64,000 nt of DNA, from contig CAWFAK010000007.1 of NCBI GenBank assembly GCA_963813715.1, positions 800,001 to 864,000 of the forward strand, written 5' to 3'. This document shows positions 1-64,000 of this stretch, piece after piece. Numbering within the stretch: position 1 is the first letter of the stretch; each line of letters starts with the position of its first letter. This stretch comes from an uncultured Planctomycetaceae bacterium (GTDB taxonomy: Bacteria > Planctomycetota > Planctomycetia > Planctomycetales > Planctomycetaceae). Below the pieces are notes generated by a model. That model was not told the origin of the DNA and searched no databases. It was given only the letters and a program-made list of their open reading frames with translations. Position numbers and translations under genes: made by a program.

Positions 1-468
1 GGTGAATTGCTCGCCGAAGCCGCGCGAGGCGACCTCGGCCAGGATCAGCGCCAGTCCTCGGTAAAACGCCAATCCGGCGAGCGTGACAATGATCGCCGGG
101 ATTCGCAGCACGCGAATCAACAGGCCGTTGTAGGCCGACAGTCCGAAGGCGGTGAGGAAGCAGGCGGCAAAGCAGCCATAAGGGCCGACGCCCCGCGCGT
201 AGAGCACGCCGAAGACGGTCCCCGCCACACCCAGGATTGAGCCCACCGACAGATCCATCGCGCCGCAGCAGATGATGCCCGTTTGCCCGAGCGCGGCCAG
301 AATCGTGGGGGCAACGTTGGGCGCGATGTGCCGCGCTTCGTCGGCAAACGAGGCCCCAGTCACGGTCGCCCGCCACCAGATGAAGCCCAGCAAAAGCGCA
401 TCGGCCGCGACGAGAAACACGATCCGCCGCCGCACCGATTTCGGCATCCGCCGCCAGAAGGAGCGCAT
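1..468 (-). CDS. Sugar ABC transporter permease (RbsC-like), N-terminal part, frameshifted, runs off the window
   Basis: Hydrophobic translation with motif ALGQTGIICCGAMDLSVGS typical of the RbsC family; lies downstream of an ABC ATPase. Confidence 0.75.
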   Translation of the reverse strand, partial: MRSFWRRMPKSVRRRIVFLVAADALLLGFIWWRATVTGASFADEARHIAPNVAPTILAALGQTGIICCGAMDLSVGSILGVAGTVFGVLYARGVGPYGCFAACFLTAFGLSAYNGLLIRVLRIPAIIVTLAGLAFYRGLALILAEVASRGFGEQFT

Positions 469-499
469 CAGTTCGCCCCCGGTGGGATGCTAATTGAAT

Positions 500-583
500 G
501 GGTGGCACTGGCGGCTTGTCCGCCAGTGGTCTTTTTCGTGCGCCAAGACGAAGACACTGGCGGACAAGCCGCCAGTGCCACCC
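500..583. repeat. REP-like palindrome pair
   Basis: gggtggcactggcggcttgtccgccagtg (500-528) and its exact reverse complement (555-583), intergenic. Confidence 0.8.
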
Positions 584-634
584 GGAAGAAGCGTGCCACC
601 CGAATCGGCGCGTGTGCTGTTAACGACGCGATGC

Positions 635-2172
635 TCATGATCGACGCGCCTGCACCGCGCCTTCCGCGCCGCGCGAATAGAGGCCGGAAGCCGCGAGGAT
701 CACGTTGTGCGCCGTCATGGCCGGGCCGCTGAGCTCGGTCTCGATGGTGCCGCGATTCATCACCAGGATGCGGTCGCTCATGCCGACGACTTCGCCTAGA
801 TCGCTGGAGATGAACAGAATGGCTTTGCCGCGGGCGGCCAGCTGATCGATGAGAGCGTGAATCTGCGCCTTGGCGCCGACGTCGACGCCGCGCGTTGGCT
901 CGTCGAGGATCACCACACGAGGATCGCGTTCGAGCCAGCGGGCCAGAAGCGCCTTCTGCTGATTGCCGCCGCTAAGGGTGGCAATCGGTTGCTGTGGGCC
1001 CGTCGCGCGAATGGCATATCGCTCGATGACCTCGCGAACACGGGCTCGCTCCAGTCGCCTCTGGATCATGCCCCAGCGGGTGAGCTGATCGGAGAAGCCG
1101 ATGCCAATCGCGCTTTCCAGGGAGTGGTCGAGCACGAAGCCTTGCCGCTTGCGCTCTTCGGGAATGTAGACCAGGCCCTGCTCAAGAGCATCGCGCGAGC
1201 GGCGCGGCGACCAAGGCTCACCGGCGACGGTCATGCGACCGCCATCGAGCGAATAGAGCCCATAAACGGCGCGGGCCAGTTCGGAGCGGCCGGCGCCAAC
1301 CAGTCCCGCCAGGCCGACGATTTCTCCCGCGCGCACCGACAGACTCGACGTCGTGAAACAGGCCACGATGCGAAACGCCTTCCAGTTCGAGCAGCGGCGA
1401 TCCGAGCGTGCGGCCGCGCGTCCGTGGATACACCTGCTCGAGCGGCCGGCCGACCATGTCGAGCACGAGCCGGCCGGCGTCGATGTCCGCCGTGCGATGC
1501 ACGGCCACGAGCGCGCCGTCTCGCAGTACGGCGATGCGGTCGGTCAGCTCGAAGATCTCGTCCATGCGATGCGACACGTACAGAATGGCGACCCCTTGCT
1601 CTCGCAGACGTCGCAGATGCGTGAAGAGTCGCCGCACTTCCGGCTCGCTGAGGCTGGCCGTCGGCTCGTCGAGAATGAGGAGCCGGGCCCGCCGCGCGAC
1701 GGCGCCCGCGATGCCGATTTCCTGCTTCTCGGCCGCGGTCAGCTCCTCGACCATGCGGTGGGATTCGATGGCGACGCCGAACTGCGTCAGGCGACGACTG
1801 GCCTCGGCATGCAGGGCCCGCCAATCGACACCGCCCCAAGCTCGCCGGGGCCAGCGCTCGCCGAGCATCAGGTTCTCGGCAACCGACAAGTGCGGAAAGC
1901 ACTCCAACTCCTGCTGCACGGCCGCGATGCCAGCTCCCAGCGCGTCGCGCGGGGAAGCGAACGAGACCGCTGCTCCGTTCAGACAGATGGTTCCCGCGTC
2001 GGGCGATTGGACGCCGCTGAGCAACTTGATCAGCGTCGACTTGCCCGCTCCGTTCTCGCCGACGAGCCCCAGGATCTCGCCTGCCTCGAGCGTCAGGTCG
2101 ATGCCCTTGAGCGCGGCCACGCCGGCGAATGATTTGGCGAGACCCGAAAGCCTGAATTAGGGAATCGGCCAT
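635..2172 (-). CDS. Sugar ABC transporter ATP-binding protein (RbsA/MglA-like, two ABC domains), frameshifted
   Basis: Walker A GENGAGKST, Walker B LILDEPT, second domain LSGGNQQK...LDEPTRGVDVGAK, split across ORFs 1218-2120 and 635-1366. Confidence 0.9.
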
Positions 2173-2174
2173 GG

Positions 2175-3195
2175 TCAGTCTGGATCAATCCGCGGTCGCC
2201 TGGGGGACTTCTGCCGCGGGGAATCGTTCACGAACCCCGCAACTTGGAGCGATCGGCCGCCATGGCCACGGCTCCGTGCACCACGACCTCCTCGCCCAGG
2301 CGCGGGGCGAGGATTTCGTACGAATCGCGAAGCGGTCGAAAGACGTAAGTGTGAGCGTAGCGACGCACGCGGCTCGAAAAAGAGGGCTTCGCCCGCCAGC
2401 GACACGCCGCCGCCCACGATCACCGCTTCGACGGCCGTGAACGTGATAACCTGCGCGATGGCCCAGCCGAGTGCGCGGCACGCGAGATCCATCGCCCCGA
2501 CGGCCAGCGTGTTGCCGGCGGCCGCTTCCTCGGCGACGACCTTCGCGGTGAGCCGCTGGAAATCGCCCGCGCAGCGCGCTGAGCAGCCGGGCCGCGTGGG
2601 GATCGTCACCAGGCGCGGCTGCCAATGCGGTGCGGATCGACGCTTCGATGCCCGGACCGCTGGCGAGCGATTCCACGGTCTGGCTCGGCTCGGTCGCGTC
2701 GAGGCCGGGCCGCAGGTGACCGATCTCGGCGATGGCCGGGCGATCGGAGCCGTAAAGCGTGCCGCCCAACACCAGGCCGCCGCCGACGCCCGTGCCGACC
2801 GTCACGTAAAAGACGCTCCGCTTGTCGCGGCCCGCGCCGAAGCGGGCTTCCGCCAGCGCGGCCATGTCGCAGTCGTTGCCCAAATACGTCGGCACGCCAA
2901 ATTGCTCGCGTGCACCAGGCGGCCAGCGGAAAGTTGTCCCACCCCTCGACCTGGTGGCTCGTCGTCACGATGCCGGCCGACGCGTTGATCGGGCCGCCGA
3001 AGCCGAACCCGATCGCCTGAATGGGGAACTCGGCGAACAACTGTCGCCCCGTCTCGCGCGATTTGCTCGCGGATGGCCTTGCGCCCCGCGGCGGGCGTCG
3101 ACGTCGAGGCGGCGAAAGCCGGCGAACGGAGGCCCCGTGCCGTCGCCCACGCCCAACTGCAGCTTCGTCCCGCCGATTTCGATTCCGAGAAACAT
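2175..3195 (-). CDS. ROK family sugar kinase (glucokinase-like), several frameshifts
   Basis: MFLGIEIGGTK, GFGFGGPI, NDCDMAALAEARFGAG, VTVGTGVGGG, EIGHL, VIVGGGV across consecutive frames. Confidence 0.85.
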
Positions 3196-3298
3196 CGTCC
3201 GGTGTGCGCTTGGAGTCTGGAGAAAAGTGAGAAAACATAGAGCGAAACAAGAATCGAAGAACCGGCGGGCTGATCCGCCGCAGCGGACCGCTCGCCCG

Positions 3299-3835
3299 TC
3301 AGGTCTCGCCCGCGTAATGCAGCAGCGAAAAGACCTCGACCGGAGCCAGGCGTTCGCGGGCTTTGAGGAAGTCGAGCTCGATGATGAACGCGGCCCCGAC
3401 GACCACGCCGCCGACCTGCTCGACGATTTTGATGCAGGCCTCCATCGTGCCGCCGGTGGCCAGCAAGTCGTCGACCATCAGCACCCGCTCGCCGCGCGAG
3501 ATGGCGTCGCTGTGCATTTCGAGCGCGTCGGTGCCGTATTCCAACTCGTAGCGAAACGACAGCGTGTCGAAGGGCAGCTTGCCCGGCTTGCGTATCGGGA
3601 TGAACCGGGCCTGCAGGCGCAAAGCCAGCGGAGCGGCGAAGATGAACCCCCGCGCCTCGGCTGCCAGCACCGAATGGATGCGTGCGTCGCGATAGTGGTC
3701 GGCCAACGCGTCGATCGCGTGTTGAAACGCCTCGGGGGCAGCCAACAGCGGCGTGATGTCGCGAAACAAAATCCCCGGCTTGGGAAAATCGGGAATGGAC
3801 CGGATGTAGCTTTTCAGATCGAGGGCCGCGTTCAT
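3299..3835 (-). CDS. apt: Adenine phosphoribosyltransferase
   Basis: [50 protein letters not shown]. Confidence 0.95.
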
Positions 3836-5520
3836 GGACTCCCTTGGCCGGACGGTTTGGAAGCAGCCGGTTTCGACGCGGGCGCCGGCGTCGCATTCGG
3901 CTGCGTTAAATTCGAGTGCGTCGAATTCACGTTCGTCAGATGGTGGCGGGCCCGCTCGACGTCGGCCGCGGCGTGCGGGTCGTCCGCGTAGAGGGCAATC
4001 ACGCCGTTCCAGATACTCTGGGCTTCGGGCAGTTTGCCGTCGGCCGCCAGCTTGTCGGCCCGGTCCAATGCGTCGTCGACGAACGACAAGTCCCGCGGAT
4101 GTTGTTCGTTCCGCGCCCGCAGCTGGTCCAGCAGCTTTTCGACGCGCGTACGTTCGGGGCTGTCGTCGGGCAGCAAGGCGGCAAAGGCGGCCAGCGTCCG
4201 TTCGGCTCCCGGCATGTCGCCGTCGTCGTGCTGATGGCGGGCCAGCGTGATCACGCGCTCGACCTCCGAGCGCGGCTCGCGTCGCCAGGCGCTCAGCTCC
4301 CCGCTCGCTTCCTCGCCCTGCTCGACGCTGCGGAGGCGAGCATTCACCACTCCGTAGACGATGATGAAGAGCGCGACTGCGAACAGGCCCAGGAGCACCC
4401 ACGTGTTCTCAAGCAGCCGCCGCAGAATGCCGCGTCGCTGCTCGCCTTCGATCTCGGCGCGAAACAGATCGCGCATCAGCGTGCCGTGGCCGCCCGACGC
4501 GGCCGAGCGGCCGGAACCCGATTGGCCGGCGGCGTTGAAGGTCGAGGCGTCCTCCTGCACGCCGTGCCCCATCGTCAGCTCGCCGGAGGAGACTTCGACC
4601 TTGCGGATGACCTCCTGCAGGCGGCGATTGACGACGAAGGCGTCGGCCGGCCGCTTTTCGGGATCTTTCTCCAAGAGCTGGCAGACAATGTCGTCGAGCC
4701 AGTAGGGAATGTCGGGGACGATGGTCCGCGGCCGGTCGAACTGGCTGTACTTGTGCTTGTGGATGACGTCGAGCGTCGTTTTGCCCGTGAAGGGCGGTCG
4801 CCCCGTGAGCATCACGTACATCACCGCGCCGAGCGAGTAGAGATCGCTGCGCCTGGTGATCCGCCGACCCTGCCCCTGCTCGGGAGACATGTACTCGGCC
4901 GTGCCGATGATGCCGCCGGTGACCGTCAGCTTCGAGCCGGCAAAGACCTGCGCGACGCCGAAGTCAGTGAGCTTGATGTCTCCGTCGGGCGTCAGCAGCA
5001 GGTTCGAGGGCTTGAGATCGCGGTGAATGATCCCCGCGTCGTGCGCGCTTTCGAGCGCCAGGCAGATCTGGATCGACAAGTCGATCACTTCCCGCCACGG
5101 AATCCGCTTCTCGCGCCGCAGCCGGGCGGTGAGCGTCTCGCCCGGCACGTATTCCATCGCGTAGTAGTACATCTCGCCGTCGACGCCGTGGTCGAACAGC
5201 TCGACGACGTGCGGGTTCTTCAGCTTCTGCAGCGCGTCGATCTCCCGCATGAAGCGGGCGACCAGCCCCTCCTCGCGGGCCAGCGACGGCGACAGCAGCT
5301 TGAGCGCGACGATCCGGCCGGTCTGCTCGTGACTGGCCAGGTAGACCGTCCCCATGCCGCCCGCGCCGAGCTTGCGCTCGACCAGATACGGCCCGATTCG
5401 GCTCGGTTCGGTGCCGACAGGAGTGGGGGAGGACACGCGGTTTGTGCCTGGCTTGAGGGTGGGCGAAACGCGAATCTCGCCGGCCGGCAGGCACAGCCTG
5501 CCAACGCGGACAGCGCACAA
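3832..5520 (-). CDS. Hanks-type Ser/Thr protein kinase with TM segment and helical C-terminus (start uncertain)
   Basis: [43 protein letters not shown] segment [19 protein letters not shown]. Confidence 0.92.
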
Positions 5521-5677
5521 AGCGGTCCGGTGCTGGTCGAGCTTCGTCCATGATGCCAGAATTGGAGGGGGTTGTCACATCCCGACGAGTTTCCGCCGCA
5601 GTCCCCGCTGAGTGTTTCGAGGTGGCGTTTTCCGCGCTGGCGTTTCCGAGGTGGAGTTTCCCGTGCGACGCGAATCA

Positions 5678-6070
5678 ATGCCCGAGCCTACGCCGGCAGA
5701 AAAGACCGCCGCGCTGCTCATCGCCCACGGCAGCCGCCGTCCCGAGGCCAACCGCGACCTGGTCGACCTAGCCGTAGCGATTCGCGGCCGCACGCACTAC
5801 CCGATCGTCGAAGTGGCCTATCTCGAAGTCGTCGAGCCGACGATTCCGCAAGGTGCCCGCCGGTGCGTCGAGCAGGGAGCCAGTCGCGTGTTGATGCTCC
5901 CCTACTTCCTTTCGGCCGGAGCGCACGTGGTGGAGGACTTGGAGCGGATTCGCGCGGACCTCGCGCTCGAATTTCCCGCGGTGCAATTCGCCCTCTGCCA
6001 GCCGCTGTCGCTGCATCCGCTGCTGATCGAGATTGTCGTTGAGCGATTGAAGGAAGCCGAGTTGCAGTAA
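5678..6070 (+). CDS. CbiX/SirB family chelatase (short form)
   Basis: LLIAHGSRR, VAYLE, PYFLSAGAHV, PLSLHP motifs. Confidence 0.88.
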   Translation: MPEPTPAEKTAALLIAHGSRRPEANRDLVDLAVAIRGRTHYPIVEVAYLEVVEPTIPQGARRCVEQGASRVLMLPYFLSAGAHVVEDLERIRADLALEFPAVQFALCQPLSLHPLLIEIVVERLKEAELQ

Positions 6071-6439
6071 TTGCCGGGGGTGGTGCTGCTGGCTGGAGTC
6101 GGCGTCCGCGTGTCCCAGGAAGCCCGCATCGGGCGCGGGGAGTACGCCGCCCCAACTACCTAACCGGCAACCGCGCGGGCGACGAAAAACGCGCGTCACT
6201 GGGCGGCAGAAACACCCCTCCCAACGCGGACAGCGCCCGAAGCGTCGCGCGCCTGAAATTCGCGGAGGCTGCGGAAGCTGGATAAACAGGTCTTATTGGG
6301 TAAGGGCTCCGGCCCTTTGACTGCAGGGATTTTCGAAAAAAAACGTTTACGCACCCAACTTTCTCGTTCAGGCGCGAACGATTGGTAGCCGAAGGAGAGC
6401 GATAGGGTCCTCATCGTCGGCTCATTCGGACGCGGAAAT

Positions 6440-7027
6440 ATGAACGTGCACTGGTCGGAATCAGACATCGCTACCTACCGGATCGAAACCGTTCAGGCCA
6501 AGCCTGCGGAAATCATCTCCGATATCTTGCGGTCGGCTCATCGCATCCGCGGCGTGCTCGCGGCTCACTTCGCCGAGTTCGGGCTGAGCAACGCGCGGTT
6601 CGCCGTGCTGCAGATCGTGCGCGACGCGTTGCCGCGTGGCTGCACGCAGACGGAGCTGGCCGAACGCCTGCAGCAATCCGAGTCGAGCGTCAGCACGCTG
6701 GTGGACCGCATGCGGGCCGCCGACTTGCTGTATCGCCTCCGCTCGAAGTCGGACCGTCGCAAGTGTCTGCTCGTGCTCACCGATCACGCCCGTGAGACGC
6801 TCGATAAACTCGAGGTCTGTCATCACGAGCGGATGGCCGAGCTGTTGAGCTGTTACAAGACCGAGCAGCTCCGCGATCTGACCGTGCTGCTGAAGATTTT
6901 GGACAGCGAGCTGACGCGACGCGAGCTGGCCGGCACCGATCCGCCCACGCCGGTCGCCTCCGCCGTCATTCCCCATCCTCGACTCACGGTCGAGTCCGCG
7001 GAGCAGACGCTGCGTCCCACCGGTTGA
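6440..7027 (+). CDS. MarR family transcriptional regulator
   Basis: GLSNARFAVL...TQTELAERL...VSTLVDRM...DRRKCLLVLT winged helix. Confidence 0.85.
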   Translation: MNVHWSESDIATYRIETVQAKPAEIISDILRSAHRIRGVLAAHFAEFGLSNARFAVLQIVRDALPRGCTQTELAERLQQSESSVSTLVDRMRAADLLYRLRSKSDRRKCLLVLTDHARETLDKLEVCHHERMAELLSCYKTEQLRDLTVLLKILDSELTRRELAGTDPPTPVASAVIPHPRLTVESAEQTLRPTG

Positions 7028-7047
7028 GCGAGACTGCAAAAAAAGCG

Positions 7048-7078
7048 AAGCCGCGGCACTTACGCCGCGGCTTTTTTT
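7048..7078 (+). terminator. Rho-independent terminator, probably bidirectional
   Basis: aagccgcggc-acttac-gccgcggctt followed by a T run, A run upstream, between convergent genes. Confidence 0.75.
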
Positions 7079-7233
7079 ATTGTCGACTCAGCCAATCCGC
7101 CAGCGACAAAAAACGAGCGAGCACGGCGGAGACAGCAGTCACATCCCGAGCGAACCGCCACGTCCAATTGGGTGATTGACGCGAACCAAGTCGCAGATCA
7201 CCGTAGCCTTGAGCGAGTCTCCCCAACGCCTCG

Positions 7234-7434
7234 TTATTGAGCGTCGATGGAGATGTCCCGCTTCTCGACCTGTTCCCGCTTGATGGCGTCGTAGACTTCC
7301 TGGCGGTGGACGGTAATCTCTTTCGGCGCTTCGATGCCCAAACGCACCTTGTCACCGCGGATCTCGATCACCATAACGGTGATGTTGTCACCGATGATGA
7401 TCTTTTCGTCCTTCTTGCGGCTGAGTACCAGCAT
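7234..7434 (-). CDS. csrA: Carbon storage regulator CsrA
   Basis: [18 protein letters not shown]...[19 protein letters not shown]. Confidence 0.95.
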
Positions 7435-7741
7435 TGCTTTTCCCTGCAATCGGCGAAAACGTGGCGAAACGTGTTGATCAATTTCAACTCCACCAAGCAT
7501 AAACGATGAATTAGGGCATTTGGGGAAGCCGGAGCGGTTTTCCGCCAGCCGCCCCCGACCGGCTGCAAGATATGCGGCTTGTTCCGGGCGTGCCCAAGGG
7601 TCCGGTCGTGGCAAAGCTCGGCAAGTTGCGGGCGGCAGCCGGGACTTTGCTCTGAGAGCTTAAGTCATGCTCGCGAATAGAGATAAGAACGAGTCGATGC
7701 TCGCAGGCGGCCATGCGAGAGTCCCCGCATGAGCCCGGATT

Positions 7742-8440
7742 TTGCCTTGGGGATCGACTTTTGTGGCCGCCTACCTTGTCGGCTCCCTCCCGTTCGGGCT
7801 GTTGATCGCCCGCTACGTGGCGGGGGTCGATATCCGCCAAAGCGGCAGCGGCAACATCGGGGCAACGAACGTCGCCCGGGTGCTGGGCAAGGGATTGGGG
7901 CTCACCGTGCTGGTTCTGGATTGCTTGAAAGGCGCGCTGCCGACCCTCGTCCTCCCCTGGCTTCTGGCCGACGCGGGCGTCCCTCGGCTGCATCTGGCCG
8001 TGCTCGCCGGCACGGCTGCGATCCTCGGCCACATGTTCCCGTGCTGGCTCAAGTTCCGCGGCGGAAAAGGGGTAGCCACCGCGCTGGGAGTGGCACTCGC
8101 CCTGGGACCGATCGCGACGGCCGTCGCCTTCGCCCTCTTCGTCCTGTGCATCGCCCTCACGCGGATCGTGTCGCTCTCTTCGATGCTGGCCGCCTGCACG
8201 TTTTGCGGCGTCGAGCTCTGGCTCTTGCGGCCGACCCCCTTTAACCACGAAACCTGGAGCCTGGCCGCCTTCAGCACGTTGGCTCCGGCGCTGATCATCG
8301 TGCGTCACCGCGCGAACCTGGTTCGGTTGCTGCGGGGAACGGAACCCAGGTTCACGTTCGGCGGGAAAGACAAGGCAGCCGACTCGAAGTCATCCGAGAG
8401 CGACCCACCGCCCAGGCGTCCTGGCGAGCCCTCAGCGTGA
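7742..8440 (+). CDS. plsY: Glycerol-3-phosphate acyltransferase PlsY
   Basis: YLVGSLPFG, DIRQSGSGNIGATNVAR, GHMFP...FRGGKGVAT, RHRANL. Confidence 0.93.
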   Translation: MPWGSTFVAAYLVGSLPFGLLIARYVAGVDIRQSGSGNIGATNVARVLGKGLGLTVLVLDCLKGALPTLVLPWLLADAGVPRLHLAVLAGTAAILGHMFPCWLKFRGGKGVATALGVALALGPIATAVAFALFVLCIALTRIVSLSSMLAACTFCGVELWLLRPTPFNHETWSLAAFSTLAPALIIVRHRANLVRLLRGTEPRFTFGGKDKAADSKSSESDPPPRRPGEPSA

Positions 8441-8630
8441 GCTCGCGGATGTTTCCTCTTCGTATTGGCGTTCCGGCAGCGCACTCTTCGAAAGAGAAAA
8501 AAACACCATCGGGCTGACGCCCGACGCTCGCCGGGGCTCACGTGCGAAGTGGCCGACTGCGAGATTATCGTCCGCCACTGAAAACGCGGAAGCGCTCCCG
8601 AGCGACGCACCAACAGCAGCAGTCTCGCGC

Positions 8631-8864
8631 TCAGCTCACGACGATATCGTTCGTCAGCGTCGTGAATCGGCCGGCCAGGTCGAGTGCGGCGTGGGTGGCC
8701 AGTTGCTTGAGATAGTACGTCGTCGTGCGGCCCGAAATTGTGACGTCGGCCCCGGCCACCGCCACGTTCAACCCGTCAATCCGACCGCCGGTCTTCGATT
8801 GCACCAAACGAGCGATCTGCTCGGCGAGCGATTCCGTCAACCCGCCCCTTACAGAAACGGCCAT
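8631..8864 (-). CDS. Small BON-domain-like protein
   Basis: LNVAVAGADVTISGRTTTYYLKQLA...NDIVVS pattern; RBS-like ggagga upstream. Confidence 0.7.
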   Translation of the reverse strand: MAVSVRGGLTESLAEQIARLVQSKTGGRIDGLNVAVAGADVTISGRTTTYYLKQLATHAALDLAGRFTTLTNDIVVS

Positions 8865-9323
8865 CGTCCTTCCTCCATGTGTTGGACGCGCAATCTCGCC
8901 GCTCCTGCGGCAATCCGCGGCCACTTCTCTCTCGCTTGACTCTGCGTAATTCACGATCGACCCGCTAAAAATTCGCCAAGGGCTCTGGGGCAGAAGCTCA
9001 ACGAGATGTGAGCCGCTTTCGAGCGGGAGACAGAACGCTCTGCGGGGACTTGGCAACCGGCTTGGAACTTAAAAACCCGGCAGGCAATCGGCCGGCAATG
9101 ATCGCACTGGCGGTCCGGCAGACGAAGTTCAATCCCTCCGATGGCAATCGTCTCGGCGTCCACAGGTTGTGGGTCCGCGGCAGGTGTCCACAAACTTTAA
9201 TGACCCCGCCCCCCGTCCGTCAAATCGAACGGCCTCGTTCACCATTTTTGATACCTTCCACACGCAACCCGGGATTCACGACCGCTCGCTATAATCCGGC
9301 TTTCCCAGAGCCCAGGAGCCGCC

Positions 9324-10382
9324 ATGGATCAGCCGTCGCTCGAGTTCCTCAAAGCCCTGCTGCATTCGCCCAGCCCCTCCGGCTACGAGCGGCCCATTCA
9401 GGACGTCGTCCGCAAATTCGTCGAGCCGTTCGCCGCCACCGTCAACACCGACTGGCACGGCAATGTGATCGCCGCCGTCAACCCGGACGGCCGTCCGCGG
9501 ATCATGCTGGCCGGGCACTGCGACCAGATCGGCCTGATGGTCAAGCACATCGATGACAAGGGTTTCATCCGCGTGACGGCGATCGGCGGCTGGGACATGC
9601 AGATGCTCATCGGGCAGACGCTGCACATCTGGACGGCCAAGGGACCCGTCGTCGGGGTCATCGCCCGCAAGCCCATTCACCTCTTGCCGCAGGAGGAGCG
9701 GAAATCGGTGCCCGAGATCAAAGACCTGTGGATCGACATCGGAGCGACCGGCGCGGACGAAGCGCGGGAACTCGTGGCGGTCGGCGATCCGGTCACGCTC
9801 GAGCTGGGCTTCGACACGCTCCGCAACGACATCGTCGCCGGCCCGGGCATGGACAACCGCGTCGGCGTGTGGGTGGTGATGCAGGCGCTCAAGCGGGTCG
9901 CGGCGGCCAAGCCGCAAGCCGCCGTCTTCGGCGTCTCGACCGTCCAGGAAGAAATCGGCCTGCGCGGGGCACAGACCAGCGCGTTCACCGTCGAGCCGCA
10001 GATCGCGATCGCCGTCGACGTCACGCACGCGACCGACTGCCCGACGATCGACGAAAACCAGTTCGGCCGCGTGAAGCTCGGCAAGGGCCCGGTCATCTAC
10101 CGCGGCCCGAACGTCAACCCAATCGTCTTCCAGCGCCTGACCGAGCTGGCCAAACAGCACGAGATTCCCATTCAACCCAACGGCATCTCAGTCCCCGCCA
10201 GCAACGACGCCAACGTGCTGCAACTGACCCGCGGCGGCACGGCCGCCGGCATCGTGGCCATCCCCAACCGCTATATGCACAGCCCGGTGGAGATGGTGTC
10301 CCTGCCCGACCTCGAGCACGCCGCGGCGCTGCTCGCCCATTTTTGCCTCTCGGTAACGCCGACGAGCGATTTCACGCCCTGA
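9324..10382 (+). CDS. M42 family metallo-aminopeptidase (TET/FrvX-like)
   Basis: SPSGYE, GHCDQIG, DNRVG, QEEIGLRGA, AVDVTHA, RYMHSPVE. Confidence 0.93.
   Translation: MDQPSLEFLKALLHSPSPSGYERPIQDVVRKFVEPFAATVNTDWHGNVIAAVNPDGRPRIMLAGHCDQIGLMVKHIDDKGFIRVTAIGGWDMQMLIGQTLHIWTAKGPVVGVIARKPIHLLPQEERKSVPEIKDLWIDIGATGADEARELVAVGDPVTLELGFDTLRNDIVAGPGMDNRVGVWVVMQALKRVAAAKPQAAVFGVSTVQEEIGLRGAQTSAFTVEPQIAIAVDVTHATDCPTIDENQFGRVKLGKGPVIYRGPNVNPIVFQRLTELAKQHEIPIQPNGISVPASNDANVLQLTRGGTAAGIVAIPNRYMHSPVEMVSLPDLEHAAALLAHFCLSVTPTSDFTP
10352..10377 (+). repeat. att-like core, copy 1 (3' end of M42 gene)
   Basis: ggtaacgccgacgagcgatttcacgc; 25/26 identical to 11781-11806. Confidence 0.75.
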
Positions 10383-10431
10383 TGATCCCGCGACCGCCCC
10401 GCACCGGAGGCGTGGACTTTTTCGACACTCA

Positions 10432-11678
10432 TCAAAACACGTCGGGCCGCATGGGACGACAATAATTGTGGACACGCCCGACCACATGAAGAGGTAAGAC
10501 AGCTCGTCATCCAGTAAGACGAACGCCAGGCGCATCTGGGCGTTCAATTGGGTCGGATATTCCTCAAGCGTCGAAATCCTCGCGGAATTCTGCTTTTGCT
10601 TGAGAAGTTTGTTTAAGAGCTTCCCCGTCTCATAGAGCACGTAACGCGCCGCGTTGATTTCATGATCGCCCCCCGCAAGCGCAGGGCGTCCCTTGCGGAG
10701 CCGGAAGTAGTCGTGAGTAGTGCCTTCGAGCGTGACTCCGTAAGAATTCGCCGTGATTCGCTCTTCGAGCGGCCCGAGCTCGATTCCCACGGACGCAAGC
10801 AAGGGCCGCACCGCCGCGATGGCGTAGCGGCCTCGCTCCTCTGCAAGGCGGGCGGTATCGAGGTCAACGACCCGGCCAGAATTTGGATTGAGCAACACGG
10901 CGCCGGGTGAGGCAAACGGCCCCTCGACCGGCTGCCATTTGCTATCAGCAAATGCCTGAGAGACCGCATAGAAATCTCGAAGCATGCTCGCCCGGACGTC
11001 GTCCGAAACGAAGTTGAAAAAGCCCAGCTTTTGCAACTCGTCGATAAACTGTCGGCTGTCCATGATCGGGTTTTCCGGCGGCTTGGCCAGATTCCGAGTT
11101 CGAGATCGCCGCGCGGCCGGCAGCGGATGGGCCGCAAGAAATGCTTCAAACTTTTCCTCCATCAGCCGCTGGAATGACTCGTAACATTCAGCGCCGGGCA
11201 CCCAGAACGCAAAGAAAGCGGCCTGCCACTCGTGGGCCTGCGGCTTAATGAGAGGATTGAGCAAATATCTGCCGTCGTTGTCCTCGCTGATTTGAACGAC
11301 GGACGAGAGATGGGAATCGGGCAGTTCGCCCGGATTGGCGTCGGCCTCAGGCTGAGCGGATCCGGTAGACCAAATGGCGGGAGTTTCGGGATCGACCTCG
11401 GCCAGCAGTCGGATTTCTTCGACAGGCCATAATCGCGTCGGACCGACAGTGCCCTCCAACCACCATCCATTGCTGACTTTCAAAAACTGCCGATAAGAGT
11501 CCGGCAGTTGCAGCTTCAGCCTGTGCTCTGCCTGGGCGATCGCGGTTTCACTGGCTGGAGGAAAGCCTGCCCACTTGTGCGTCGCGCCGTCCGCAGCCAG
11601 GAGATGCGAATACTCGCCCGATGCGATCATCGCATCGCTCCACTGCTTCAGAACTTTTCGCCAATCAAACTTCGGCAC
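10432..11678 (-). CDS. SMI1/KNR4 (SUKH) domain protein with C-terminal extension; ends approximate
   Basis: PASETAIAQAEHRLKLQLPDSYRQFLKVSNGW is the SMI1/KNR4 signature; an alternative frame ends ...RPMRPDVF* at 10432. Confidence 0.8.
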
Positions 11679-11780
11679 GTTCGCTCGCCATGGAACGCGT
11701 GTTCGGAGCGACAGCCATTCTGTCGGAGACTCATTGCCAATGGTAGACCCGGGCGGGTGGCCGGGACTCACGAGGAACTG

Positions 11781-11806
11781 GGTGACGCCGACGAGCGATT
11801 TCACGC
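11781..11806 (+). repeat. att-like core, copy 2
   Basis: ggtgacgccgacgagcgatttcacgc, direct repeat of the M42 3' end. Confidence 0.75.
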
Positions 11807-11940
11807 TGGTAATGCCCAGGTGAAATTGGGTCAATCTGGATCCCCTATATCAAGTTGGAGCGTACCGACCCGATTTTGATCCTTGCGCCCTCGGTTGGAC
11901 TCGCCAGCACGAGCCGGCGCGTCCCGTCCCAGCCGCGGAA

Positions 11941-12038
11941 AGGATTCTGAACAGGAGGAAACAGAGGTAACGGAGGGGGTGACGCAATACAGCATTTCTC
12001 CCAACTCTGTTACCTCTGTTTCCTCCTGTTCAAATCCT
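11941..12038. repeat. Long inverted-repeat (REP/MITE-like) element
   Basis: aggattctgaacaggaggaaacagaggtaacggag ... ctctgttacctctgtttcctcctgttcaaatcct; ~34-bp arms with one mismatch and one indel. Confidence 0.8.
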
Positions 12039-12097
12039 CTGAGCCGGATCCTCGGTCTTCGTGCCCAGTCCCATGCTTTCGGCGTTGCCGGGGATCT

Positions 12098-14330
12098 TTG
12101 CTCCCCCTTAGTGAATTCTCGGACCCCGTTTTTCGCAACTCTTTGTCCTTCCGCAATTTATTGGCTAAGGCCTTTCATCGCGAGGACTTAGGCCTGTCTG
12201 GTTGCAGCTCGTCATTCCCCGTTGTTACCCGTTATGAAGGCAATCGACCGGGACAAATCCGGGACACGTGCTGGGGTGGGGCTGCCTCATTCGGCGTGTG
12301 GATTCTGGTGATTCTTGGCGGCATTGCTGCTGCAGTTATCGCACCCGATCCGCCTCGCGACGGTCGGTCACGCTGCCGCTCCGAGATCGATGCCGATCGT
12401 CGCGTGCGCTACGAAAACGCAAGCCGAGAAATCGACGCAGCGGTCAGCGAAGCGCACCAAAAACTCCCCCGCAGTCCTGCGACAGCCGGCGGCGCCGTTT
12501 ACGCGCGCTTTAGTAGTTGGTCGCAGAACAGCACCGAGGATCAAGTGCGACAGATGCTTAAGTTCGCCGTTGAAAACGGAATCTTCGTGCCCCGCGAGCA
12601 CGTCTATTTCGACTTGGCCGTGAAGGGCTACAAGAATAATCGCCAAGGCCTCAACGCACTTCGTGATCTGCTCCGCGAAAAGAAGGTGAAGGTTCTTTTG
12701 CTTTTTGCGACTAACCGGCTTTTTCGCAAGGTCTATCGCACACTGGAGTTCGTCGAGCAGGTCGTCACGGAGCACGGAATACGCTGCGTGTTTGTTAAGA
12801 GTGCCATCGACACCGCCAGCAAGGGCAGATGCTGCTGCACATGCGGGCGATGATGGACGAGTTCCAGGTTAAGGTCAACGTGGAGCACATCCGCGCGGCA
12901 CTCGAAGGTCTGTTTCTGGAGGGATATGTCCGGGGCACTCTGGCGCTCGGTTACCGCGGAGAACCGGTGCCGGGCAAACTGACGAAGCGCGGCCTGCCTC
13001 GCCTTCGAATCGTCATCGACGCGGATGAGTTAAAAATTGTCACCCTCATCTTCGAGTGGTTTGTCCACGAGCGGAAATCGCTCGTCGGGATTGCTCAGAA
13101 ACTGAATGCTATGCCGGGCGTCCCGCAGCCACGCAAGTCGAATGGCAATGGGTGGAATCGGAACTCCGTGAGGGCGGTTCTCAGGCGGGCGGCATATCGG
13201 GGCCTTTGGACATTCTCGACGACAGAGAAGATTTTCCTGCCCTCGAAGGACTACGCTCGACAACTCCCGCGTGAAAAGCCGCTCAACGAGGTTACTTTCG
13301 AGAACCTGCGGATCGTCTCCGACGCATTGTGGTTCGCGGCACAGAAGCGACTGGCACAAAACACGTGTATTCGGGGCCGCAAGTCCAAGAAAGAGGACGC
13401 TGATCAATCGCTCCGTATCCTGAGCGGCCTCTGCTGGTGCCCGGAGCACGATCGTCCGCTGCGGGCAGACAGTGCGTACGGAAAGTACATGGGCTGTCCC
13501 ATTTGCGCGACATTGGAGCCGGGGACACGGCTTCTGTTTTCCAAACCGCGTCGGAAGGACGTGCTGCGGCTTCTCTGCGAGAAGTTGGCCGAGCTGATTC
13601 GCCAGGACGAGAATCTGGTCGAACGGATCATTTCGGCTGCTCAATCGCAAGCCGCTGCCGTTCAACGCCCCGATGAGTCAGAAGTCAAAGGGCTCGAAAA
13701 ATCCGTTGCCGAGCTGACCCGCAAAATTGACTTCAACATGCGGAATCCGGGTGAAACCGAGGAGGACGAGCAGGAGATTGCGGGGACGCTTCGCAATCTG
13801 CGTCGGGACCGGCAAAACATCAAGAATCAACTCGGCTTCCTTAAATCGGCCGCTACCGAACCGGTGCGTGTGCCGACGCGGGATGAGGCTCAACAGTTGC
13901 TTGACCGCTTCGACGACATTCTTCGTCGAGCCGCCGCTGGCCAGCTCCGGGACGATCAAGACGTGGCACGTGACATCCTGGAAACGTTAACCGGCGGCCG
14001 GATCGACATGTATCAGCAAGGCGAGCGGCGGCCCATGCACGGATGGCTTCAAGGCCGGTTCGCCGTAAGACTACTTGATGTTCTTGTCGAGAAGCTCGCG
14101 GGCGTGAGGCGGCACGGACAGTGGTGAAGGGCTCAAGATCTTCATCGATTTCAAACGCACGCGAAAAACCGATATCGACGCCGACAAGGCGATTCGGCAA
14201 TTGCTTGACGGACGGATGAACAAGGAGATCGCGGACAACCTGGAATGCGTCCCGAGCTATGTGACTCGTCTACTAAACATCGGTGCTCGACGCTTGGGTA
14301 CGACCGTGGAGGCGTTGCGAGCCCAACGCT
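12098..14330 (+). CDS. Large serine recombinase (resolvase, recombinase, Zn-ribbon, coiled coil, C-terminal HTH); frameshifts near 12830 and 14110; start uncertain; probable island integrase
   Basis: VYARFSS catalytic motif, TNRLFR, LALGY, IAQKLN...W.RNSVRAVLRRAAYRG, LSGLCWCPEH...GCPIC, tail NKEIADNLECVPSYVTRLL. Confidence 0.85.
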
Positions 14331-14557
14331 GCCGCCGCGGTGCTCAACGCGGCCGACAAGTCCGCCTCGGCAGGAAATCAAACCGCCGCCGAGGCCAACC
14401 GGGCCATGGCTTGGCTCAAGCAATCCATCGCCGCAGGCTACAAGGACGCGGCGCACATGAAGACGGACAACGACCTCGGCTTTCTTCGCGCGAGGACTTC
14501 AAGAAGCTGGTGTTGGAGCTAGAGCGAGTCCCAAATACAGCAAAGGCGCAGCTGTGA
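14330..14557 (+). pseudogene. Orphan C-terminal tail of a TPR Ser/Thr kinase
   Basis: EANRAMAWLKQSIAAGYKDAAHMKTDNDL..LR.REDFKKL resembles the tail of the kinase ending at 23231 (AADQAMAVLDKAVGAGFRNLDQISKDPNFDSLRPRDDFKKLL). Confidence 0.7.
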
Positions 14558-14653
14558 ATCGTCGCCGTGCCAGCCGAAAACCGAACGCCCTCGGTAGAAT
14601 GCTGCAACGCGCGCCCCCAGTCGGCTGCTGTGATGATTCAGGAATTTGGCAGA

Positions 14654-15213
14654 TGAGTGGCGATTACCTCTTGCGGACTTCCTGGCCCCTGGGCTTACTG
14701 GTCACCGCAATCGCTTTTTGCGGATGCGGCAGCCGCGCCGCGATTAAAGAGGCGATCAAGGAACAGTTAGCCGAAACCAAGGGAACCCAGGTCGAGGTCG
14801 CGAAATTCTCCGGCAATGTCACGATCGACGGCCAACCCCCCTCGGTTTCACCCGAGCACGTCCTGGTGCTCATCTTGTATAGCGCCATGGACGCACAACC
14901 CGGTCACGAGACGCTCTATCACACGACCTGCGATAAGGATGGTCGCTTCGAGTTCACGCGCTATACGAAAGGGGATGGCGTGCCGCCCGGTTCCTACACC
15001 GTGTTGTTCGACGAACTGATACGTCGCCGCGGCTCGCAGTTTATTGGCGCGGACGAGCTCAAGAATCTTTACAACGATCCGGACAATTCACCGTTTCACG
15101 TCGAAATCGCACCGCCCGGAAAGACCGACTGGGAATTCAATCTGGAGATTGCCGGTAAAGACCCCGTCGCCACGCCCGCATCGCATGCGATCACTCGCAT
15201 AATGAGGCGATGA
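14654..15213 (+). CDS. Lipoprotein with carboxypeptidase-regulatory-like (prealbumin) fold, planctomycete type
   Basis: Lipobox-like FCGCG; SGNVTIDGQP...TCDKDGRFEF...GDGVPPGSYTVLF. Confidence 0.7.
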
Positions 15214-15396
15214 CGTAGACCGTGAAGTCGGCGGCGGCGCCTTAGCACCGCCCGCCCACGAGCGGCTCCGGAGTTGGGACAACGCCGCCTACCGACGGAG
15301 TACCGATCCAACGCGGCGGAACCCCGCGGGTATTCGACCACTTTGGCTTGTTCACTGACGGGTCCCCCCCGGCGCAGGGTGCGCAGCGCCGCCGCA

Positions 15397-15600
15397 ATCC
15401 CGAAATCTCAACCCTTTTCCGGGAACACCATCTATGGACCGATAAGTGCGGACGCGACAGGCACCCGAAACTCATCCGTTTTGCGGCACGCTGTTCCGTG
15501 CACCAGATTGCCATACGCTTTGGCGGAATCCGGCCTCTCGCTGCGAGAGCGGATCAAACGCCCGGAAATCAGTGGCAGGATTCGAACGTTTTCCGGCGTG
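15397..15600 (+). repeat. res-like module-boundary site, full copy A1
   Basis: aatctcaacccttttccgg ... gaccgataag ... gaaactcatccgtttt ... attgccatacgcttt ... ttcgaacgttttcc; spacings 28/39/71. Confidence 0.85.
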
Positions 15601-15620
15601 GCACTGTCAATGGAGCTTGG

Positions 15621-16501
15621 TTACAGCGAGTTGGCGGTCGAGGTCGCGAGACGGTAGTTTTTCAGAATCTCTGCGGCTGTGAGACAGCGCGGATAGATTG
15701 CTACCTCATCCAGCCCGCCTCTCAAAAAACTCGTGAGGTCGCGACTGCCGAGTCGCAGTGGCGCCGTTCCGGCTCGGGGAGTTACGCGATACGAGCGATA
15801 CAGCGTGGGGGAACTGGGAGGGCCGTTCCTGAGCACTCCGTCGCGATAGATGAAGACGCCCGCGTTGTTGCCCGGCGGTTGATACACGGCCACGACATTG
15901 ATCCACTTGCCAGCAACGATCGGATCCTCGAAATGCGCTCCGGCCCCTTCCGCTCCGTGGGGATTCCAGATGTACGCTGAGATGCGATTGGGGCGGCTCG
16001 AGTCTTTCCTGTAAAACCGAAAGCCCCATTCGAATGCGCCCGCCTCCCCCTTGCCGAGCCAGTGGATATATTCCGAGTTGCGCTGGCAAGGGAAAGTCAG
16101 CGCGTCTGGACGCAACCAGGCCTGCACGGTTAAGCCCATGGTGCCGACGCTGAAATCGCTCTGGGTGGGAATCTCGACGTAGGATCGGCCGTCAAGGCCG
16201 ACGGCCGTGTTGGCGTCACGCCGAATCGCCCCGGGCTCGCCGAGCGCGGCGCTCCATGGTAGACGCCGCTATTCTGAAAGCCGGACGAGTCAAGGGCCGT
16301 GGGTGTGTTTCTCTCGCCCAAGCGCCAATATCCGGCTGGCCTGAGGGAAATCACATGCTGGCTGTAGGCCGAGTTGGCGACGGGCGCTGCGGGCCGCCGA
16401 CCGCCTGCCACAATCGCCCGACGGTTCGTCAGCTCCACGCTGGCTAAGCCGGCTAGAGCGAGCTTCAGCCACTCGCGCCGAGTGAGATCAGATGCGTTCA
16501 T
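15621..16501 (-). CDS. Tat-signal LamG/concanavalin-A-like domain protein, frameshifted near 16240
   Basis: TRREWLK signal; GYWRLGE...ALDSSG; TVQAWLRP, WINVVAVY, GGLDEVAIYPRCLTAAEI. Confidence 0.8.
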
Positions 16502-16684
16502 GAGCTGTTCCTTCCTGAGCCCCGTTTGAATCTGCAGAGCGCCGATTCTTGTCAGGTCCCCGCGGGCCGCGCAAACGAAGGATTGCGATTCGATCACTTT
16601 GGCTCTCGGGCACCGGAGGACTGTGACTTTTGATCGGGAAAACGCACTCGATCGAGCTTCGCGGACGATGAAACAGGTGCATCG

Positions 16685-17467
16685 CTAGCGACGAGCATTG
16701 GTGCTGTTCTCAGGATGTTCAGTTCTAGTTTGCGGGTGGATCGCGCGCTTGTTCGCTGTGTGCGTCTCGGCTCGCCTTTCGACGACGCTGGGCGCGTGAG
16801 CCGGAATGGCATTGCGGACAAGATTGTTCCTCAGAATTGCTTCTCCCCGCGGACTTCGGAAGAACGTGTGGACTCGCTCGAGGAACGGGCGATTAAGCTG
16901 CGCCAGCTGAAGCAACCGCGGTAGCTCGACGACCTGCGCGAAGGTCATGTTTACCTGCAGGATTCGCGGAACCGGCTCAAAGATCGTCAGGCTTCGAGGA
17001 ATCGTCACGAATCCACTGGGGTTGGCGACGAGCACGTACTCGCCTGAACCGGCGACGAAGAGGAGGTCCTGCACGGTGCCAATCGCAACGCCACCGGCCA
17101 GGATTGCCCTCGAGCCGATGATATGGCTGCCGCGAATCAGACTCAGACTCGGGACCCCGGCAACAGGAACCGCTTGCTCTCCGGCCGCCGGGACCGGTTG
17201 GACCGGGGCTGCTGGGAGCGGTTGGGCCGCCGCGGATGGGCCCGGTACGGCGGGAAGCGCTTGGACTGGGGCCACGGGAACCGGTTGGGCGCCGGCTGCC
17301 GGAAGCGGCTGGGCTGGGGCTGCCGGGACTGGAACCGCCGGGGTCGGTTCTGGAACCTGGACAGGTGGATCGGCGCTGGCCGGCGCTTGGCCGAACGAAA
17401 CTTCAGTTGCCGACAGGGCGAGGCAGCCAACGAGAGCAATCACGGCACAGCAACGGATGGTGTTCAT
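16685..17467 (-). CDS. Secreted protein with Pro/Ala-rich repeats and a PRC-barrel-like domain
   Basis: Signal peptide, QPLPAA/QPVPAA repeats, IIGSRAIL..GVAIGTVQDLLF..EYVLV. Confidence 0.6.
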   Translation of the reverse strand: MNTIRCCAVIALVGCLALSATEVSFGQAPASADPPVQVPEPTPAVPVPAAPAQPLPAAGAQPVPVAPVQALPAVPGPSAAAQPLPAAPVQPVPAAGEQAVPVAGVPSLSLIRGSHIIGSRAILAGGVAIGTVQDLLFVAGSGEYVLVANPSGFVTIPRSLTIFEPVPRILQVNMTFAQVVELPRLLQLAQLNRPFLERVHTFFRSPRGEAILRNNLVRNAIPAHAPSVVERRAETHTANKRAIHPQTRTEHPENSTNARR

Positions 17468-17675
17468 TGGGATTCCTTATATTTTGCGTCGCGTCAAGTC
17501 CCTTGGTGGAAGGGCGCGACCATTATCGTTTGGAGGCATTACAGGCAGATTCGAAAGGTTTACGTCTGCGACACAGCGACTTGATTTCGGCCGCAAAGCC
17601 AATGCGCCCCGGGGACCAGACAGCGATCCCCGAGGCGTGACGACCATTGGACCAAAGCCATGGAGCCGGCGTCGG

Positions 17676-18736
17676 TCAGCGGCCAGTCCGGGCTTTTCTG
17701 GCGACGGCCGGAGACGCGGGCGCTGACGGCGAGGGGCTGGCTCCGCCTCGCGTCAGTTTGACGAACAGCTGGTAGCTGCCGGCATTGTCTGTGAAGACCG
17801 AATCCCAGGCCAAGATGTAAGCGACTCCGCCGGTTGAGCAGGTACCCACGTTGGGAACGTTGTGGCCCAGGAAGAAAAACGGAGGGTTGTTACTCATCGA
17901 TTGGTAGACCGACGGCAGAGTTCGCGCCTGCCCAATGGCGCGCGGCATGGTTGCCCATAGAGTGCGGTGGCTCCCATCGCCACTGTAATAGGTGCCTTCA
18001 CCTTGAGGCAGACAAACAACCACACCCCCCTGTTCGCACGAAATACCCCCCGAAGAAGGTTCCACTCCGAAGGGATCGCGGAACATTTCTGCAGCGCCTC
18101 CCTTAAGGAAGCCCTGAGCAAATTGCGCCGCGTCCGTAATCGCCGAATTGGCACTCGTGCTGCCAGTCTCTGCATCGACGACGGCCTCGGTGCCGTCGGC
18201 GACGAGGCCGATGATGCTCGAGAGAGTCGGATCGCCCGAGCTCTTGGAAAAGGAGCAGATCCCGAGGCGCTCATGATCTGGATGGTGTCTCCTGCCTGGA
18301 GTCCTGTAATCGACACGCCAAGGGGATCGGCCACGTTGATAAAGACCGCGACGAGACACGACGGCTGCGAGCGGTCCCAATCGAATTCTTTGCCGAATCC
18401 CGACGGTGCGGTGCCTACGGTGACGACGGTCGAAGTGCTCGATTGATTCGTGGCGCGGCTTACGGCCCGCAGACGTTGAGGCGTTGCCTTGTGCAGCGAT
18501 CCCGCGAGCTTGAGGTAGGAACTGTTGACGCCGCCGGTAGAGCCGGCAGCGTTCTTCGCCGCCCCACTGGTCTGCGTCGCGGGCGTGCCCCCGAACGGAA
18601 TCCGGCCGTTCTTCTTAATTGCGGCCTCGATAGCCGCGATGGCTTGTTTACTATCGGCGCGAACGTGCGTTGTGGCGAGTGTTAGCGCAACCGCCAACCC
18701 GACCGTCGTAAGCCGACCGAAACGAATGCGTGTCAT
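17676..18736 (-). CDS. Secreted hypothetical protein, frameshifted near 18260
   Basis: Signal peptide MTRIRFGRLTTVGLAVALTLATTHVRA; coding continues in ORF 17676-18380 to ...DNAGSYQLFVKLTR. Confidence 0.6.
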
Positions 18737-18819
18737 GGGGATCCGCTCGCTTTCTGGGACGTTGTCCTGTTTGAAAATGGGTTCCGAAATCCCGGCCTCG
18801 ATTGAGCCCTCTTCCACTA

Positions 18820-18845
18820 GTGCGAAATCGCTTATCGATCTGCCG
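18820..18845 (-). promoter_or_regulatory. Putative ECF promoter motif
   Basis: Minus strand T-tract-cggcagatcg-N11-cgcac upstream of the 18736 start; matches 19538, 23352 and 24767. Confidence 0.6.
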
Positions 18846-18962
18846 AAAAAAAATGACAATTCTTCAAACCGCGATGGGAGATTAGGCGCGATGCGACGAA
18901 CATCGATGGGTCGTCGGTAATTCTTTCGAGCCCGATGTGCCGAAGCCGGTATACTCGATTGA

Positions 18963-19511
18963 ATGAGCGACGTGACGCGAATTCTCAACGCGATCGAACA
19001 GGGCGATTCTGAGGCGTCGGAGCAGCTCTTGCCGCTCGTTTATGACGCACTCCGCAGGCTCGCCGCTCATCGGATGGCGCAGGAGCGGCCCGGACAGACA
19101 CTCGACGCGACGGCTCTGGTGCACGAAGCCTATCTGCGGCTTGTCGAAGTTCCCGAGGTCGGGCAGTGGCACGGACGCGGGCACTTCTTTGCGGCCGCGG
19201 CCGAGGCGATGCGGCGGATCCTGGTCGACAATGCCCGCCGCAAGAGTTCCGTGAAACATGGCGGGCAGCGGCAGAGAGTTCCCGTAACGGACATCGCCGA
19301 CGAGAACGATGAGGGCCCGTTATTGGCGTTGGACGCCGCGTTGACCCGGCTTGCGGCTGAGGATCGTGTGGCTGCGAAAATCGTCGAAATGCATCATTTC
19401 GGCGGCTTGAGCCACGAGGTGATTGCCGATTCGCTGGGGCTGACGGTCTACCGGGTTCGCCAGAAATGGACCTACGCCCAGGTTTGGCTGCGGGACGCCA
19501 TCGAACGCTGA
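18963..19511 (+). CDS. ECF sigma factor, planctomycete TIGR02999-like family
   Basis: MSDVTRIL..IEQGD..ASEQLLPLVY..LRRLA...QTL.ATALVHEAYLRL...HFFAAAAEAMRRILVDNARRK. Confidence 0.93.
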   Translation: MSDVTRILNAIEQGDSEASEQLLPLVYDALRRLAAHRMAQERPGQTLDATALVHEAYLRLVEVPEVGQWHGRGHFFAAAAEAMRRILVDNARRKSSVKHGGQRQRVPVTDIADENDEGPLLALDAALTRLAAEDRVAAKIVEMHHFGGLSHEVIADSLGLTVYRVRQKWTYAQVWLRDAIER

Positions 19512-19537
19512 ACTCAGCATCATCGGTGTTTTTTTTT

Positions 19538-19564
19538 CGACAGATCGGTCAGCGGATTTCGCAT
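19538..19564 (+). promoter_or_regulatory. Putative ECF promoter motif
   Basis: T-tract-cgacagatcg-N12-cgcat directly upstream of the kinase ATG at 19593. Confidence 0.6.
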
Positions 19565-19592
19565 GAATAAAGGAAGCGCCTAAGGATCCTTC

Positions 19593-22500
19593 ATGCCGCT
19601 CGACCCCGATCGTGTCCAGGCTATCTTTCTAGCTGCCGTCGAAGCTGAGGATCTGGCGCAGCGCCTCCGAAGTCCTAAATGCCCAATGCGCTGACGACGC
19701 GCAACTGCGCGCCCGTGTCGAGGCGCTCCTGCGGCTGCATGATCAATCGCGCGAACTGCCCGAAGTCGGGACTCTCAACATCGCGCGGGAACGGGAGGCG
19801 CCGGCAATGGAGCCATCAGCCGCGAGTGCCGGCAAAATCATCGCGGGCCGCTACCGGTTGCTGGAAGAAATCGGCGAAGGAGGAATGGGAACCGTTTGGG
19901 TCGCCGAACAGATTCAACCGGTTCGGCGCCGCGTGGCGATCAAGCTCATCAAGTTGGGAATGGACACCCGTCAGGTCCTCTCGCGCTTCGAGCTCGAGCG
20001 CCAAGCGCTGGCCGTCATGGATCATCCGAACATCGCCAAAGTGCTTGACGGCGGAGTGACCGACCAGGGGTGTCCGTTCTTCGCGATGGAGTACGTCAAA
20101 GGCGTGCCCATCACCGAGTATTGCGATCAGGCCAGAGTCAGCGTCGAGGCCCGGCTTCGACTTTTTGTGCAGGTCTGTCAGGCCGTGCAGCACGCGCACC
20201 AAAAGGGAATTATTCACCGCGATTTAAAGCCCTCCAACATTCTGGTCTGCCCCTATGACGGTCGGCCAGTTCCCAAAGTCATCGACTTTGGCCTGGCCAA
20301 GGCGATCAACCAGCCGCTCACGGAAAACACGCTGTATACAGCGCACGGCGTCATGGTTGGGACGCCCTTGTACATGAGTCCCGAGCAGGCGGAGTTCAAT
20401 AACCTCGACGTCGATACTCGCTCCGACATTTATTCGTTGGGCGTCATTCTCTACGAACTCTTGACCGGAACGACACCCCTCGACCGGAAGCGGTTCAAGG
20501 ATGCGGCCTGGCAGGAAATCGTCAGGTTGATCAAGGAGGAGGAACCGAGCAAGCCGAGCACCAAGCTCAGCGGGTCGGGCTCATTGCCTGCCGTTGCCGC
20601 CCAGGCGCAGTTTGGAGCCGGCACAATTGACCCGCTTGGTGCGCGGCGATCTCGACTGGATCGTCATGAAAGCGCTCGACAAAGATCGCTCCCGCCGATA
20701 CGAGACGGCCAACGGCTTGGCGCGAGACCTCGAGCGATATTTGGCCGACGAAGTGGTCGAGGCCCGGCCCCCTTCGGCCGGCTACCGGCTCCTCAAGTTC
20801 GTTCGTCGCAACCGACGAGTCGTGGCTGCCGTGGGGCTGATTGCGCTGACCCTCGTCGCCGGCATCATCGGCACGACGTGGGGAATGTTGAGCGCGGTAC
20901 AAGCTCAAAAGGCTGAAGCTATCCGCGCGGAGGGGGAACGACTCGCCAAGCTTGACGCGGACGAACAGAAATCGAAAGCGATCGCAGCCAACGGACGGGC
21001 GCAAAAGTCGCGCGATCGGGCTGAGCGGCGATTCGAGCTCGCTGTCGAAGCGATCGAGAATTTCCGCTCCGTCGTCGACCGGAATCTCGACGTCAAAAAC
21101 CGACCGGAAAACGAAGCGTTGCGCAAGGCGCTGTTGCAGGCCCCTCTCGGCTACTACCAGAAGTTGCGGGACGATTTGAATGCCGGCGGGGACGCCAGCC
21201 CTGAGACGCGGACGCAACTTGGCGACGCGTATCTCAAGGTGGGCTCGCTCAACTACGACATCGGCTCGCAGGCCGACGCGCTCAAGGAGCTCGACGAGGC
21301 GGCGAACCTTTATGAGCGATTATTTCGGGAGGCACCGGCCGAACAAAAGCCCAAATACCGTGCCCGGCTCGCCCGGACGCTCGCCGAGCGCGGGGAACTC
21401 CAATCCTCCAGCTCGAATATGAACGCGCAGGCATTCGAATCGCTCCATCGCAGCCGGGAGCTGCAGGAAGCCTGCCTCCGCGACAACCCAGCAGACGTGA
21501 GTGCGCAGAACACTGGCCCGGGTGCTCTACAGTCTGGCCGGGCTCGAAGGCCGCAAAGGAAAGCTCGACTGGCGCTCAACACACTGAAAGCGAGCCAAGC
21601 GTCACTGGAAGAAGGTTGCCGACAAGCGCCGGACGATGTGGGGTTACAGACCTTGCTCGCCGGAGTGCATTTAAGGAGAAGCGAGCTTCTTTCCGAGCAG
21701 CGAGGCCGACTGGCGGACGCCCAGGATGCTGCGCAAACGGCGCTGCAATTCATCGAGGGACTCGTCCGCTCGCATCCCGATTCGGTGGAATGCAAACAGG
21801 AGTTGGCTCGGGCCTATTCGCGCCTGGGAATCATCAACCAGCGCCAAGGCGCCCAGGATCGGGCGCTCGAGCTTTTCAGCAAACAGGCCAGCACGTTCGA
21901 AGAGATGGTCCGCCTGCAGCCGACGCGCAACCATCTCAAGCTCGATCATGCTCTTGCGCTGGGCGGTCTGGCATCTGCCCAGTACCACCTCGGGCGGAAT
22001 GAAGAGGGACTGGCCAATCTGCAACGAGGGCGCGACCTCGCGGCGGCGCTCGTTCGCGAAAATCCGACGAATCTGACCTTTAAACGAGCGCTCAGCACTT
22101 TGGACAGCCGCAGGGTTTTTCCGCTTCATTCGATGGGACGCGTGGCGGAGGCGTTGGCGGCCGCGGAGTCCAGCACGACCTTTCTGGAGGAGGTCAACCG
22201 GGCCGAACCTGACGATTTGGGAGCGCTCAAGGATTTAGCGGGGGCTCACTATAACTGCGCACTTCTCAGCAGAGAATTGGGGCGCATCGACGCAGCGGAG
22301 GCGGAGTACAAGAAGGCTCTCGTCCTCCGGGAGCGTCTCGCGCAAAAGCACCCCGACGATCCTTCAATCATCGACACCATTGCGACAACGTTGGGGAACA
22401 TCGGCGTCTGTCAGGAAGACCGCGAGCATTTTGCCGAGGCGAAGGTGTCGTATCAGGGCGCCGTGGACTCCTTACAGAAGCTGTGCGCCGCCCATCCCGA

Positions 22501-23231
22501 CAGTGCTGCCGCTCAAAACCACTTTGCGCGGGCCCGACAGAATCTCGGCAACGTGCTGGCCAGGCTGGGTAAACCGGAGGAGGCGCTTGTCCCCCTCCTG
22601 CGCGGCTCAAGAAGCGAGCGAACGCCTCGCCCGGGAGCATCCGGGCGTTGTGGAATACCAGGACGACGTGGCCCGGGGCTTCCAATACCTCGCCGCGGCC
22701 CTGGCTCGATTGGGCCACGTCCGTGATGCCGAGAAATACTACTCCGAGGCAATTCGCGTCCGCGAGCAAACTCTTCAATCACATCCGACTGATTCCCAAA
22801 ACCTCGCCAGGCTCTTCACACTGTTCAACGAACGAGGAGACTTCGAGCTTGCGAGCCATCAGGCTGCGGCCGCCGTCGCCTCTTACCGAAACGCGGTCAA
22901 ACTGATCGAAGGCCAACCGCACGCGACAAGCGAGCAGCTCTACGACCTTGCGGCCGTCCATGCCAAGCTCGCAAGGAACGGCAGCAAAAGCGGCTTAGGG
23001 TTGAAAGCCGACGAGACGCGCGTCGCCGCCGACCAGGCGATGGCAGTGCTCGACAAGGCAGTCGGAGCCGGTTTCCGCAACCTCGACCAGATCAGCAAGG
23101 ACCCGAATTTCGACAGCTTGCGCCCGCGTGACGATTTCAAGAAGCTGCTCGAACGCTTAGGTCCCCGCTCAAAGCCCGCATCCGGTTCTGGAGGCTCGGG
23201 CGACGCAAACGGCCACGTGAGCGGAAGATAG
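19593..23231 (+). CDS. Ser/Thr protein kinase with TM segment and TPR repeats, several frameshifts
   Basis: [65 protein letters not shown] repeats. Confidence 0.9.
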
Positions 23232-23351
23232 TCCGGCGAGAATGTCGGCGCCGCGCCCAGTCATTGCGGCCGTAGGCACGCAATCGGAGGGCCGCCCCAA
23301 CGCCTCGGTGGGACAATCTTGACACTCGATCACGAATTTTTCATTTCTTTT

Positions 23352-23377
23352 CGACAGATCGACGGCGGATTTCGCAT
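23352..23377 (+). promoter_or_regulatory. Putative ECF promoter motif
   Basis: tttt-cgacagatcg-N11-cgcat upstream of the 23451 GTG. Confidence 0.6.
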
Positions 23378-23450
23378 GACAGGTGGACGGGTCAATGCAA
23401 CCCGAAGATCCCTCGAACCGGAACCACCAACTCCAAGTAGGAGGCCAGTC

Positions 23451-24620
23451 GTGCGCCTTTCCAAACCGCCACTTCTTCTAATGACAGTGATCAGCCTAAC
23501 GTCTGCTTCGACGCCCATTCTAGCCCGCGGGCCGAGCGGGCAGTCGAAAAAGGGATCGACCCAAGCGAGCAAGGCCGCACAGGGGACGTCTCACCACCAG
23601 GCCAATTCGTCTTCCACTTCGACTTCGACAAAGGCTGGTTCAATCACAATTCTGAACACCGGCAAGGGACGCAGTGGCTTTGTCCCTGTCAGCCATTTGG
23701 AGAACACCCCTGTCGGTACCAGCGGCCAAGCTGGTGGCACGACGGGCACGGGTGGAACTCGCGGCACGACTGGAACCGGTGGCACGACAGGCACGGGCGG
23801 AACCGAAGGCAATACGGGAAAGGGCGGCGGCACGCTACTCAACGGCATCAACGGCATCTTTGGCGGCACGGCTGGGACCGGCACAACGGGTTCCGGCAAG
23901 GGTGGAACCGGCACTACGGGAACGGGTGGAACCGGTACCACGGGTGGGACGGGGGGCACGACGGGCACGGGTGGAACTGGAGGCACTACGATTGGAACCG
24001 GGGGTAAGGGCGGAGACGGCACCCTCGGCGGTACGACCAACGCAAACCCCAACGGCGGCAACCCCGGAGGGGGCTCGAGCGGCACTGGCACTAGCGGGAC
24101 CGGCACTGGCACTGGTGGGACCGGGACCGGCACGACGGGAACTGGCACGGGCGGCACCGGTACGACTGGCACTGGCACAACCGGAACCGGCACGACCGGA
24201 ACTGGCACGACCAATCGTCCTCCGATGCACTCCGGCAATGGCTATCCGGTTGGATGGGGAGTTCCGGCTCCTGTCGGCGCGACTTCGACTGCCGGCGTTG
24301 TCTCGACCACAGCCGATCCAGTCGCTGTTCCCGCCAATACGGCGGTTGCCGATGACGCGGCCAGCCTGACGACCGTGCCTGCAGGCGCGACCATCAAGGT
24401 GGACGCTCAGAATCTCGGCTCGCAGCCCGGCCGCGTTAGCATCGTGGTGGGCAACTTGGCGCTTCCCGGCGTCGTCGCGAACTGGAGCGACAATGCAGTC
24501 AACATCACGTTGCCCTCCGTCGAAGTGAGCGGACCGGTGCGAGCCAAAATCGTCGTGCGGCGTGCCGATGGCTCCGTCGCTATCGAGACGCCGTTCGAAT
24601 TGGCGGCCGACACTCACTGA
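23451..24620 (+). CDS. Secreted Gly/Thr-rich low-complexity protein with C-terminal Ig-like (IPT/TIG-like) domain
   Basis: Signal-like N-terminus, (GTTGTG)n tracts, C-terminal GATIKVDAQNLGSQPGRV...ANWSDNAVNITLP. Confidence 0.65.
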   Translation: MRLSKPPLLLMTVISLTSASTPILARGPSGQSKKGSTQASKAAQGTSHHQANSSSTSTSTKAGSITILNTGKGRSGFVPVSHLENTPVGTSGQAGGTTGTGGTRGTTGTGGTTGTGGTEGNTGKGGGTLLNGINGIFGGTAGTGTTGSGKGGTGTTGTGGTGTTGGTGGTTGTGGTGGTTIGTGGKGGDGTLGGTTNANPNGGNPGGGSSGTGTSGTGTGTGGTGTGTTGTGTGGTGTTGTGTTGTGTTGTGTTNRPPMHSGNGYPVGWGVPAPVGATSTAGVVSTTADPVAVPANTAVADDAASLTTVPAGATIKVDAQNLGSQPGRVSIVVGNLALPGVVANWSDNAVNITLPSVEVSGPVRAKIVVRRADGSVAIETPFELAADTH

Positions 24621-24766
24621 GAATCTCGACCGTGACGAGCCTTGCTCGCCCGACCAAAGTCATCACGGCTGAGAGGTCCAACCGGGGCCTCTCGGCCGTT
24701 CGTTTTTCTCCATTCGTGGCAATCTCGCAACCGCAACCGCCGAGCCGGAAATCTATGATTTTTTTT

Positions 24767-24793
24767 CAACAGGTTGTGCCGCCGGCGTCGCAT
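24767..24793 (+). promoter_or_regulatory. Putative ECF promoter motif (divergent copy)
   Basis: T-tract-caacaggttg-N12-cgcat upstream of the S53 peptidase ATG at 24889. Confidence 0.45.
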
Positions 24794-24888
24794 GGCAGAG
24801 GGTGACTCTGGCAGACTTTGTGCAGATCGAAGCCCGGCTGCCCGGTCCGATCGTCGCGGGTCATGTCCTCCGCAGCAGGAGATCGGCA

Positions 24889-27452
24889 ATGCGTTTCAAT
24901 CCACTCGAACGGTGGTACCGGCAGGTCATTTCCCGACAACGCAAATCAGCAAAGCGATTGCGGCGGGCGACACTCGGCCAGCAGCTCGAACGTTTGGAGG
25001 ATCGCGCGCTGCTTTCCGCTATCACTCCGGCGGAAATGCGTCAGGCGTACGGCATCGACCAGGTGAAGTTTGGCGCCGCAGGGATCCCGGGCAACGGAGC
25101 CGGGCAAACAATCGGCATTATCGAGATCGGCACTGACGCTTCGCTCGTCTCGGATCTGCAATATTTCGACCAGCAACTCTTTGGTGCGGGGGCAACTGGC
25201 GCAGTTGCTCGACACCTTCGGCAGTTATGCTGGCCCAGTGTCCGGATCGACGAAGCCCTGGTTCGACACGATTCAGGACCCGAGTTTTCCCCCGTCGGTG
25301 GGAACGGCCAAACAGGATCTGGAGGCCGCGCTCGACGTCGAATGGGCGCATGTCATCGCACCGATGGCCAACATCGTGGTGGTGCAGACCGCCAGCAATC
25401 AGTCGGGCGCCGCGTACGTCGCTTCTCAAACGCAGCTCGGCGTCTCCACCGTGGCGAGCAGCTACTATCTCTTTCCCAATCTGAATCCGGCGAATTACTC
25501 GCAGCCGAACGTGGCCTTCGTCGGGATCACGGGAGACACGGGCACGTCGATCAATTCGCAGCAGGTGGGCTTCACGCTCAACAATTTCCCAGCATCCTCG
25601 CCCGCCATTATTGCCGTGGGTGGCACGACGCTGACCCTCAACGCGGATGGCTCGTATGGTTCCGAAACCGGCTGGGGCTTCGCCGGACCGGACCGATTCC
25701 TCACGGCCGATCAGGCGTATATCGCGCCCGGATATTGGAACGCCGTCTCGGGCGGCTTTAGTGGCACCTATTACACGTCGCCCGGACCCAGCGGCAGCAC
25801 CTCCACCGTCTGGTCAACGACGATCACATCCAGCGATGTGTTGGGGAAGAACGACAGCGGCCTCGAGCTTTCAGCGACCTGGACCCCCAGCCCGAGTAAC
25901 GCCGACAACGCCCAATACGAGATCTATGACGACGGCACGCTTGTCGACACGGTCACGGTCAATCAGCAACTGGCGCCAAACGGAACGCCCGGCACGCTCA
26001 ACTCACGTACCGCAACGTTTCAGGAGTTGGCCGCCCTCACGAAGGTCTCCGTGGGCGACACGATCCAGATCGTCGTACCCGCGCAGAATGCCGATGGCTC
26101 CGTGGTCATCGACGCGATCGGGCTCGGCCCCGACGACGCCAGCGGCGGCGGGCTGTCTAACAATCCTCAACCCAGCTTTCAAAACGGCCTCGTGATTCAC
26201 GACGGCAACACCGTCATTTCCAGCAACGGCACGCGGGCCACGCCCGACGTCGCCTTCGACGGCGACTACGTCAACAGCCCGGTGGAGATTTACAACCAGG
26301 GCGCGGTCCAACTCGGCGCCGGCACAAGCTTGGGAGCACCCGCTTGGGCAGCGTTGCTCGCCATCGCTGACCAGGGATTGGCTCTGTCCGGCCAACCGGC
26401 GATGAGCACGGCAACTGCGCTCGCCGGGCTCTACAGCCTGCCGTCCTCCGATTTCCACGACGAGACCAGTGGCTACAACGGCTATTCGGCCGGACCGGGC
26501 TATGACCTCGTTACAGGTTTGGGAAGTCCGGTCGCTAATCGGCTCATCCCCGACCTGGACAACGCGGCGTTAAACATCCATTCGCCAGCGATTACCAACA
26601 CACCCGCGACCTCACCCGCGATTCTCGATACGCCTTACTCGTTTCAATATATGACCACTGGTTCACCCGCGCCGACGTTCACGCTCGTGCCGGGGAGTCG
26701 CACTGCCCAGTGGATTCACGCTCAGCTCGGCGGGCCTTTTGTCCGGGGAAGACACAAACTTGGCCGATATTGGCCGGACCTTCACCGGCTCGGTCGATGC
26801 GGGCAACGGCATCGGCAACGACGCGATTCAGGCCTACAGCATCACGGTCAATGCGCCGGCGTCCCACCCGAGCGTGAAGATCGTGGCGCCGCTATCGGTC
26901 GTCCTGCCAGTGGAACCCGTCCCACTCCTCCTCTTGGCGAGCGACACGAACGCGACGGCTCGGGTCGCGTCCTTTCGCTTCGATATTTCGTACGGGGACG
27001 GCACAACGAACAAGGTGACGTCGAAGAGCCCGCTGCTGATCGCTCACATCTTCAAACACCCGGGCACTTACACGGTGACAGTCACGGCGAGCGACGAATA
27101 CTGCCACGTGAGCGCGCCGACGCGTGTGACGATAAAAGTGCTCTACCTGCCCTTTGGCCCGATTCCGTTCGACCCGAATCAACCCGCCATGATTGTAGGA
27201 GAAACGTCGAGCAGCCAGACGGCCACATTCTCGACCGCGGGATCGAGCGGGATCACCGTGACTTTGGCGGCCGAAGCCGGAACCGGCCAAACTGTCCCGC
27301 TCGTCGATTACGAGCAGGGAGTCAGCCCAGGACTCACCGCCGCGGCCGACCTGTTGGAGAACCCAATGGCCGACAATCCCCAATTCGAGCCAAATAGCGA
27401 CGCGATTCAGTGGGCTGCAGTGTCAGCCGCGGTGAATTTGCTTGCCATGTGA
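24889..27452 (+). CDS. S53 (sedolisin/kumamolisin-like) peptidase with LEPR-XLL-like N-terminus and PKD/Ig-like C-terminus, frameshifted
   Basis: LERLEDRALLS; EAALDVEW, TGDTG, AVGGT, PDVAF, GTSLGAP, GYDLVTGLGSP; H.FKHPGTYTVTVTASD. Confidence 0.85.
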
Positions 27453-27727
27453 CTTGGTAATGGGTGGTGGGTGCGAGTTGCGTTGCTAGGCGGCCGACTT
27501 CTCCCAATCCATGTGGAGTAAAACGACAATTATCCCAACGAGGACAGATGAGTTCGAGCGCGCCTGGCATTGCCGCGCGGGGCTCACGTTCGCGACGCGC
27601 TGGTACTGAGAGCGGCAGTGCCGAGACCCACTGCCGCTAATCCAATCCCGGTCCGCGGGACTCCGAATCAGAGCCCCGCTGGACCGCCACATCATCAAGT
27701 GACCCGATCGGTCCTCGCGTGCCGCCG

Positions 27728-28795
27728 TCACAAAGCCGAGCCTGCCAGCGCCGACTCGCTTCGACGTAAATTGACCGCACGGTCCGGTGCCGATAAGAAG
27801 TCCACGGCCATCGTCGACGCGGCGTGCGTCTCGACCGGCGGGAGCGGCCTCTGCCGCCGTAGCAGCGAGATGACGGCGGGAAGGCCGATCAGGCCCATCA
27901 CGACAATCACTCCTAGGGCGAACACCGCGATCGTGTCCGGGCTGACGTCCGACGGCAGGACTTTCGCGAGAGACGCATAGCCCACGACCGTCGCATTGTG
28001 AATCCCGTGCACCAGCATGCCCGGCTTGATCGAATTCGTTCGGTAGGCAAGTAACCCGGTGATCACACCCAGGGGCACCACCCCGAACATGTGGTGCACG
28101 GAGTCGAAATGCAGGAGCGCGAACAGCAGCGTCGAGACGCCGATGGCAACGGCCGGAGACCACCGTTGGAGAAGCCTCCGCTGCAAGTAACCGCGAAACA
28201 GGGCTTCTTCCACGAGTGCCGGCAGAATGCTCACGAGGATGCTCAGCAGGGTCACGGTGCGCCAAGAACCGTCGTTGATGGCGGCGCCGATCACGTTTTG
28301 CGTCGGAGCGGCGCGAGTCAGCAGGTGCGACAAGACCAAGAAGACCAACGAGGCCGAGAAGGTGAAGGCCGCCAGCGTGACGAGCTTGAGGCGCCCAAAG
28401 ACGCGGCCTGTTTGGGGCAGGAAGCCGAGTCGTTGTTTGATCGGCTCCTTCGAGCGCCGCGCGGCATACAGAAGGCCGGCGGCCATTCCGAGCTGAGCGG
28501 GGATCAAGCAAAGTAGCAGGGCCGGCACCGGCTGCTGAAGAATCTCTTGGATCCGCGTTTGAATCTGATCGCCGCCGGCCCCCTGCGCTCCCAGGACGAT
28601 GCCCATCCCGACCGCCACCGCCAGCAGCATTAGGATTGAGGCCATCTGGCCGGAGATCACGGCGAAAACCAGACCGGCAAAGGTCGTCCACACGCGCGGC
28701 TTGCCAATCTTCGGGCTAACGGCTGGCTCCGATTCACGAACGGGTTCACAAGTGTCGAAAACTCGGACCGGTTCAGAGGCGATTGTCGAGATCAT
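27728..28795 (-). CDS. CPBP (CAAX/Abi) intramembrane metalloprotease
   Basis: EEALFRG, FALLH, HGIHN motifs; multiple TM segments. Confidence 0.9.
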   Translation of the reverse strand: MISTIASEPVRVFDTCEPVRESEPAVSPKIGKPRVWTTFAGLVFAVISGQMASILMLLAVAVGMGIVLGAQGAGGDQIQTRIQEILQQPVPALLLCLIPAQLGMAAGLLYAARRSKEPIKQRLGFLPQTGRVFGRLKLVTLAAFTFSASLVFLVLSHLLTRAAPTQNVIGAAINDGSWRTVTLLSILVSILPALVEEALFRGYLQRRLLQRWSPAVAIGVSTLLFALLHFDSVHHMFGVVPLGVITGLLAYRTNSIKPGMLVHGIHNATVVGYASLAKVLPSDVSPDTIAVFALGVIVVMGLIGLPAVISLLRRQRPLPPVETHAASTMAVDFLSAPDRAVNLRRSESALAGSAL

Positions 28796-28878
28796 CGCAG
28801 GGGCTCCAGGAAAGTGTTTGGGTCGATCGCAGTCACAGCTACAAGGGATGGCTGCAATGTGCCTCCCGGCAGTCCCCT

Positions 28879-28903
28879 AGCGCACGAATCGCGCGTTTGT
28901 TAC
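28879..28903 (-). promoter_or_regulatory. Putative ECF promoter GTAACAAAC-N12-CGCT
   Basis: Identical architecture at 31086-31110. Confidence 0.55.
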
Positions 28904-28998
28904 GGAAACTCTTTGAAAAATCCCCAACAGTGCAGAAACGCCAAAGAGCGAGCCGCAGCTCTCGGCCGCGACTCGCTCCCGGGATCTTTGCCCTTGGC

Positions 28999-30999
28999 TT
29001 ACCCCTGCGCACGCACCAGTGCGACGTCGACTCCCAGGCTGGCAAAGAAGAGGGTCAGCTGGCTGTCTTTCATCTCGTACGGGAAGTAGGACACGCCCCC
29101 CTCATTCGACAAGACCAGGCTGCGGTCTCGGACCTTCCATTGTCCGGCTCCCTGCGTTTTCCGACTTTCCCCGGTCGCGGCTTGCACTTCAAACTCGAAT
29201 GTCATCGTGCCGTTCGCCTGAAGGTTTAGCGAGGCTCGAAGCGTTCGCCCATCTGGGCTCGCGTGACTTCCTTTCCAGCTTCCCACGAATGCCCAGGGGA
29301 CGGATCCTTCGCTAGATGATTCGTGCGAGTCCGTTGCGGCCGCGGCCCCTTTGTCTGGCTTGGCGGAGGCCGGAGCGGCCGGCTTTGCGACGGGCGCCGG
29401 CTTCGTGAACTGATAGCCCAAATCGGTCAAGTACGTGTCCGAGACTTTCGGCAGATCGATCGGCTGGATTCCGTTGCGACGCATCTGCAGCACGTCGACA
29501 AACGTCGCCAGGTCGGGCCGGTCTTTCAGTTGCTCGACCTCCTTCGTGCCGTACCTCACGGCTTCTTCAAAGCTCATGCCGACGATCCCCGTCGCCTCGA
29601 TCGCCAGAATCCCCCCTTGCGGCAATCGGACAACGGGGAAACAGTGACCCTTGGTGATGACCAGCGCCGTCTGCAAGTTCACCGACTCACAAGCGCTGGC
29701 AAAGAAAATCGCCAGATCGATGCACGTTCCCGAATGATTCCGCAGAACGTCACGAGCGTATTTGATGTGCTGGCCGTTGGTGGCGCCGTTCACATAGGAC
29801 GGAGGAGTCTGGTAAGCGATGTGATTGGCAACCATCCAGTCGTAAAGCGTCTTGGCGAACTCGCTGGCACTTTCATTGCTGCCGGCGGCATTGTTGGCTC
29901 CGTTGGTGACGAGCCCGCTCACGCGGCCGACCAGCTGCTGCACGACCGGGTCGTTGGGACTGGTGAATGACGCCAGCACATAAGGGATGAACTCCGAAGC
30001 CTCCTGGAAGCTCGTGATTTCGCCCGGAGCGAGTCCCGTGAAGATCGTTTCGTTGTAACCCAACAGCTGCAGTTTCTTGGTGTCGGTTTCGACGACCAAC
30101 TGACCGTCGGCCTTCTTGTATTGATATTCGCACTCGAGACTCACCGTCCGCGATCCGGTCAACAGCCCGAGCTTTTCCAGGTCGAGCACCGGATAGAAGG
30201 GGTCGACGACGGTCTGCCCGGGATAGACCTTCGCGCTGTGCCGCCACGTGCTCCAATCGCTGAAGCCGGCGATGCGGAAGCGTGCGCGGTAATCGGTGAG
30301 CGTCGAATTTCCCGTGTTGTCGAAGCGGCTCTTGCCGACCCACAAAACGTCGAACGCCTCGTTGCTGTAGCATTTCGCGAGGCAGCCCATGATGGTGTCT
30401 TTGGCCTCGAGCTCGAACGTCGTGTCGGTCCGGCTGCCGTCAGTGACCTTCGGCGCGAAGTCGTAGCAGAAGGAGCTGCACTGCGCGTTGGTCTTCAAAT
30501 GACTGCCTCCCTCGGGCAGGACGACGCGTTCGATGAGATTCACGATGATTCCGGACGAGTTGATCGTCCCCTGAAAGATGGCCGAGCGATCGTGCGACTC
30601 GAGCATCTCGAGTGAGGCGTCTTTGTCCACCGGCACCATCCAGCGGTTTCCTTGTTCGACGCGGGCAAACCCGCGGACGTTGTACGTGATCTCCACGCGA
30701 TTTTTGACGTCGTTGAATTTTGCATCGGCATTTTCCAGGACTTCCCAGCCGCGCCCGACGCCAAACTTGCGGAGCATCAGAGCGACGTTGGGTGTATTGG
30801 TCTTCATCGCCGTATACACCACGGTCGGCGCGGTCATCGTCGAGTGAACCGTCGCGTTGCCGATCGAATCGATCTCGGTGGTTTCATCCACTTTGAGAAC
30901 GGCGGCGCTTTCTGCCTTGGCGGCGGCGCGCAAACACGTTCCCGTAATCACCAGCGTCAACGCGAGCAGCCAGCGGGCAGTAACGGATCGAGAAGCCAT
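28999..30999 (-). CDS. Secreted protein with transglutaminase-like (Cys-His-Glu) domain
   Basis: Signal peptide; SGTCIDLAIFFASACE...GHCFPVV...LAIEAT. Confidence 0.65.
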   Translation of the reverse strand: MASRSVTARWLLALTLVITGTCLRAAAKAESAAVLKVDETTEIDSIGNATVHSTMTAPTVVYTAMKTNTPNVALMLRKFGVGRGWEVLENADAKFNDVKNRVEITYNVRGFARVEQGNRWMVPVDKDASLEMLESHDRSAIFQGTINSSGIIVNLIERVVLPEGGSHLKTNAQCSSFCYDFAPKVTDGSRTDTTFELEAKDTIMGCLAKCYSNEAFDVLWVGKSRFDNTGNSTLTDYRARFRIAGFSDWSTWRHSAKVYPGQTVVDPFYPVLDLEKLGLLTGSRTVSLECEYQYKKADGQLVVETDTKKLQLLGYNETIFTGLAPGEITSFQEASEFIPYVLASFTSPNDPVVQQLVGRVSGLVTNGANNAAGSNESASEFAKTLYDWMVANHIAYQTPPSYVNGATNGQHIKYARDVLRNHSGTCIDLAIFFASACESVNLQTALVITKGHCFPVVRLPQGGILAIEATGIVGMSFEEAVRYGTKEVEQLKDRPDLATFVDVLQMRRNGIQPIDLPKVSDTYLTDLGYQFTKPAPVAKPAAPASAKPDKGAAAATDSHESSSEGSVPWAFVGSWKGSHASPDGRTLRASLNLQANGTMTFEFEVQAATGESRKTQGAGQWKVRDRSLVLSNEGGVSYFPYEMKDSQLTLFFASLGVDVALVRAQG

Positions 31000-31085
31000 A
31001 GAAGTGAACCTTTCCGATTGAGTGAGGCTTTGGGCCGGCAAAGGGTTTCTGTGATTGAGGCACGGTGGCCCGATCTGAAACGCCA

Positions 31086-31110
31086 AGCGTTGTCCGCGCC
31101 GGTTTGTTAC
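31086..31110 (-). promoter_or_regulatory. Putative ECF promoter GTAACAAAC-N12-CGCT
   Basis: Identical architecture at 28879-28903. Confidence 0.55.
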
Positions 31111-31268
31111 AGCCCGCCCGCAAACTTTTTTTGGATTCGGCTTTGGGTCGTGAATTACAGGCGCAGGTTAAACCTGCTTTTCGGTTCGCAAACCCAGTGT
31201 CTTCAAGGACTTGGCGCGCAATCGGCCGTTTCAGTCTTTGAGCCGAACTGGCGAAGCGTCGAACGCCC

Positions 31269-31805
31269 GTGGTGATGGGAATACTGCATCGACGAGTCGC
31301 CTTCTGGCCTCGACGCCTTCGCGGAGCCGTCATGCGCTCGGCGTTGCCTACGTCACCGGCACCTCCAAAAGCGTCAGTGACTCTTGGCTGCGACCCACCT
31401 TCGAGTAGCACAGCCTCGACGACCGGAACCACCTTGTCCTCTCTCAGCTTGTCCAAGATGTTGACCGGCCGGGCTTTGGCTGCCGATCCGTCAAAGCTCG
31501 AAAACTGGGTCCCTCCCTTTTTCAAATTTGCGAAGGGGCTTTTGGCGTATCGGCAGGGCCGCTTCAGCGAATCGGCGGACATCATGAAGGGCGATGCTGC
31601 CGGCGCTTTTGATCCAGCTCCGGGTCTAGTGCTCGCCATGGATCAGTTCTACATGGGCCAAAAGAGCGAAGCCCGAAAGAGCTTCGACAAAGCCCTCAAG
31701 AAATTCGATTGGCAACCGACCAAAGCTGATTTCCGCGAACCCTGGATGTATCACATCCTTCGACGCGAGGCGGGACGGCTTATCAAGCCGGGCGCGGTGC
31801 CGTAA
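31269..31805 (+). pseudogene. Orphan TPR-like C-terminal fragment, probably from a kinase gene
   Basis: GLLAYRQGRFSES...LVLAM..FYMGQKSEARKSFDKA...HILRREA; no kinase domain upstream. Confidence 0.55.
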
Positions 31806-32088
31806 CACCGCGGCGGATGGTCAAACTCGCTCCACTTTCGCGACCAGAGACGCCGGACGATTCTTTTGCTCGCCTTGGCGGAGGCGTTTCACCGAGGAGA
31901 TGATCCGCCGGTGGTCGAATCACTCAGCCTTGCCGCGGCCCTTTGATAGCAGCGAACCTTCATCACACGAACTCCTCCCGATCCCCGACCAGCGCGGCCT
32001 CGAACGAGGCGGTCCGAGACGCGAATCTCCATCGACGGAGCTGTGAGTTTCGTGCACAAAGACGCTAGGCGGACGGAATCTCCGGCGT

Positions 32089-32145
32089 ATTTCGCGAAAG
32101 TCATGCGTTTTCCGGTATCACCATCAAACGACCCATATCCGGGAG
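32089..32145 (+). repeat. res-like site, left-arm-only copy B1
   Basis: gaaagtcatgcgttttccgg, gacc 28 bp later, then catatccggga. Confidence 0.7.
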
Positions 32146-32257
32146 GGGACTGCCTCGAGCCTCACCGCGGTCGCCGTGGTCATCACGTACGGCGCTCAGC
32201 CAATACCGGCTGATCCGGTCGAACCGTTGATGCTCGAAGCGACGGGACGCATTCAAC

Positions 32258-32510
32258 GTATTGACGGAAGTCGCCACGCTCCGCATCGCCACCTTCAACT
32301 TCCATGCGTGTGTTGGACACGACGGAATCCGAGATCTTGGCCGCACAGCACTTGACTCAGGCAGGCGCACCACGAACTCGACCGAGGCGTGACCAATTCG
32401 CAACGCATTTCTCGAATCCGGTACCGTGCCGTGCTCCGGCCGCCAACTCGCAGCATTGTGGGCTAATCGGCGCGGTTCATACGACAGCTTCGGATCGCGA
32501 AGAAGCGCGA
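32258..32510 (+). pseudogene. Endonuclease/exonuclease/phosphatase (YbhP-like) remnant
   Basis: LRIATFNFHACVGHDGIRD resembles the EEP N-terminal motif; downstream part degraded. Confidence 0.45.
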
Positions 32511-32512
32511 CT

Positions 32513-33283
32513 TCAAGGTCTTTCAAGACGGTTGACGGCAGGCAACTGAACTTGCCTTGCTTGCCCTTTTTCCTCCGCGGTATCCGTACTTTCCGGCAAA
32601 ATTCTTGCGGGATTGCCGACAGCAACCACCTGTTCCGGAAGATCATGCAGGACCACTGCACCGGCGCCCACCGACGTCCTGGAGCCGATTGCGATACCCG
32701 GAAGAATCTGAGCACCAAGTCCGATGTGGCAAAGGGCGCCGATGCGAACCCCTCCCCCCGTGGTTGCGTTCGGTGCGACGTGCGCGAAATCGCCGATCGA
32801 TACGTCATGCTCAATAACAGCCGCCGTATTAATTATGGCACCTCGACCCACTTGCGAACCTGCGTTCAAGACTGCCTTGGCCAACACGACAGCCCCTTCG
32901 CCGATTACGGTAGAGGAAGCAATAGTCGCATCCGGATGAATGACTGTGAGCAATTGGATTCCGTTCTCGGTGCATTCCCGCCACAGACGCTGCCGATCGA
33001 ATTCCTTGCCAATGCCCAGCGCCACAGCGATCAGACGCGCTTCTGCTTCGCGAAAAAGCCAATCATGACCAGCGATGACGGGACGACCAAGTACACACGT
33101 GCCTTGAATCGCCTCATTGCAATCGATGAAACCGTCGATTTCGTCCGACACCATAAGGGACAATGCGTCGGCAACGACTTTCCCGTGGCCGCCGGCACCG
33201 ACAACAACAACTAACTCAGTGCCAGGACGCAGTACGCAGTGTGGTGAAATCATGGTAGAAGTCGCCCATTCAACAAAAATCAA
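32513..33283 (-). CDS. NeuD/PglD-family sugar O/N-acetyltransferase (hexapeptide repeats); start uncertain
   Basis: VVGAGGHGKVV, IHPDATI, INTAAVIEHD, VGAGAVV, VGNPAR. Confidence 0.9.
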   Translation of the reverse strand: MIFVEWATSTMISPHCVLRPGTELVVVVGAGGHGKVVADALSLMVSDEIDGFIDCNEAIQGTCVLGRPVIAGHDWLFREAEARLIAVALGIGKEFDRQRLWRECTENGIQLLTVIHPDATIASSTVIGEGAVVLAKAVLNAGSQVGRGAIINTAAVIEHDVSIGDFAHVAPNATTGGGVRIGALCHIGLGAQILPGIAIGSRTSVGAGAVVLHDLPEQVVAVGNPARILPESTDTAEEKGQARQVQLPAVNRLERP

Positions 33284-33540
33284 TTCAGCAAGTTGGCCCT
33301 GTTGCCGCCATGAAATTGATTTTCAGGAACGGCCACGCACTCTCAGGGTCGAGGGCATCGTCCGATGACTCGGAGGCTCTTTCAATGTGCTTGGGCAATT
33401 GCCGAAATAAAATGGCTCAATATTCATTATTGCGATAGTGCCTTAACCCTCCGCAAGAGGCAGTGCTCCCATGAAGGGCGAATATTCCTTGACCTGATCG
33501 GATCCGGACGCCAATGGTCTCCACAGAATAGAGGCCCCAG

Positions 33541-33664
33541 GCCTCTCGAAGAACTGCCTTGTCCAGCTCGGCGTCAGCCAGCAGCCGCTTTAACCGAGCG
33601 TTCTCCTTCTCCAGTCCTTCATCCGCTTGGCCTGGTCGATCGGAATGCCGCCGTTACTCCTTCC
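33541..33664 (-). mobile_element. IS3-family transposase OrfA remnant
   Basis: GGIPIDQAKRMK/LEKENARLKRLLADAELDKAVLREA leucine-zipper segment, frameshifted. Confidence 0.7.
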
Positions 33665-33886
33665 CGTCCGCGTCAAACTGCTCTAAAACTCGTCGCTCGA
33701 CCTCGCGACACCACGCCAATTGCGTGTCGTAATTGCGAGCGTGCGGCCAGGACGCCGTCCGCAGGCTATGCAGGGGGCGGGTTCGATAACCTACCGCTGA
33801 TTCGCCCGATCCGCAGCGAATGCCGACAGTAGAATGCCCTGGTCTGGAAAGACCGAGCCAATGCCTTGAGGATTCGAGGTCACACC

Positions 33887-34583
33887 ATGCCGACCACGCC
33901 CCACGTCGAGAAGCACTTCACGTCGTCGGCAATCGTCCGTGACATCGTGATTGGGATGTCGGACGGCCTCACAGTTCCGTTTGCCCTGGCTGCGGGTCTC
34001 ACCGGAGCCGTGGACACAACGACCATCATCATCACGGCCGGCATTGCCGAGATCGCCGCTGGTTCGATTGCCATGGGGCTGGGCGGCTATTTGGCCGGAA
34101 GAACCGACTTGGAACACTTCGAGACCGAAAGGGCCAGAGAAATCCGAGAGACCGAGGAACTTCCAGAGAAAGAGAAGGAAGAGGTTGCTGAGATTCTTTC
34201 AGTCATACGGTCTGGAAGAGGAGACCGTGAGCAAAGTCGTCAAGGCGATCAGCGCCGACCAAAAGCGGTGGGTCGATTTCATGATGCGGTTCGAGTTGGG
34301 CCTGGAAGAGCCAGACCCTCGCAGGGCCAGGACCAGTGCAGCCGTGATTGCCGTGTCTTACATCGTGGGCGGACTGGTGCCGTTGTCTCCGTACTTCTTC
34401 TTCTCCTCGGCGAGAGCGGCATTGCCGGTGTCTGTGAGCGTGACGCTGGTGGCCTTGGCGGTGTTCGGCTACGTCAAAGGTCGGTTCACCGTCGCCAAAC
34501 CGCTCAAAAGCGCATTGCAAACTGTGGTCGTTGGCGGGTTGGCTGCTGCTGCTGCGTTCGCCATTGCCCGCATGATTGGATGA
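33887..34583 (+). CDS. VIT1/CCC1 family Fe/Mn transporter, one frameshift
   Basis: RDIVIGMSDGLTVPFALAAG, AGSIAMGLGGYL, FMMRFELG, GGLVPLSPY. Confidence 0.9.
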
Positions 34584-34703
34584 CTTACATGACGCCCCGC
34601 GAAATCTGGATCGATAATCGACTGCGGGCCCTCGTTGAATTCGCGGCGGCAATCGCCCCGCAAGCGAACTTGATCGTTCCGGTGTGGCTTGCGACTCCAC
34701 AAC

Positions 34704-34761
34704 GGTCCCGTCTACCCATACCTTTTTGACTTGAGTCGTTTAACGACCGATAAATGGTCGG
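34704..34761 (+). repeat. res-like site, truncated copy (left arm plus gataa)
   Basis: acccatacctttttgac, gaccgataaat 28 bp later; downstream subsites absent. Confidence 0.65.
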
Positions 34762-34808
34762 TGTGGTCGCGTCACCGGCCCTCAGTAGTTCCCGAGGCAC
34801 GAACAAGG

Positions 34809-35268
34809 CTACGGAATCAACTCGGGATCGACGAGGCAGGTAATCTTCCATAGGCCGTCTTGAAACTGCATGGCGACTGCCGCCTCGAACTGGACGACAG
34901 CGCGATTCGCATCGCCGACAACCAGCTGACTCACGAGGTGCCCCAGAAACGGAAGGTGCCCGACAATCATCAGCCTGTTTTCGTGGCCGTCAATGAGGCG
35001 GCGAGTGGGCGCACGTCATCATCAGGACCGAATCCGCGGAGTACGGTCGCGCCCTTCGCCGGCATCAGGTAGTCGGCGAGAATTTCCGCCGCCTGTTCGG
35101 CTCGTCGCTTGCCGCTGTGCAAGAGCTGGCGGCGGCCCACCGGGCAAGCCACTCGACGACTAGCCAGCCCGCCTGGGTCAATGGCCGGGAAGGGTCCATC
35201 TCCACGGAGACGGCTTCACCGTGCCGGGCGAGGTATACGATCTTCCGCTGGCTGTCGGTCGTGACCAC
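34809..35268 (-). pseudogene. sixA: Phosphohistidine phosphatase SixA-like, frameshifted
   Basis: VYLARHGEA...RPLT..G, HSGKRRAEQAAEIL, VGHLPFL. Confidence 0.7.
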
Positions 35269-35295
35269 GTTGCAACGCCTCCGTTCCTTGCCATC

Positions 35296-35652
35296 TCACG
35301 AACTGCTCTTTCTTGCGGAGTCGCGGAGTAGTCTTGGCCGCGTGGTTTGACCAGCGGACAACAGCTCATCGCCAGCGGAATTGACTTCGAGCAGAAAACC
35401 GTAGCCCTTACATTTCTCGGCGAGCGCCTCGATCACGGTCTGTGCCTGCATTGACGAGCGGAAAATCGAAGCCTCTTTGCGAACGCCGAAGATACAACGC
35501 GTCTCCGGCCGCGAAGGCGTCACCCACAATTCGGCTCCCGAGGCACTAACTGCTTTCACGACGTAGCCCATACCGGTGCGCTCCGGTTTGACAACGACAG
35601 ATCGAGCACTGTCCACGGCGCTCAGCATGTGCGGGAACGAGGGCCGATGCAA
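35296..35652 (-). CDS. Hypothetical protein
   Basis: Open frame with plausible composition; no recognised motif. Confidence 0.35.
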   Translation of the reverse strand: MHRPSFPHMLSAVDSARSVVVKPERTGMGYVVKAVSASGAELWVTPSRPETRCIFGVRKEASIFRSSMQAQTVIEALAEKCKGYGFLLEVNSAGDELLSAGQTTRPRLLRDSARKSSS

Positions 35653-35723
35653 GAAAAATCAGTGACTGGACTTCGACGACTGCCATTTTTCGCGTCGCCA
35701 ACTCTCACGGCGGAACCGGGGCC

Positions 35724-35926
35724 GGTCCAGAATCTCAACCGTTTCTTGCCATTCCGGTTAATCAACCGATAAGTGCCGCCGTGACAGGCACCGGAAACTC
35801 ATCCGTTTTTCGCCACTCGCTCCGCGTCCCGAAAACTCATACGTTTTGGCGGAATCCGGCCTCAAGCTGTGAGAGCGAATCAAACGCTCGGACATCGGCG
35901 CAGAATTTCGAACGTTTTTGACAGCG
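35724..35926 (+). repeat. res-like module-boundary site, full copy A2
   Basis: aatctcaaccgtttc, aaccgataagtgcc, gaaactcatccgttttt, gaaaactcatacgttttgg, tttcgaacgtttttg; spacings 28/38/71. Confidence 0.85.
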
Positions 35927-36069
35927 ACAGGAATCCAAATAAAGTGCTTGACCGTCGCCCACCGCGGGATTCCAATCTGGGTGGGTAACGGCTCCCGCAG
36001 TGACAAGACGATCGCAACTGCGAACGCCAGAAACACCTAAGTCGTGGTTCGAGCTGGAGTCGGCTATCC

Positions 36070-36705
36070 ATGGCGATTTGTTTTCCCAGGCGTCGAGTTC
36101 TTGGCTTGCCGGCCTGGTTGTGGGTCGTGTTGCCGATCCCCCTTCTGGCGCTAGGAAGTTCGCTGTGGATGTTTTGGCTTCCGTCGAGCCTCGATGAGCC
36201 GCCTGAGAGAGCCGAAATCTTCCGCGACCTCGTCCTCATCACCCGCCAGGGGGAGACTTGCCGGTTCGTGCCCTTCAGCGAGCAGAAGGGAGTGAAGCCG
36301 CTCTGGACCGTCAGCGTCATCACGAGTGCCAGATACAACCTCAAATGGGACACGCGGCACTACCTGCCGGGGCTTTTCCGCAGGCAGGCAAGTTGGACCT
36401 ACGAGTTGACGGCGAACCGCTTCGATCCCGACTGGAAAGATGACAAGCTGAACGCACTCACCTTGCCCGCGGAGCAAATTCGCCTGCTCCGGCCGCTCAT
36501 CGTCGCCGAAATGAATCGCCGCGACCCGGCGGCCCAGCGCGGAGACCGCCTCGAACGATTGCTAAACAATGGTTTTGAGGAGAAGTCGTCGTTCTGTCCA
36601 CAAAACGCGGTGATCGCGTTGGGGTGGCTTTCCGTGCCGTTGGCCTTCGTCGGCCTTTGTTCAATGTTTGTTCGCCCACGCAGGGCTGAAGTCCGGGCAC
36701 AGTGA
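36070..36705 (+). CDS. Hypothetical membrane protein (N- and C-terminal TM segments)
   Basis: Two hydrophobic segments; ggag upstream; only gene between sites A2 and A3. Confidence 0.65.
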   Translation: MAICFPRRRVLGLPAWLWVVLPIPLLALGSSLWMFWLPSSLDEPPERAEIFRDLVLITRQGETCRFVPFSEQKGVKPLWTVSVITSARYNLKWDTRHYLPGLFRRQASWTYELTANRFDPDWKDDKLNALTLPAEQIRLLRPLIVAEMNRRDPAAQRGDRLERLLNNGFEEKSSFCPQNAVIALGWLSVPLAFVGLCSMFVRPRRAEVRAQ

Positions 36706-36890
36706 CCCGTCGATGCCTCCGATGCCGCCACCGGCGGCAAAGCATGCTGATGAGTGTCGCTCAAGTCGGCTCTTGCCGCAGCACTTGGCTCACGCGAGTC
36801 GACTTCCGCCTCACGGAAAACTCCTTCCTTGTCCAACTCCGTTCAGACTGGGGAGACTTGGGACACTCGAACTCCAGAATCCGGAGGCCG

Positions 36891-37097
36891 TTTCTCAGGA
36901 ACTCAAACGTTTTCTGTGACGGCGAAAATCGACCGTTTGACGGGAGCCGCCGCTTGCCTCGTCCCGGATTCACATACGTTTTGTGACGCACGATTTTCGT
37001 GCCGGGAACTCAAGCGTTTTGTGAGAATCGCTCTTGACTGAATGATGGCCGCGGAATTGGGTTGAAGGGCAGCGCATCAAACGAACGTTTTTCGATT
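36891..37097 (+). repeat. res-like module-boundary site, divergent full copy A3
   Basis: gaactcaaacgttttc, gaccgttt, cacatacgttttg, gaactcaagcgttttg, aaacgaacgtttttc; spacings 27/38/71. Confidence 0.8.
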
Positions 37098-37288
37098 TGA
37101 TTCTATCCGCCCGCACGGGGCTTTGCGGATGACGGGAGCAAGCTCCGACCAGCAAGAAATCGCGGTCCCGTCCGAACTACACAAGAACGGCTTCCGGCTG
37201 TGTCGGAATGATGTTGTGCCGCCGTCCAGACGTTGGCGCGCTGCACGGCGGTCTTATTTCAGTGCGTGAGCGGTGGATGCGCCGGTCT

Positions 37289-38886
37289 TCAGGGTTTAGC
37301 GCCGGTCTCGGGCGTCGGCGGTGCTGGTGTCGCTGTGAGCTGGTGGTTGGCGACGGCTTGGGCGGGATGGCCCAATGCGTGATAGAGCCGGAACTGCGCT
37401 CGATCGTAGTCGGCAATCGCGCCGTAGTAGTCGGCGTAAGCCTGCGCCAGCGCCTGCAACGAGGCCACTGCTTCCTGGGGCCGAACGACGAGCACGACCA
37501 TGTTGCCGACCGACCTCGTTTGGCGCAAGCCTTCGAGGTTCTTGTCGGCGGAGTCGACGGCGTCTTTCAGTTCTGCTTCGGCTTCGGTCTGGCGAATCGT
37601 TGCCGAGCGGACGCCGGCGTCAGCCTTCACGACCTCGGCCGCGACGCGATCTTGAAGTCGACTGAGTTCCAGGACGGCGACTTCGTTCTCGGCCTGTCGC
37701 TGCCGCACGAGGGCATAATTGCCGAAACCCAGCTCCTTGAGTTCCCACAACACGGTGACATCGTAGTCGAAGCGTCCGCCGAAGTTGCTCAGGTCGTCGT
37801 TGGTGCCGCCGCCGAAGAATCCGCCCGCCAGCGTTCCCGTGGCAGACGTTGAGGTTCCGCGCGCAGGATGCTCGGCAAGAAGGGTCGCATTTTTTCTTGG
37901 CGGATTCGCGCCAACGTCGACTGCACCAAGGCCTGCTGACCCGAGAGTTCCGGCCGGTTCGTCAGGCCCATCGTCACGAGTTCCTCGACCGGCTGGTCCG
38001 GGGCGACGAGGGTCACCTGCAGATGGGGAGGTTCGACGGGCTCGGCAACCGTCGTCGCGTCCAGCCGCAAGACACGCATCAAGTCGGCGCTGGCAGTCCG
38101 CCACCGCTCGTGCGCCAATGCGACCGCTTGTTGGCTGCGCCGGGCCTGGGTCCGCGCGCGGACAACTTCCAGCCGAGGCACCAAACCTTGAGAGAGCGCC
38201 TGGACTCTCTGAACCAGGCTGTCGGCACGCCGAGCCACATCTTCAGCGCTGGCTAGGTCGCCTCGCGCTTGCTGCACGGTGAAATACGCTTCCGCAACTG
38301 CCAAGAGACTGTCGTTGCGAGCCGTTTGCAAGGCGGCATTGCGCGCCTCGACCACTCGGCGCGCGGCCAGCGGTTCAAAGATTGCGTCGCTGACGGCAAA
38401 CACTGCGTACGGACCGGCTCCGACCATGAACGACTGTTTGCTCGCGGGAGCAACATCCCCCTGCACGTCCTGGATCTGTCCGTCGTGACGAGAATAGTCG
38501 GGACCGATCATAATGGTCGGGAGCCACAACAGGTTGGCCTGCGTCAATTGAGAAGCGGCCACCTGAATCTGTTGGGAAGCGACCGCGACGTCGATCGGCT
38601 GCACGCCAGCGAGTTGGAAGGCCGTGGCTAAATTGATCGGGAAGGGACGATCGGCCCAGGGCGCGACGGGCTGATCGGCCGGCCCGCGATCAGAGGGCGG
38701 CGCGGGGGCCGGGTCGAACGATGCCACGATCTTCCCGGAGTACGACGTCTCTTGGGCGCGGACGGACGCGCTGGTGCCAAACAGCAGTGCGGCGAGCACT
38801 GCCCAGGCACGAATCGACGTCCAGGTACCGCGTTCCACGGTCCCTCCGGTGAACAGCATCCCCTTAGCGCGCAAGAGCCTACGCAA
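37289..38886 (-). CDS. TolC-family outer membrane factor, frameshifted near 37860
   Basis: INLATAFQLA, VAEAYF.VQQARG, LTNRPEL, AIADYDRAQFRLYHALG; in an RND operon. Confidence 0.8.
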
Positions 38887-38993
38887 TCATTAGGTTCGGT
38901 AGAACCGGTCGTCTCGATGCTGGCCAACGGACAAACTGGCAGTGCGCCGAGGTTGAGAGGCGGCCGAGAGCCGGCAGAAGCTGCGCAGCTTTC

Positions 38994-40261
38994 CTACTTG
39001 TCGGCTTGGATCGCGCGCACAGATTGCCCATTTGCAAGGGGGGCCGGGCTGGAAACCACGATCTGCTCGTCCCCGGAGATCGGTATCCAGTGTCCCTCTG
39101 CGGCGGGCGATTCGGGCGTCTTCTGTAACATCAGCACTTCGATGAGTTCGCCCCCTTTGAGACCAATTTGCAAAGGCGTGCGAATCGCCTTGCCGTTTTG
39201 GACCCGGTAGCAGACTGCCTGATTTCCTTCGGTGAGGATGGCCGCGTCGGGCACGGTCCAGACGTTGGCGTGCTGCACGACAATGCTCGCTTGAACGTAC
39301 ATGCCAGGCAGCAGTTTCCCCTGCGGGTTCGGCAGGTCGATTTCGGTGCGAAGCGTGCGTGACCGCGGATCAAGGGCCCGCGCGTTGCGGGTGACCGTGC
39401 CGTGAAGCGGCTCTCCTCCCGCGCCCTGCACCTGGAGGCTGACCGGGTCGCCGTCCTTAATCCACGGGGCATCGCTGCCCGGGATGTTGACAAAGACCCG
39501 CACCGGATCGATCTGACTCAAGACAAACAGGGGCTGACGCGTGGTGCCTGTCGCTGGCTGCACAAAATCCCCCACGCTGATGTTGCGCTGCGTGACGACG
39601 CCTTTGTAGGCCGCCCGAATCTCCGCGTATTGCAGCATGGTCCGAGCGTAATCGCGGTTGGCCTTGGCGACTTCGAGCTGCGCTTCGGCCGTGGCTTCGT
39701 CCGCCTTGGCCTTCACCACGCCGGCTCGAGCGGCCTCGAATCCCAGCTGGGTCTCGTCGACATTTTCCTGATCGAGAACGCCGCTCTTTCCGACTCGTGA
39801 CAGCCGCTCATACTGAGATTGTGCACGCCTGAGTTGAGCGTCGGCCGTGAGGATGGCCGCCTTGGCTTGTGCGACCTGTGCGGCCGCGTGGCGAACGGCG
39901 GCCTGCTTCTGCTGCACTTCGACCTCCATCTCGGGGACGTGCAGCACGGCCAGAATCTGGCCCTCTTTCACATAGTCACCGATGTCCGCGTTCCATTTTT
40001 GCACGTAGCCGGTGATGCGGGCGTAAATCGACGTTTCCTGGAACGGCTCAATATTGAATCCCGGCTGCTCGAAGGGATGCAGCACAGTCTTTCGCTCCGG
40101 TCTGACAAGGCGCACCGTCTGTTCGGCCGCCGCCGATGGCGCCCCGCTTGCGCCAGTCTTGGACGCGCTCGGCAAGCCCTGCTCGCAGCCCGTCAGGAAG
40201 GCCGCGACAAGGACGCCGCCGATCAGACGAAGTGTTACGAGGCGCTACTCACGGCTGACAT
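38994..40261 (-). CDS. RND periplasmic adaptor (MFP); 5' end frameshifted
   Basis: Lipobox LTGC; IYARITGYV, EIRAAYKGVVTQRN, RTLRTEIDLPN..GKLLPGMYV. Confidence 0.88.
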
Positions 40262-43200
40262 GGTTCCCTTGCTGCCGATCGCAATAGGGGCTGCCTGCGT
40301 CGTCCGGATCGAGCGAGGCCGACTGGACGCCGGCCCGTCCTTGGAACATCACAAACATCGCGGGCAACACAAGGAGCGTCGTAATCATGGAACCGGAGAG
40401 CCCCCCGATGACCGCCCGCGCGAGCGGGGCCGTTTGCTCTCCGCCTTCGCCGATTGCCAAGGCCATCGGAATCATGCCCGCGATCATGGCGCAGCTGGTC
40501 ATCAGAATCGGACGGACGCGGTGCCGGGCGCCGTCGATCGCCGCGTCGTTCGCGGCGGTCCCTTCGCGTCGCGCGCGTTCGGCAAAGGTGACCAAGAGGA
40601 TCGCGTTGGCGACCGCGACCCCGATGGCCATGATCGAACCCATAAACGATTGGATGTTGAGCGTGGTCCGCGTGGCCCACAAGACGAGCACGACGCCGGC
40701 AAGCACGGCCGGAATGGTGCACACGACCGCCAGCGCCAAGCGGAACGACTGAAAATAGGCTGTCAGCAACAGCAGGATCACGATCACCGTCAACAGCAGG
40801 CCGGCCGTCAGGCCCTCATAAATTTTCCCACCGGCGAGCGCTCCGAACATTTGCTGCATCGGCACAATTTGGCCCCGCACGTCGACCGTCGCACCGCGCG
40901 GGACCTCGCCGGCTGCCTGCAACGCCTGCGAAACTCGGCGCGAAACTCGGCCCAGGTCTTCGCCTTCGATATTCGCGGTCATGCTGATCAATCGCTTCAT
41001 GTTGTAGCGATCATATTCGCCCGGTACCGTCCCCTCGTGAATTCGCGAGACATCCTGCAAAAAGACCTGTCCGGCATGGTCCATCGGGACGCCCGAGCCG
41101 CGTCGGCTTCGTCCAGAGCCCGTATTCGTGCTTCCAATGGGCACCACGCCGATTTGCGCGGCCGAGTCCATGCGGGCGATCGGAATTTCCACCTGCACCT
41201 GATAGCCGATGCCCGTGTTGGAGTCGCGCCAGTAATTCGGCACAAGGAACCGGCTGGAAGATGTCGCCGCGACCAGCGAGTTGGCGACTCCCTGCGCCGT
41301 GATGCCGCTCGCGCCGGCCAGTTCGCGGTTCACAGTCACTTCGACCGCCGGATAGTCCTGGGACTGAACGAAGTGCAGGTCGCGGAGCGACGCGATTTTT
41401 TCCAGCTCCTGCCGAATCTTGTTGGCGAACGCCTGGTTGTCGGACATTTTCGGCCCGCTCACCGCGATTTCAATCGGCGTGGGCGAGCCGAAACTCATCA
41501 CCTCGTTAACGATATCGGCCGGCTCGAACGAGAGTTTGATCCCGCGCACTCTTTGAGCGGCCACCTCGGTTGAGACCTTTTCAGCCGCCAGTTTCTCGCG
41601 CAGCGAGTGCTCGAGAATATCCGGCAGCTCGTGACGCAGGTCCTCCTTGAGTTCGGCCACATGCACGCCGCTGCCTGACTTGAGGGCCACGCGCAGCACG
41701 GCCTCTTCCGGTCCGCTCATCCACAAATACACGGTGTTGATCGGATAGCTGGAAGGGATCAGCCCGACGTAGCCGAGCGAGATCGCCACGTTGTCCGGCC
41801 GAACTTTGTTCTTGATCGCGTTGAGTGCCTCGATCGCGAGCTGTTCGGTGACCTCGATGCGGGTGCCGGTCGGTGCCCGCAAGCGGAGCTGGAACTGCCC
41901 CGTGTCGACGGTCGGAAAAATCTCCCGACCGAGTTGCCCGCCGGCAAACCAGACCAGCCCCACGGCCGCCGCCAAGTAGATCGGCACGCCGACCCAACGC
42001 AGCGGCATCAGGCTGCGCACGAGTGCCGTATAGGCCGCACTCAGTCCGCCGCGCTCGCGGCCGGAGTCCTTTTCATGGCTTGCTTGCGATTGGTGCACGT
42101 GCCGCAGCAGCCAGACCGACACGACGGGCACGAACGTGCTCGACAGAAAATAGCTCGCCACCATCGCAAAGCCGACCGCCAGCGAAAGGGGCACAAACAG
42201 GGCCCGCGCCGAGCCTTCCATGAAGAACGACGGGATGAAGACGGCCAGCACGCACAGCATCGCCAACAGTCGCGGTACCGCCGTTTCATGATTTCCGCGC
42301 CGGACCGCGCGGGCGATGTTGGGCGTGTGCTCAAACTGCGTGTGGATGTTTTCGACCTCGACCGTTGCCTCGTCGACGAGAATGCCGACCGCCAGCGCGA
42401 GCCCGCCCAGCGTCATCAGGTTGATCGTCTGACCCGTCAGCCATAACCCGACGATGCTGCTCAAAAGGGCAAACGGGATATTGAGCACGACCACGATCAC
42501 GCTTCGCCAGTCGCGCAAGAACAAGAGCACCATCAGCCCGGTCAGCACCGCTCCCAACAGGGCTTCCGTGCCGACGCCCCAAATGGCCCGCGTCACGTAC
42601 GGGGACTGGTCGAACTCGAAACTGACGTCGATGTCTTCCGGGACAGCGGCCCGCATGTTCGGAAAGGTTGGCCTTCACGGCATTGACCACGGATAGAGTC
42701 GACGCGTCGGCTCGCTTCGTCACCACGATGTAGACGGCCCGTTTTCCGTTGACGAGCGCATAACCCGTCGGGATGTCGGTGCTGTCTTCGATCGTGGCCA
42801 GGTCGCGTAGGTAGACGTCGGTGCCCGGGCGCACCGGAATGCTTCCCAGATCCTTCGGATTCACGACCATCGCGTCGACGGGCACGATGGGCATTTGGTC
42901 CTTCACCCGGATGTTCCCGGATGGACTGATGGTGTTCCCGGTCACCAGCGCCTGAACGACTTCCTCGGGCGAAATGTTGTAGGAGCGCAACCGGTCGGGG
43001 TCGGTGCGGATCACGATCGTTCGCTGGTTGCCCCCGAACGGCGGCGGGGCCGAGACCCCCGGCAGGCTGGCGAACATCGGCCGAACCTTGAACAGAGCCT
43101 GATCCTGGATCTCGCCGATGGTCTTCGTCTTGCTCGACAACACCAGATAGCCGACCGAAACGTTGCCCGTGTCGAAGCGCATTACAAACGGCGGCACCGT

Positions 43201-43566
43201 GCCCGGCGGCATGAAGGCCCGCGCCCTGTTCACGTAGCCGATGGTCTCGGCCAGGGCCTGCGCCATGTCGGTGCCGGGGTGGAAGTAGAGCTTCATCAGG
43301 GCGGCGCCCTGGATGTTCCGTGATTCGACGTGATGAATGCCGGAGATGTAGAGGAAGTGATACTCGTAATAATTGGTGAGCAGGCCCTCCATCTGCCCGG
43401 GGTCCATCCCGCCGTAAGGCTGCGCCACATAAACGACGGGCAGATTGAGGGAGGGAAAGATGTCTACCTTCATCCGCGTCACGGCGAGGCCGCTGCCGAC
43501 CACGACCGCGGCAATCCCCACCATGACGGTGATCGGATGACGCAGTGCGAAGACGATGGGATTCAC
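40245..43566 (-). CDS. RND efflux permease (AcrB/CzcA-like), frameshift near 42660
   Basis: [52 protein letters not shown]. Confidence 0.92.
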
Positions 43567-43644
43567 GAAACTGAGATCCCGGGCCGGTGGCTTGATGACG
43601 GATCCGCCGGCATTCCCTGAGCGCGGACAGAAAACGCAGATTCC

Positions 43645-44046
43645 CTAGGCCTTCTTTGCACGGTCGTTTCTTCGCGGCCTGTGGGCTTGTGGTAAATTCC
43701 GTTTCCGTCGCAAGGCACGAAACGGCTCGTCCTTGTCCTCCAAAACTTCCGAGACGAGCTCCAAGAGCTTCTTTCGGGCGTCGGCGAGGACTTGTCGTCC
43801 GGCGCTCGTCGCCTGGTAATACTTCCGCTGCTTTCCGGCGACCACTTGGTGGCGGCTCTTCAGGTAGCCGAGTTCCTCCAGCATATGGAGCGTCGGATAC
43901 AGCGTCCCCTGGCTGAGCCGGTACCCGTGCCGTACCAGCTCCTCGGTGATTTCGGCTCCATAAATCGGCTCCTTCGTCGCGTGATAGAGGATATGCAGAC
44001 GAATGAAGCCGTGAAAAAAATGCCGTGTAACCGGATCATGAGCCAT
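43645..44046 (-). CDS. PadR family transcriptional regulator
   Basis: IYGAEITEEL..HGY.LSQGTLYPTLH.LEELGYL...RKYYQATSAG. Confidence 0.9.
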   Translation of the reverse strand: MAHDPVTRHFFHGFIRLHILYHATKEPIYGAEITEELVRHGYRLSQGTLYPTLHMLEELGYLKSRHQVVAGKQRKYYQATSAGRQVLADARKKLLELVSEVLEDKDEPFRALRRKRNLPQAHRPRRNDRAKKA

Positions 44047-44195
44047 AGTGTTGAACTTCGATGTTGATTTCCGACATAATATCGCGGCGACTTTGAGCGC
44101 GGCAAGTGGCGCTCCCGGGAAGAACCAAGGATTCACGCTTCGCCGACCGAGTCGACTTTCGATAGACCGCAGAACAGCTCCAAAGGGAGAATGTC

Positions 44196-44768
44196 ATGAG
44201 GCGCCACTGGCCGATCGTCGTCGCCCTTTTTGGTGGGCTGTGCCTTGGTATCGCGTTGGACGACCACGGCACCGGTCGCCGGACAGAAGCGAAAGAGGGC
44301 CCGAGGGTTCAGGATTCGGAGATCGCCGCGCTCAAGGCGGAAATCCAGGTCCTGAAGGACAGGGTGCCGGATCAGGCTCATGCGATGCAGGACGTCGCGA
44401 ATCAGTTCACCAACGTGTGGTTCGCGGAGGGAAAGCAGCACTGGGAACTGGCGAACTTCTACCTCGGGGAGACACGCAACCATCTGCGCTGGGCCGTGCG
44501 GATCATCCCGAAGCGCAAAGACCGCGCCGGGCGCGAAGTCGACCTGGTTTCAATCCTGCAGTCGGTGGAAAACGGCGCCTTGAAGCAATTGGAGGCGGCG
44601 ATCAAATCAAAGAATGACGAACGTTTTGTCGCAGCATACAAGTTCTCGCTGGAGAGCTGCTACGCGTGCCACAAAGCAGCGGACAAGCCGTACCTGCGAC
44701 CGCAGATCCCGACTGGACCCGGGACGCAGATTATCAATTTCGATCCAAGGGCAAAGTGGCCGCTGTGA
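44196..44768 (+). CDS. Exported helical protein with one heme-c motif (cytochrome c'-like)
   Basis: N-terminal signal/TM segment; C-terminal SCYACH. Confidence 0.65.
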   Translation: MRRHWPIVVALFGGLCLGIALDDHGTGRRTEAKEGPRVQDSEIAALKAEIQVLKDRVPDQAHAMQDVANQFTNVWFAEGKQHWELANFYLGETRNHLRWAVRIIPKRKDRAGREVDLVSILQSVENGALKQLEAAIKSKNDERFVAAYKFSLESCYACHKAADKPYLRPQIPTGPGTQIINFDPRAKWPL

Positions 44769-45003
44769 TTGGGCGGAACGTTTAGCCGAGCCCGGCGTGC
44801 CGGCTTGCTCTTGAGTTGGCCCGACCGGTCCGTTCAGGCTAATTGGCGAAACAAGGTCGCCTGCAAGATCTCGGCTAGGATGTGGTGCCAATTCAACCAC
44901 GCAATCGCTCTAACTCCAGTTCACACAGACGTGCAGCGCGACGCGAGCTGCGACCCACTGGGTCTCGGCCGCGGCAGGCCAATTCGTCCTTCGCAGCTGC
45001 CGG

Positions 45004-45142
45004 TCGCCCGAATCTCAAACCTTTTTCCGGACACGCCAAAAAACGACCGGATTGCCATTCGTTTTCGCGGAATGCAGACTCGGGCTGCGAGGGCGGATCG
45101 AACACGCTGAAATCGGCAGCAGAATTCGAACGTTATTCGACG
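45004..45142 (+). repeat. res-like module-boundary site, copy A4 with internal deletion of subsite 2
   Basis: aatctcaaacctttttccgg..gaccg joined directly to gattgccattcgtttt; aattcgaacgttatt 71 bp later. Confidence 0.8.
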
Positions 45143-45470
45143 GCGTCCGCCGGCCCACATTCGACGTGACCGACGTCCGATCAGCGCGATCGACTGGGGC
45201 GAACCTAGTTGACGATTGTTGTCACCGCCCCCTGCGGCAAACGTAGAGAATGACGGATCCCACCAGCGCGAGGATCAAGACTAGGAAAAATCCCCTGCAT
45301 GTGCGTTGCTTGGTGCTGCGAGGGCGCTCATCGATTGGATCAGGCTCAATATCGCCGTGCATCATGGCCCCTTTTGCGTGCCCTTGTGGATGGATCACAT
45401 CGGTTCGGCGAAGGAGCCAAGGGGCAAGGCTCCAGTTCAGTGTTTGTGGCCAGGATGGGCGTCCGCCGTT

Positions 45471-46115
45471 TCAGCGATTCTTCATCACGATTCGGTGCAC
45501 CACGCATGTGACGTCGTCGCAGTAGTCGATCGCCTGCTCGACTAGTTCGTAGAGCTCCTTCCACTTGATCACTTGGAAGGCGTCGAGGCCGCCATCGAAG
45601 AGCTGTGCCAGAAACTGGTGGTGGATGTTGTCGCCCTCCTCCTCCGCTTGATGGACGACGATTTTTAATTCATCGACCGACGCGGTATTCTCCGGCGGTT
45701 TCCGGTCTTTGATGTGGCGCAGGCCAGACACTGCGATGGCCATCAGGTGGGTGGCCTTCAGGAGAACAGCGCATTGGCTGACAAAGTCTTGGCGAACCAC
45801 GACGATCTTGTAAAACATCATCCGCTGGCCGGCAGCGTCGATCCTGTCGACCACGTCGTCGATCCGCCAAATTAAGTCATAGACGTCCTCTCGATCGATC
45901 GGCGCGAAGTAACGACGCTCGAGTCGATCGAGCGTCTCGTGCGTGATCTTGTCCCCTTCGCGTTCCCCGTCAATGATCGCCGTCACCAACTTGTTGCCCT
46001 GGTCATCCCCCTTTTTGGCTAAATCTGCCAGAAGCTCGGCGCAGTGCACTGCGTTCTGGGCCGCACGCTCGAAGGAGTCGAAATAGTGGACGTGTTTGGG
46101 CAGCAGGTTAAACAT
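45471..46115 (-). CDS. DUF47 / PhoU-like phosphate-transport accessory protein
   Basis: MFNLLPK..YFD.F, EREGDKITH, FAPIDREDV, EEEGDNI, IKWKELYE.VEQAIDYCDDV. Confidence 0.88.
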   Translation of the reverse strand: MFNLLPKHVHYFDSFERAAQNAVHCAELLADLAKKGDDQGNKLVTAIIDGEREGDKITHETLDRLERRYFAPIDREDVYDLIWRIDDVVDRIDAAGQRMMFYKIVVVRQDFVSQCAVLLKATHLMAIAVSGLRHIKDRKPPENTASVDELKIVVHQAEEEGDNIHHQFLAQLFDGGLDAFQVIKWKELYELVEQAIDYCDDVTCVVHRIVMKNR

Positions 46116-46153
46116 TCGAGCTCACAGTCTGGTTCGGAGGATCCCGTGGCATT

Positions 46154-49100
46154 CTATGCCGGCTCTCCTGGAATCGATTGGAGGTCGTCCTCAGATTTGT
46201 TGGGCACAACGAGCGAGTAGACGCAGGGGACCACCAACAGGGTGGTCACAAGACCGGCGATCAGGCCGCCGAGGACTGCCCGGCCGAGAGGAACGTTTGC
46301 TTCGCTGCCCCGGCTCAATCCCAAAGACATTGGGATCAGGGCGAAGAATGTCGCCAGCGCGGTCATGACGACTGGCCGCACACGGACCGCGGCCGCGCGG
46401 CGGATCGCCTCCATCGGGGACACACGGTCCGCTTTGCGCACGTTTTCCGCAAAGTCGATCAAGAGGACCGTGTTGGAAACCACGATCCCCACCATGAAGA
46501 TCACCCCCAGCAGCGATTGGACGTTTAGAGCCGTGCCCGTGAAGTACAGCATCAGGATCACTCCGACCAGGCCGACCGGCACCGCCGACAGCACGACCAG
46601 CGGAGTCAAGTACGACCGGAAGAGGGCCACCATCAAGAAGTAGATCAAAAGCACGGCCCCGGCCATTCCCAGTGCCTGGAACCGGAACGTCTGCTGCATC
46701 TTTTGATACTCGCCGACCACGACGATTCGTGCCCCCTCCATCACCTTTTGGGCGGGGTCCTCTGGGTCGAACGGGCTCCAGCCACCATCAGGCCGCTCTT
46801 TGCCGAATCTCGCGACAACGCGGTTTACGTCCTCAGCCACATGCCCGATGTCCCGGCTATGAACCCCCATCGTGAGATCCATCGTGGCCTGAAGGTTCGT
46901 GTGGTTGATCTCGGCCGGCACTTCAACGCGCGGGAGCGGGACCTTCACAATGTTCCGCAGCGGGATCGGCTGCTTCTGTCCGGGGCCAGTGATCGGAATG
47001 TCGAGCAACGTATCGACCGACGAGATGTCCTGCTCCGGATACTGCACTCCGACGAAATACTGGTTGGAACTCTTTGGGTCGATCCAGAAATTCTTCTTGT
47101 TGAACTGGACGCTCGAGTTGAATGCCGAGACCACGTTTTGCATTACGTCGGCCTGATTCAGCCCGAGAGCGGACGTCTTCGCCTGATCGACCTCGAGAAC
47201 ATATTGCGGATAGTCGAGCCGCTGGATAATGCGGGCGTCAACCACTCCGTCGATGCCCTTAACCTGGTTCAAAATCCGCTCGGCCACTTTGCGGGCTTTC
47301 AGCATCTTCTTGGCCGTAATCCGGACGTTGATTGGGGTCGACTTTCCCTCGTTCATCGCCGCCCGCACCATGCCGCCCGCGTCGAAGGCGAACTCCAGGT
47401 CGGAAAATCGCGTCTCACCCGCGAACCCCTCGCGCAAGACTTGGACACTCTCCTGAGCGGACCGCGACCGTTCGCCCTTGAGCTGGACCTTGACGACTGC
47501 ATCCATCGGCCCCGCGTTCGGGGTAAACGCGGCCGACCAGTTGGGGGTCAGTCCAATCTCGCTGATCACGAGCTCGAGGTCGCCGCCGATCTTGTCTTTC
47601 ACGAACTGTTCCACCGTGGCGATTTTTTCTTCTGTTTCCTCGATTCGAGTGCCGGACGGGGCCCGGACGAAGATCTCAAATGCACCGGCGTCGACCTCCG
47701 GGAAGAACTCGCGGCGAAGCACCGGGCCAAGCAAAACGATGACGGCCGCCAGAGCCGCGAAGGCCACTCCGATCACGAGGCTGCGGGTCCGCAATGCCAA
47801 GGCCAGAACTCGGGTATAAACCGCGATTCCGGCATCGATCACGGCCTCCCACTTTTCGAACAGGCGGCCGAGCCGTCCCTTCGGGGGAGCGTTTTCGTGG
47901 TCGTTGCGGTGCTCGTAATCTTCGGAATGGGATTCCAGCGGCTTATGACCGTGCGACTTTTAGCCACACGGCACACCGAGCCGGGACGAACGTCCGCGAT
48001 AAGACGTAAGCGATTGCCATGGCAAACGCGACGGAAAGGAACATCGGGCGGAACAGGAACGCCCCGAGCCCGGGCATCAACGCCAGCGGAAGCAAGAACG
48101 AGCAGGGTGCAGAGGGTGGCAATCAACTCCGGCAGCGCCACCTCGCTGGCACCCAGATAAGCGGCCTCGACGGGATTCGCTCCCAGGCCCAGGTGGCGGT
48201 GTGTGTTTTCGAGGCAAATGATCGCGCTGTCCACAAGCGGACCGATGGCGAGCGCGAGCCCGGCCAGGGTCATCAGGTTGATCGTTTGATCGAGCCCGTA
48301 CAGGCAGGCGACGGTTCCCATCACGGCAACCGGAATGGTCATCACCGCGACCATCGTCATCCGCCACTCGCCCAGGAACAAGAGGATCACCAGCGGCAAA
48401 GGATGGCGCCGAGCACGCCTTCTTCCGCCAGGCTTTCGATGGCCTTGCGGACATACACCGACTGGTCCATGACCACTTGCAGATCGACGTCGGGGGTGGT
48501 CAGCCGCTCCTTCATGTCCGGCAGATTCTCTTTGAGGCTGTCGACCACGCTGAGGGTGCTGTAGCCCGATTGTCGGTAGACGGGGATGTAAACCTGCCGG
48601 CGACCGTCGACCCGAACCACGTTCGTCTGAATCGTGGCGGCGTCTTTCGGGACCGCCACCTCCTTGAGGAAGATCGTTCGCCCGGACGCATCGGTTTTGA
48701 TCGGCACGTCGGCCATGCGCTCCACGGTGTCGTACATCGCGTTGGAGTCGAGCGTGTAATCGAACTTGCCGAATTTCGCGTCGCCGGCCGGGATGAAGAT
48801 GTTGAACCGATCGAGTGCATTCATCACATCGGTCGGAGCAAGGCCGTGGGCCTGGAGCCGGTCCCGATCGAGGTATGCGAGGATGGTGCGGATCTTTCCC
48901 CCATACACCACGGGCGCATTCGCGCCGCGCGACGACATAATCATCATTCGGACCTGATAACGAGCCGTGTCGTAGAGGACCGACTCGTTCTGGGTCTTGC
49001 TGTTCAGAGCGACCAGGCAGACCGGCGTCGACGAAGTGGGATCGTAGGGCAAGATGACCGGTGGCAGGGTTCCCGGAGGCAGCGTCGGAATTTCGACGGT

Positions 49101-49439
49101 TACGAGAGAGTTCACTTGGGTTAAAGCGCCGGACGGATCGACGTCGCCGGCAAAGAAATTTCGGACGATGCTGACGCCCAGGAGCGACCGTGACTCCTGA
49201 CGCAAGATCCCGGCGGCCTGCCCGCTGCCGCGCTCCATCCGGGCCGTGATTCCGGACTCGACGCTGGTCGCGGCCATGCCGTTGTAGAACGTCAAAACCT
49301 GGACGGCCGGGCTCCGATACACCGGCAAGATGTCGGCGGGAATCGCGAAGAGCGAAACGGCCCCGCCCAACAGCACCGTCAGGATCAACACAGTAATCGC
49401 GCGGGGATTACTGAGCGAAAAGCGGATCAAACCGTTCAT
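46154..49439 (-). CDS. RND efflux permease, second paralogue, several frameshifts
   Basis: IPADILPVYRSP, LAGLALAIGPLVDSAIICLEN, RVRPVVMT, PLGRAVLGGL. Confidence 0.9.
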
Positions 49440-49556
49440 AGATCAGGTCGTTTCACGGCCTGATCCTGAATCGGGGTACTCCGGCCGGAGCAGTCATGGG
49501 GTGAGTTATGGCGTGTCGCGTGCGATCGCCGATTAATGGCTCGCGTAGGTCTGTTT

Positions 49557-50958
49557 TCAGTCGGTCGCCGCAACGGCGTTGCCCTCGCTCAACGGTCCGG
49601 CAGCCCGAACGATGACCCGATCCCCCGCGGTCAATCCGGAGAGGATCTCGACCTCCGACCCGTTGTCGGCCCCAAGCTGGACCGAGACGAACGCGGCTTT
49701 ACCGCCGCGGGCGAGCCGAACCACTCCCTTTCCGTCACCTGCCTTCCCGAACAGAGCGGCTGAAGGGATTCGGAATGCGCCCGGCGCCCCAACCTGCAGG
49801 CTGAGAGTGACGCGCCCAAACATTCCGCGACGGAGCGTCCCATCCGGGTTTTTGAGATGCACCTCGGTTCGCATCATCCGGGTCTGCGGATCCTCGGATG
49901 CGGCCAGCCGAGACACTTCCACTTTGTCAGCGCCGCGGGTCTTGAATACGACGCCGGGCAGCGCATCCACCTCGACCACCGCCGGGTCGCCGCAGTCGAC
50001 GAACGGGACGTCGCGTTCGGGCACCTGAATCACGACGCGCATGACGTCGGTCGCGCTCGACCGCCAGCACCGGCACCCGCTCGCCCTTCGCATAGCCGGC
50101 GTCAGCCGATCGAATGAAATCACCCGGATGGAAATTCCGCTGGGTGACCACTCCGGTATACGGAGAGCGAATGATGGTGTAATCGAGCAGGACTTTCGAC
50201 TGCTCGAGCTTGTCCTTGGCCGTTTCGATCTCCGCCTCTGCGTAGCGCAGATCGGCCTGAGCCTGCGAGACCCGGGCCCGGGCGGCGGCTTCCTTCTGCC
50301 TGGCCGCGTTCACTGCCTCGGCCGCAGCCAGATCGCTCGACACGGCCGCTTGGAATTGGTCCTCATTCTCATCCGCAAGCTTGGCTTCAAGGGAGCGGCT
50401 GGCAACAAGGTCTCTAATCCGGTCCCGCTGCTTCTCACGATATGCCCGGTACGACTCCTTGCTCTTCTTTTCGGCCTGGGCCAGCGAGATCGCCGCGGTT
50501 GCCACGCCGAGGTCAGCTTTGGCCGAGGTGATGGCGGCCTTCATCTGGTCCACCCGCGCCTCGGCCCGGGCGACATTGGCTGTGTCCTCTTTTATCTGTT
50601 TCTCGTATTCCGGGACCGAGATGCGGGCCAGAACATCGCCGGCGTGCACCCGGTAGCCGATATCGACGTTCTGCTCAACGAGGAAGCCGGAGACTTTGCT
50701 GTATAAGTCGGCACACTCGAATGGTTCGACCGATCCGGGTTGGGTGCACAGACGATCGATACCACCGGAGCGAGGAGTAATGACTTTGACCGAGATAGCC
50801 GCCGAGGTCTCGCCGTTTTTGGCGCCGTCGAGCTGCGTTGGTCGCACGACCTCAGCAGCGGCCTTGCCGCGAACGAATACGTATCCGGTGCCGGCGCCGA
50901 CCGCTCCCAGCACCGCGAGAGCCAACAACCACCGCTTCCTCTTGCCTGATGAACGCAT
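49557..50958 (-). CDS. RND periplasmic adaptor (MFP), frameshifted near 50070
   Basis: LYSKVSGFL, IRSPYTGVVTQRN, TRMMRTEV.LKNPDG.LRRGMFG. Confidence 0.88.
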
Positions 50959-51036
50959 GGACTGAATGACGACCCTGACGGCCGACCTTTCGTGATTGGA
51001 TCCCGACTCGAGACGATGCCGAGGCACGGACTCTTA

Positions 51037-51053
51037 AGCAAAGGACAGGCCGA
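51037..51053 (-). promoter_or_regulatory. sigma54 -24/-12 promoter for the second RND operon
   Basis: Minus strand TCGG-CCTGTCCTTT-GCT (GG-N10-GC); adjacent NtrC-type regulator; candidate UAS at 51163-51198. Confidence 0.6.
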
Positions 51054-51236
51054 AATGAATGGATGCCGAGAGCATGTCCGAAAGTCACAGTCAGCGAATG
51101 ACTTGTGCGATCGAAGGAGAAAATGGCTTGAACCGGCGGTCTCGAATCCAAGCGGAAGGTTCGGGAGAAAATCCCAAATGGTTGGGATCTATTCCCAAAA
51201 GTCGGGCGAGACCGCGAAGGTGGGAGAGCGTCGCTT

Positions 51237-52683
51237 TCAGTCCGGCATCCCGGTGAAGTCGCTGGCTCCCTTGGCGGGGGTGATCCCCAGTTCGCGAAGC
51301 TTATTGCGAAGCGTCTTCCGATCGATGCCGAGCCGTTCGCAGGCGTTGCCCAGATGTCCGTGAGCGTGCCGAAGGACTCGAGTAATCAGCTCCCGTTCGA
51401 CCGCTGTGAGGACCTTGTGGTACATCTCCTTCTCGCCGCCGCTCAGCATGGATTCGATGGTTCCCACGACGTCGAGATCAGAGGGGCTCTGGCCGACGAT
51501 TGGAACCTTGGCTGAATCCTCTCCGGCCGCAACAAGCCCCGGCGGAAGAAACTCCGCGAGGATCGTCCGTCCGGTCGTCCTCAGGGTCGCTTCCTTGATC
51601 GCACCGCGCAGCTCGCGAACGTTGCCCGGCCACGGATAACGTCGGAAGATTTCCAGCACCTCGGGCGCAAAGCCACGAACGTCTCGCCCCGACTCGCGGG
51701 CAAACTGAGCCAAGAAATGGTGAGCCAGCTCCTCGATGTCTTCGGTCCGATCGCGGAGCGGAGGGAGCCGGATCGTGATCTCCTTCAGACGGTAGTAGAG
51801 ATCGCTTCGGAACCGGCCATCGACGATAAGTTGTTCCAAGTTATAGTTGGTCGCTGCCAGCACCCGGACTTTGCGTGCTGATCGATTTGCCACCGCCGAC
51901 TCGCTCGAACGTTTGATCCTGCAGAAACCGGAGCATTTTCGCCTGGACGGCCGCCGGCATGTCTCCGATCTCGTCCAGAAAGAGGGTGCCGCCGTCCGCC
52001 TGCTCGAATCGGCCGATCCGCCGCTGGTCGGCGCCGGTGAACGCGCCGGGCTCGTGACCGAAAAGTTCGCTCTCGACGAGCCCTTCGGGAATCGCCGCGC
52101 AATTGATCGCCAGAAAGGGCTTGTCCGCTCGCTGACTGTGCTCGTAAATGGCGCGTGCGACCAGCTCTTTCCCGGTGCCGCTCTCACCCAGGATCAGCAC
52201 CGTCACGTCCAACGGAGCGACCCGGCCGATCTGTTTGGAGATCTCCCGCACGAGAGGAGACCGGCCGACAATTCGTTCCTTGCGCGCTTCATCCGGAGGG
52301 ACGGCGGGTTCGATCCTGAGACGGGCCGCTTCGAATGCTCGCTCCAGCAGTCCGCTCATTTGCTCGAGGTCGAAGGGCTTGCCGATATAGTCGAACGCCC
52401 CCCGCTTCATTGCCTCGATCGCCGTCTCGGTCGTTCCGTGCGCGGTCAAGAAGATGACTGGACGCTTGGGATCGGCCGCCCGAATCCGATCAAATAGATC
52501 GAGGCCGGATCCATCCAGAAGCTGGAGATCCAGCACGATCACGTCCGGCTGGTCCTCCTCGACCCGCTGCCAAGCCTCGGCGACCGTTCCGGCCGAGGCC
52601 ACCTCGACATCAACCGTCGCAAAGACCCAGTGGAACGACTGGCAGATCAGCGGTTCGTCATCAATGACCAGCAGTTTCGGCAT
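51237..52683 (-). CDS. sigma54-dependent response regulator (NtrC family), frameshifted near 51880
   Basis: REC domain [44 protein letters not shown], Fis-type HTH. Confidence 0.93.
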
Positions 52684-54157
52684 GCAACTCTTCTGCGGTT
52701 GGCAGGGTGAGCGTAAAACAGGCGCCGCCACCGGAGCGGTCGGCAGCAGTCAGTTCGCCCCCGTGCTCCCGTGCAACCCGCCGGGCAACAGTCAGACCGA
52801 GCCCGGTCCCGGTCGGCTTGGTGGTTGCGAAAGGGGTAAACAGCCTACCCACGAGTGTTCGATCAATCCCCGGACCGCTGTCGCTCACCTCGACCCGAAT
52901 CATACCGCCCTTGCCTGTTCCGGTGGAGACAGTGACTTCGCCTCCGGGCGGGGTGGCATCGATCGCATTGAACAGCAGGTTGGTGAGGACCGACAAAAAC
53001 TGATCACAGTCGATGGCGGCGCGGAGCGGTTCGTGCGAGGAATTCAGCCGCACGGAGATTGATTTCGTCTCCGCCCGGCTTTGTGCGACGTCGATGGCCG
53101 CCTCGACGAACGTCCGAATGTCGTGTGTGCGGAGGTCGCGGGGCCCGGCCTGGGCAAAATCCATCAGCCCCTGCACAGTCCTTTCGATCCGAGCGACTTC
53201 CTGGAGCAGCAGGTGCAGACGGTCCACCGTGAGTGGGGTCGGGTTCTGTGGCCGTACCGCAGCTTGAAGCAGGAACTTCACGCCGGTAAGAGGGTTTCTG
53301 ACCTCGTGCGCGACTTCGGCTGCGAGTTCCCCGACGGCCGCGAGCTGCTCCGCCCGAAGCAACTCCCGCTCCTGCTCCTGAAGCCGCTGGCAGACTGCGC
53401 TGACCCGGGCGACTACTCGGTCCAGTTGCTTGTCAAGATCTCCGAAGTGGGCCGGCGCCTGGACGGTCATTTCACCGACCTCCTGATCCAGGTGTGCTTG
53501 AACTGCTTGGACTCGGATCGACAAGCGAGCGACGCGTTGCGTCAGCGCCCGGGCGGTCGCGTACCCGCTCAAGAGACCCGCGAGGACGCCTGCGAACCCA
53601 AGGGAGAACAGCACCCGACCGGCCCAGGCGGTCTGGGTCTCGCTTCGTTCCAGGCTGTCCCTCATTCGCTTGCTTTGGCGATCCGCCAATTCGACGCACG
53701 GCGCCAGCAGGTCGCGCATGTGGTGCGCGTCCGACCACCGGGCCACATCGCTGTTGCTAATCTTTGCCGCGGCGGGAAGTCGGTCGATCGCGAGATTTTC
53801 CCGGTACCGCGCGTAGTCTTGCACGATTCTTTGAGACAGTTGGGCATCCTCCCGAGTCGTGGCGGTCTGCTGAATCGCCGCGAGCGCCGCGTCGACATGC
53901 GCCAGATCAGCCCGCACGGTCTCGCGACGAGCGTCCGTCGGATCCGCAAAGAGCACCAGCGAATGGACCCGCAGGTGCCGGAGCTGGAGCTGAAGATCGA
54001 CGGCGGCCTCCCTCGCGGCTGCGTCCTGGCTGACAGCCCGCGCCAACTCCGCCTGAAGTCGATTGATATACCAAGAGCCGGCCAGGCAAGCGACCGCGAC
54101 CAGAATCCCAAGCGCAACGAGCGGCCCCGAGTAAATGTTGAACAGAAACTGGCGCAT
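52661..54157 (-). CDS. Sensor histidine kinase
   Basis: Two TM segments; [37 protein letters not shown]. Confidence 0.93.
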
Positions 54158-54415
54158 TGGGCCAATCCTCTTGCTGCAAGCTCGACTTCGGATTCGGAGT
54201 CCCCATGCATTCTTGTCTTTTATTACTTCGACTGCCAATCCCGTGGCTCACGGAGTCTCGCTTCTTGCCGGCACACAAAATGGCCTTGCAGTGCCATAGC
54301 GCTCGAGCACCTAGGCTCGACGAGGCCCTGTCGGAGGTCGCGTTTGCCGTTACGTGATTCAGAGTAATCGTCGGTACTATTTGCGCGGGGGTTCCTCCAA
54401 GAATCGCAGCACTGA

Positions 54416-54497
54416 AGTGTCCATAATCTCAACCGTTTTCTGCCATTCCCGTTAATCGACCCAGTTTCTGAAACTCGTTGCCCAGGATCTGGGAACG
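54416..54497 (+). repeat. res-like site, left-arm copy B2 upstream of the resolvase
   Basis: gtgtccataatctcaaccgttttctgccattcccgttaatcgacc closely matches the left arm of A2; followed by cagtttctgaaa and a hairpin. Confidence 0.8.
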
Positions 54498-54559
54498 CTG
54501 TGAAGACAGTCGGCGTCCGATATCGAGACGCACATCAAGTCTGACAACAGAGCAATTCC

Positions 54560-55150
54560 GTGATCGCCGCTTCCGACGGCGGTCGCCTTGTCGGATACGC
54601 TCGGGTCGGCACGGAAGGCCAAGAGCTGGCACTCCAACTCGATGCCCTGCGAAATCACGGAGTCGCGAACGAGCTGATTTTCACCGACAATGCGTCGGGC
54701 GCAAAACGTGACCGACCAGGGCTAGATGCCTGCTTCCGCGAGCTTCGCGCCGGCGACATCTTGCTGGTCTGGCGTCTCGACCGACTGGGAAGATCGGTCC
54801 GCCACCTGGTCACGCTGATCGATCAGCTTCAGGACCTTGGCGTTGGATTCCGGTCCGTCTGCGATGGCGCCATCGACACCACGACGCCCTCGGGCGAGTT
54901 AATCTTTCACATCTTCTCGTCACTCGCGCAATTCGAACGCCGACTCATCCAGGAGCGGACCAAAGCCGGGCTCGCCGCCGCTCGTGCGCGCGGTCATACG
55001 GGTGGTCGGCCGCCACTGACTCCAAACGACGCCAAAGTTGCGCTCGCGAATAAACTCTTCCCCGACAAGTCAGTGGATCCGGATGACATCTGCGCGACGT
55101 TGAAGATTTCGAAGACCACCCTGTACCGTTATGTGGAGATCGCGACAGGA
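54560..55150 (+). CDS. Small serine recombinase (Hin/Tn3-resolvase family); catalytic Ser appears as Gly; ORF reads through to 55438
   Basis: GYARVGT, DRPGL, LLVWRLDRLGRS, AIDTTTPSG, LAQFER..IQERT.AGLAAARARG..GGRPP, ISKTTLYRY. Confidence 0.93.
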
Positions 55151-55159
55151 CGCGTGATT

Positions 55160-55345
55160 CGGTCGCGGAATCACTCTCGTTTACGCCGACACACCGGGGC
55201 CGCCGGGCCAAAAACTCATACGATTCTTCGGACGCTTTTAGGACGCCAGATTGCCATACGTCTTGGCGGAATCGGGCCGCAGGCTGTGAGAGTGGGCGAA
55301 ACGCCCGGAAAACGGCGGCGTAAATCGAACCATTTTCGGAACAGC
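55160..55345 (+). repeat. res-like site, right-arm-only copy C downstream of the resolvase
   Basis: aaaactcatacgatt, attgccatacgtcttggcggaatc, aaatcgaaccatttt; spacings 38/71. Confidence 0.8.
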
Positions 55346-55467
55346 CATTTAGCTCCATTCACGGGAACATTTGTGGACAAATGTCGTGTCTTCAACCATC
55401 TTCACATGGGGATCCCGGGTGCTGCATTCGCCGCCTGATTCGCCTCCACTTCGCCGAGAGACTTCCA

Positions 55468-57623
55468 ATGCTTAGAACGATTCACGAGTGGCACCGATGG
55501 AGGTGCATGGCCGTTGCGGCTTTGCTTCTGCTCTTCGCATTCGCGGGTGGTCGAACGCATGACATTGCGCGGAAGAAAAGCCGTTAAAAGCAGACCGCCG
55601 AGGCGTGATCACGGGCAAGATCGTTGATCGGCTCAATTCGTCGGTCGTCGGGGCGCGGGTAACCCTCTATCGCTGGCAATCGCCAAGCGGGCGTTGGGGA
55701 CGTTGGAAAGTCGCGAGCGACCCGGTCCTTACTGACAAAGCCGGGACCTATCGATTTGAAGGTCTGGCTGACGACTACTTCATGTTGTCGGTCGAATGCA
55801 CCGGGTTCGCGCACGGCTTCTCTGACACGAGAATCAAAGATGCACAAGCACGGCAGGTGAATCTTACATTGAATCCCCCGGCGTCGCCGGTGATTCGAAT
55901 TGAAGATCAAGCCGGCAAACCAATCGTTGGCGCACGGGTCCGCGAATTCCGATTGCGCGGTGTCAATGGCCAACTCCGACTCCCACAGCTTTCCCTGGCC
56001 ACACTGGGAATCGCAATTCTGCCGAGCGACAAGAGCGGTCGCCTTCAACTGCCGCCGCTCCCTTACGGCGACGTGGTTTGCGATGTCATCATCGATCATT
56101 CCGACTTTGCGCCGGTGCGGATCAATGAATTGCCGGCAGCCTCCGGCGCCGAGGCCAGGGTGACGATGCGACCGGGTGTCGCCGTTACGTTGCGAGTGCC
56201 GGTCGATCGTCCGGCTGAGCGAATCACGGGCGCTGTCGTCGATCTGCGGCACGAGCCCTTTCACGATCCATCGACCTTCGGGCAATACGAGGCGTATTTC
56301 GATCCCCAAGGCATAGCAAGGCTGACCGTCGAGCCAGGTAATTATTCGTTCCTTCTGCTGCAGCACGAGGATTTCTTTCTGACACCGGTTTACTCCGCAA
56401 ACTTTGATCAGAAAATGCTTCGCATCGAGCCGGGACGAAACCAGGACCTGCACTTCGATATCCACCGCAAAGTTTCTGTTCGCGGCCGGATCCTCGAATC
56501 CGACACCGGAAAGCCGCCGCGCAACATGGCAGTGATGGGGGAGTTGAAGCACCGTGTGCCAAGGGGATGGGATGATCCGCCGCCCGACGAATGGAGTCTT
56601 GCCGGATGGGGCGAATCCGATGAGCAGGGAGAATACACGATCGACCTTGCCGCTGGGAGTGCGCGAGTCTCACTTCAAGAACGTGAATTTCTGCCGGAAC
56701 AGGAATTCTATGAGCTGAACGTGACCGCCAATGGGTCGACCGTCCTTCCAGATATCAAGGTCCGCCGGCTGCCGAAGATCGTTGGAATTGTCCAGAATCC
56801 GGATGGCAGCGCGGCCGCTGGCGCCGTCGTTCGTCTCCGTGGAAAGTACATGACGGCACTACAGCCCGTGTTGACGAATGCCGCCGGACGATTCGAGCTT
56901 CGGCCGGCATTCATTCCGCTCGACGAGGAAACACACAAGCGAGCCTTCGTGCAGAGCCTGGCTGCCTTCGATCCGTTCCGTCCCCTGGCGGCTCGTGCCA
57001 AAGTGCGGCTCGACAAACCGGAAGCGGTCGTCCTCAAGCTGGAGCCCCACGATCCCGACTGGCTCCTGTCGGCGTTTCGCACAGGATCGAGGGACGGCGA
57101 GCGTGGCGGGGTTTCGCCCAACGAAGCCGGCAGGTTTGCGGCGATTTCCTTGAGGGATCGCCCCGCTCCTGAACTTGAGGCGGCGCTCTGGTTGAATACC
57201 GGAGGCCAGCCCCTCAGGCTGGCCGATCTGCGGGGGAAGTTTGTATTGCTCGATTTCTGGTTCACAGGTTGCGGCCCCTGCCACGCCGACTTTCCATCGG
57301 TCAAGCTGGTTCACGAGTTATACAAGGACAAAGGCGTCGTGGTCATCGGCGTCCATAACAACTCCGGTAGCCCCGAGGCGGTCCGGGAACACGTCGCCAA
57401 GATCAAACTGCCGTTTCCGGTCGCCGTGGACTATCCCGATGGCCGCACGATCGCCCGCTTTGAGTCGCACGGAATTCCCGATGGTTACCCCGACTATGTA
57501 CTGATTTCCCCGGAAGGCAAAGTTCTCCTCGACGACCGGACCATTCCACACGCGACTCTGCGGGCCTACAAGATGGAGATCATCCGCAAGTTTCTGCTCG
57601 AATCGCAGACTGCAGCGAAATAA
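55468..57623 (+). CDS. Exported protein with carboxypeptidase-regulatory-like repeats and C-terminal TlpA/redoxin domain; signal peptide out of frame
   Basis: TDKAGTYRFEGL-type repeats; LADLRGKFVLLDFWFTGCGPC. Confidence 0.8.
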
Positions 57624-57668
57624 ATGCCGCCCGTCGGTCGCGCGGGCGGATCGCGTTGCCGTCGCCGT

Positions 57669-57751
57669 CGTCCGGTAATGTCAACCGTTTTCTCGAACAC
57701 CCGGAAAATGACCAATTTCGGGAATGGCGCGTCACCGCGTTGCGGTGACGC
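57669..57751 (+). repeat. res-like site, left-arm copy B3
   Basis: gtccggtaatgtcaaccgttttctc, gacc 28 bp later, aatttcggga, hairpin gcgtcaccgc-gtt-gcggtgacgc. Confidence 0.75.
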
Positions 57752-58110
57752 CGGTGCCGGGCACGAACCAATGCGCAGAGATCGCGAGGATGGCCTTCGG
57801 CCAGGGCGTCTCCTGGCCGAGACGGGTCCAGCATTCGGTGTACGTGCTCGTCAGTACCGCGTCCATCGGGTTGCCGTGGCCGATGAAGTACGAAGGTACA
57901 ACGAGTCGGTCGGCAAAGAAAAGGTCGCCACGGCTCTACTCCTCTGTCATGTGCCGTCAGATCGGTCGTCGTGCTCAGCGGTGCCCGCTGACGTTCCTTC
58001 AGTTCCTGCTCCGCGGCCGGGGTAAAGTTGTGTCATCATGTTCCTCCGATTTGCTTGCGGTTCTTGGGTCCATAATCTCAGTCCCTTCGAACGATCAAAG
58101 GAGTACACCC

Positions 58111-59379
58111 GTGAACGCGGCCAAGACGAGTTCTGCTGACCTAGTACTTTCAAACCTCGACCATTTGCTCCCGGACCTAGAATCGCTTTACACCGATGTC
58201 CACGCGCACCCCGAGTTGTCGATGCAGGAAACTCGGACGGCCGGCCTGGCAGCGGACCGGCTCCGCAGCGCCGGCTACGAGGTGACGACGGGGGTCGGGA
58301 AGACCGGCGTCGTCGGGCTGCTCCGCAACGGCGATGGGCCGACCGTCATGCTGCGCGCTGACATGGACGCCCTGCCGGTCGAGGAGGCGACCGGCCTGCC
58401 CTACGCCAGTAAAGTCAAAGCCACGGACCGTGAAGGGAAGACGGTGCCGGTGATGCACGCATGCGGCCACGACATGCATGTCGCCTGGCTCACGGGCGCG
58501 ACCACGCTGCTGGCGCAGGCCCGCGGGGCGTGGCGGGGAACGCTGATGGCTGTCTTTCAGCCGGCGGAGGAGACGGCGGAAGGTGCGCAGGCCATGATCA
58601 ATGATGGGCTGTTCGACCGCTTCCCCCAACCCAGTGTGGTCCTCGGCCAGCACGTCATGGTTGGGGCGGCTGGTGTCATCGCCGGGCGCGCCGGCGTCAT
58701 CACCTCGGCCGCGGACAGCTTGCAGATCCGGCTGTTCGGGCGCGGCGGACACGGCTCGATGCCCCAGGCCTGCGTCGATCCCGTCGTCATGGCGGCGGCG
58801 ACAGTGTTGCGGCTGCAAACCATCGTCTCGCGCGAACTCGCCGCCACCGAAGCCGCCGTGGTCACCGTTGGCTCGCTGCAGGCCGGCACAAAGGAGAACG
58901 TCATCCCAGACGAGGCCGTCATCAAGCTGAACGTACGCACCTTCGACGGCGGCGTACGCAAGCGCGTCCTCGCCGCGGTCAGGCGGATCGTCAACGCGGA
59001 GGCGGCGGCCTCGGGGGCGCCCAAGCCCCCGGAAATCACTCCGCTTGACAGTTACGCCCTGGTGGAGAACGACTCTGCGGCGAGCAATCGCGTCGCCGAC
59101 GCGTTCCGACAATACTTCCCATCCGAGCGGGTCCGGGAGACCGGGCCGTCGCCCGCGAGCGAGGACTTCGGGTGTTTTGGCGCCGAGTGGCACGTCCCGT
59201 CGGTGTTCTGGTTCGTCGGTGGCACGGACCCTGATGTCTATGCGAAAGCCAAAGAGGCGGGCCGGCTCAACGACCTGCCGACCAACCACAACCCGCATTT
59301 CGCACCGGTGATTCATCCGACCCTGGAAACGGGAGTGGAAACGCTGGTTGTCGCTGCGCGGGCCTGGCTGTCGGCGTAG
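58111..59379 (+). CDS. M20D amidohydrolase (hippurate hydrolase-like)
   Basis: HAHPELSMQE, LRADMDALP, MHACGHDMH, FQPAEE, GRGGHGSMP, SEDFG; RBS aaggag. Confidence 0.92.
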   Translation: MNAAKTSSADLVLSNLDHLLPDLESLYTDVHAHPELSMQETRTAGLAADRLRSAGYEVTTGVGKTGVVGLLRNGDGPTVMLRADMDALPVEEATGLPYASKVKATDREGKTVPVMHACGHDMHVAWLTGATTLLAQARGAWRGTLMAVFQPAEETAEGAQAMINDGLFDRFPQPSVVLGQHVMVGAAGVIAGRAGVITSAADSLQIRLFGRGGHGSMPQACVDPVVMAAATVLRLQTIVSRELAATEAAVVTVGSLQAGTKENVIPDEAVIKLNVRTFDGGVRKRVLAAVRRIVNAEAAASGAPKPPEITPLDSYALVENDSAASNRVADAFRQYFPSERVRETGPSPASEDFGCFGAEWHVPSVFWFVGGTDPDVYAKAKEAGRLNDLPTNHNPHFAPVIHPTLETGVETLVVAARAWLSA

Positions 59380-59389
59380 GACACTCACG

Positions 59390-60050
59390 ATGCAGACGCT
59401 CCTGGCACTCGACCTTGCCGGCACCTTCGTCTTCGCGATAAGCGGGGCGATGGCGGGCGTGAAGCACCGGCTCGACCTCTTCGGCGTGCTAGTTCTGTCG
59501 TTTGTGGCAGCCAATACCGGCGGGATCGCCCGCGATGTTCTAATCGGGGCTGTGCCGCCACCAGCGCTCAGCAACTGGCGCTATGTGGCTGTGTCGCTCC
59601 TGGCCGGCGTCGTCACCTTTTTCTGTTATGGCACCGTTGATCGGTTGCACAGCCCCGTACTCATGTTCGACGCCGCCGGGCTGGCACTCTTTGCCGTCGC
59701 CGGCGCGCAGAAGGCCGTCGCGTTAGGGTTGGGCCCGGTCCCGGCGGCACTGCTCGGCATGCTGACCGGGATCGGCGGCGTGCATGGCGCGCGACGTGAT
59801 GCTGGCGGAGATCCCCACGGTGCTGCGCGCCGACTTGTACGCCGTCGCCGCCCTGGCCGGCGCGGCGGTGGTGGTGATCGCCGACCTGCTCCAACTCCCG
59901 TTCACCGCGGCGATGGTCGTGGGCGCGGCGCTCTGCTTCGGGATCCGCTTTCTCGCGATCCGCCGCGGCTGGCGGCTCCCCGTCGCCCGCCCGCCCGAGA
60001 GGACGGACGGCTCGAACGAACGACAGGACAGCACCGCGAAGGGGCCTTGA
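59390..60050 (+). CDS. TRIC / UPF0126 membrane protein, one frameshift
   Basis: DLAGTFVFAISGA, GGIARDVL, DAAGLALF, ARDVML.EIP.VL. Confidence 0.88.
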
Positions 60051-60199
60051 AGGTGAGGTTCGTGAGTACGCGATTGGTTCGGCCAAATGGAGACTGGGTC
60101 GGTAGAGCGGTGGGTCGCGAGTTCGGCAATCAGCATCAAGAGTGTGCGATCCGGTCATTCTCTGCGCAACAAGCGAATTTCGTCGTCACTCCTGCCGCT

Positions 60200-60400
60200 T
60201 TCCCGTAATCTCAAACCTTTTCCGGGACACGAAAAAAAAAGGACCGATAAGTGCCGCCTCGACCAGAAACCCATACCTTTTTCGGCAGGTGATTCTGCGT
60301 ACCGGATTGCCATACGTTTTGTGGGAATCGAGCCTCGAATGGCGAGGGGCGGGCGAAGGCCCGGAATTCTGGGACGTAAATCGAACGTTTTTCCGGAACG
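60200..60400 (+). repeat. res-like module-boundary site, full copy A5
   Basis: aatctcaaaccttttccggg, gaccgataagtgccgcc, gaaacccataccttttt, attgccatacgtttt, aaatcgaacgttttt; spacings 30/39/71. Confidence 0.85.
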
Positions 60401-60554
60401 CGTCCAATCCAGCGGCCTTGACTCGTTGCAAGTGGTTTCATTCCGATATGTAAACCGTCCGGGCAACAGCGACGGTTCTGAGTGATGCACCCTTTCCTGA
60501 CGAGCAATCGACATCGGTCCGCATGGCCACCGCGCAGAACGCGCAGACCTTGTT

Positions 60555-61787
60555 TTACGCGGGCCGACGTGGATCACTTGCTGTGCTGTCTCTCTTGAGA
60601 GTCTCGGGCACTCTCGCGACGACCAGCGCCGTCGCCGCCGCTCCAACCCCGGCAAGCAGAGCGAACGTGCCGCGATAGCCCAGTGCGTCCACAACCAACC
60701 CCGTCGCCCCAGGACCGACCGCCGAGCCAAACACCAGCGCTGACCCGACCAGTCCTTGCGCCTCGCCCGACCGACCGGGGTCGGCGAGACGGTCGGTAAC
60801 CCAGGCAGCTGCGAGTACGGCAAAAAGCGCCTGGCCCAAACCGTCGAGCACCTGGATCGCCAGCGCTTGCCAGGTCGCCTGCGCCACCGCCAACAGCGCT
60901 AATCGGGCCGTCATGATCGTCCAGGCGGCGATCAGCAGCGGTCGCCGCCCGATCCGGTCCGAGAGTTTTCCAGCTCGCCGCACCGCCAGCCCCCAAGTAA
61001 TCATGCTGATCACAAAGGCCACGGGAAGCAGGCTGGCGGCAGTCCCCAGGTCCCGCTTCATGAACAGGCCGAGATAGACTCCGGCGGGCGCGTTACAAAA
61101 GTGGAACAGGACCATCGCCACCACAAAGACCAACAGCGTCGCGTCGCGCAGTCCTTTGCTGTTTGATGGTGGCACGACTTCAGTCGCGTCTTCGGAAACT
61201 TTTCCGGGCTCGCGTGTCGACTTCTGCAGCTCCCGATCCTCGCGGATCAGCAACGCCAGGACGACGGCCAGACCCTGCACGACCGCCAGCGGCCATAACA
61301 ATCCCGGAACGCCGAGTACGCCAGACAGGCCGATCAAAGCAAGTGCCACCGTAACGATGGCGGCCGGTCGCCAAACGCGGAGCGCACCCAGAGCGGCACC
61401 CACTTCGCTGGGCGCCGCCAGGTGTGTCGCCTCGGCTCCCGCAAGGCTTTCCACCGTGGCGCGGCACACTCCGTTTTCGGCAAAGAGCAGCACCAACAGG
61501 CCGACTAAAAGCATTCCATGCGTGATCGGCAGCAGGACCGTCGCGACTGCAAGCAGTCCCAGGAGAACCACCAGGAATGGCTTGCGACGCCCCAGCTTGT
61601 CGGACCAAAGGCTGATGGGAAACTGGGCCACGCCGGCGAGAGCTGCCAGCGCTGACACAAAGCTGATCGCCCGATCGGTAAAACCCTCGTCGCGCAGATA
61701 CAAAGGCAAGTACGGCAGCGTGAAGCCGATTCCCGCCATGCCGCAGAAATAGGCTCCATACAAACCGAGTTTATTGCGGCGATCCAT
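60555..61787 (-). CDS. MFS transporter
   Basis: Multiple TM segments; SDKLGRRKP and SDRIGRRP motifs. Confidence 0.9.
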   Translation of the reverse strand: MDRRNKLGLYGAYFCGMAGIGFTLPYLPLYLRDEGFTDRAISFVSALAALAGVAQFPISLWSDKLGRRKPFLVVLLGLLAVATVLLPITHGMLLVGLLVLLFAENGVCRATVESLAGAEATHLAAPSEVGAALGALRVWRPAAIVTVALALIGLSGVLGVPGLLWPLAVVQGLAVVLALLIREDRELQKSTREPGKVSEDATEVVPPSNSKGLRDATLLVFVVAMVLFHFCNAPAGVYLGLFMKRDLGTAASLLPVAFVISMITWGLAVRRAGKLSDRIGRRPLLIAAWTIMTARLALLAVAQATWQALAIQVLDGLGQALFAVLAAAWVTDRLADPGRSGEAQGLVGSALVFGSAVGPGATGLVVDALGYRGTFALLAGVGAAATALVVARVPETLKRDSTASDPRRPA

Positions 61788-61799
61788 CAGCTGCTCTTT

Positions 61800-63083
61800 T
61801 CAATAATGGACGAATTGCAGCCAGGCGATTCCCAGGATGAGCGTGAGGACCGTCAGCGGGATTCCGACTTTGCAATACTCCCTGAACGAGATCGCCACTC
61901 CCTGGCGGCCGGCGGTTTCCACGACGATCAGGTTGGCGACCGATCCGAGTACCGTGAGATTGCCGGCGAACGTGCTCGACATCGCCAACGCCAGCCACGC
62001 CGTCTCACGCGTGGCGGCGGGCACCGCTTGCGCGACGGGCTCCAGCAGCAACACCGCCGGCACGTTACTCACGAGGTTTGACAGCGCGGCCGACACCAGG
62101 CTGAGCAATACCGTTGGACGCTCCAACAGCCAGGTCCAGCCCTCGATGCCCCAGCCGTCAACGACGCGCACCTGGAAGGCATGCACCACGATGAACAGGC
62201 CCGTGAACATCGTCAGCAGGCTCCAATCGACCTCTCGGTAGATCCTTTGCGGCTTGATCCGGTCGAGCAGCACGACGGCGGCGCCGCCGAGGGCGACCAA
62301 CTCCAGCGGCAGGCCGGTGAAGAACAGTGCCACCGCCGCCAGCGTCACGGCGACCGCCTTGATTTGCAGCCGGGCATGACCGCGGCTGCGCGGCTTCCCC
62401 TCGCCGCTGCCCTCTTCGTCAGGCGTCTCGTCTTTGTCGGAACTTTCTTGCCCCTTGGGTGGCGTCAATCGGCCCAGATAGACTAGGCACACGACGAGAT
62501 AGGTGATGCCCAGCCCCAGCAGAGCGACCGGTAACAGGCGGGCAGCGAAGCGGGCGTAAGAAATGCCAGAATGCGCGCCGATGAAAATGTTCTGTGGATT
62601 GCCGGTTATCGTGCCGGTGGAGCCGACGTTGGCCGCGGTCGCGAGTCCGATCAGATGGGGAATCGGGTCGAACTTCATCCGCCGGGCCAGGTGCAGCACC
62701 AGCGGCGTCAGCGCCACGCAGACCACGTCGTTGATCAGGAACGCCGACAGCCCTCCGGAGAGCGCGATCGTCACCGCCAGCAGGCCATTCGGCGTTCTGA
62801 TGCGGCGCAAAGCCAAGCCGACAAGCAGCTCAAAGAAACCCGACAGCCGCAGCACGCCGACGACGATCATCATCCCGAAAAGCAGGAACAGCGTCTTGAA
62901 GTCGATCGAGTCGGGGCTGACGGCTTGATTCAGACTCAGCACGCCCGTGATCAGCATGAGCGTCGCGCCGACGAGCGCGATGCCGGCCCGGTCGATGCGC
63001 AGCCCCGGCACCTTGCCCAACGCCAAACCGGCATAGGTTGCGGCGAAGATAATCCATGTCAACCAGACGGTCCGGTCGTTCAC
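61800..63083 (-). CDS. ArsB/NhaD-superfamily anion transporter (YbiR-like)
   Basis: IDRAGIALVGA, SAFLINDVVC, NVGSTGTITGNPQN, SNLVSNVPA, AGNLTVLGSVAN. Confidence 0.88.
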   Translation of the reverse strand: MNDRTVWLTWIIFAATYAGLALGKVPGLRIDRAGIALVGATLMLITGVLSLNQAVSPDSIDFKTLFLLFGMMIVVGVLRLSGFFELLVGLALRRIRTPNGLLAVTIALSGGLSAFLINDVVCVALTPLVLHLARRMKFDPIPHLIGLATAANVGSTGTITGNPQNIFIGAHSGISYARFAARLLPVALLGLGITYLVVCLVYLGRLTPPKGQESSDKDETPDEEGSGEGKPRSRGHARLQIKAVAVTLAAVALFFTGLPLELVALGGAAVVLLDRIKPQRIYREVDWSLLTMFTGLFIVVHAFQVRVVDGWGIEGWTWLLERPTVLLSLVSAALSNLVSNVPAVLLLEPVAQAVPAATRETAWLALAMSSTFAGNLTVLGSVANLIVVETAGRQGVAISFREYCKVGIPLTVLTLILGIAWLQFVHY

Positions 63084-64000
63084 GCCATGTTTCCTTCCGC
63101 GGCTAACTTCTTCCCACTCACGTCACCTGTCTCCGGCATAAGGAAATAGAGGATCGCGAATGCAGCCGACGCGATCGTTGCGAGGAATAGGAAGCCGGCG
63201 CTGGATCCGAAGTGGTGAACGATGCCACCGGCGATCACCTGGCTGAGAGAAGCGCCGATGCCGACCGCAGTCGTGACTGCTCCGAGGGTGAGGTTAAACC
63301 GGCCCGTGCCGCGCGTCAGGTCGGCAATCACCAGCACCGAGACAACGCCGAAGATTCCGGCTCCAATGCCATCCAGGATTTGGATGGCAACAAGCAATGC
63401 CGTGCGATCCGTGAAGGTGTAAAGGATTCCCCGAATGGGCAGCACTCCGAATGCAAGTAGCAGCAGAGGTTTCCGCCCCCAGATCCCGGCCTTTCGGCCG
63501 GTCCATGAAGCGATCAGTGTGATGACGAGTTGCGTCGTCACCACACACGCCGACATAAACATCATCGAGCTTCGGCCTTGACCTTTGGCCAGCATCTCAC
63601 CCAGAAGGGGCAGCATCGCGGCATTGGCAAAGTGGAACATGACGGCGCAGATGAGGAAGATGATCAGCGGCCGGTCCTTGAGCAGTTCCCAAACTTTGGC
63701 CGGTTTGTTGTCGTCGTCGCCGTCCCTGGCGCCGCGGGCCAGTTCGTAATCGATCTCATCGGGTCGGATCAGAAGCAGCGTGAGGACCGTTGGAAGCGCA
63801 ATGACCGCGACAAAGAAGAAAATCCCGCGGTCTGACATCGTGTACCCGATTAGTCCCATTAACACCGCGGCGGTCACGTTGCCCGCAGAGTTGAACGTCT
63901 GATTTCGTCCCTGACGGGTGTCAAACAACTTACGTCCTACGATTCCCAGCGACATGGCGCAGATTGCTGGACCGAAGACACTCGACGTCACGCCAATCAA
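63080..64000 (-). CDS. MFS transporter, partial (start lies beyond the window)
   Basis: FHFANAAMLP, WGRKPLLL, DLTRGTGRFN; multiple TM segments. Confidence 0.85.
   Translation of the reverse strand: MIGVTSSVFGPAICAMSLGIVGRKLFDTRQGRNQTFNSAGNVTAAVLMGLIGYTMSDRGIFFFVAVIALPTVLTLLLIRPDEIDYELARGARDGDDDNKPAKVWELLKDRPLIIFLICAVMFHFANAAMLPLLGEMLAKGQGRSSMMFMSACVVTTQLVITLIASWTGRKAGIWGRKPLLLLAFGVLPIRGILYTFTDRTALLVAIQILDGIGAGIFGVVSVLVIADLTRGTGRFNLTLGAVTTAVGIGASLSQVIAGGIVHHFGSSAGFLFLATIASAAFAILYFLMPETGDVSGKKLAAEGNMA

Follow-up and report, generated by a model that had tools for sequence, protein, structure and literature searches.

Co-oriented arrays of five-dyad sites at the junctions of exchanged gene cassettes in a planctomycete: candidate recombination sites of a Gin-like small serine recombinase

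The repeats described here, found in a 64,000-nucleotide stretch of DNA from an uncultured soil Planctomycetaceae bacterium (the window), are probably the recombination sites of a small serine recombinase resembling the Gin invertase, and would bound exchangeable cassettes of genes. An earlier note on this DNA had suggested a candidate system of co-oriented res- or hix-like sites, cargo modules and a small serine recombinase, and this is supported by the positions of the cassette junctions, by the dyad in which they fall, and by a Gin-like gene with a site linked to it. The four subsites listed as the recombination site are indeed dyads, but the crossover appears to lie in none of them, falling instead in a fifth dyad, X. 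Sites, cassettes and associated genes are given in Table 1.

Table 1. Sites, cassettes, recombinase genes and host island, in window coordinates.
Feature	Position	Strand	Remarks
Genomic island (77.7 kb), left part	10384..64000		contig C7 810,384-888,047; extends past window end
Large serine recombinase of island	12494..14124	+	in two frames (frameshift or assembly indel)
Full site S1-X-S2-S3-S4	15391..15599	+	X centre AC 15438-15439; profile E 5.9e-58, arm E 1.7e-8
Cassette 1	15440..32130		Laminin_G_3, ECF sigma + Ser/Thr kinase + TPR, repeat protein, PKD, CAAX protease, transglutaminase-like (Pfam)
Short site S1 + X, type B right half	32084..32145	+	X centre 32131-32132; arm E 1.3e-8
Cassette 2	32133..34745		PglD-like hexapeptide acetyltransferase (-), VIT1 (+) (Pfam)
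Degenerate S1 + X	34704..34760	+	X centre 34746-34747; 1-kb cassette homology starts here, 7 copies
Cassette 3, multi-copy, 1 kb	34748..35764	-	His_Phos_1 (histidine-phosphatase) gene, broken here, + 118-aa ORF
Full site	35718..35922	+	X centre 35765-35766; profile E 1.3e-54
Cassette 4	35767..36931		211-aa ORF (36070-36702 +), without Pfam family
Full site, divergent lineage	36886..37097	+	X centre 36932-36933; profile E 3.7e-44
Cassette 5	36934..45045		214-aa ORF, OMF-MFP-RND-PadR (-), 190-aa ORF (Pfam)
Site with S1-X joined directly to S3-S4	44998..45142	+	X centre 45046-45047
Cassette 6	45048..54458	-	DUF47, RND, HlyD, sigma-54 response regulator, histidine kinase (Pfam)
Short site S1 + X	54417..54475	+	X centre 54459-54460; arm E 1.8e-8
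Gin-like small serine recombinase	54560..55183	+	Pfam Resolvase E 7e-46
Recombinase-linked site	55160..55342	+	degenerate S1' overlaps gene end, then S2-S3-S4; profile E 6.3e-43
Cassette 8	55343..57710	+	CarboxypepD_reg + redoxin (TlpA-like) protein (Pfam)
Short site S1 + X	57664..57725	+	X centre 57711-57712; arm E 1.3e-8
Cassette 9	57713..60242	+	M20 peptidase + TRIC/Gly_transporter (Pfam)
Full site	60194..60396	+	X centre 60243-60244; profile E 1.6e-51

All ten elements that the note had placed on the + strand were recovered in the window by repeat search, profiles and cassette homology. The repeat search returned two families: D1, with five 130-nt copies (15463, 35789, 45007, 55206, and 60262; each 62-71% identical to the reference), and D5, with five 43-nt copies (15403, 32096, 35730, 54424, and 57676). 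A profile of the full element, built from six window copies, matched the sites beginning at 15391, 35718, 36886, 44998, 55160, and 60194 at E 6e-58 to 6e-34 and, weakly, 54418-54463 (E 0.006) and 32084-32137 (E 0.07), and an arm profile matched eight of the ten places at E 1e-8 to 3e-7. The copy at 55160, listed as partial, is almost complete, since S2-S4 are all there and only its S1 is degenerate; the copy at 45004, listed as full or near-full, is present but lacks S2; and the copy at 34704 is too degenerate for either profile to report, although cassette homology begins at its ACC. Rfam gave no matches at gathering score in the window.

Each full element consists of dyad-symmetric sites that follow one another in the order S1-X-S2-S3-S4. 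The conserved spacings reported earlier were reproduced: S2 and S3 are 38-39 bp apart in five of five copies, the distance from S3 to S4 is identical in six of six (72 bp by our anchors, 71 by those of the note), and S1 lies 29-32 bp from (G/A)ACC by our anchors (27-30 bp from GACC in the note). This GACC is the core of X, the fifth site, whose dyad spans 22-24 bp and is centred on AC, and ACC stands at a fixed 22-24 nt downstream of S1 and likewise of S2. Excluding type A, in which the right half of X leads into S2-S4, 24 sites score 5.75 matches over 12 mirrored positions, compared with 3.16 +/- 0.31 for shuffles (maximum 4.17 in 2000) and 3.17 for a non-complemented control; type-A right halves are weak dyads, with 4.8 of 12 against 2.91 +/- 0.45, a value that the best shuffle reached too. 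The window's best dyad, at site 57664..57725, reads CCGGAAAATG AC CAATTTCGGG. Across 25 elements, the half-sites are spaced as AA[AT]C-N6-G[TA]TT 18 times and in the N4 form five times.

The family extends well beyond the window. This genome holds 43 sites, clustered and locally co-oriented; the full profile alone gave 25 matches at E<1e-5 on 6 contigs; elsewhere in the genome both global orientations occur, but clusters are co-oriented, and 27 of 30 neighbouring pairs within 30 kb lie on the same strand, although such pairs are not independent events. The random scatter in both orientations that the note had named as the mark of MITE or REP repeats is thus not what we see, and these pairs, together with E values down to 6e-58, place the family beyond chance. 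It was found in all 11 congeners and in one further genus (g83; 6 element copies in the genome), and at 14 array loci from six congeners, chosen with their strands already known, all 53 full-profile matches agree in strand within their own locus.

The sites separate functionally unrelated gene modules, as had been proposed: the window array comprises about ten multi-gene cassettes of 1-17 kb with genes on both strands (Pfam), and blocks shared with related genomes are bounded at X. The note had asked whether module breakpoints coincide with the sites, and blocks common to related genomes start and stop exactly at the AC of X, so that cassettes are reshuffled between genomes with the junction at this dinucleotide. 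For example, the 1-kb cassette 3 occurs in 8 copies in 4 genomes (the copy on contig C6 of this genome is 99.3% identical; His_Phos_1 E 1.9e-6 on a congener's intact copy of the gene). Its left end, compared over 7 copies (21 pairs), shows 60% identity across the 45 nt before the AC and 87% across the 45 nt after it; its right end (6 copies, 15 pairs) shows 90% before and 65% after. Identical cassettes stand behind different arms in several genomes, and a 2-kb cassette shared within this genome (C5 4287-6314 and C7 875298-877328, 97.5%) stops at the AC and continues into different right sides. For cassettes other than these two, congener matches run from X or S2 up to X: one to cassette 6 spans 45046 to 54461, X to X, and window 55213-57721 is 87% identical to a congener array, from S2 to X. 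Window 58048-60058, within cassette 9, is 91% identical to a congener array. A congener carries the gene block of cassette 5 (37256-44787; 92%) at a different locus, the counterpart of which on C2 of this genome holds a site fragment; in one congener no recognisable sites were found at the bounds of this RND block. The site at 44998..45142 lacks the roughly 62 bp, S2 included, between the ACC of X and the one that follows, and its undeleted form precedes the same cassette in a congener (locus L031) and on C6, and the divergent lineage of site 36886..37097 recurs at C17 418834 and in g83. Soil metagenome contigs break at the X junction as well: in three of four samples contigs begin at 34744, position 35765 is where 14 loose-end contigs bearing different arms stop (such ends before 35765 occur in three samples), and the fit of one contig to the window ends at 32126. 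Joints at X that go back or skip have only 22-37 letters on their shorter side and so may derive from other family members.

To judge from the sequence, the only enzyme tied to the sites is the Gin-like small serine recombinase, whose nearest solved relative is Gin invertase (4m6f/3uj3, E 5e-44 with an orthologue as query, versus 1e-31 for gamma-delta/Tn3 resolvase). Gene and site are linked. The X centre at 54459-54460 is 100 bp upstream of the recombinase start, homology common to eight recombinase loci begins at the short site 54417..54475 and covers S1/X to S4 only, and site 55160..55342 is inherited along with the gene in six of the eight orthologous loci. Among 11 loci in other genera with upstream DNA (59-81% amino acid identity to the recombinase), four have a dyad (8-10 of 12) with core CG-GT-CG 108-111 bp upstream, and a fifth has one at 218 bp; the outer arms vary between genera while the symmetry is kept, and the core is GT, not AC, relative to the gene. 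These orthologues may be plain invertases or resolvases. In g83, the recombinase (65% amino acid identity) is again followed by S2-S4. The window's own copy is probably dead: in the assembled sequence codon 17 (54608-54610) is GGC, for glycine, where all eight orthologues have serine, and the stop codon is lost, the TGA of the orthologues being TTA here (55181-55183), which lets the reading frame run on to 55438. With its local recombinase probably dead, the window array is likely frozen.

A 77.7-kb genomic island carries the array as cargo. At the start of the island is a large serine recombinase (Resolvase 12494-12826, E 3.8e-16; Recombinase PF07508 12829-14124, E 1.2e-16), homologues of which, at 74% and 69% nucleotide identity, lie beside arrays in a congener. 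The sites could be true recombination sites used by this or some other enzyme, with the Gin-like gene a passenger cassette. We think this unlikely, though it has several points in its favour: here, as at two loci of a congener, a large serine recombinase gene is found 1.3-5 kb from the array, the local Gin-like gene has glycine for serine, and in one congener, where BLAST matched the element 26 times, there is no Gin-like orthologue at E 1e-10, so that sites persist without the enzyme and its gene could be just another cassette. However, genera with 59-68% amino acid identity have retained an X-type dyad 100-111 bp upstream of the Gin-like gene, the geometry suits invertase-type sites, and the Gin-like protein has a GGRPP arm. 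Large serine integrases, moreover, would leave sites resembling attP, attB, attL, and attR, whereas all sites here are equivalent.

It is decidedly unlikely that the Gin-like gene and its adjacent site form an ordinary module for multimer resolution or inversion, the other copies being decayed duplicates that act as rearrangement hot spots. Such an origin would fit the orthologues in other genera, which show only one site near the gene, but 43 sites in the genome, in co-oriented clusters with a conserved five-site anatomy and spacing, and independent cassettes bounded at the same dinucleotide in several genomes argue against it. A precedent for such modules in genomic islands is SGI1, which likewise combines a small serine recombinase with a res site, yet there a single res site serves multimer resolution, not an array bounding cassettes (PMC12217951).

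We consider it very improbable that the 200-bp element is a MITE- or REP-like mobile repeat and the mosaic a product of homologous recombination between dispersed copies. The family is genome-wide, and chimeric copies exist (one, at C6 8480, has the 5' portion of 35724 fused to the 3' portion of 45004), but the copies are clustered and co-oriented, an alignment of 25 copies showed no terminal inverted repeats, target-site duplications or inverted ends at the element ends, and breakpoints fall at one dinucleotide instead of being spread along the repeat. Furthermore, the syntenic locus of a close congener lacks the whole island rather than single elements: DNA matching window 6976-10383 (92%) and C7 888048-895941 (91%) lies about 440 bp apart there, and no element was found in the 16-kb locus. 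Least credible is a reading of the sites as termini of single-strand (HUH/Y1, IS200/IS605-like) cassettes, with cleavage after the ACC about 22 nt past a hairpin. The fixed ACC 22-24 nt after S1 and S2, the directly oriented palindromic subsites and the lack of terminal inverted repeats or target-site duplications would suit it, but the junction is itself a dyad centre and none of the 8 Y1_Tnp matches in this genome is near an array.

For recombination by a Gin-like enzyme, we propose the following. A full site is a row of five dimer-type dyads, of which X, with the form CCG-W-AAACG / AC / CG-W-CGG, would undergo strand exchange at its asymmetric central AC. The junction dinucleotide is the centre of a dyad with invertase-type geometry. 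S1-S4 would share the outer half-sites of X, with AAAC and GTTT 6 bp apart instead of 4, and are most likely non-cleaved accessory sites, as in res. The right half of an X opens each cassette, standing alone in type B and continuing into S2-S4 in type A; at the far end come the cassette's own S1 and the left half of an X. The Gin-like recombinase, as the presumed catalyst, would cut two directly repeated X sites and excise the intervening DNA as a circle with one hybrid site; in the reverse reaction, the circle could insert at any X, building arrays with all sites in one direction. Invertase-family enzymes classically invert rather than excise, which counts against the excision reading.

Two features of small serine recombinase systems are seen here: the cognate site adjoins the gene (X centre 100 bp upstream), and the site is a dyad around a 2-bp centre, with junctions at that centre. 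Gin and Hin with their gix and hix sites offer both the nearest solved relative of the recombinase and a site just upstream of the gene, and their crossover site is likewise a short dyad with a 2-bp asymmetric centre and an A/T tract in each half. They differ in that here the sites are direct repeats in arrays bounding multi-gene blocks, full sites have four further dyads, and inversion is not the evident outcome; in contrast to Gin and Hin, we know of no enhancer or Fis dependence for the array system. The res sites of Tn3 and gamma-delta hold three dimer sites in 114 bp (PMC2602789). Like them, the array sites would combine one crossover site with accessory sites that reuse its half-sites at different spacings, excision would follow from direct repeats, and the recombinase gene is adjacent; here, however, about 200 bp hold five sites, the crossover site being the second, there are many sites per island, and the enzyme is nearer to the invertases. 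We rejected a Tn3-family transposon: among the 138 ORFs between 12.8 and 64 kb, Pfam matched no transposase family, TnpA included, and the 25-copy alignment showed no transposon inverted repeats. Tn3-family transposons do exchange gene modules at res site I, with homology breaking at the crossover dinucleotide (PMC7157771), although the exchanges described there are single events between transposons, whereas here a standing chromosomal array of about ten cassettes has a site at every junction. Membership among the integrons (IntI, attI, attC) was also rejected, since there is no IntI-type recombinase beside the array (no tyrosine recombinase, PF00589, in the window; the nearest in this genome is at C7 884786, 24 kb beyond the last window site) and there are no short single-orientation attC cassettes. 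The sites are rows of short dyads without attC-type structure, the enzyme class is serine, and the cassettes are 1-17 kb, multi-gene, and of both gene orientations rather than short and single-ORF. Yet both systems have co-oriented arrays of sites, the same cassette behind different neighbours, and a boundary inside the site, which leaves most of a cassette's own site at the 3' end of that cassette; gene blocks have been swapped at the centre of a site much as integron cassettes are, though probably by another class of enzyme.

Gene blocks have been reshuffled between copies of a five-dyad element, S1-X-S2-S3-S4, with the junction at the central AC of its second dyad, X, and these sites are linked to the gene of a small, Gin-like serine recombinase. 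Related sequence is present, on the + strand throughout, at all ten places where the earlier note had located such elements. A repeat search of the window returned a 130-nt family (15463, 35789, 45007, 55206, and 60262) and a 43-nt family (15403, 32096, 35730, 54424, and 57676). A full-element profile, built from six window copies, places the elements as listed in the table, and an arm profile recovers eight of the ten places (E 1e-8 to 3e-7). Both profiles miss the 34704 copy because of its degeneracy; we regard it as real because cassette homology begins at its ACC. The earlier sorting into full and partial copies needs two corrections: the copy at 55160, called partial, is nearly full, and the copy at 45004, called full or near-full, lacks subsite 2. 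The constant spacing described there holds, S2 to S3 being 38-39 bp in five of five copies and S3 to S4 identical in six of six, and the alignment of 25 genomic copies and 34 arms assigns the GACC used as a marker after subsite 1 to a fifth site, X.

Element copies recovered with the full-element profile (E 6e-58 to 6e-34) and other features of the window
Feature	Coordinates	Strand	Remarks
Element copy	15391-15599	+	
Element copy	35718-35922	+	
Element copy	36886-37097	+	
Element copy	44998-45142	+	
Element copy	55160-55342	+	
Element copy	60194-60396	+	
Best X of the window	57711		CCGGAAAATG AC CAATTTCGGG
Large serine recombinase	12494-14124		Start of island; read in two frames

The site anatomy comes from that same alignment. 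X has a central AC between mirrored halves, in the form CCG-W-AAACG, AC, CG-W-CGG. Agreement between the halves reaches 5.75 of 12 mirrored positions over the 24 sites that lack the canonical right side, against 3.16 +/- 0.31 in shuffles (maximum 4.17 in 2000) and 3.17 in a non-complemented control. Dyads are weaker with the ten canonical right halves of type A, in which S2-S4 come after CGATAAGTGCC...: 4.8 against 2.91 +/- 0.45, the best shuffle likewise reaching 4.8. S1-S4 have the same outer half-sites as X, with 6 bp rather than 4 from AAAC to GTTT; across 25 elements, the N6 form matches 18 times and the N4 form five times. From the alignment and the dyads, therefore, a full element consists of S1, X about 27 bp on, S2 after about 37 bp, S3 after 38-39 bp, and S4 after 71-72 bp, and a "partial" copy is S1 plus an X with a bare right half (type B). 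In the 45004 copy, the ACC of X is joined directly to the sequence after the next ACC, about 22 nt past S2, with a loss of about 62 bp. An Rfam scan of the window gave no matches and thus no known RNA family. We rejected a reading of the subsites as RNA or single-strand hairpins: the junction is the dyad centre, and no Y1/HUH gene lies near the arrays, where none of the eight Y1_Tnp (RAYT-like) matches of the genome is found.

The earlier note proposed checking whether module content varies at the sites between strains; related genomes show steps of identity at AC and cassettes standing behind different neighbors. The 1-kb cassette at 34748-35764 (a cassette being a gene block between two X) occurs in eight copies in four genomes. 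Its upstream flanks are unrelated, each with a different S1 arm, and homology starts at AC/CGATAAATGG; it closes with its own conserved S1 arm, past whose AC the right sides vary. Across AC, identity rises from 60% to 87% at the left end (7 copies, 21 pairs) and falls from 90% to 65% at the right end (6 copies, 15 pairs). Two copies in the source genome are 99.3% identical, and the closest pairs are copies of one genome, a pattern of likeness that points to recent copying of the block within lineages. An intact copy in a congener (a genome of the same genus) encodes a His_Phos_1 protein; the broken fragments of the cassette contain no Pfam families. A 2-kb block common to contigs C5 and C7 of the source genome (97.5%), the latter carrying the window at 800001-864000, ends at AC and continues into type A in one copy and type B in the other. 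For the DUF47-RND-two-component block, a congener match runs from 45046 to 54461, that is, from X to X, and for the TlpA-like block, a match in another congener runs from S2 (55213) to X (57721).

The OMF-MFP-RND-PadR block is less regular: in one congener, just one of its sides carries a full site; for another, the counterpart locus of the source genome holds only a reversed site fragment. We considered this RND block as a clean pair of empty and occupied junctions, the congener having the block between DNA that is adjacent on contig C2 of the source genome, and rejected it: the "empty" site consists of the reversed site fragment and 344 bp, and the congener junctions hold a degenerate subsite only. 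As a sequence comparison, it is suggestive of an empty and an occupied state. Beside the reversed fragment, at about 69,100-69,050 of C2, lies a short tandem repeat of three copies with units like TTTCCGTTCGACAGTG. An occupied/empty pair proposed for the 1-kb cassette, congener locus L024 and C7 at 979 kb, was also set aside, the upstream neighbors being unrelated; the downstream module is common to both (98.3%).

Contigs matching 33500-38500 were found in 20 runs from 16 studies, all of them soil metagenomes, and four runs were aligned to 30000-49999 at a likeness of at least 90%. Contigs of the 1-kb cassette start at 34744 in three of the four samples, and 14 contigs that fit from 35765 on carry other arms ahead of that position. 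A 6,222-nt contig follows the window over 32126-37065 and diverges from it afterwards; its strain is 99.4% identical. Joints from 45040 to 32126 and from 45047 to 36933, which go back, and from 34745 to 35765, which skips 1019, were candidates for circle or deletion junctions; we do not count them as such because their shorter side has only 22-37 letters and the arms are a repeat family. Joints from 35816, 35857, and 35864 to 45046, 45107, and 45108 are other family members. One-base indels relative to the window at 32456, 33613, 34194, 35718, and 40245, each common to two or three independent soil samples, indicate assembly errors; because of such errors, the split VIT1, OMF, RND, HlyD, and sigma-54 regulator ORFs are probably artefacts rather than pseudogenes.

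The Gin-like gene at 54560 is the sole close relative of its kind in the source genome. The nearest solved relative of its product is Gin invertase (E 5e-44; gamma-delta/Tn3 resolvase, 1e-31), and a GGRPP arm is present. Orthologues of 85-95% identity lie inside the arrays of six congeners, and further congeners have fragments; no orthologue turned up in two, one of them with 26 BLAST matches to the element. All eight full-length orthologue copies examined carry YARVST, the window copy having YARVGT (GGC at 54608-54610) and TTA in place of the orthologues' TGA stop; both differences are substitutions in the assembly sequence. The homology of the eight recombinase loci begins at S1/X, ahead of the gene, and runs to S4 behind it. 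In a family sample of 151 genomes, 18 have a recombinase match at E<=1e-25, representing 17 of 92 genera. Other genera yielded twelve orthologue loci (59-81% amino acid identity), 11 of them with upstream DNA: four of these 11 have a dyad (8-10 of 12; core CG-GT-CG) at 108-111 bp before the start, and a fifth has one at 218 bp, the distance from X to the start in the window being 100 bp. The outer arms of these dyads vary by genus while symmetry is kept. In one further genus (g83; 65% amino acid identity), S2-S4 likewise come after the gene, and 1.5 kb beyond them there is a full element; this genome has six element copies. A related-locus search with the recombinase stayed within the window's genus except for two distant proteins (30-35% identity). 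The linkage of gene and site kept across these genera is our main reason for assigning X to the Gin-like enzyme.

The 7.49-Mb assembly (18 contigs) has 43 distinct sites, clustered on seven contigs. Neighbors up to 30 kb apart share a strand in 27 of 30 pairs; the pairs do not count as independent events. BLAST places the element in 11 of 11 congeners, in none of seven other genera sampled from the family, and, weakly, in one of 12 more distant genomes. At 14 array loci in six congeners, picked with their strands already known from the BLAST survey, all 53 full-profile hits share the strand of the rest of their locus, and a single weak arm hit (E 0.17) is on the other strand; in a one-contig congener, considered for a possible replichore-strand explanation of the co-orientation, site clusters switch strand in alternation along the chromosome. 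At congener locus L037 (5148-7399), M20-TRIC genes on the + strand are directly followed by a full element on the - strand, part of a - oriented array, an arrangement that an inversion between sites of opposite orientation may have produced.

The window's array is inside a genomic island. In a close congener, the counterparts of window 6976-10383 and of C7 888048-895941 lie about 440 bp apart with no element at that locus, and because its flanks adjoin in this way, the island measures 77.7 kb. It has 12 co-oriented sites between 815 and 877 kb of C7. Just within its left end, upstream of the large serine recombinase, is a 28-nt inverted repeat (11948-12032; 96% complementary, 29-nt loop). Three contigs start inside or beside site arrays (C5 1-10 kb, C6 1-10 kb, and C15 8-22 kb); array sizes are lower bounds because repeated cassettes probably break assembly.

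The genome has repeats and paralogues of other kinds. At 492-588 lies a palindromic REP-like unit whose 29-nt arms are 100% complementary; BLAST matches it at more than 70 places genome-wide (79-91% identity), frequently in inverted pairs. The gene group at 18963-22723 combines ECF sigma (PF07638), Ser/Thr kinase, and TPR; its kinase is matched by 14 or more paralogues in the genome (67-78% at the nucleotide level), several adjoining other site clusters (C5 722, C6 13695, and C7 977k/992k/997k). A 433-aa ORF without a Pfam family carries, at 23736-24218, densely packed tandem repeats that keep the reading frame (15-21 nt, GGxACx units), and a paralogue of the DUF47-RND-HlyD block (45477-50920), 78.6% identical, stands apart from the arrays at C5 1397482-1402901.

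A tentative reading, to which we give slightly less than even weight, is that the array is a counterpart of the integron that works with a serine recombinase: a gene-capture platform on soil-planctomycete islands, in which the Gin-like enzyme would cut out multi-gene cassettes as circles, each cassette closing with its own S1 and the left half of an X, and put them back at any X, the S1-S4 accessory array setting direction. In the mechanism that we favor for the sites, recombinase dimers would bind all five dyads and cut nowhere but at X, the dyad with the 2-bp center, S1-S4 acting as res-like accessory sites. Two X in direct repeat would release a circular cassette with a hybrid X, insertion of circles at any X would build co-oriented arrays, and the asymmetric AC would set polarity. 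With the crossover dinucleotide and the half-sites defined, and with natural orthologues that carry Ser, among them a 207-aa protein at locus L014, the idea is directly testable on plasmids. The findings suggest that a small serine recombinase with res/hix-like sites can organize integron-like arrays in uncultured soil planctomycetes, with large, multi-gene cassettes here of efflux pumps, sigma-factor/kinase pairs, and transporters. S1-X could serve as a marker to delimit cassettes in metagenomes, and builders of recombinase tools may take an interest in a serine-recombinase system from nature that has five sites and an asymmetric core.

Integrons are the textbook case of gene cassettes being stacked and shuffled, and they need a tyrosine recombinase acting on folded attC. 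The array is not an integron: there is no IntI and no attC here, and, unlike those of integrons, the cassettes are multi-gene and lie on both strands. Its parts are known singly: enzymes of the invertase/resolvase type, dyads as crossover sites, sites in an accessory role, and, between Tn3-family transposons, the exchange of modules at res site I (PMC7157771). The literature searched, CC-licensed PMC articles and bioRxiv, holds no account of the element or of a serine-recombinase cassette array. Relative to that literature, what appears to be new is the arrangement: on an island, some ten large cassettes form a standing array, with a five-dyad site at each junction and the crossover site second in the row.

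Follow-up and report, generated by a model that had tools for sequence, protein, structure and literature searches.

The DNA analyzed here, called the window below, is a stretch of 64,000 nucleotides from an uncultured Planctomycetaceae bacterium, and positions without a contig label refer to it. Between 54414 and 55347, on the plus strand, it carries a split copy of a repeat of about 200 nt. The left arm (54414 to 54461) and the right arm (55199 to 55347) are collinear halves of this repeat, and between them lie a control region (54461 to 54559) and a small serine recombinase pseudogene of 207 codons (54560 to 55183).

The encoded protein matches PF00239 with an E value of 1.4e-45 (residues 11 to 146 against positions 2 to 144 of the 145 in the model). 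The closest solved structure is the Gin invertase (4m6f), with E values of 5e-44 in the structure-chain search and 5e-42 in the residue-level alignment, and gamma-delta/Tn3 resolvase was matched at 1e-31. The alignment with Gin extends to query residue 189 and to residue 176 of the 193 in the chain, so that it spans the DNA-binding domain; a separate Pfam helix-turn-helix match was absent from the protein at E values of 0.01 or less. Codon 17 (54608 to 54610) is GGC, encoding Gly where the family has its catalytic Ser. In the window motif YARVGTEGQ, this Gly17 is aligned with the Ser of RVST in Gin, and the Ser is kept in six other copies (VST). Codon 208 (55181 to 55183) is TTA at the position of the family's TGA stop, due to which the open frame (54560 to 55438, 292 amino acids) is overlong; sister copies have 207 codons. 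With its Ser changed to Gly and its stop lost, the window copy is, judged from its sequence, an inactive small serine recombinase. An analogy to attB/attP integration sites, drawn in the initial annotation, does not suit the enzyme class, as the enzyme is a 207-residue protein of the resolvase/invertase type and no large serine integrase. Large serine integrases comprise about 450 to 600 amino acids, have a large C-terminal domain, and use two unlike sites.

Identity to the TnpR proteins of Tn3-type transposons amounts to 57 to 66%, and the recombinase descends from the resolvases of such transposons. A homolog from Lamprocystis purpurea (locus L021, 61% identical) sits in a canonical Tn3-type transposon with perfect 41-nt terminal inverted repeats, in the order Tn3 transposase (DUF4158 and DDE_Tnp_Tn3), palindrome, and resolvase gene. 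The Tn3-type transposase domain PF01526 was found in none of the 12 genomes of the genus; controls were positive in 2 of 14 well-known genomes. The NCBIfam XisF and Ccr models matched the catalytic domain alone and far under their cut-offs (99 versus 375 bits and less). The Mpi family model NF009949 gave 54 bits against a cut-off of 272, so the recombinase is not a member. In this genome (G000), no other copy of the recombinase was detected at E values of up to 1e-3 in one search or up to 1e-5 in another, and the sole relic elsewhere is a 48-nt piece of the 5' region at C5:611886-611933.

Anatomy of the split copy

The left arm resembles a gene-less copy located upstream, with 88% identity over 43 nt between 54419 to 54461 and 35725 to 35767 (BLAST of the whole 7.5-Mb genome, E value of 1.6e-7). 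In an nhmmer model built from 12 copies, the left arm occupies positions 10 to 57 and the right arm (55199 to 55347) occupies positions 65 to 221 (E value of 2e-24), leaving only about 7 model positions absent between them. A 3-copy model placed 55199 to 55340 at its positions 54 to 203 (E value of 1.1e-21). Cutting out the gene in silico, either as 54462 to 55178 or as 54461 to 55190, in each case yielded one match to positions 12 to 221 with 118 bits and an E value of about 1e-37. Natural full copies scored 84 to 207 bits with the same 12-copy model, a range that is inflated because 12 of those copies trained it. These results bear out the initial annotation in that the gene lies inside a split repeat copy and that removal of 54462 to 55178 rebuilds a full site. 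Its match between the left arm and the upstream copy, which it termed A2, also stands. Its restart of the right arm at about 55179 does not, since likeness to canonical sites resumes near 55199 and the stretch from 55179 to 55198 consists of the last codons of the gene and a spacer. The cleanest cut in silico runs from AC to AC (54461 to 55190, 730 bp).

The left arm holds the outer subsite X1 (about 54425 to 54440) and the left half of the crossover core (54446 to 54458), as delimited by nhmmer and by a near-identical ortholog in genome G009. The complete core (54446 to 54473, plus strand) has a 13+2+13 arrangement, TTCCCGTTAATCG / AC / CCAGTTTCTGAAA, with its central AC at 54459 to 54460. 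It overlaps the control region, which contains three short palindromes (54463 to 54477, 54481 to 54493, and 54507 to 54527). This region is kept in all seven aligned copies and corresponds in position to the stretch with subsites that precedes tnpR in L021 and L014; its palindromes probably serve as the remaining resolvase subsites, together with a promoter. In the right arm, nhmmer and a pattern match to X2 located a gene-linked X2 (55212 to 55233), X3 (about 55246 to 55275), and X4 (about 55321 to 55339). An ortholog of this arm in G004 is 87% identical over 2.5 kb from 55213 on.

The case for the core rests on positional homology because the dyad symmetry of the cores in this genus is weak, one 9/13 palindrome per 240 windows being not unusual by chance. 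A 28-bp palindrome centered on AC is found at -116 to -150 of the gene in L014, L021 to L024, and L026. Its arms pair at 8 to 12 of 13 positions, with 12 in L021 and 11 in L022, L024, and L026. The GACC of the window aligns with this palindrome, which lies about 130 nt upstream of the gene in the Tn3-type relatives. In the sister copy L002, no 13-2-13 palindrome within the 260 nt upstream is better than the one at the corresponding position (9/13 paired). The right half of the core occurs in three versions: CGATAAGTGCC in gene-less sites, CCAGTTTCTGAAA in the gene-bearing unit, and CGTTTGACGGGAG in a second subfamily, the last being nearest to the palindrome of the Tn3-type relatives. Conservation across homologous loci, on which the initial annotation had staked its claim, was found both for the AC, present at the corresponding position in 7 of 7 aligned genus loci, and for the right arm, which directly follows the 3' end of the gene in 9 of 10 genus-type loci among L001 to L057 (the exception is L003).

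The outer subsites, X1 to the left of the core and X2 to X4 to its right, are imperfect palindromes, each with the pattern CCGGAAAC-6 nt-GTTTTCGG. By eye, their half-sites appear to resemble the core half-sites at another spacing, as in the accessory subsites of res. The gene-linked type of X2 gave eight matches in the 12 genomes, all of them next to a gene for the recombinase or a fragment of one and none in a gene-less site. An origin of the outer subsites as relics of a Tn3-type terminal repeat was rejected, as the 41-nt Lamprocystis repeat matched four sites, both window arms, and both flanks of L010 no better than 500 shuffles (P of 0.05 to 0.95). The lone match of this repeat with a P of 0.046 is a 9-mer just ahead of the start codon.

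Repeat family and exchanges at the AC

The repeat has 33 matches in this genome. It is present in every one of the 12 genus genomes, with copy numbers of 25 to 100, and in 0 of 29 genomes outside the genus; the genomes compared are metagenome bins that are 65 to 98% complete. Full gene-less sites in the window lie at 15387 to 15608 (model positions 4 to 225, nhmmer E value of 8.6e-61), at 35716 to 35931 (A2, family D7; 1.9e-58), and at 60189 to 60408 (5e-51). A full site of the second subfamily is located at 36885 to 37108 (1.1e-37). The site at 44999 to 45140 lacks everything from the right half of the core through X2, its left arm being joined straight to X3 (model positions 8 to 58 and 120 to 213). 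At 57676 to 57760 (family D3), a left arm ending at GACC adjoins a right side of a third type (AATTTCGGGAATGGCGC...), which also occurs at C7:979668 and C7:229697. All of these are on the plus strand. A synteny block shared with G004 stops at 57721, inside the latter site. A second module, suspected after GACC at C7:979705 and C7:229735, was discarded: the common part, which includes a hairpin, is only some 86 nt long and contains no gene. Among nine left-arm-only copies in G000, six end at GACC within 1 nt and the other three extend 8 to 15 nt further. Twelve site matches share the plus-strand orientation over C7:815-950 kb.

The arm-gene-arm unit of 0.92 kb recurs in the genus. G002, G008, and G006 match the window only over 54424 to 55340 (87 to 91%) with unrelated flanks, and some sister genomes hold several copies. 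A recombinase of this type was found in none of G003, G001, and G004, yet the sites persist there with an almost invariant core. A gene placed with the core on one side and the outer subsites on the other is also seen in homologs of 62 to 65% identity from other genera. In the genomes of these homologs, no gene-less repeat family was detected; the right arm of L010, matched in three of five of them, is not multicopy and has only 34- to 39-nt pieces besides gene-linked copies. This recurrence shows that the layout is old and stable and not a transient state of integration. Distant relatives have one site per 6.5-kb locus.

In five comparisons, one left flank and arm was joined to differing right sides, or the reverse, with the switch at the AC. 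The left flank and arm of the window are shared with G009 over 2.66 kb (82.5%) up to 54461, beyond which G009 continues with a canonical, unsplit site without the gene. The left side of 35725 is joined to other right sides in both G002 and G003. The junction on G002:C7 combines its left flank and arm (95%) with the right side of C7:979705 of G000 on the opposite strand (99%). Diagnostic bases of the two parents confine this switch to an interval of about 8 nt that contains the AC, and shared identity that short cannot have caused an assembly chimera. In G003, the same left arm continues into a second-subfamily right side. Within G000, C5:6264 and C7:877276 have 2,038 bp in common (97.5%), and this shared stretch terminates no more than 1 nt from GGAC. 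A Pirellulales genome contains three copies with 99.4 to 99.7% identity, which in two of three pairs begins 0 to 5 nt from the AC. Together with the alignment of the AC at 54459 to 54460 to the palindrome center of the Tn3-type relatives, these exchanges support the crossover at GACC that had been proposed from the window alone. An inversion between two oppositely oriented sites was observed between G000 and G002.

All eight sites whose flanks were traced lie at a synteny break in at least one relative, a count made at sites alone. Megablast found no match of at least 400 nt in G000 for stretches of G002 that are rich in sites. Some breaks fall away from the AC: a second break zone lies between X2 and X3, one truncated site begins at X2 and lacks the AC, and several synteny blocks end 150 to 220 nt from a site. 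The block from 37256 to 44787 is present in G002 without sites at its ends. None of the eight traced sites showed a filled-versus-empty insertion polymorphism. For C17:789713 and C17:426329, flanks traced in 12 genomes gave no simple filled/empty pair; one of the two has a site of a different subfamily at the equal place in G006, and the other is absent from G002 with a break at the site edge.

Proposed recombination system and alternative readings

Because flanks switch at the AC in five comparisons, the repeats are best read as dispersed, multipart recombination sites. We propose, with moderate confidence, that they belong to a small serine recombinase of TnpR descent that works without a transposase partner and reshuffles blocks between them. 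Each site would consist of the crossover core (left half, central AC, right half) with X1 to its left and X2 to X4 to its right. The split copy at 54414 to 55347 would be a variant that accommodates the 0.62-kb gene and its control region of about 100 nt between the core and X2. This placement preserves the resolvase layout of a site just upstream of the gene and leaves the outer subsites downstream. Active enzyme copies in sister genomes would recombine any two sites by cleavage and rejoining at the AC, and the resulting inversions, deletions, and reinsertions would reshuffle the blocks between sites within the flexible genome. The window copy would be a fossil of this enzyme. We infer that the recombinase made the exchanges and that the X motifs are its binding sites, and likewise the manner in which the sites multiplied. 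The observations themselves comprise the anatomy, the homology, the conserved layout, the breakpoints at the AC, and the dead gene. Wild-type resolvases with full res sites are established to resolve only direct repeats in cis, so that inversions and insertions would need a relaxed selectivity.

On this proposal, a descendant of a Tn3-type resolvase persists without a transposase, and tens of copies of its site per genome now form a chromosomal repeat family. If the enzyme is responsible, this would be a natural case of a small serine recombinase remodeling a bacterial chromosome at many sites and would probably drive the weak conservation of gene order among planctomycetes. In addition, the compact pair of enzyme and site, with many natural site variants, would be suited to studying how site selectivity is relaxed.

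A more specific possibility, which we put forward tentatively, is gene shuffling in the manner of integrons. Cassettes of 1 to 20 kb, bounded by half composite sites, would be excised, inverted, and reinserted at the AC by the small serine recombinase, whose gene would be the smallest cassette. The run of equally oriented sites on C7 and its content, which is unshared between G000 and G002, fit this reading; no block was seen to move with an AC at both borders. If true, such a system would be a second, mechanistically unrelated solution to the task of the integron and would explain the mosaic, flexible genome of the planctomycetes compared here.

We consider it unlikely that the 0.92-kb unit moves autonomously as a mobile element, driven either by its own serine recombinase in the manner of IS607 or by a Tn3-type transposase that has since been lost. 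In that case, the short repeats would be nonautonomous deletion derivatives resembling TIMEs or IS101, and the resolution site within them would cause the exchanges at the AC as a side effect. The high copy number confined to one genus is consistent with this reading, as are the sharp outer limits and unrelated flanks of the unit and its several copies in some genomes. The unit has both arms in common with the short sites, as a longer gene-bearing element sharing both ends would, and, as expected for a parent element, the form with the gene is both more ancient and more widespread than the one without it. Furthermore, a miniature Tn3-derived element with a gene for a resolvase plus a res site, as well as IS101, is on record in PMC4133298. 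However, no terminal inverted repeats join the ends of the gene-bearing unit or of three full sites, which, along with the absence of a Tn3 transposase from all 12 genus genomes, argues against ordinary transposition. Target duplications are not definable because the outer limits of the sites are fuzzy, and the traced sites lack filled and empty alleles. The IS607 transposase model NF033518 reached 29 bits against a cut-off of 110, and the catalytic domain is N-terminal in the window protein. Since the gene-linked X2 does not occur in gene-less sites, the present short sites are no simple deletions of present gene-bearing units.

The initial annotation viewed the gene as an excisable module of about 0.7 kb and the full sites as its empty form. 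Accordingly, the AC-to-AC piece (54461 to 55190, gene and control region) would be a small circle integrated site specifically into a full site, with junctions like attL and attR. The rebuilt collinear site, the AC at both junctions, and the unsplit site in the G009 ortholog of the left flank speak for this, and the last 25 nt or so of the gene loosely resemble a left arm. In addition, what L017, from one Pirellulales genome, has in common with its sisters L018 and L045 is confined to the part between the AC and the approximate position of the stop codon. We nevertheless regard the circle as rather improbable. Its right junction, the second AC (55189 to 55190, plus strand), lies 5 nt past the family's stop codon, and the 15 to 20 nt next to it differ freely among copies, whereas the right half of the left junction is kept in 7 of 7. 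With the whole stretch from the stop codon to the first right subsite varying in this way, the right junction does not resemble a working half-site, and an active crossover at the second AC is not supported. The confinement of the gene-linked X2 to the vicinity of genes and gene fragments (8 of 8) means that no footprint of precise excision is seen. G004, the only ortholog of the right flank of the window, carries a canonical core and first right subsite and thus differs through X2 too, so that gene-bearing and gene-less states differ beyond the AC-to-AC piece. The layout is conserved down to 62 to 65% identity, and no copy was seen with the AC-to-AC piece between two arms that are both of the gene-less type. 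Overall, the evidence supports the module proposal only in part.

Finally, a structured RNA (guide, leader, or small RNA) or single-strand DNA hairpins with the gene in a tolerant loop, a reading prompted by the short imperfect palindrome in each outer subsite, was rejected as very improbable: no Rfam family reached its gathering threshold in the window (0 matches), RNAalifold on 18 full sites predicted no consensus structure for the plus strand (0 pairs) or the minus strand (3 pairs and -0.05 kcal/mol), and folding energies of six copies were no lower than those of shuffles (z of -2.4 to +0.8, five of six within 0.8).

Comparison with known systems

Full-text literature searches, covering titles and the beginnings of abstracts, returned no description of a system of this kind, and the nearest was a paper on TIMEs. 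According to that paper, TIMEs are short, noncoding elements with 38-bp terminal inverted repeats and target duplications that need a Tn3 transposase and are mostly single copy; the miniature Tn3-derived kind that has a gene for a resolvase plus a res site is termed TIME-RES, and IS101 holds a resolution site usable by the resolvases of Tn3 and Tn1000 (PMC4133298). The genus sites share with TIME, TIME-RES, and IS101 that they are short and Tn3 derived, but they have neither inverted termini nor a transposase and reach 25 to 100 copies.

The res and tnpR module by which Tn3-family transposons resolve cointegrates, represented by L021, is alike in having an AC-centered crossover subsite 100 to 150 nt upstream of the gene and further subsites before the start codon. 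The genus unit has extra subsites downstream of the gene and one upstream of the core. Tn3 transposons possess a transposase and terminal inverted repeats of 38 to 41 nt, both of which are missing from the genus repeats and units. Tn3-type resolvases act once per transposon, on one site beside their own gene; here, tens of gene-less copies per chromosome compare with one site per Tn3 transposon.

As in Gin and Hin, the crossover site lies just upstream of the gene, and an inversion was seen between G000 and G002. The A-rich half-sites abutting the central dinucleotide presumably correspond in appearance to hix and gix half-sites. Gin and Hin have an inverted partner site that bounds a short segment, whereas the neighboring sites in the window at 44999, 57676, and 60189 are all in direct orientation, and the multisubsite layout is resolvase-like, unlike that of Gin and Hin. 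The Mpi protein of Bacteroides is a master invertase that acts on many dispersed sites, which are short inverted pairs around promoters. The proposal of one small serine recombinase for many chromosomal sites is common to both systems, but the genus sites are single, long, and mostly direct.

Chromosomal integrons use a tyrosine integrase, IntI, and folded single-strand attC sites, in contrast to a serine recombinase and double-strand, multisubsite sites of about 200 nt. The blocks in this genus are 1 to 20 kb long and contain several genes in both directions, and unlike in integrons, neither a primary site resembling attI nor a shared promoter was seen. As in integrons, sites of the same orientation appear to border variable gene blocks in a flexible region, and the content of the array differs between sister genomes. 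Integrons and the genus sites also have in common that the crossover lies inside the site, each block carrying a part-site at either end.

The split repeat copy and its recombinase gene

The window corresponds to positions 800001-864000 of contig C7 in G000, a planctomycete metagenome bin of 7.5 Mb that is 82.6% complete. It contains a 292-codon open frame beginning at 54560; PF00239, the catalytic domain of resolvases, covers its first 146 residues (E 1.4e-45). According to the initial annotation, this gene lies inside a split copy of a repeat, and the arms on either side bore this out. On the 5' side, 54419-54461 resembles the opening of the copy at 35725, with 88% identity over 43 nt, and on the 3' side, 55199-55347 matches what remains of the repeat, with nhmmer E values from 1e-21 to 2e-24. 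The split copy is real and far beyond chance, since the arms are collinear on a model of 12 full copies (positions 10-57 and 65-221) and in-silico excision of 54462-55178 or 54461-55190 yields a single full-length model match of 118 bits. A full site begins with an outer subsite (X1), followed by the core, ...CCATCAAACG-AC-CGATAAGTGCC..., and three further subsites (X2 to X4). The X motifs are imperfect palindromes composed of CCGGAAAC, 6 bases, and GTTTTCGG; the right half of the core comes in three kinds across sites.

The nearest solved structure to the recombinase is the Gin invertase (E 5e-44), followed by the gamma-delta and Tn3 resolvases (E 1e-31), and no NCBIfam model was reached. Sister copies have 207 codons and the motif YARVSTEGQ. 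The window copy reads YARVGTEGQ, its Gly aligning with the catalytic serine of Gin, and the TGA stop of the family is replaced by TTA at 55181-55183. Judged by these two changes, the window copy, the sole recombinase of this type in G000, is dead. Full-length copies without visible damage occur in 6 of the 12 genomes of the genus (G002, G005, G006, G007, G008, and G010); G009 and G011 hold gene fragments only. Searches of G001, G004, and G003, the last being one contig of 7.7 Mb, revealed no recombinase gene of this type. Elsewhere in G000, C5:611886-611933, upstream of a dienelactone-hydrolase-like gene, matches 54527-54574, the promoter-proximal region and first 5 recombinase codons, over 48 nt at 98%; it is the isolated vestige of another copy of the gene. 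A second G005 copy (L030, contig C2, ~5.35 Mb) is cut at residue 83 beside an apparent insertion-sequence end, and from there on matches the copy at 4.37 Mb for 1,178 bp at 99.5% identity, two successive right arms included.

The split architecture and its breakpoint at GACC were conserved when homologous loci were collected. In an alignment of seven loci from the genus, the common unit extends from shortly before X1 to shortly past X4; the flanks are unrelated and the central AC is present in every locus. Three sister genomes match the window solely over 54424-55340. Among the homologous loci L001 to L057, the right arm directly follows the gene in 9 of 10 genus-type loci, the exception (L003) breaking off 36 nt before the stop. 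The left arm reached an nhmmer score in four of the six loci with upstream DNA and was visible by alignment in all six. Among 16 loci of 61 to 77% identity from other genera, five also have a right-arm-like match after the gene, and the genomes of these right-arm-bearing loci contain no gene-less repeat family. The layout that includes the gene is therefore the more ancient one, and the spread of gene-less copies is special to this genus.

Tn3-type ancestry and exchanges at the central AC

A 28-bp palindrome stands ~130 nt 5' of the gene, once per locus, in homologues of 57 to 66% identity from Lamprocystis, Competibacteraceae, and other bacteria, with more half-sites between it and the start codon. 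In the Lamprocystis purpurea locus (L021) it reads GTCTCAACAAACG-AC-CGTTTGATGAGAC, with 12 of 13 pairs matched; three more loci match 11 of 13. Across this palindrome from the Lamprocystis resolvase gene lies a Tn3 transposase gene. The element is compact (~4 kb) and ends in perfect 41-nt inverted repeats (L021:3587-3627 and L127:259-299), and the stop codon of the resolvase gene overlaps with one of these; it is a textbook Tn3-type transposon. None of the 12 genomes of the genus contains a Tn3 transposase. In the G002 sister copy, the AC-centered 28-mer is the best palindrome within 260 nt upstream (9 of 13 pairs). When upstream regions were aligned, the AC of the relatives' palindrome fell on that of the window's GACC (54459-54460); therefore, the breakpoint that the initial annotation had placed at GACC is the center of the family's crossover subsite.

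Several genomes display switches at this position. G009 has an ortholog of the histidine-kinase flank and left arm (2.66 kb at 82.5%), with similarity stopping at 54461; it then continues ...GACC-GATAAGTGCC... into an unsplit site, and the contig ends 135 nt on. G004 has orthologs of the right flank and, from 55213 on, of the right arm (87%); there they adjoin another left arm and a flank whose G000 counterpart lies on contig C6. On contig C7 of G002, a left flank and arm matching those of the 35725 site (95%) continue into what in G000 is the right side of C7:979705 (99%), a site in the opposite orientation; this junction represents a ~144-kb inversion relative to G000. Differences between the parental arms confine the switch to ~8 nt around the AC, which rules out a chimeric assembly. 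In G003, the left arm of the 35725 site is followed by a right side from the second subfamily. Within G000, C5:6264 and C7:877276 have 2,038 bp in common at 97.5%, ending at most 1 nt from GGAC, and six of nine left-arm-only pieces stop at GACC within 1 nt, the other three continuing for 8 to 15 nt. Three gene copies in one Pirellulales genome are 99.4 to 99.7% identical, with identity starting 0 to 5 nt from the AC in two of three pairs and extending 54 nt further left in the third.

Gene-less sites and genome plasticity

With the 12-copy model, G000 yielded 33 matches at E ≤0.01, counting full sites and left-arm-only and right-arm-only pieces. Contig C7 has 12 of them at 815-950 kb, all on the plus strand, and three on the minus strand at 970-1001 kb. 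The family is present in all 12 genus genomes, and none was found in 29 genomes from other genera of the family and class. Sites remain much alike even in genomes without the recombinase. No consensus RNA fold was obtained on either strand, single copies folded no better than shuffles, and an Rfam search of the window gave no match. At three places in G000 (57719-57760, C7:979668, and C7:229697), the left-arm GACC is followed by a third kind of sequence, (G/C)AATTGCGGGAAT..GCGCATCA.., of ~50 to 86 nt with no gene inside; the latter two copies add a hairpin, CTGTCCGGCTTCGGACAG. Another dispersed repeat of ~123 nt (33540-33662), unrelated to the sites, has many copies in G002 and G003 at 89 to 90%.

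All eight sites with traced flanks coincide with a break in synteny in one relative or more, a count made at the traced sites alone. The adjacent window blocks 37256-44787 and 45302-54269 are 2 Mb apart in G003. Two stretches of G002 with many sites (C6:107-170 kb, where there are 8, and C21:107-122 kb) had no megablast match of at least 400 nt in G000. Several block ends lie 150 to 220 nt from a site and not at the AC. In G002, the 7.5-kb block 37256-44787 (92%) lies inside DNA that is contiguous on contig C2 of G000, where, at the corresponding spot (C2:69269-69316), the opposite strand carries a minimal core, GCCATCAAACGACCGATAAGTGCC, instead. Paralogous membrane-transporter genes (80% over 61 nt at the seed, 42372-42432 versus 48229-48289) occur in two neighboring between-site blocks and may be duplicated cargo. 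Coding repeats with a 15-nt period (ACNGGNACNGGN...) at 23714-24209 specify a Thr/Gly-rich repeat protein.

Proposed origin of the system and its nearest described relatives

The simplest account would be a resolution module orphaned from its transposon, its multi-subsite site having spread through the chromosome and being in use, or once used, for exchanges at the AC. The main rival, an insertion-sequence-like origin with miniature derivatives, is compatible with this account. The initial annotation had also regarded 54462-55178 as an integrated or excisable ~0.7-kb module and full sites as its empty or junction form, a proposal that held only in part. It agrees with the unsplit G009 site and with one Pirellulales copy (L017) that has only the AC-to-stop stretch in common with its own sisters, but the right junction and X2 count against it. 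Whereas the right half at the left junction is kept in all seven copies, the 15 to 20 nt between stop codon and X2 vary freely. The X2 linked to the gene forms a separate type, with 8 matches at ≤1 mismatch in the 12 genomes (the window's copy has 3 mismatches), all beside the gene or a gene fragment and none in gene-less sites. No scar of precise excision was found in the 12 genus genomes. Of nine gene-linked right arms, seven group in a single clade; those of L001 and L004 differ beyond X2, which points to a second zone of breaks, less sharply placed, between X2 and X3. A break in this zone is also seen between 35725 and C6:8684 and in the 44999 site.

The gene position, just downstream of the crossover subsite, is the usual one. 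Unusual are the further subsites 3' of the gene, the tens of copies of the same site family without the gene, and the marking by gene-less copies of joints in a mosaic, strain-specific part of the genome. Judged on titles and abstract openings, the articles returned by full-text searches gave no description of such a system. The nearest described relatives, as far as the excerpted text of PMC4133298 goes, are Tn3-derived miniature elements, one of which includes both a res site and a resolvase gene, together with IS101, cited there as having a resolution site. As characterized in that excerpt, the miniature elements differ from the sites described here in their inverted termini, transposase dependence, and low copy number.
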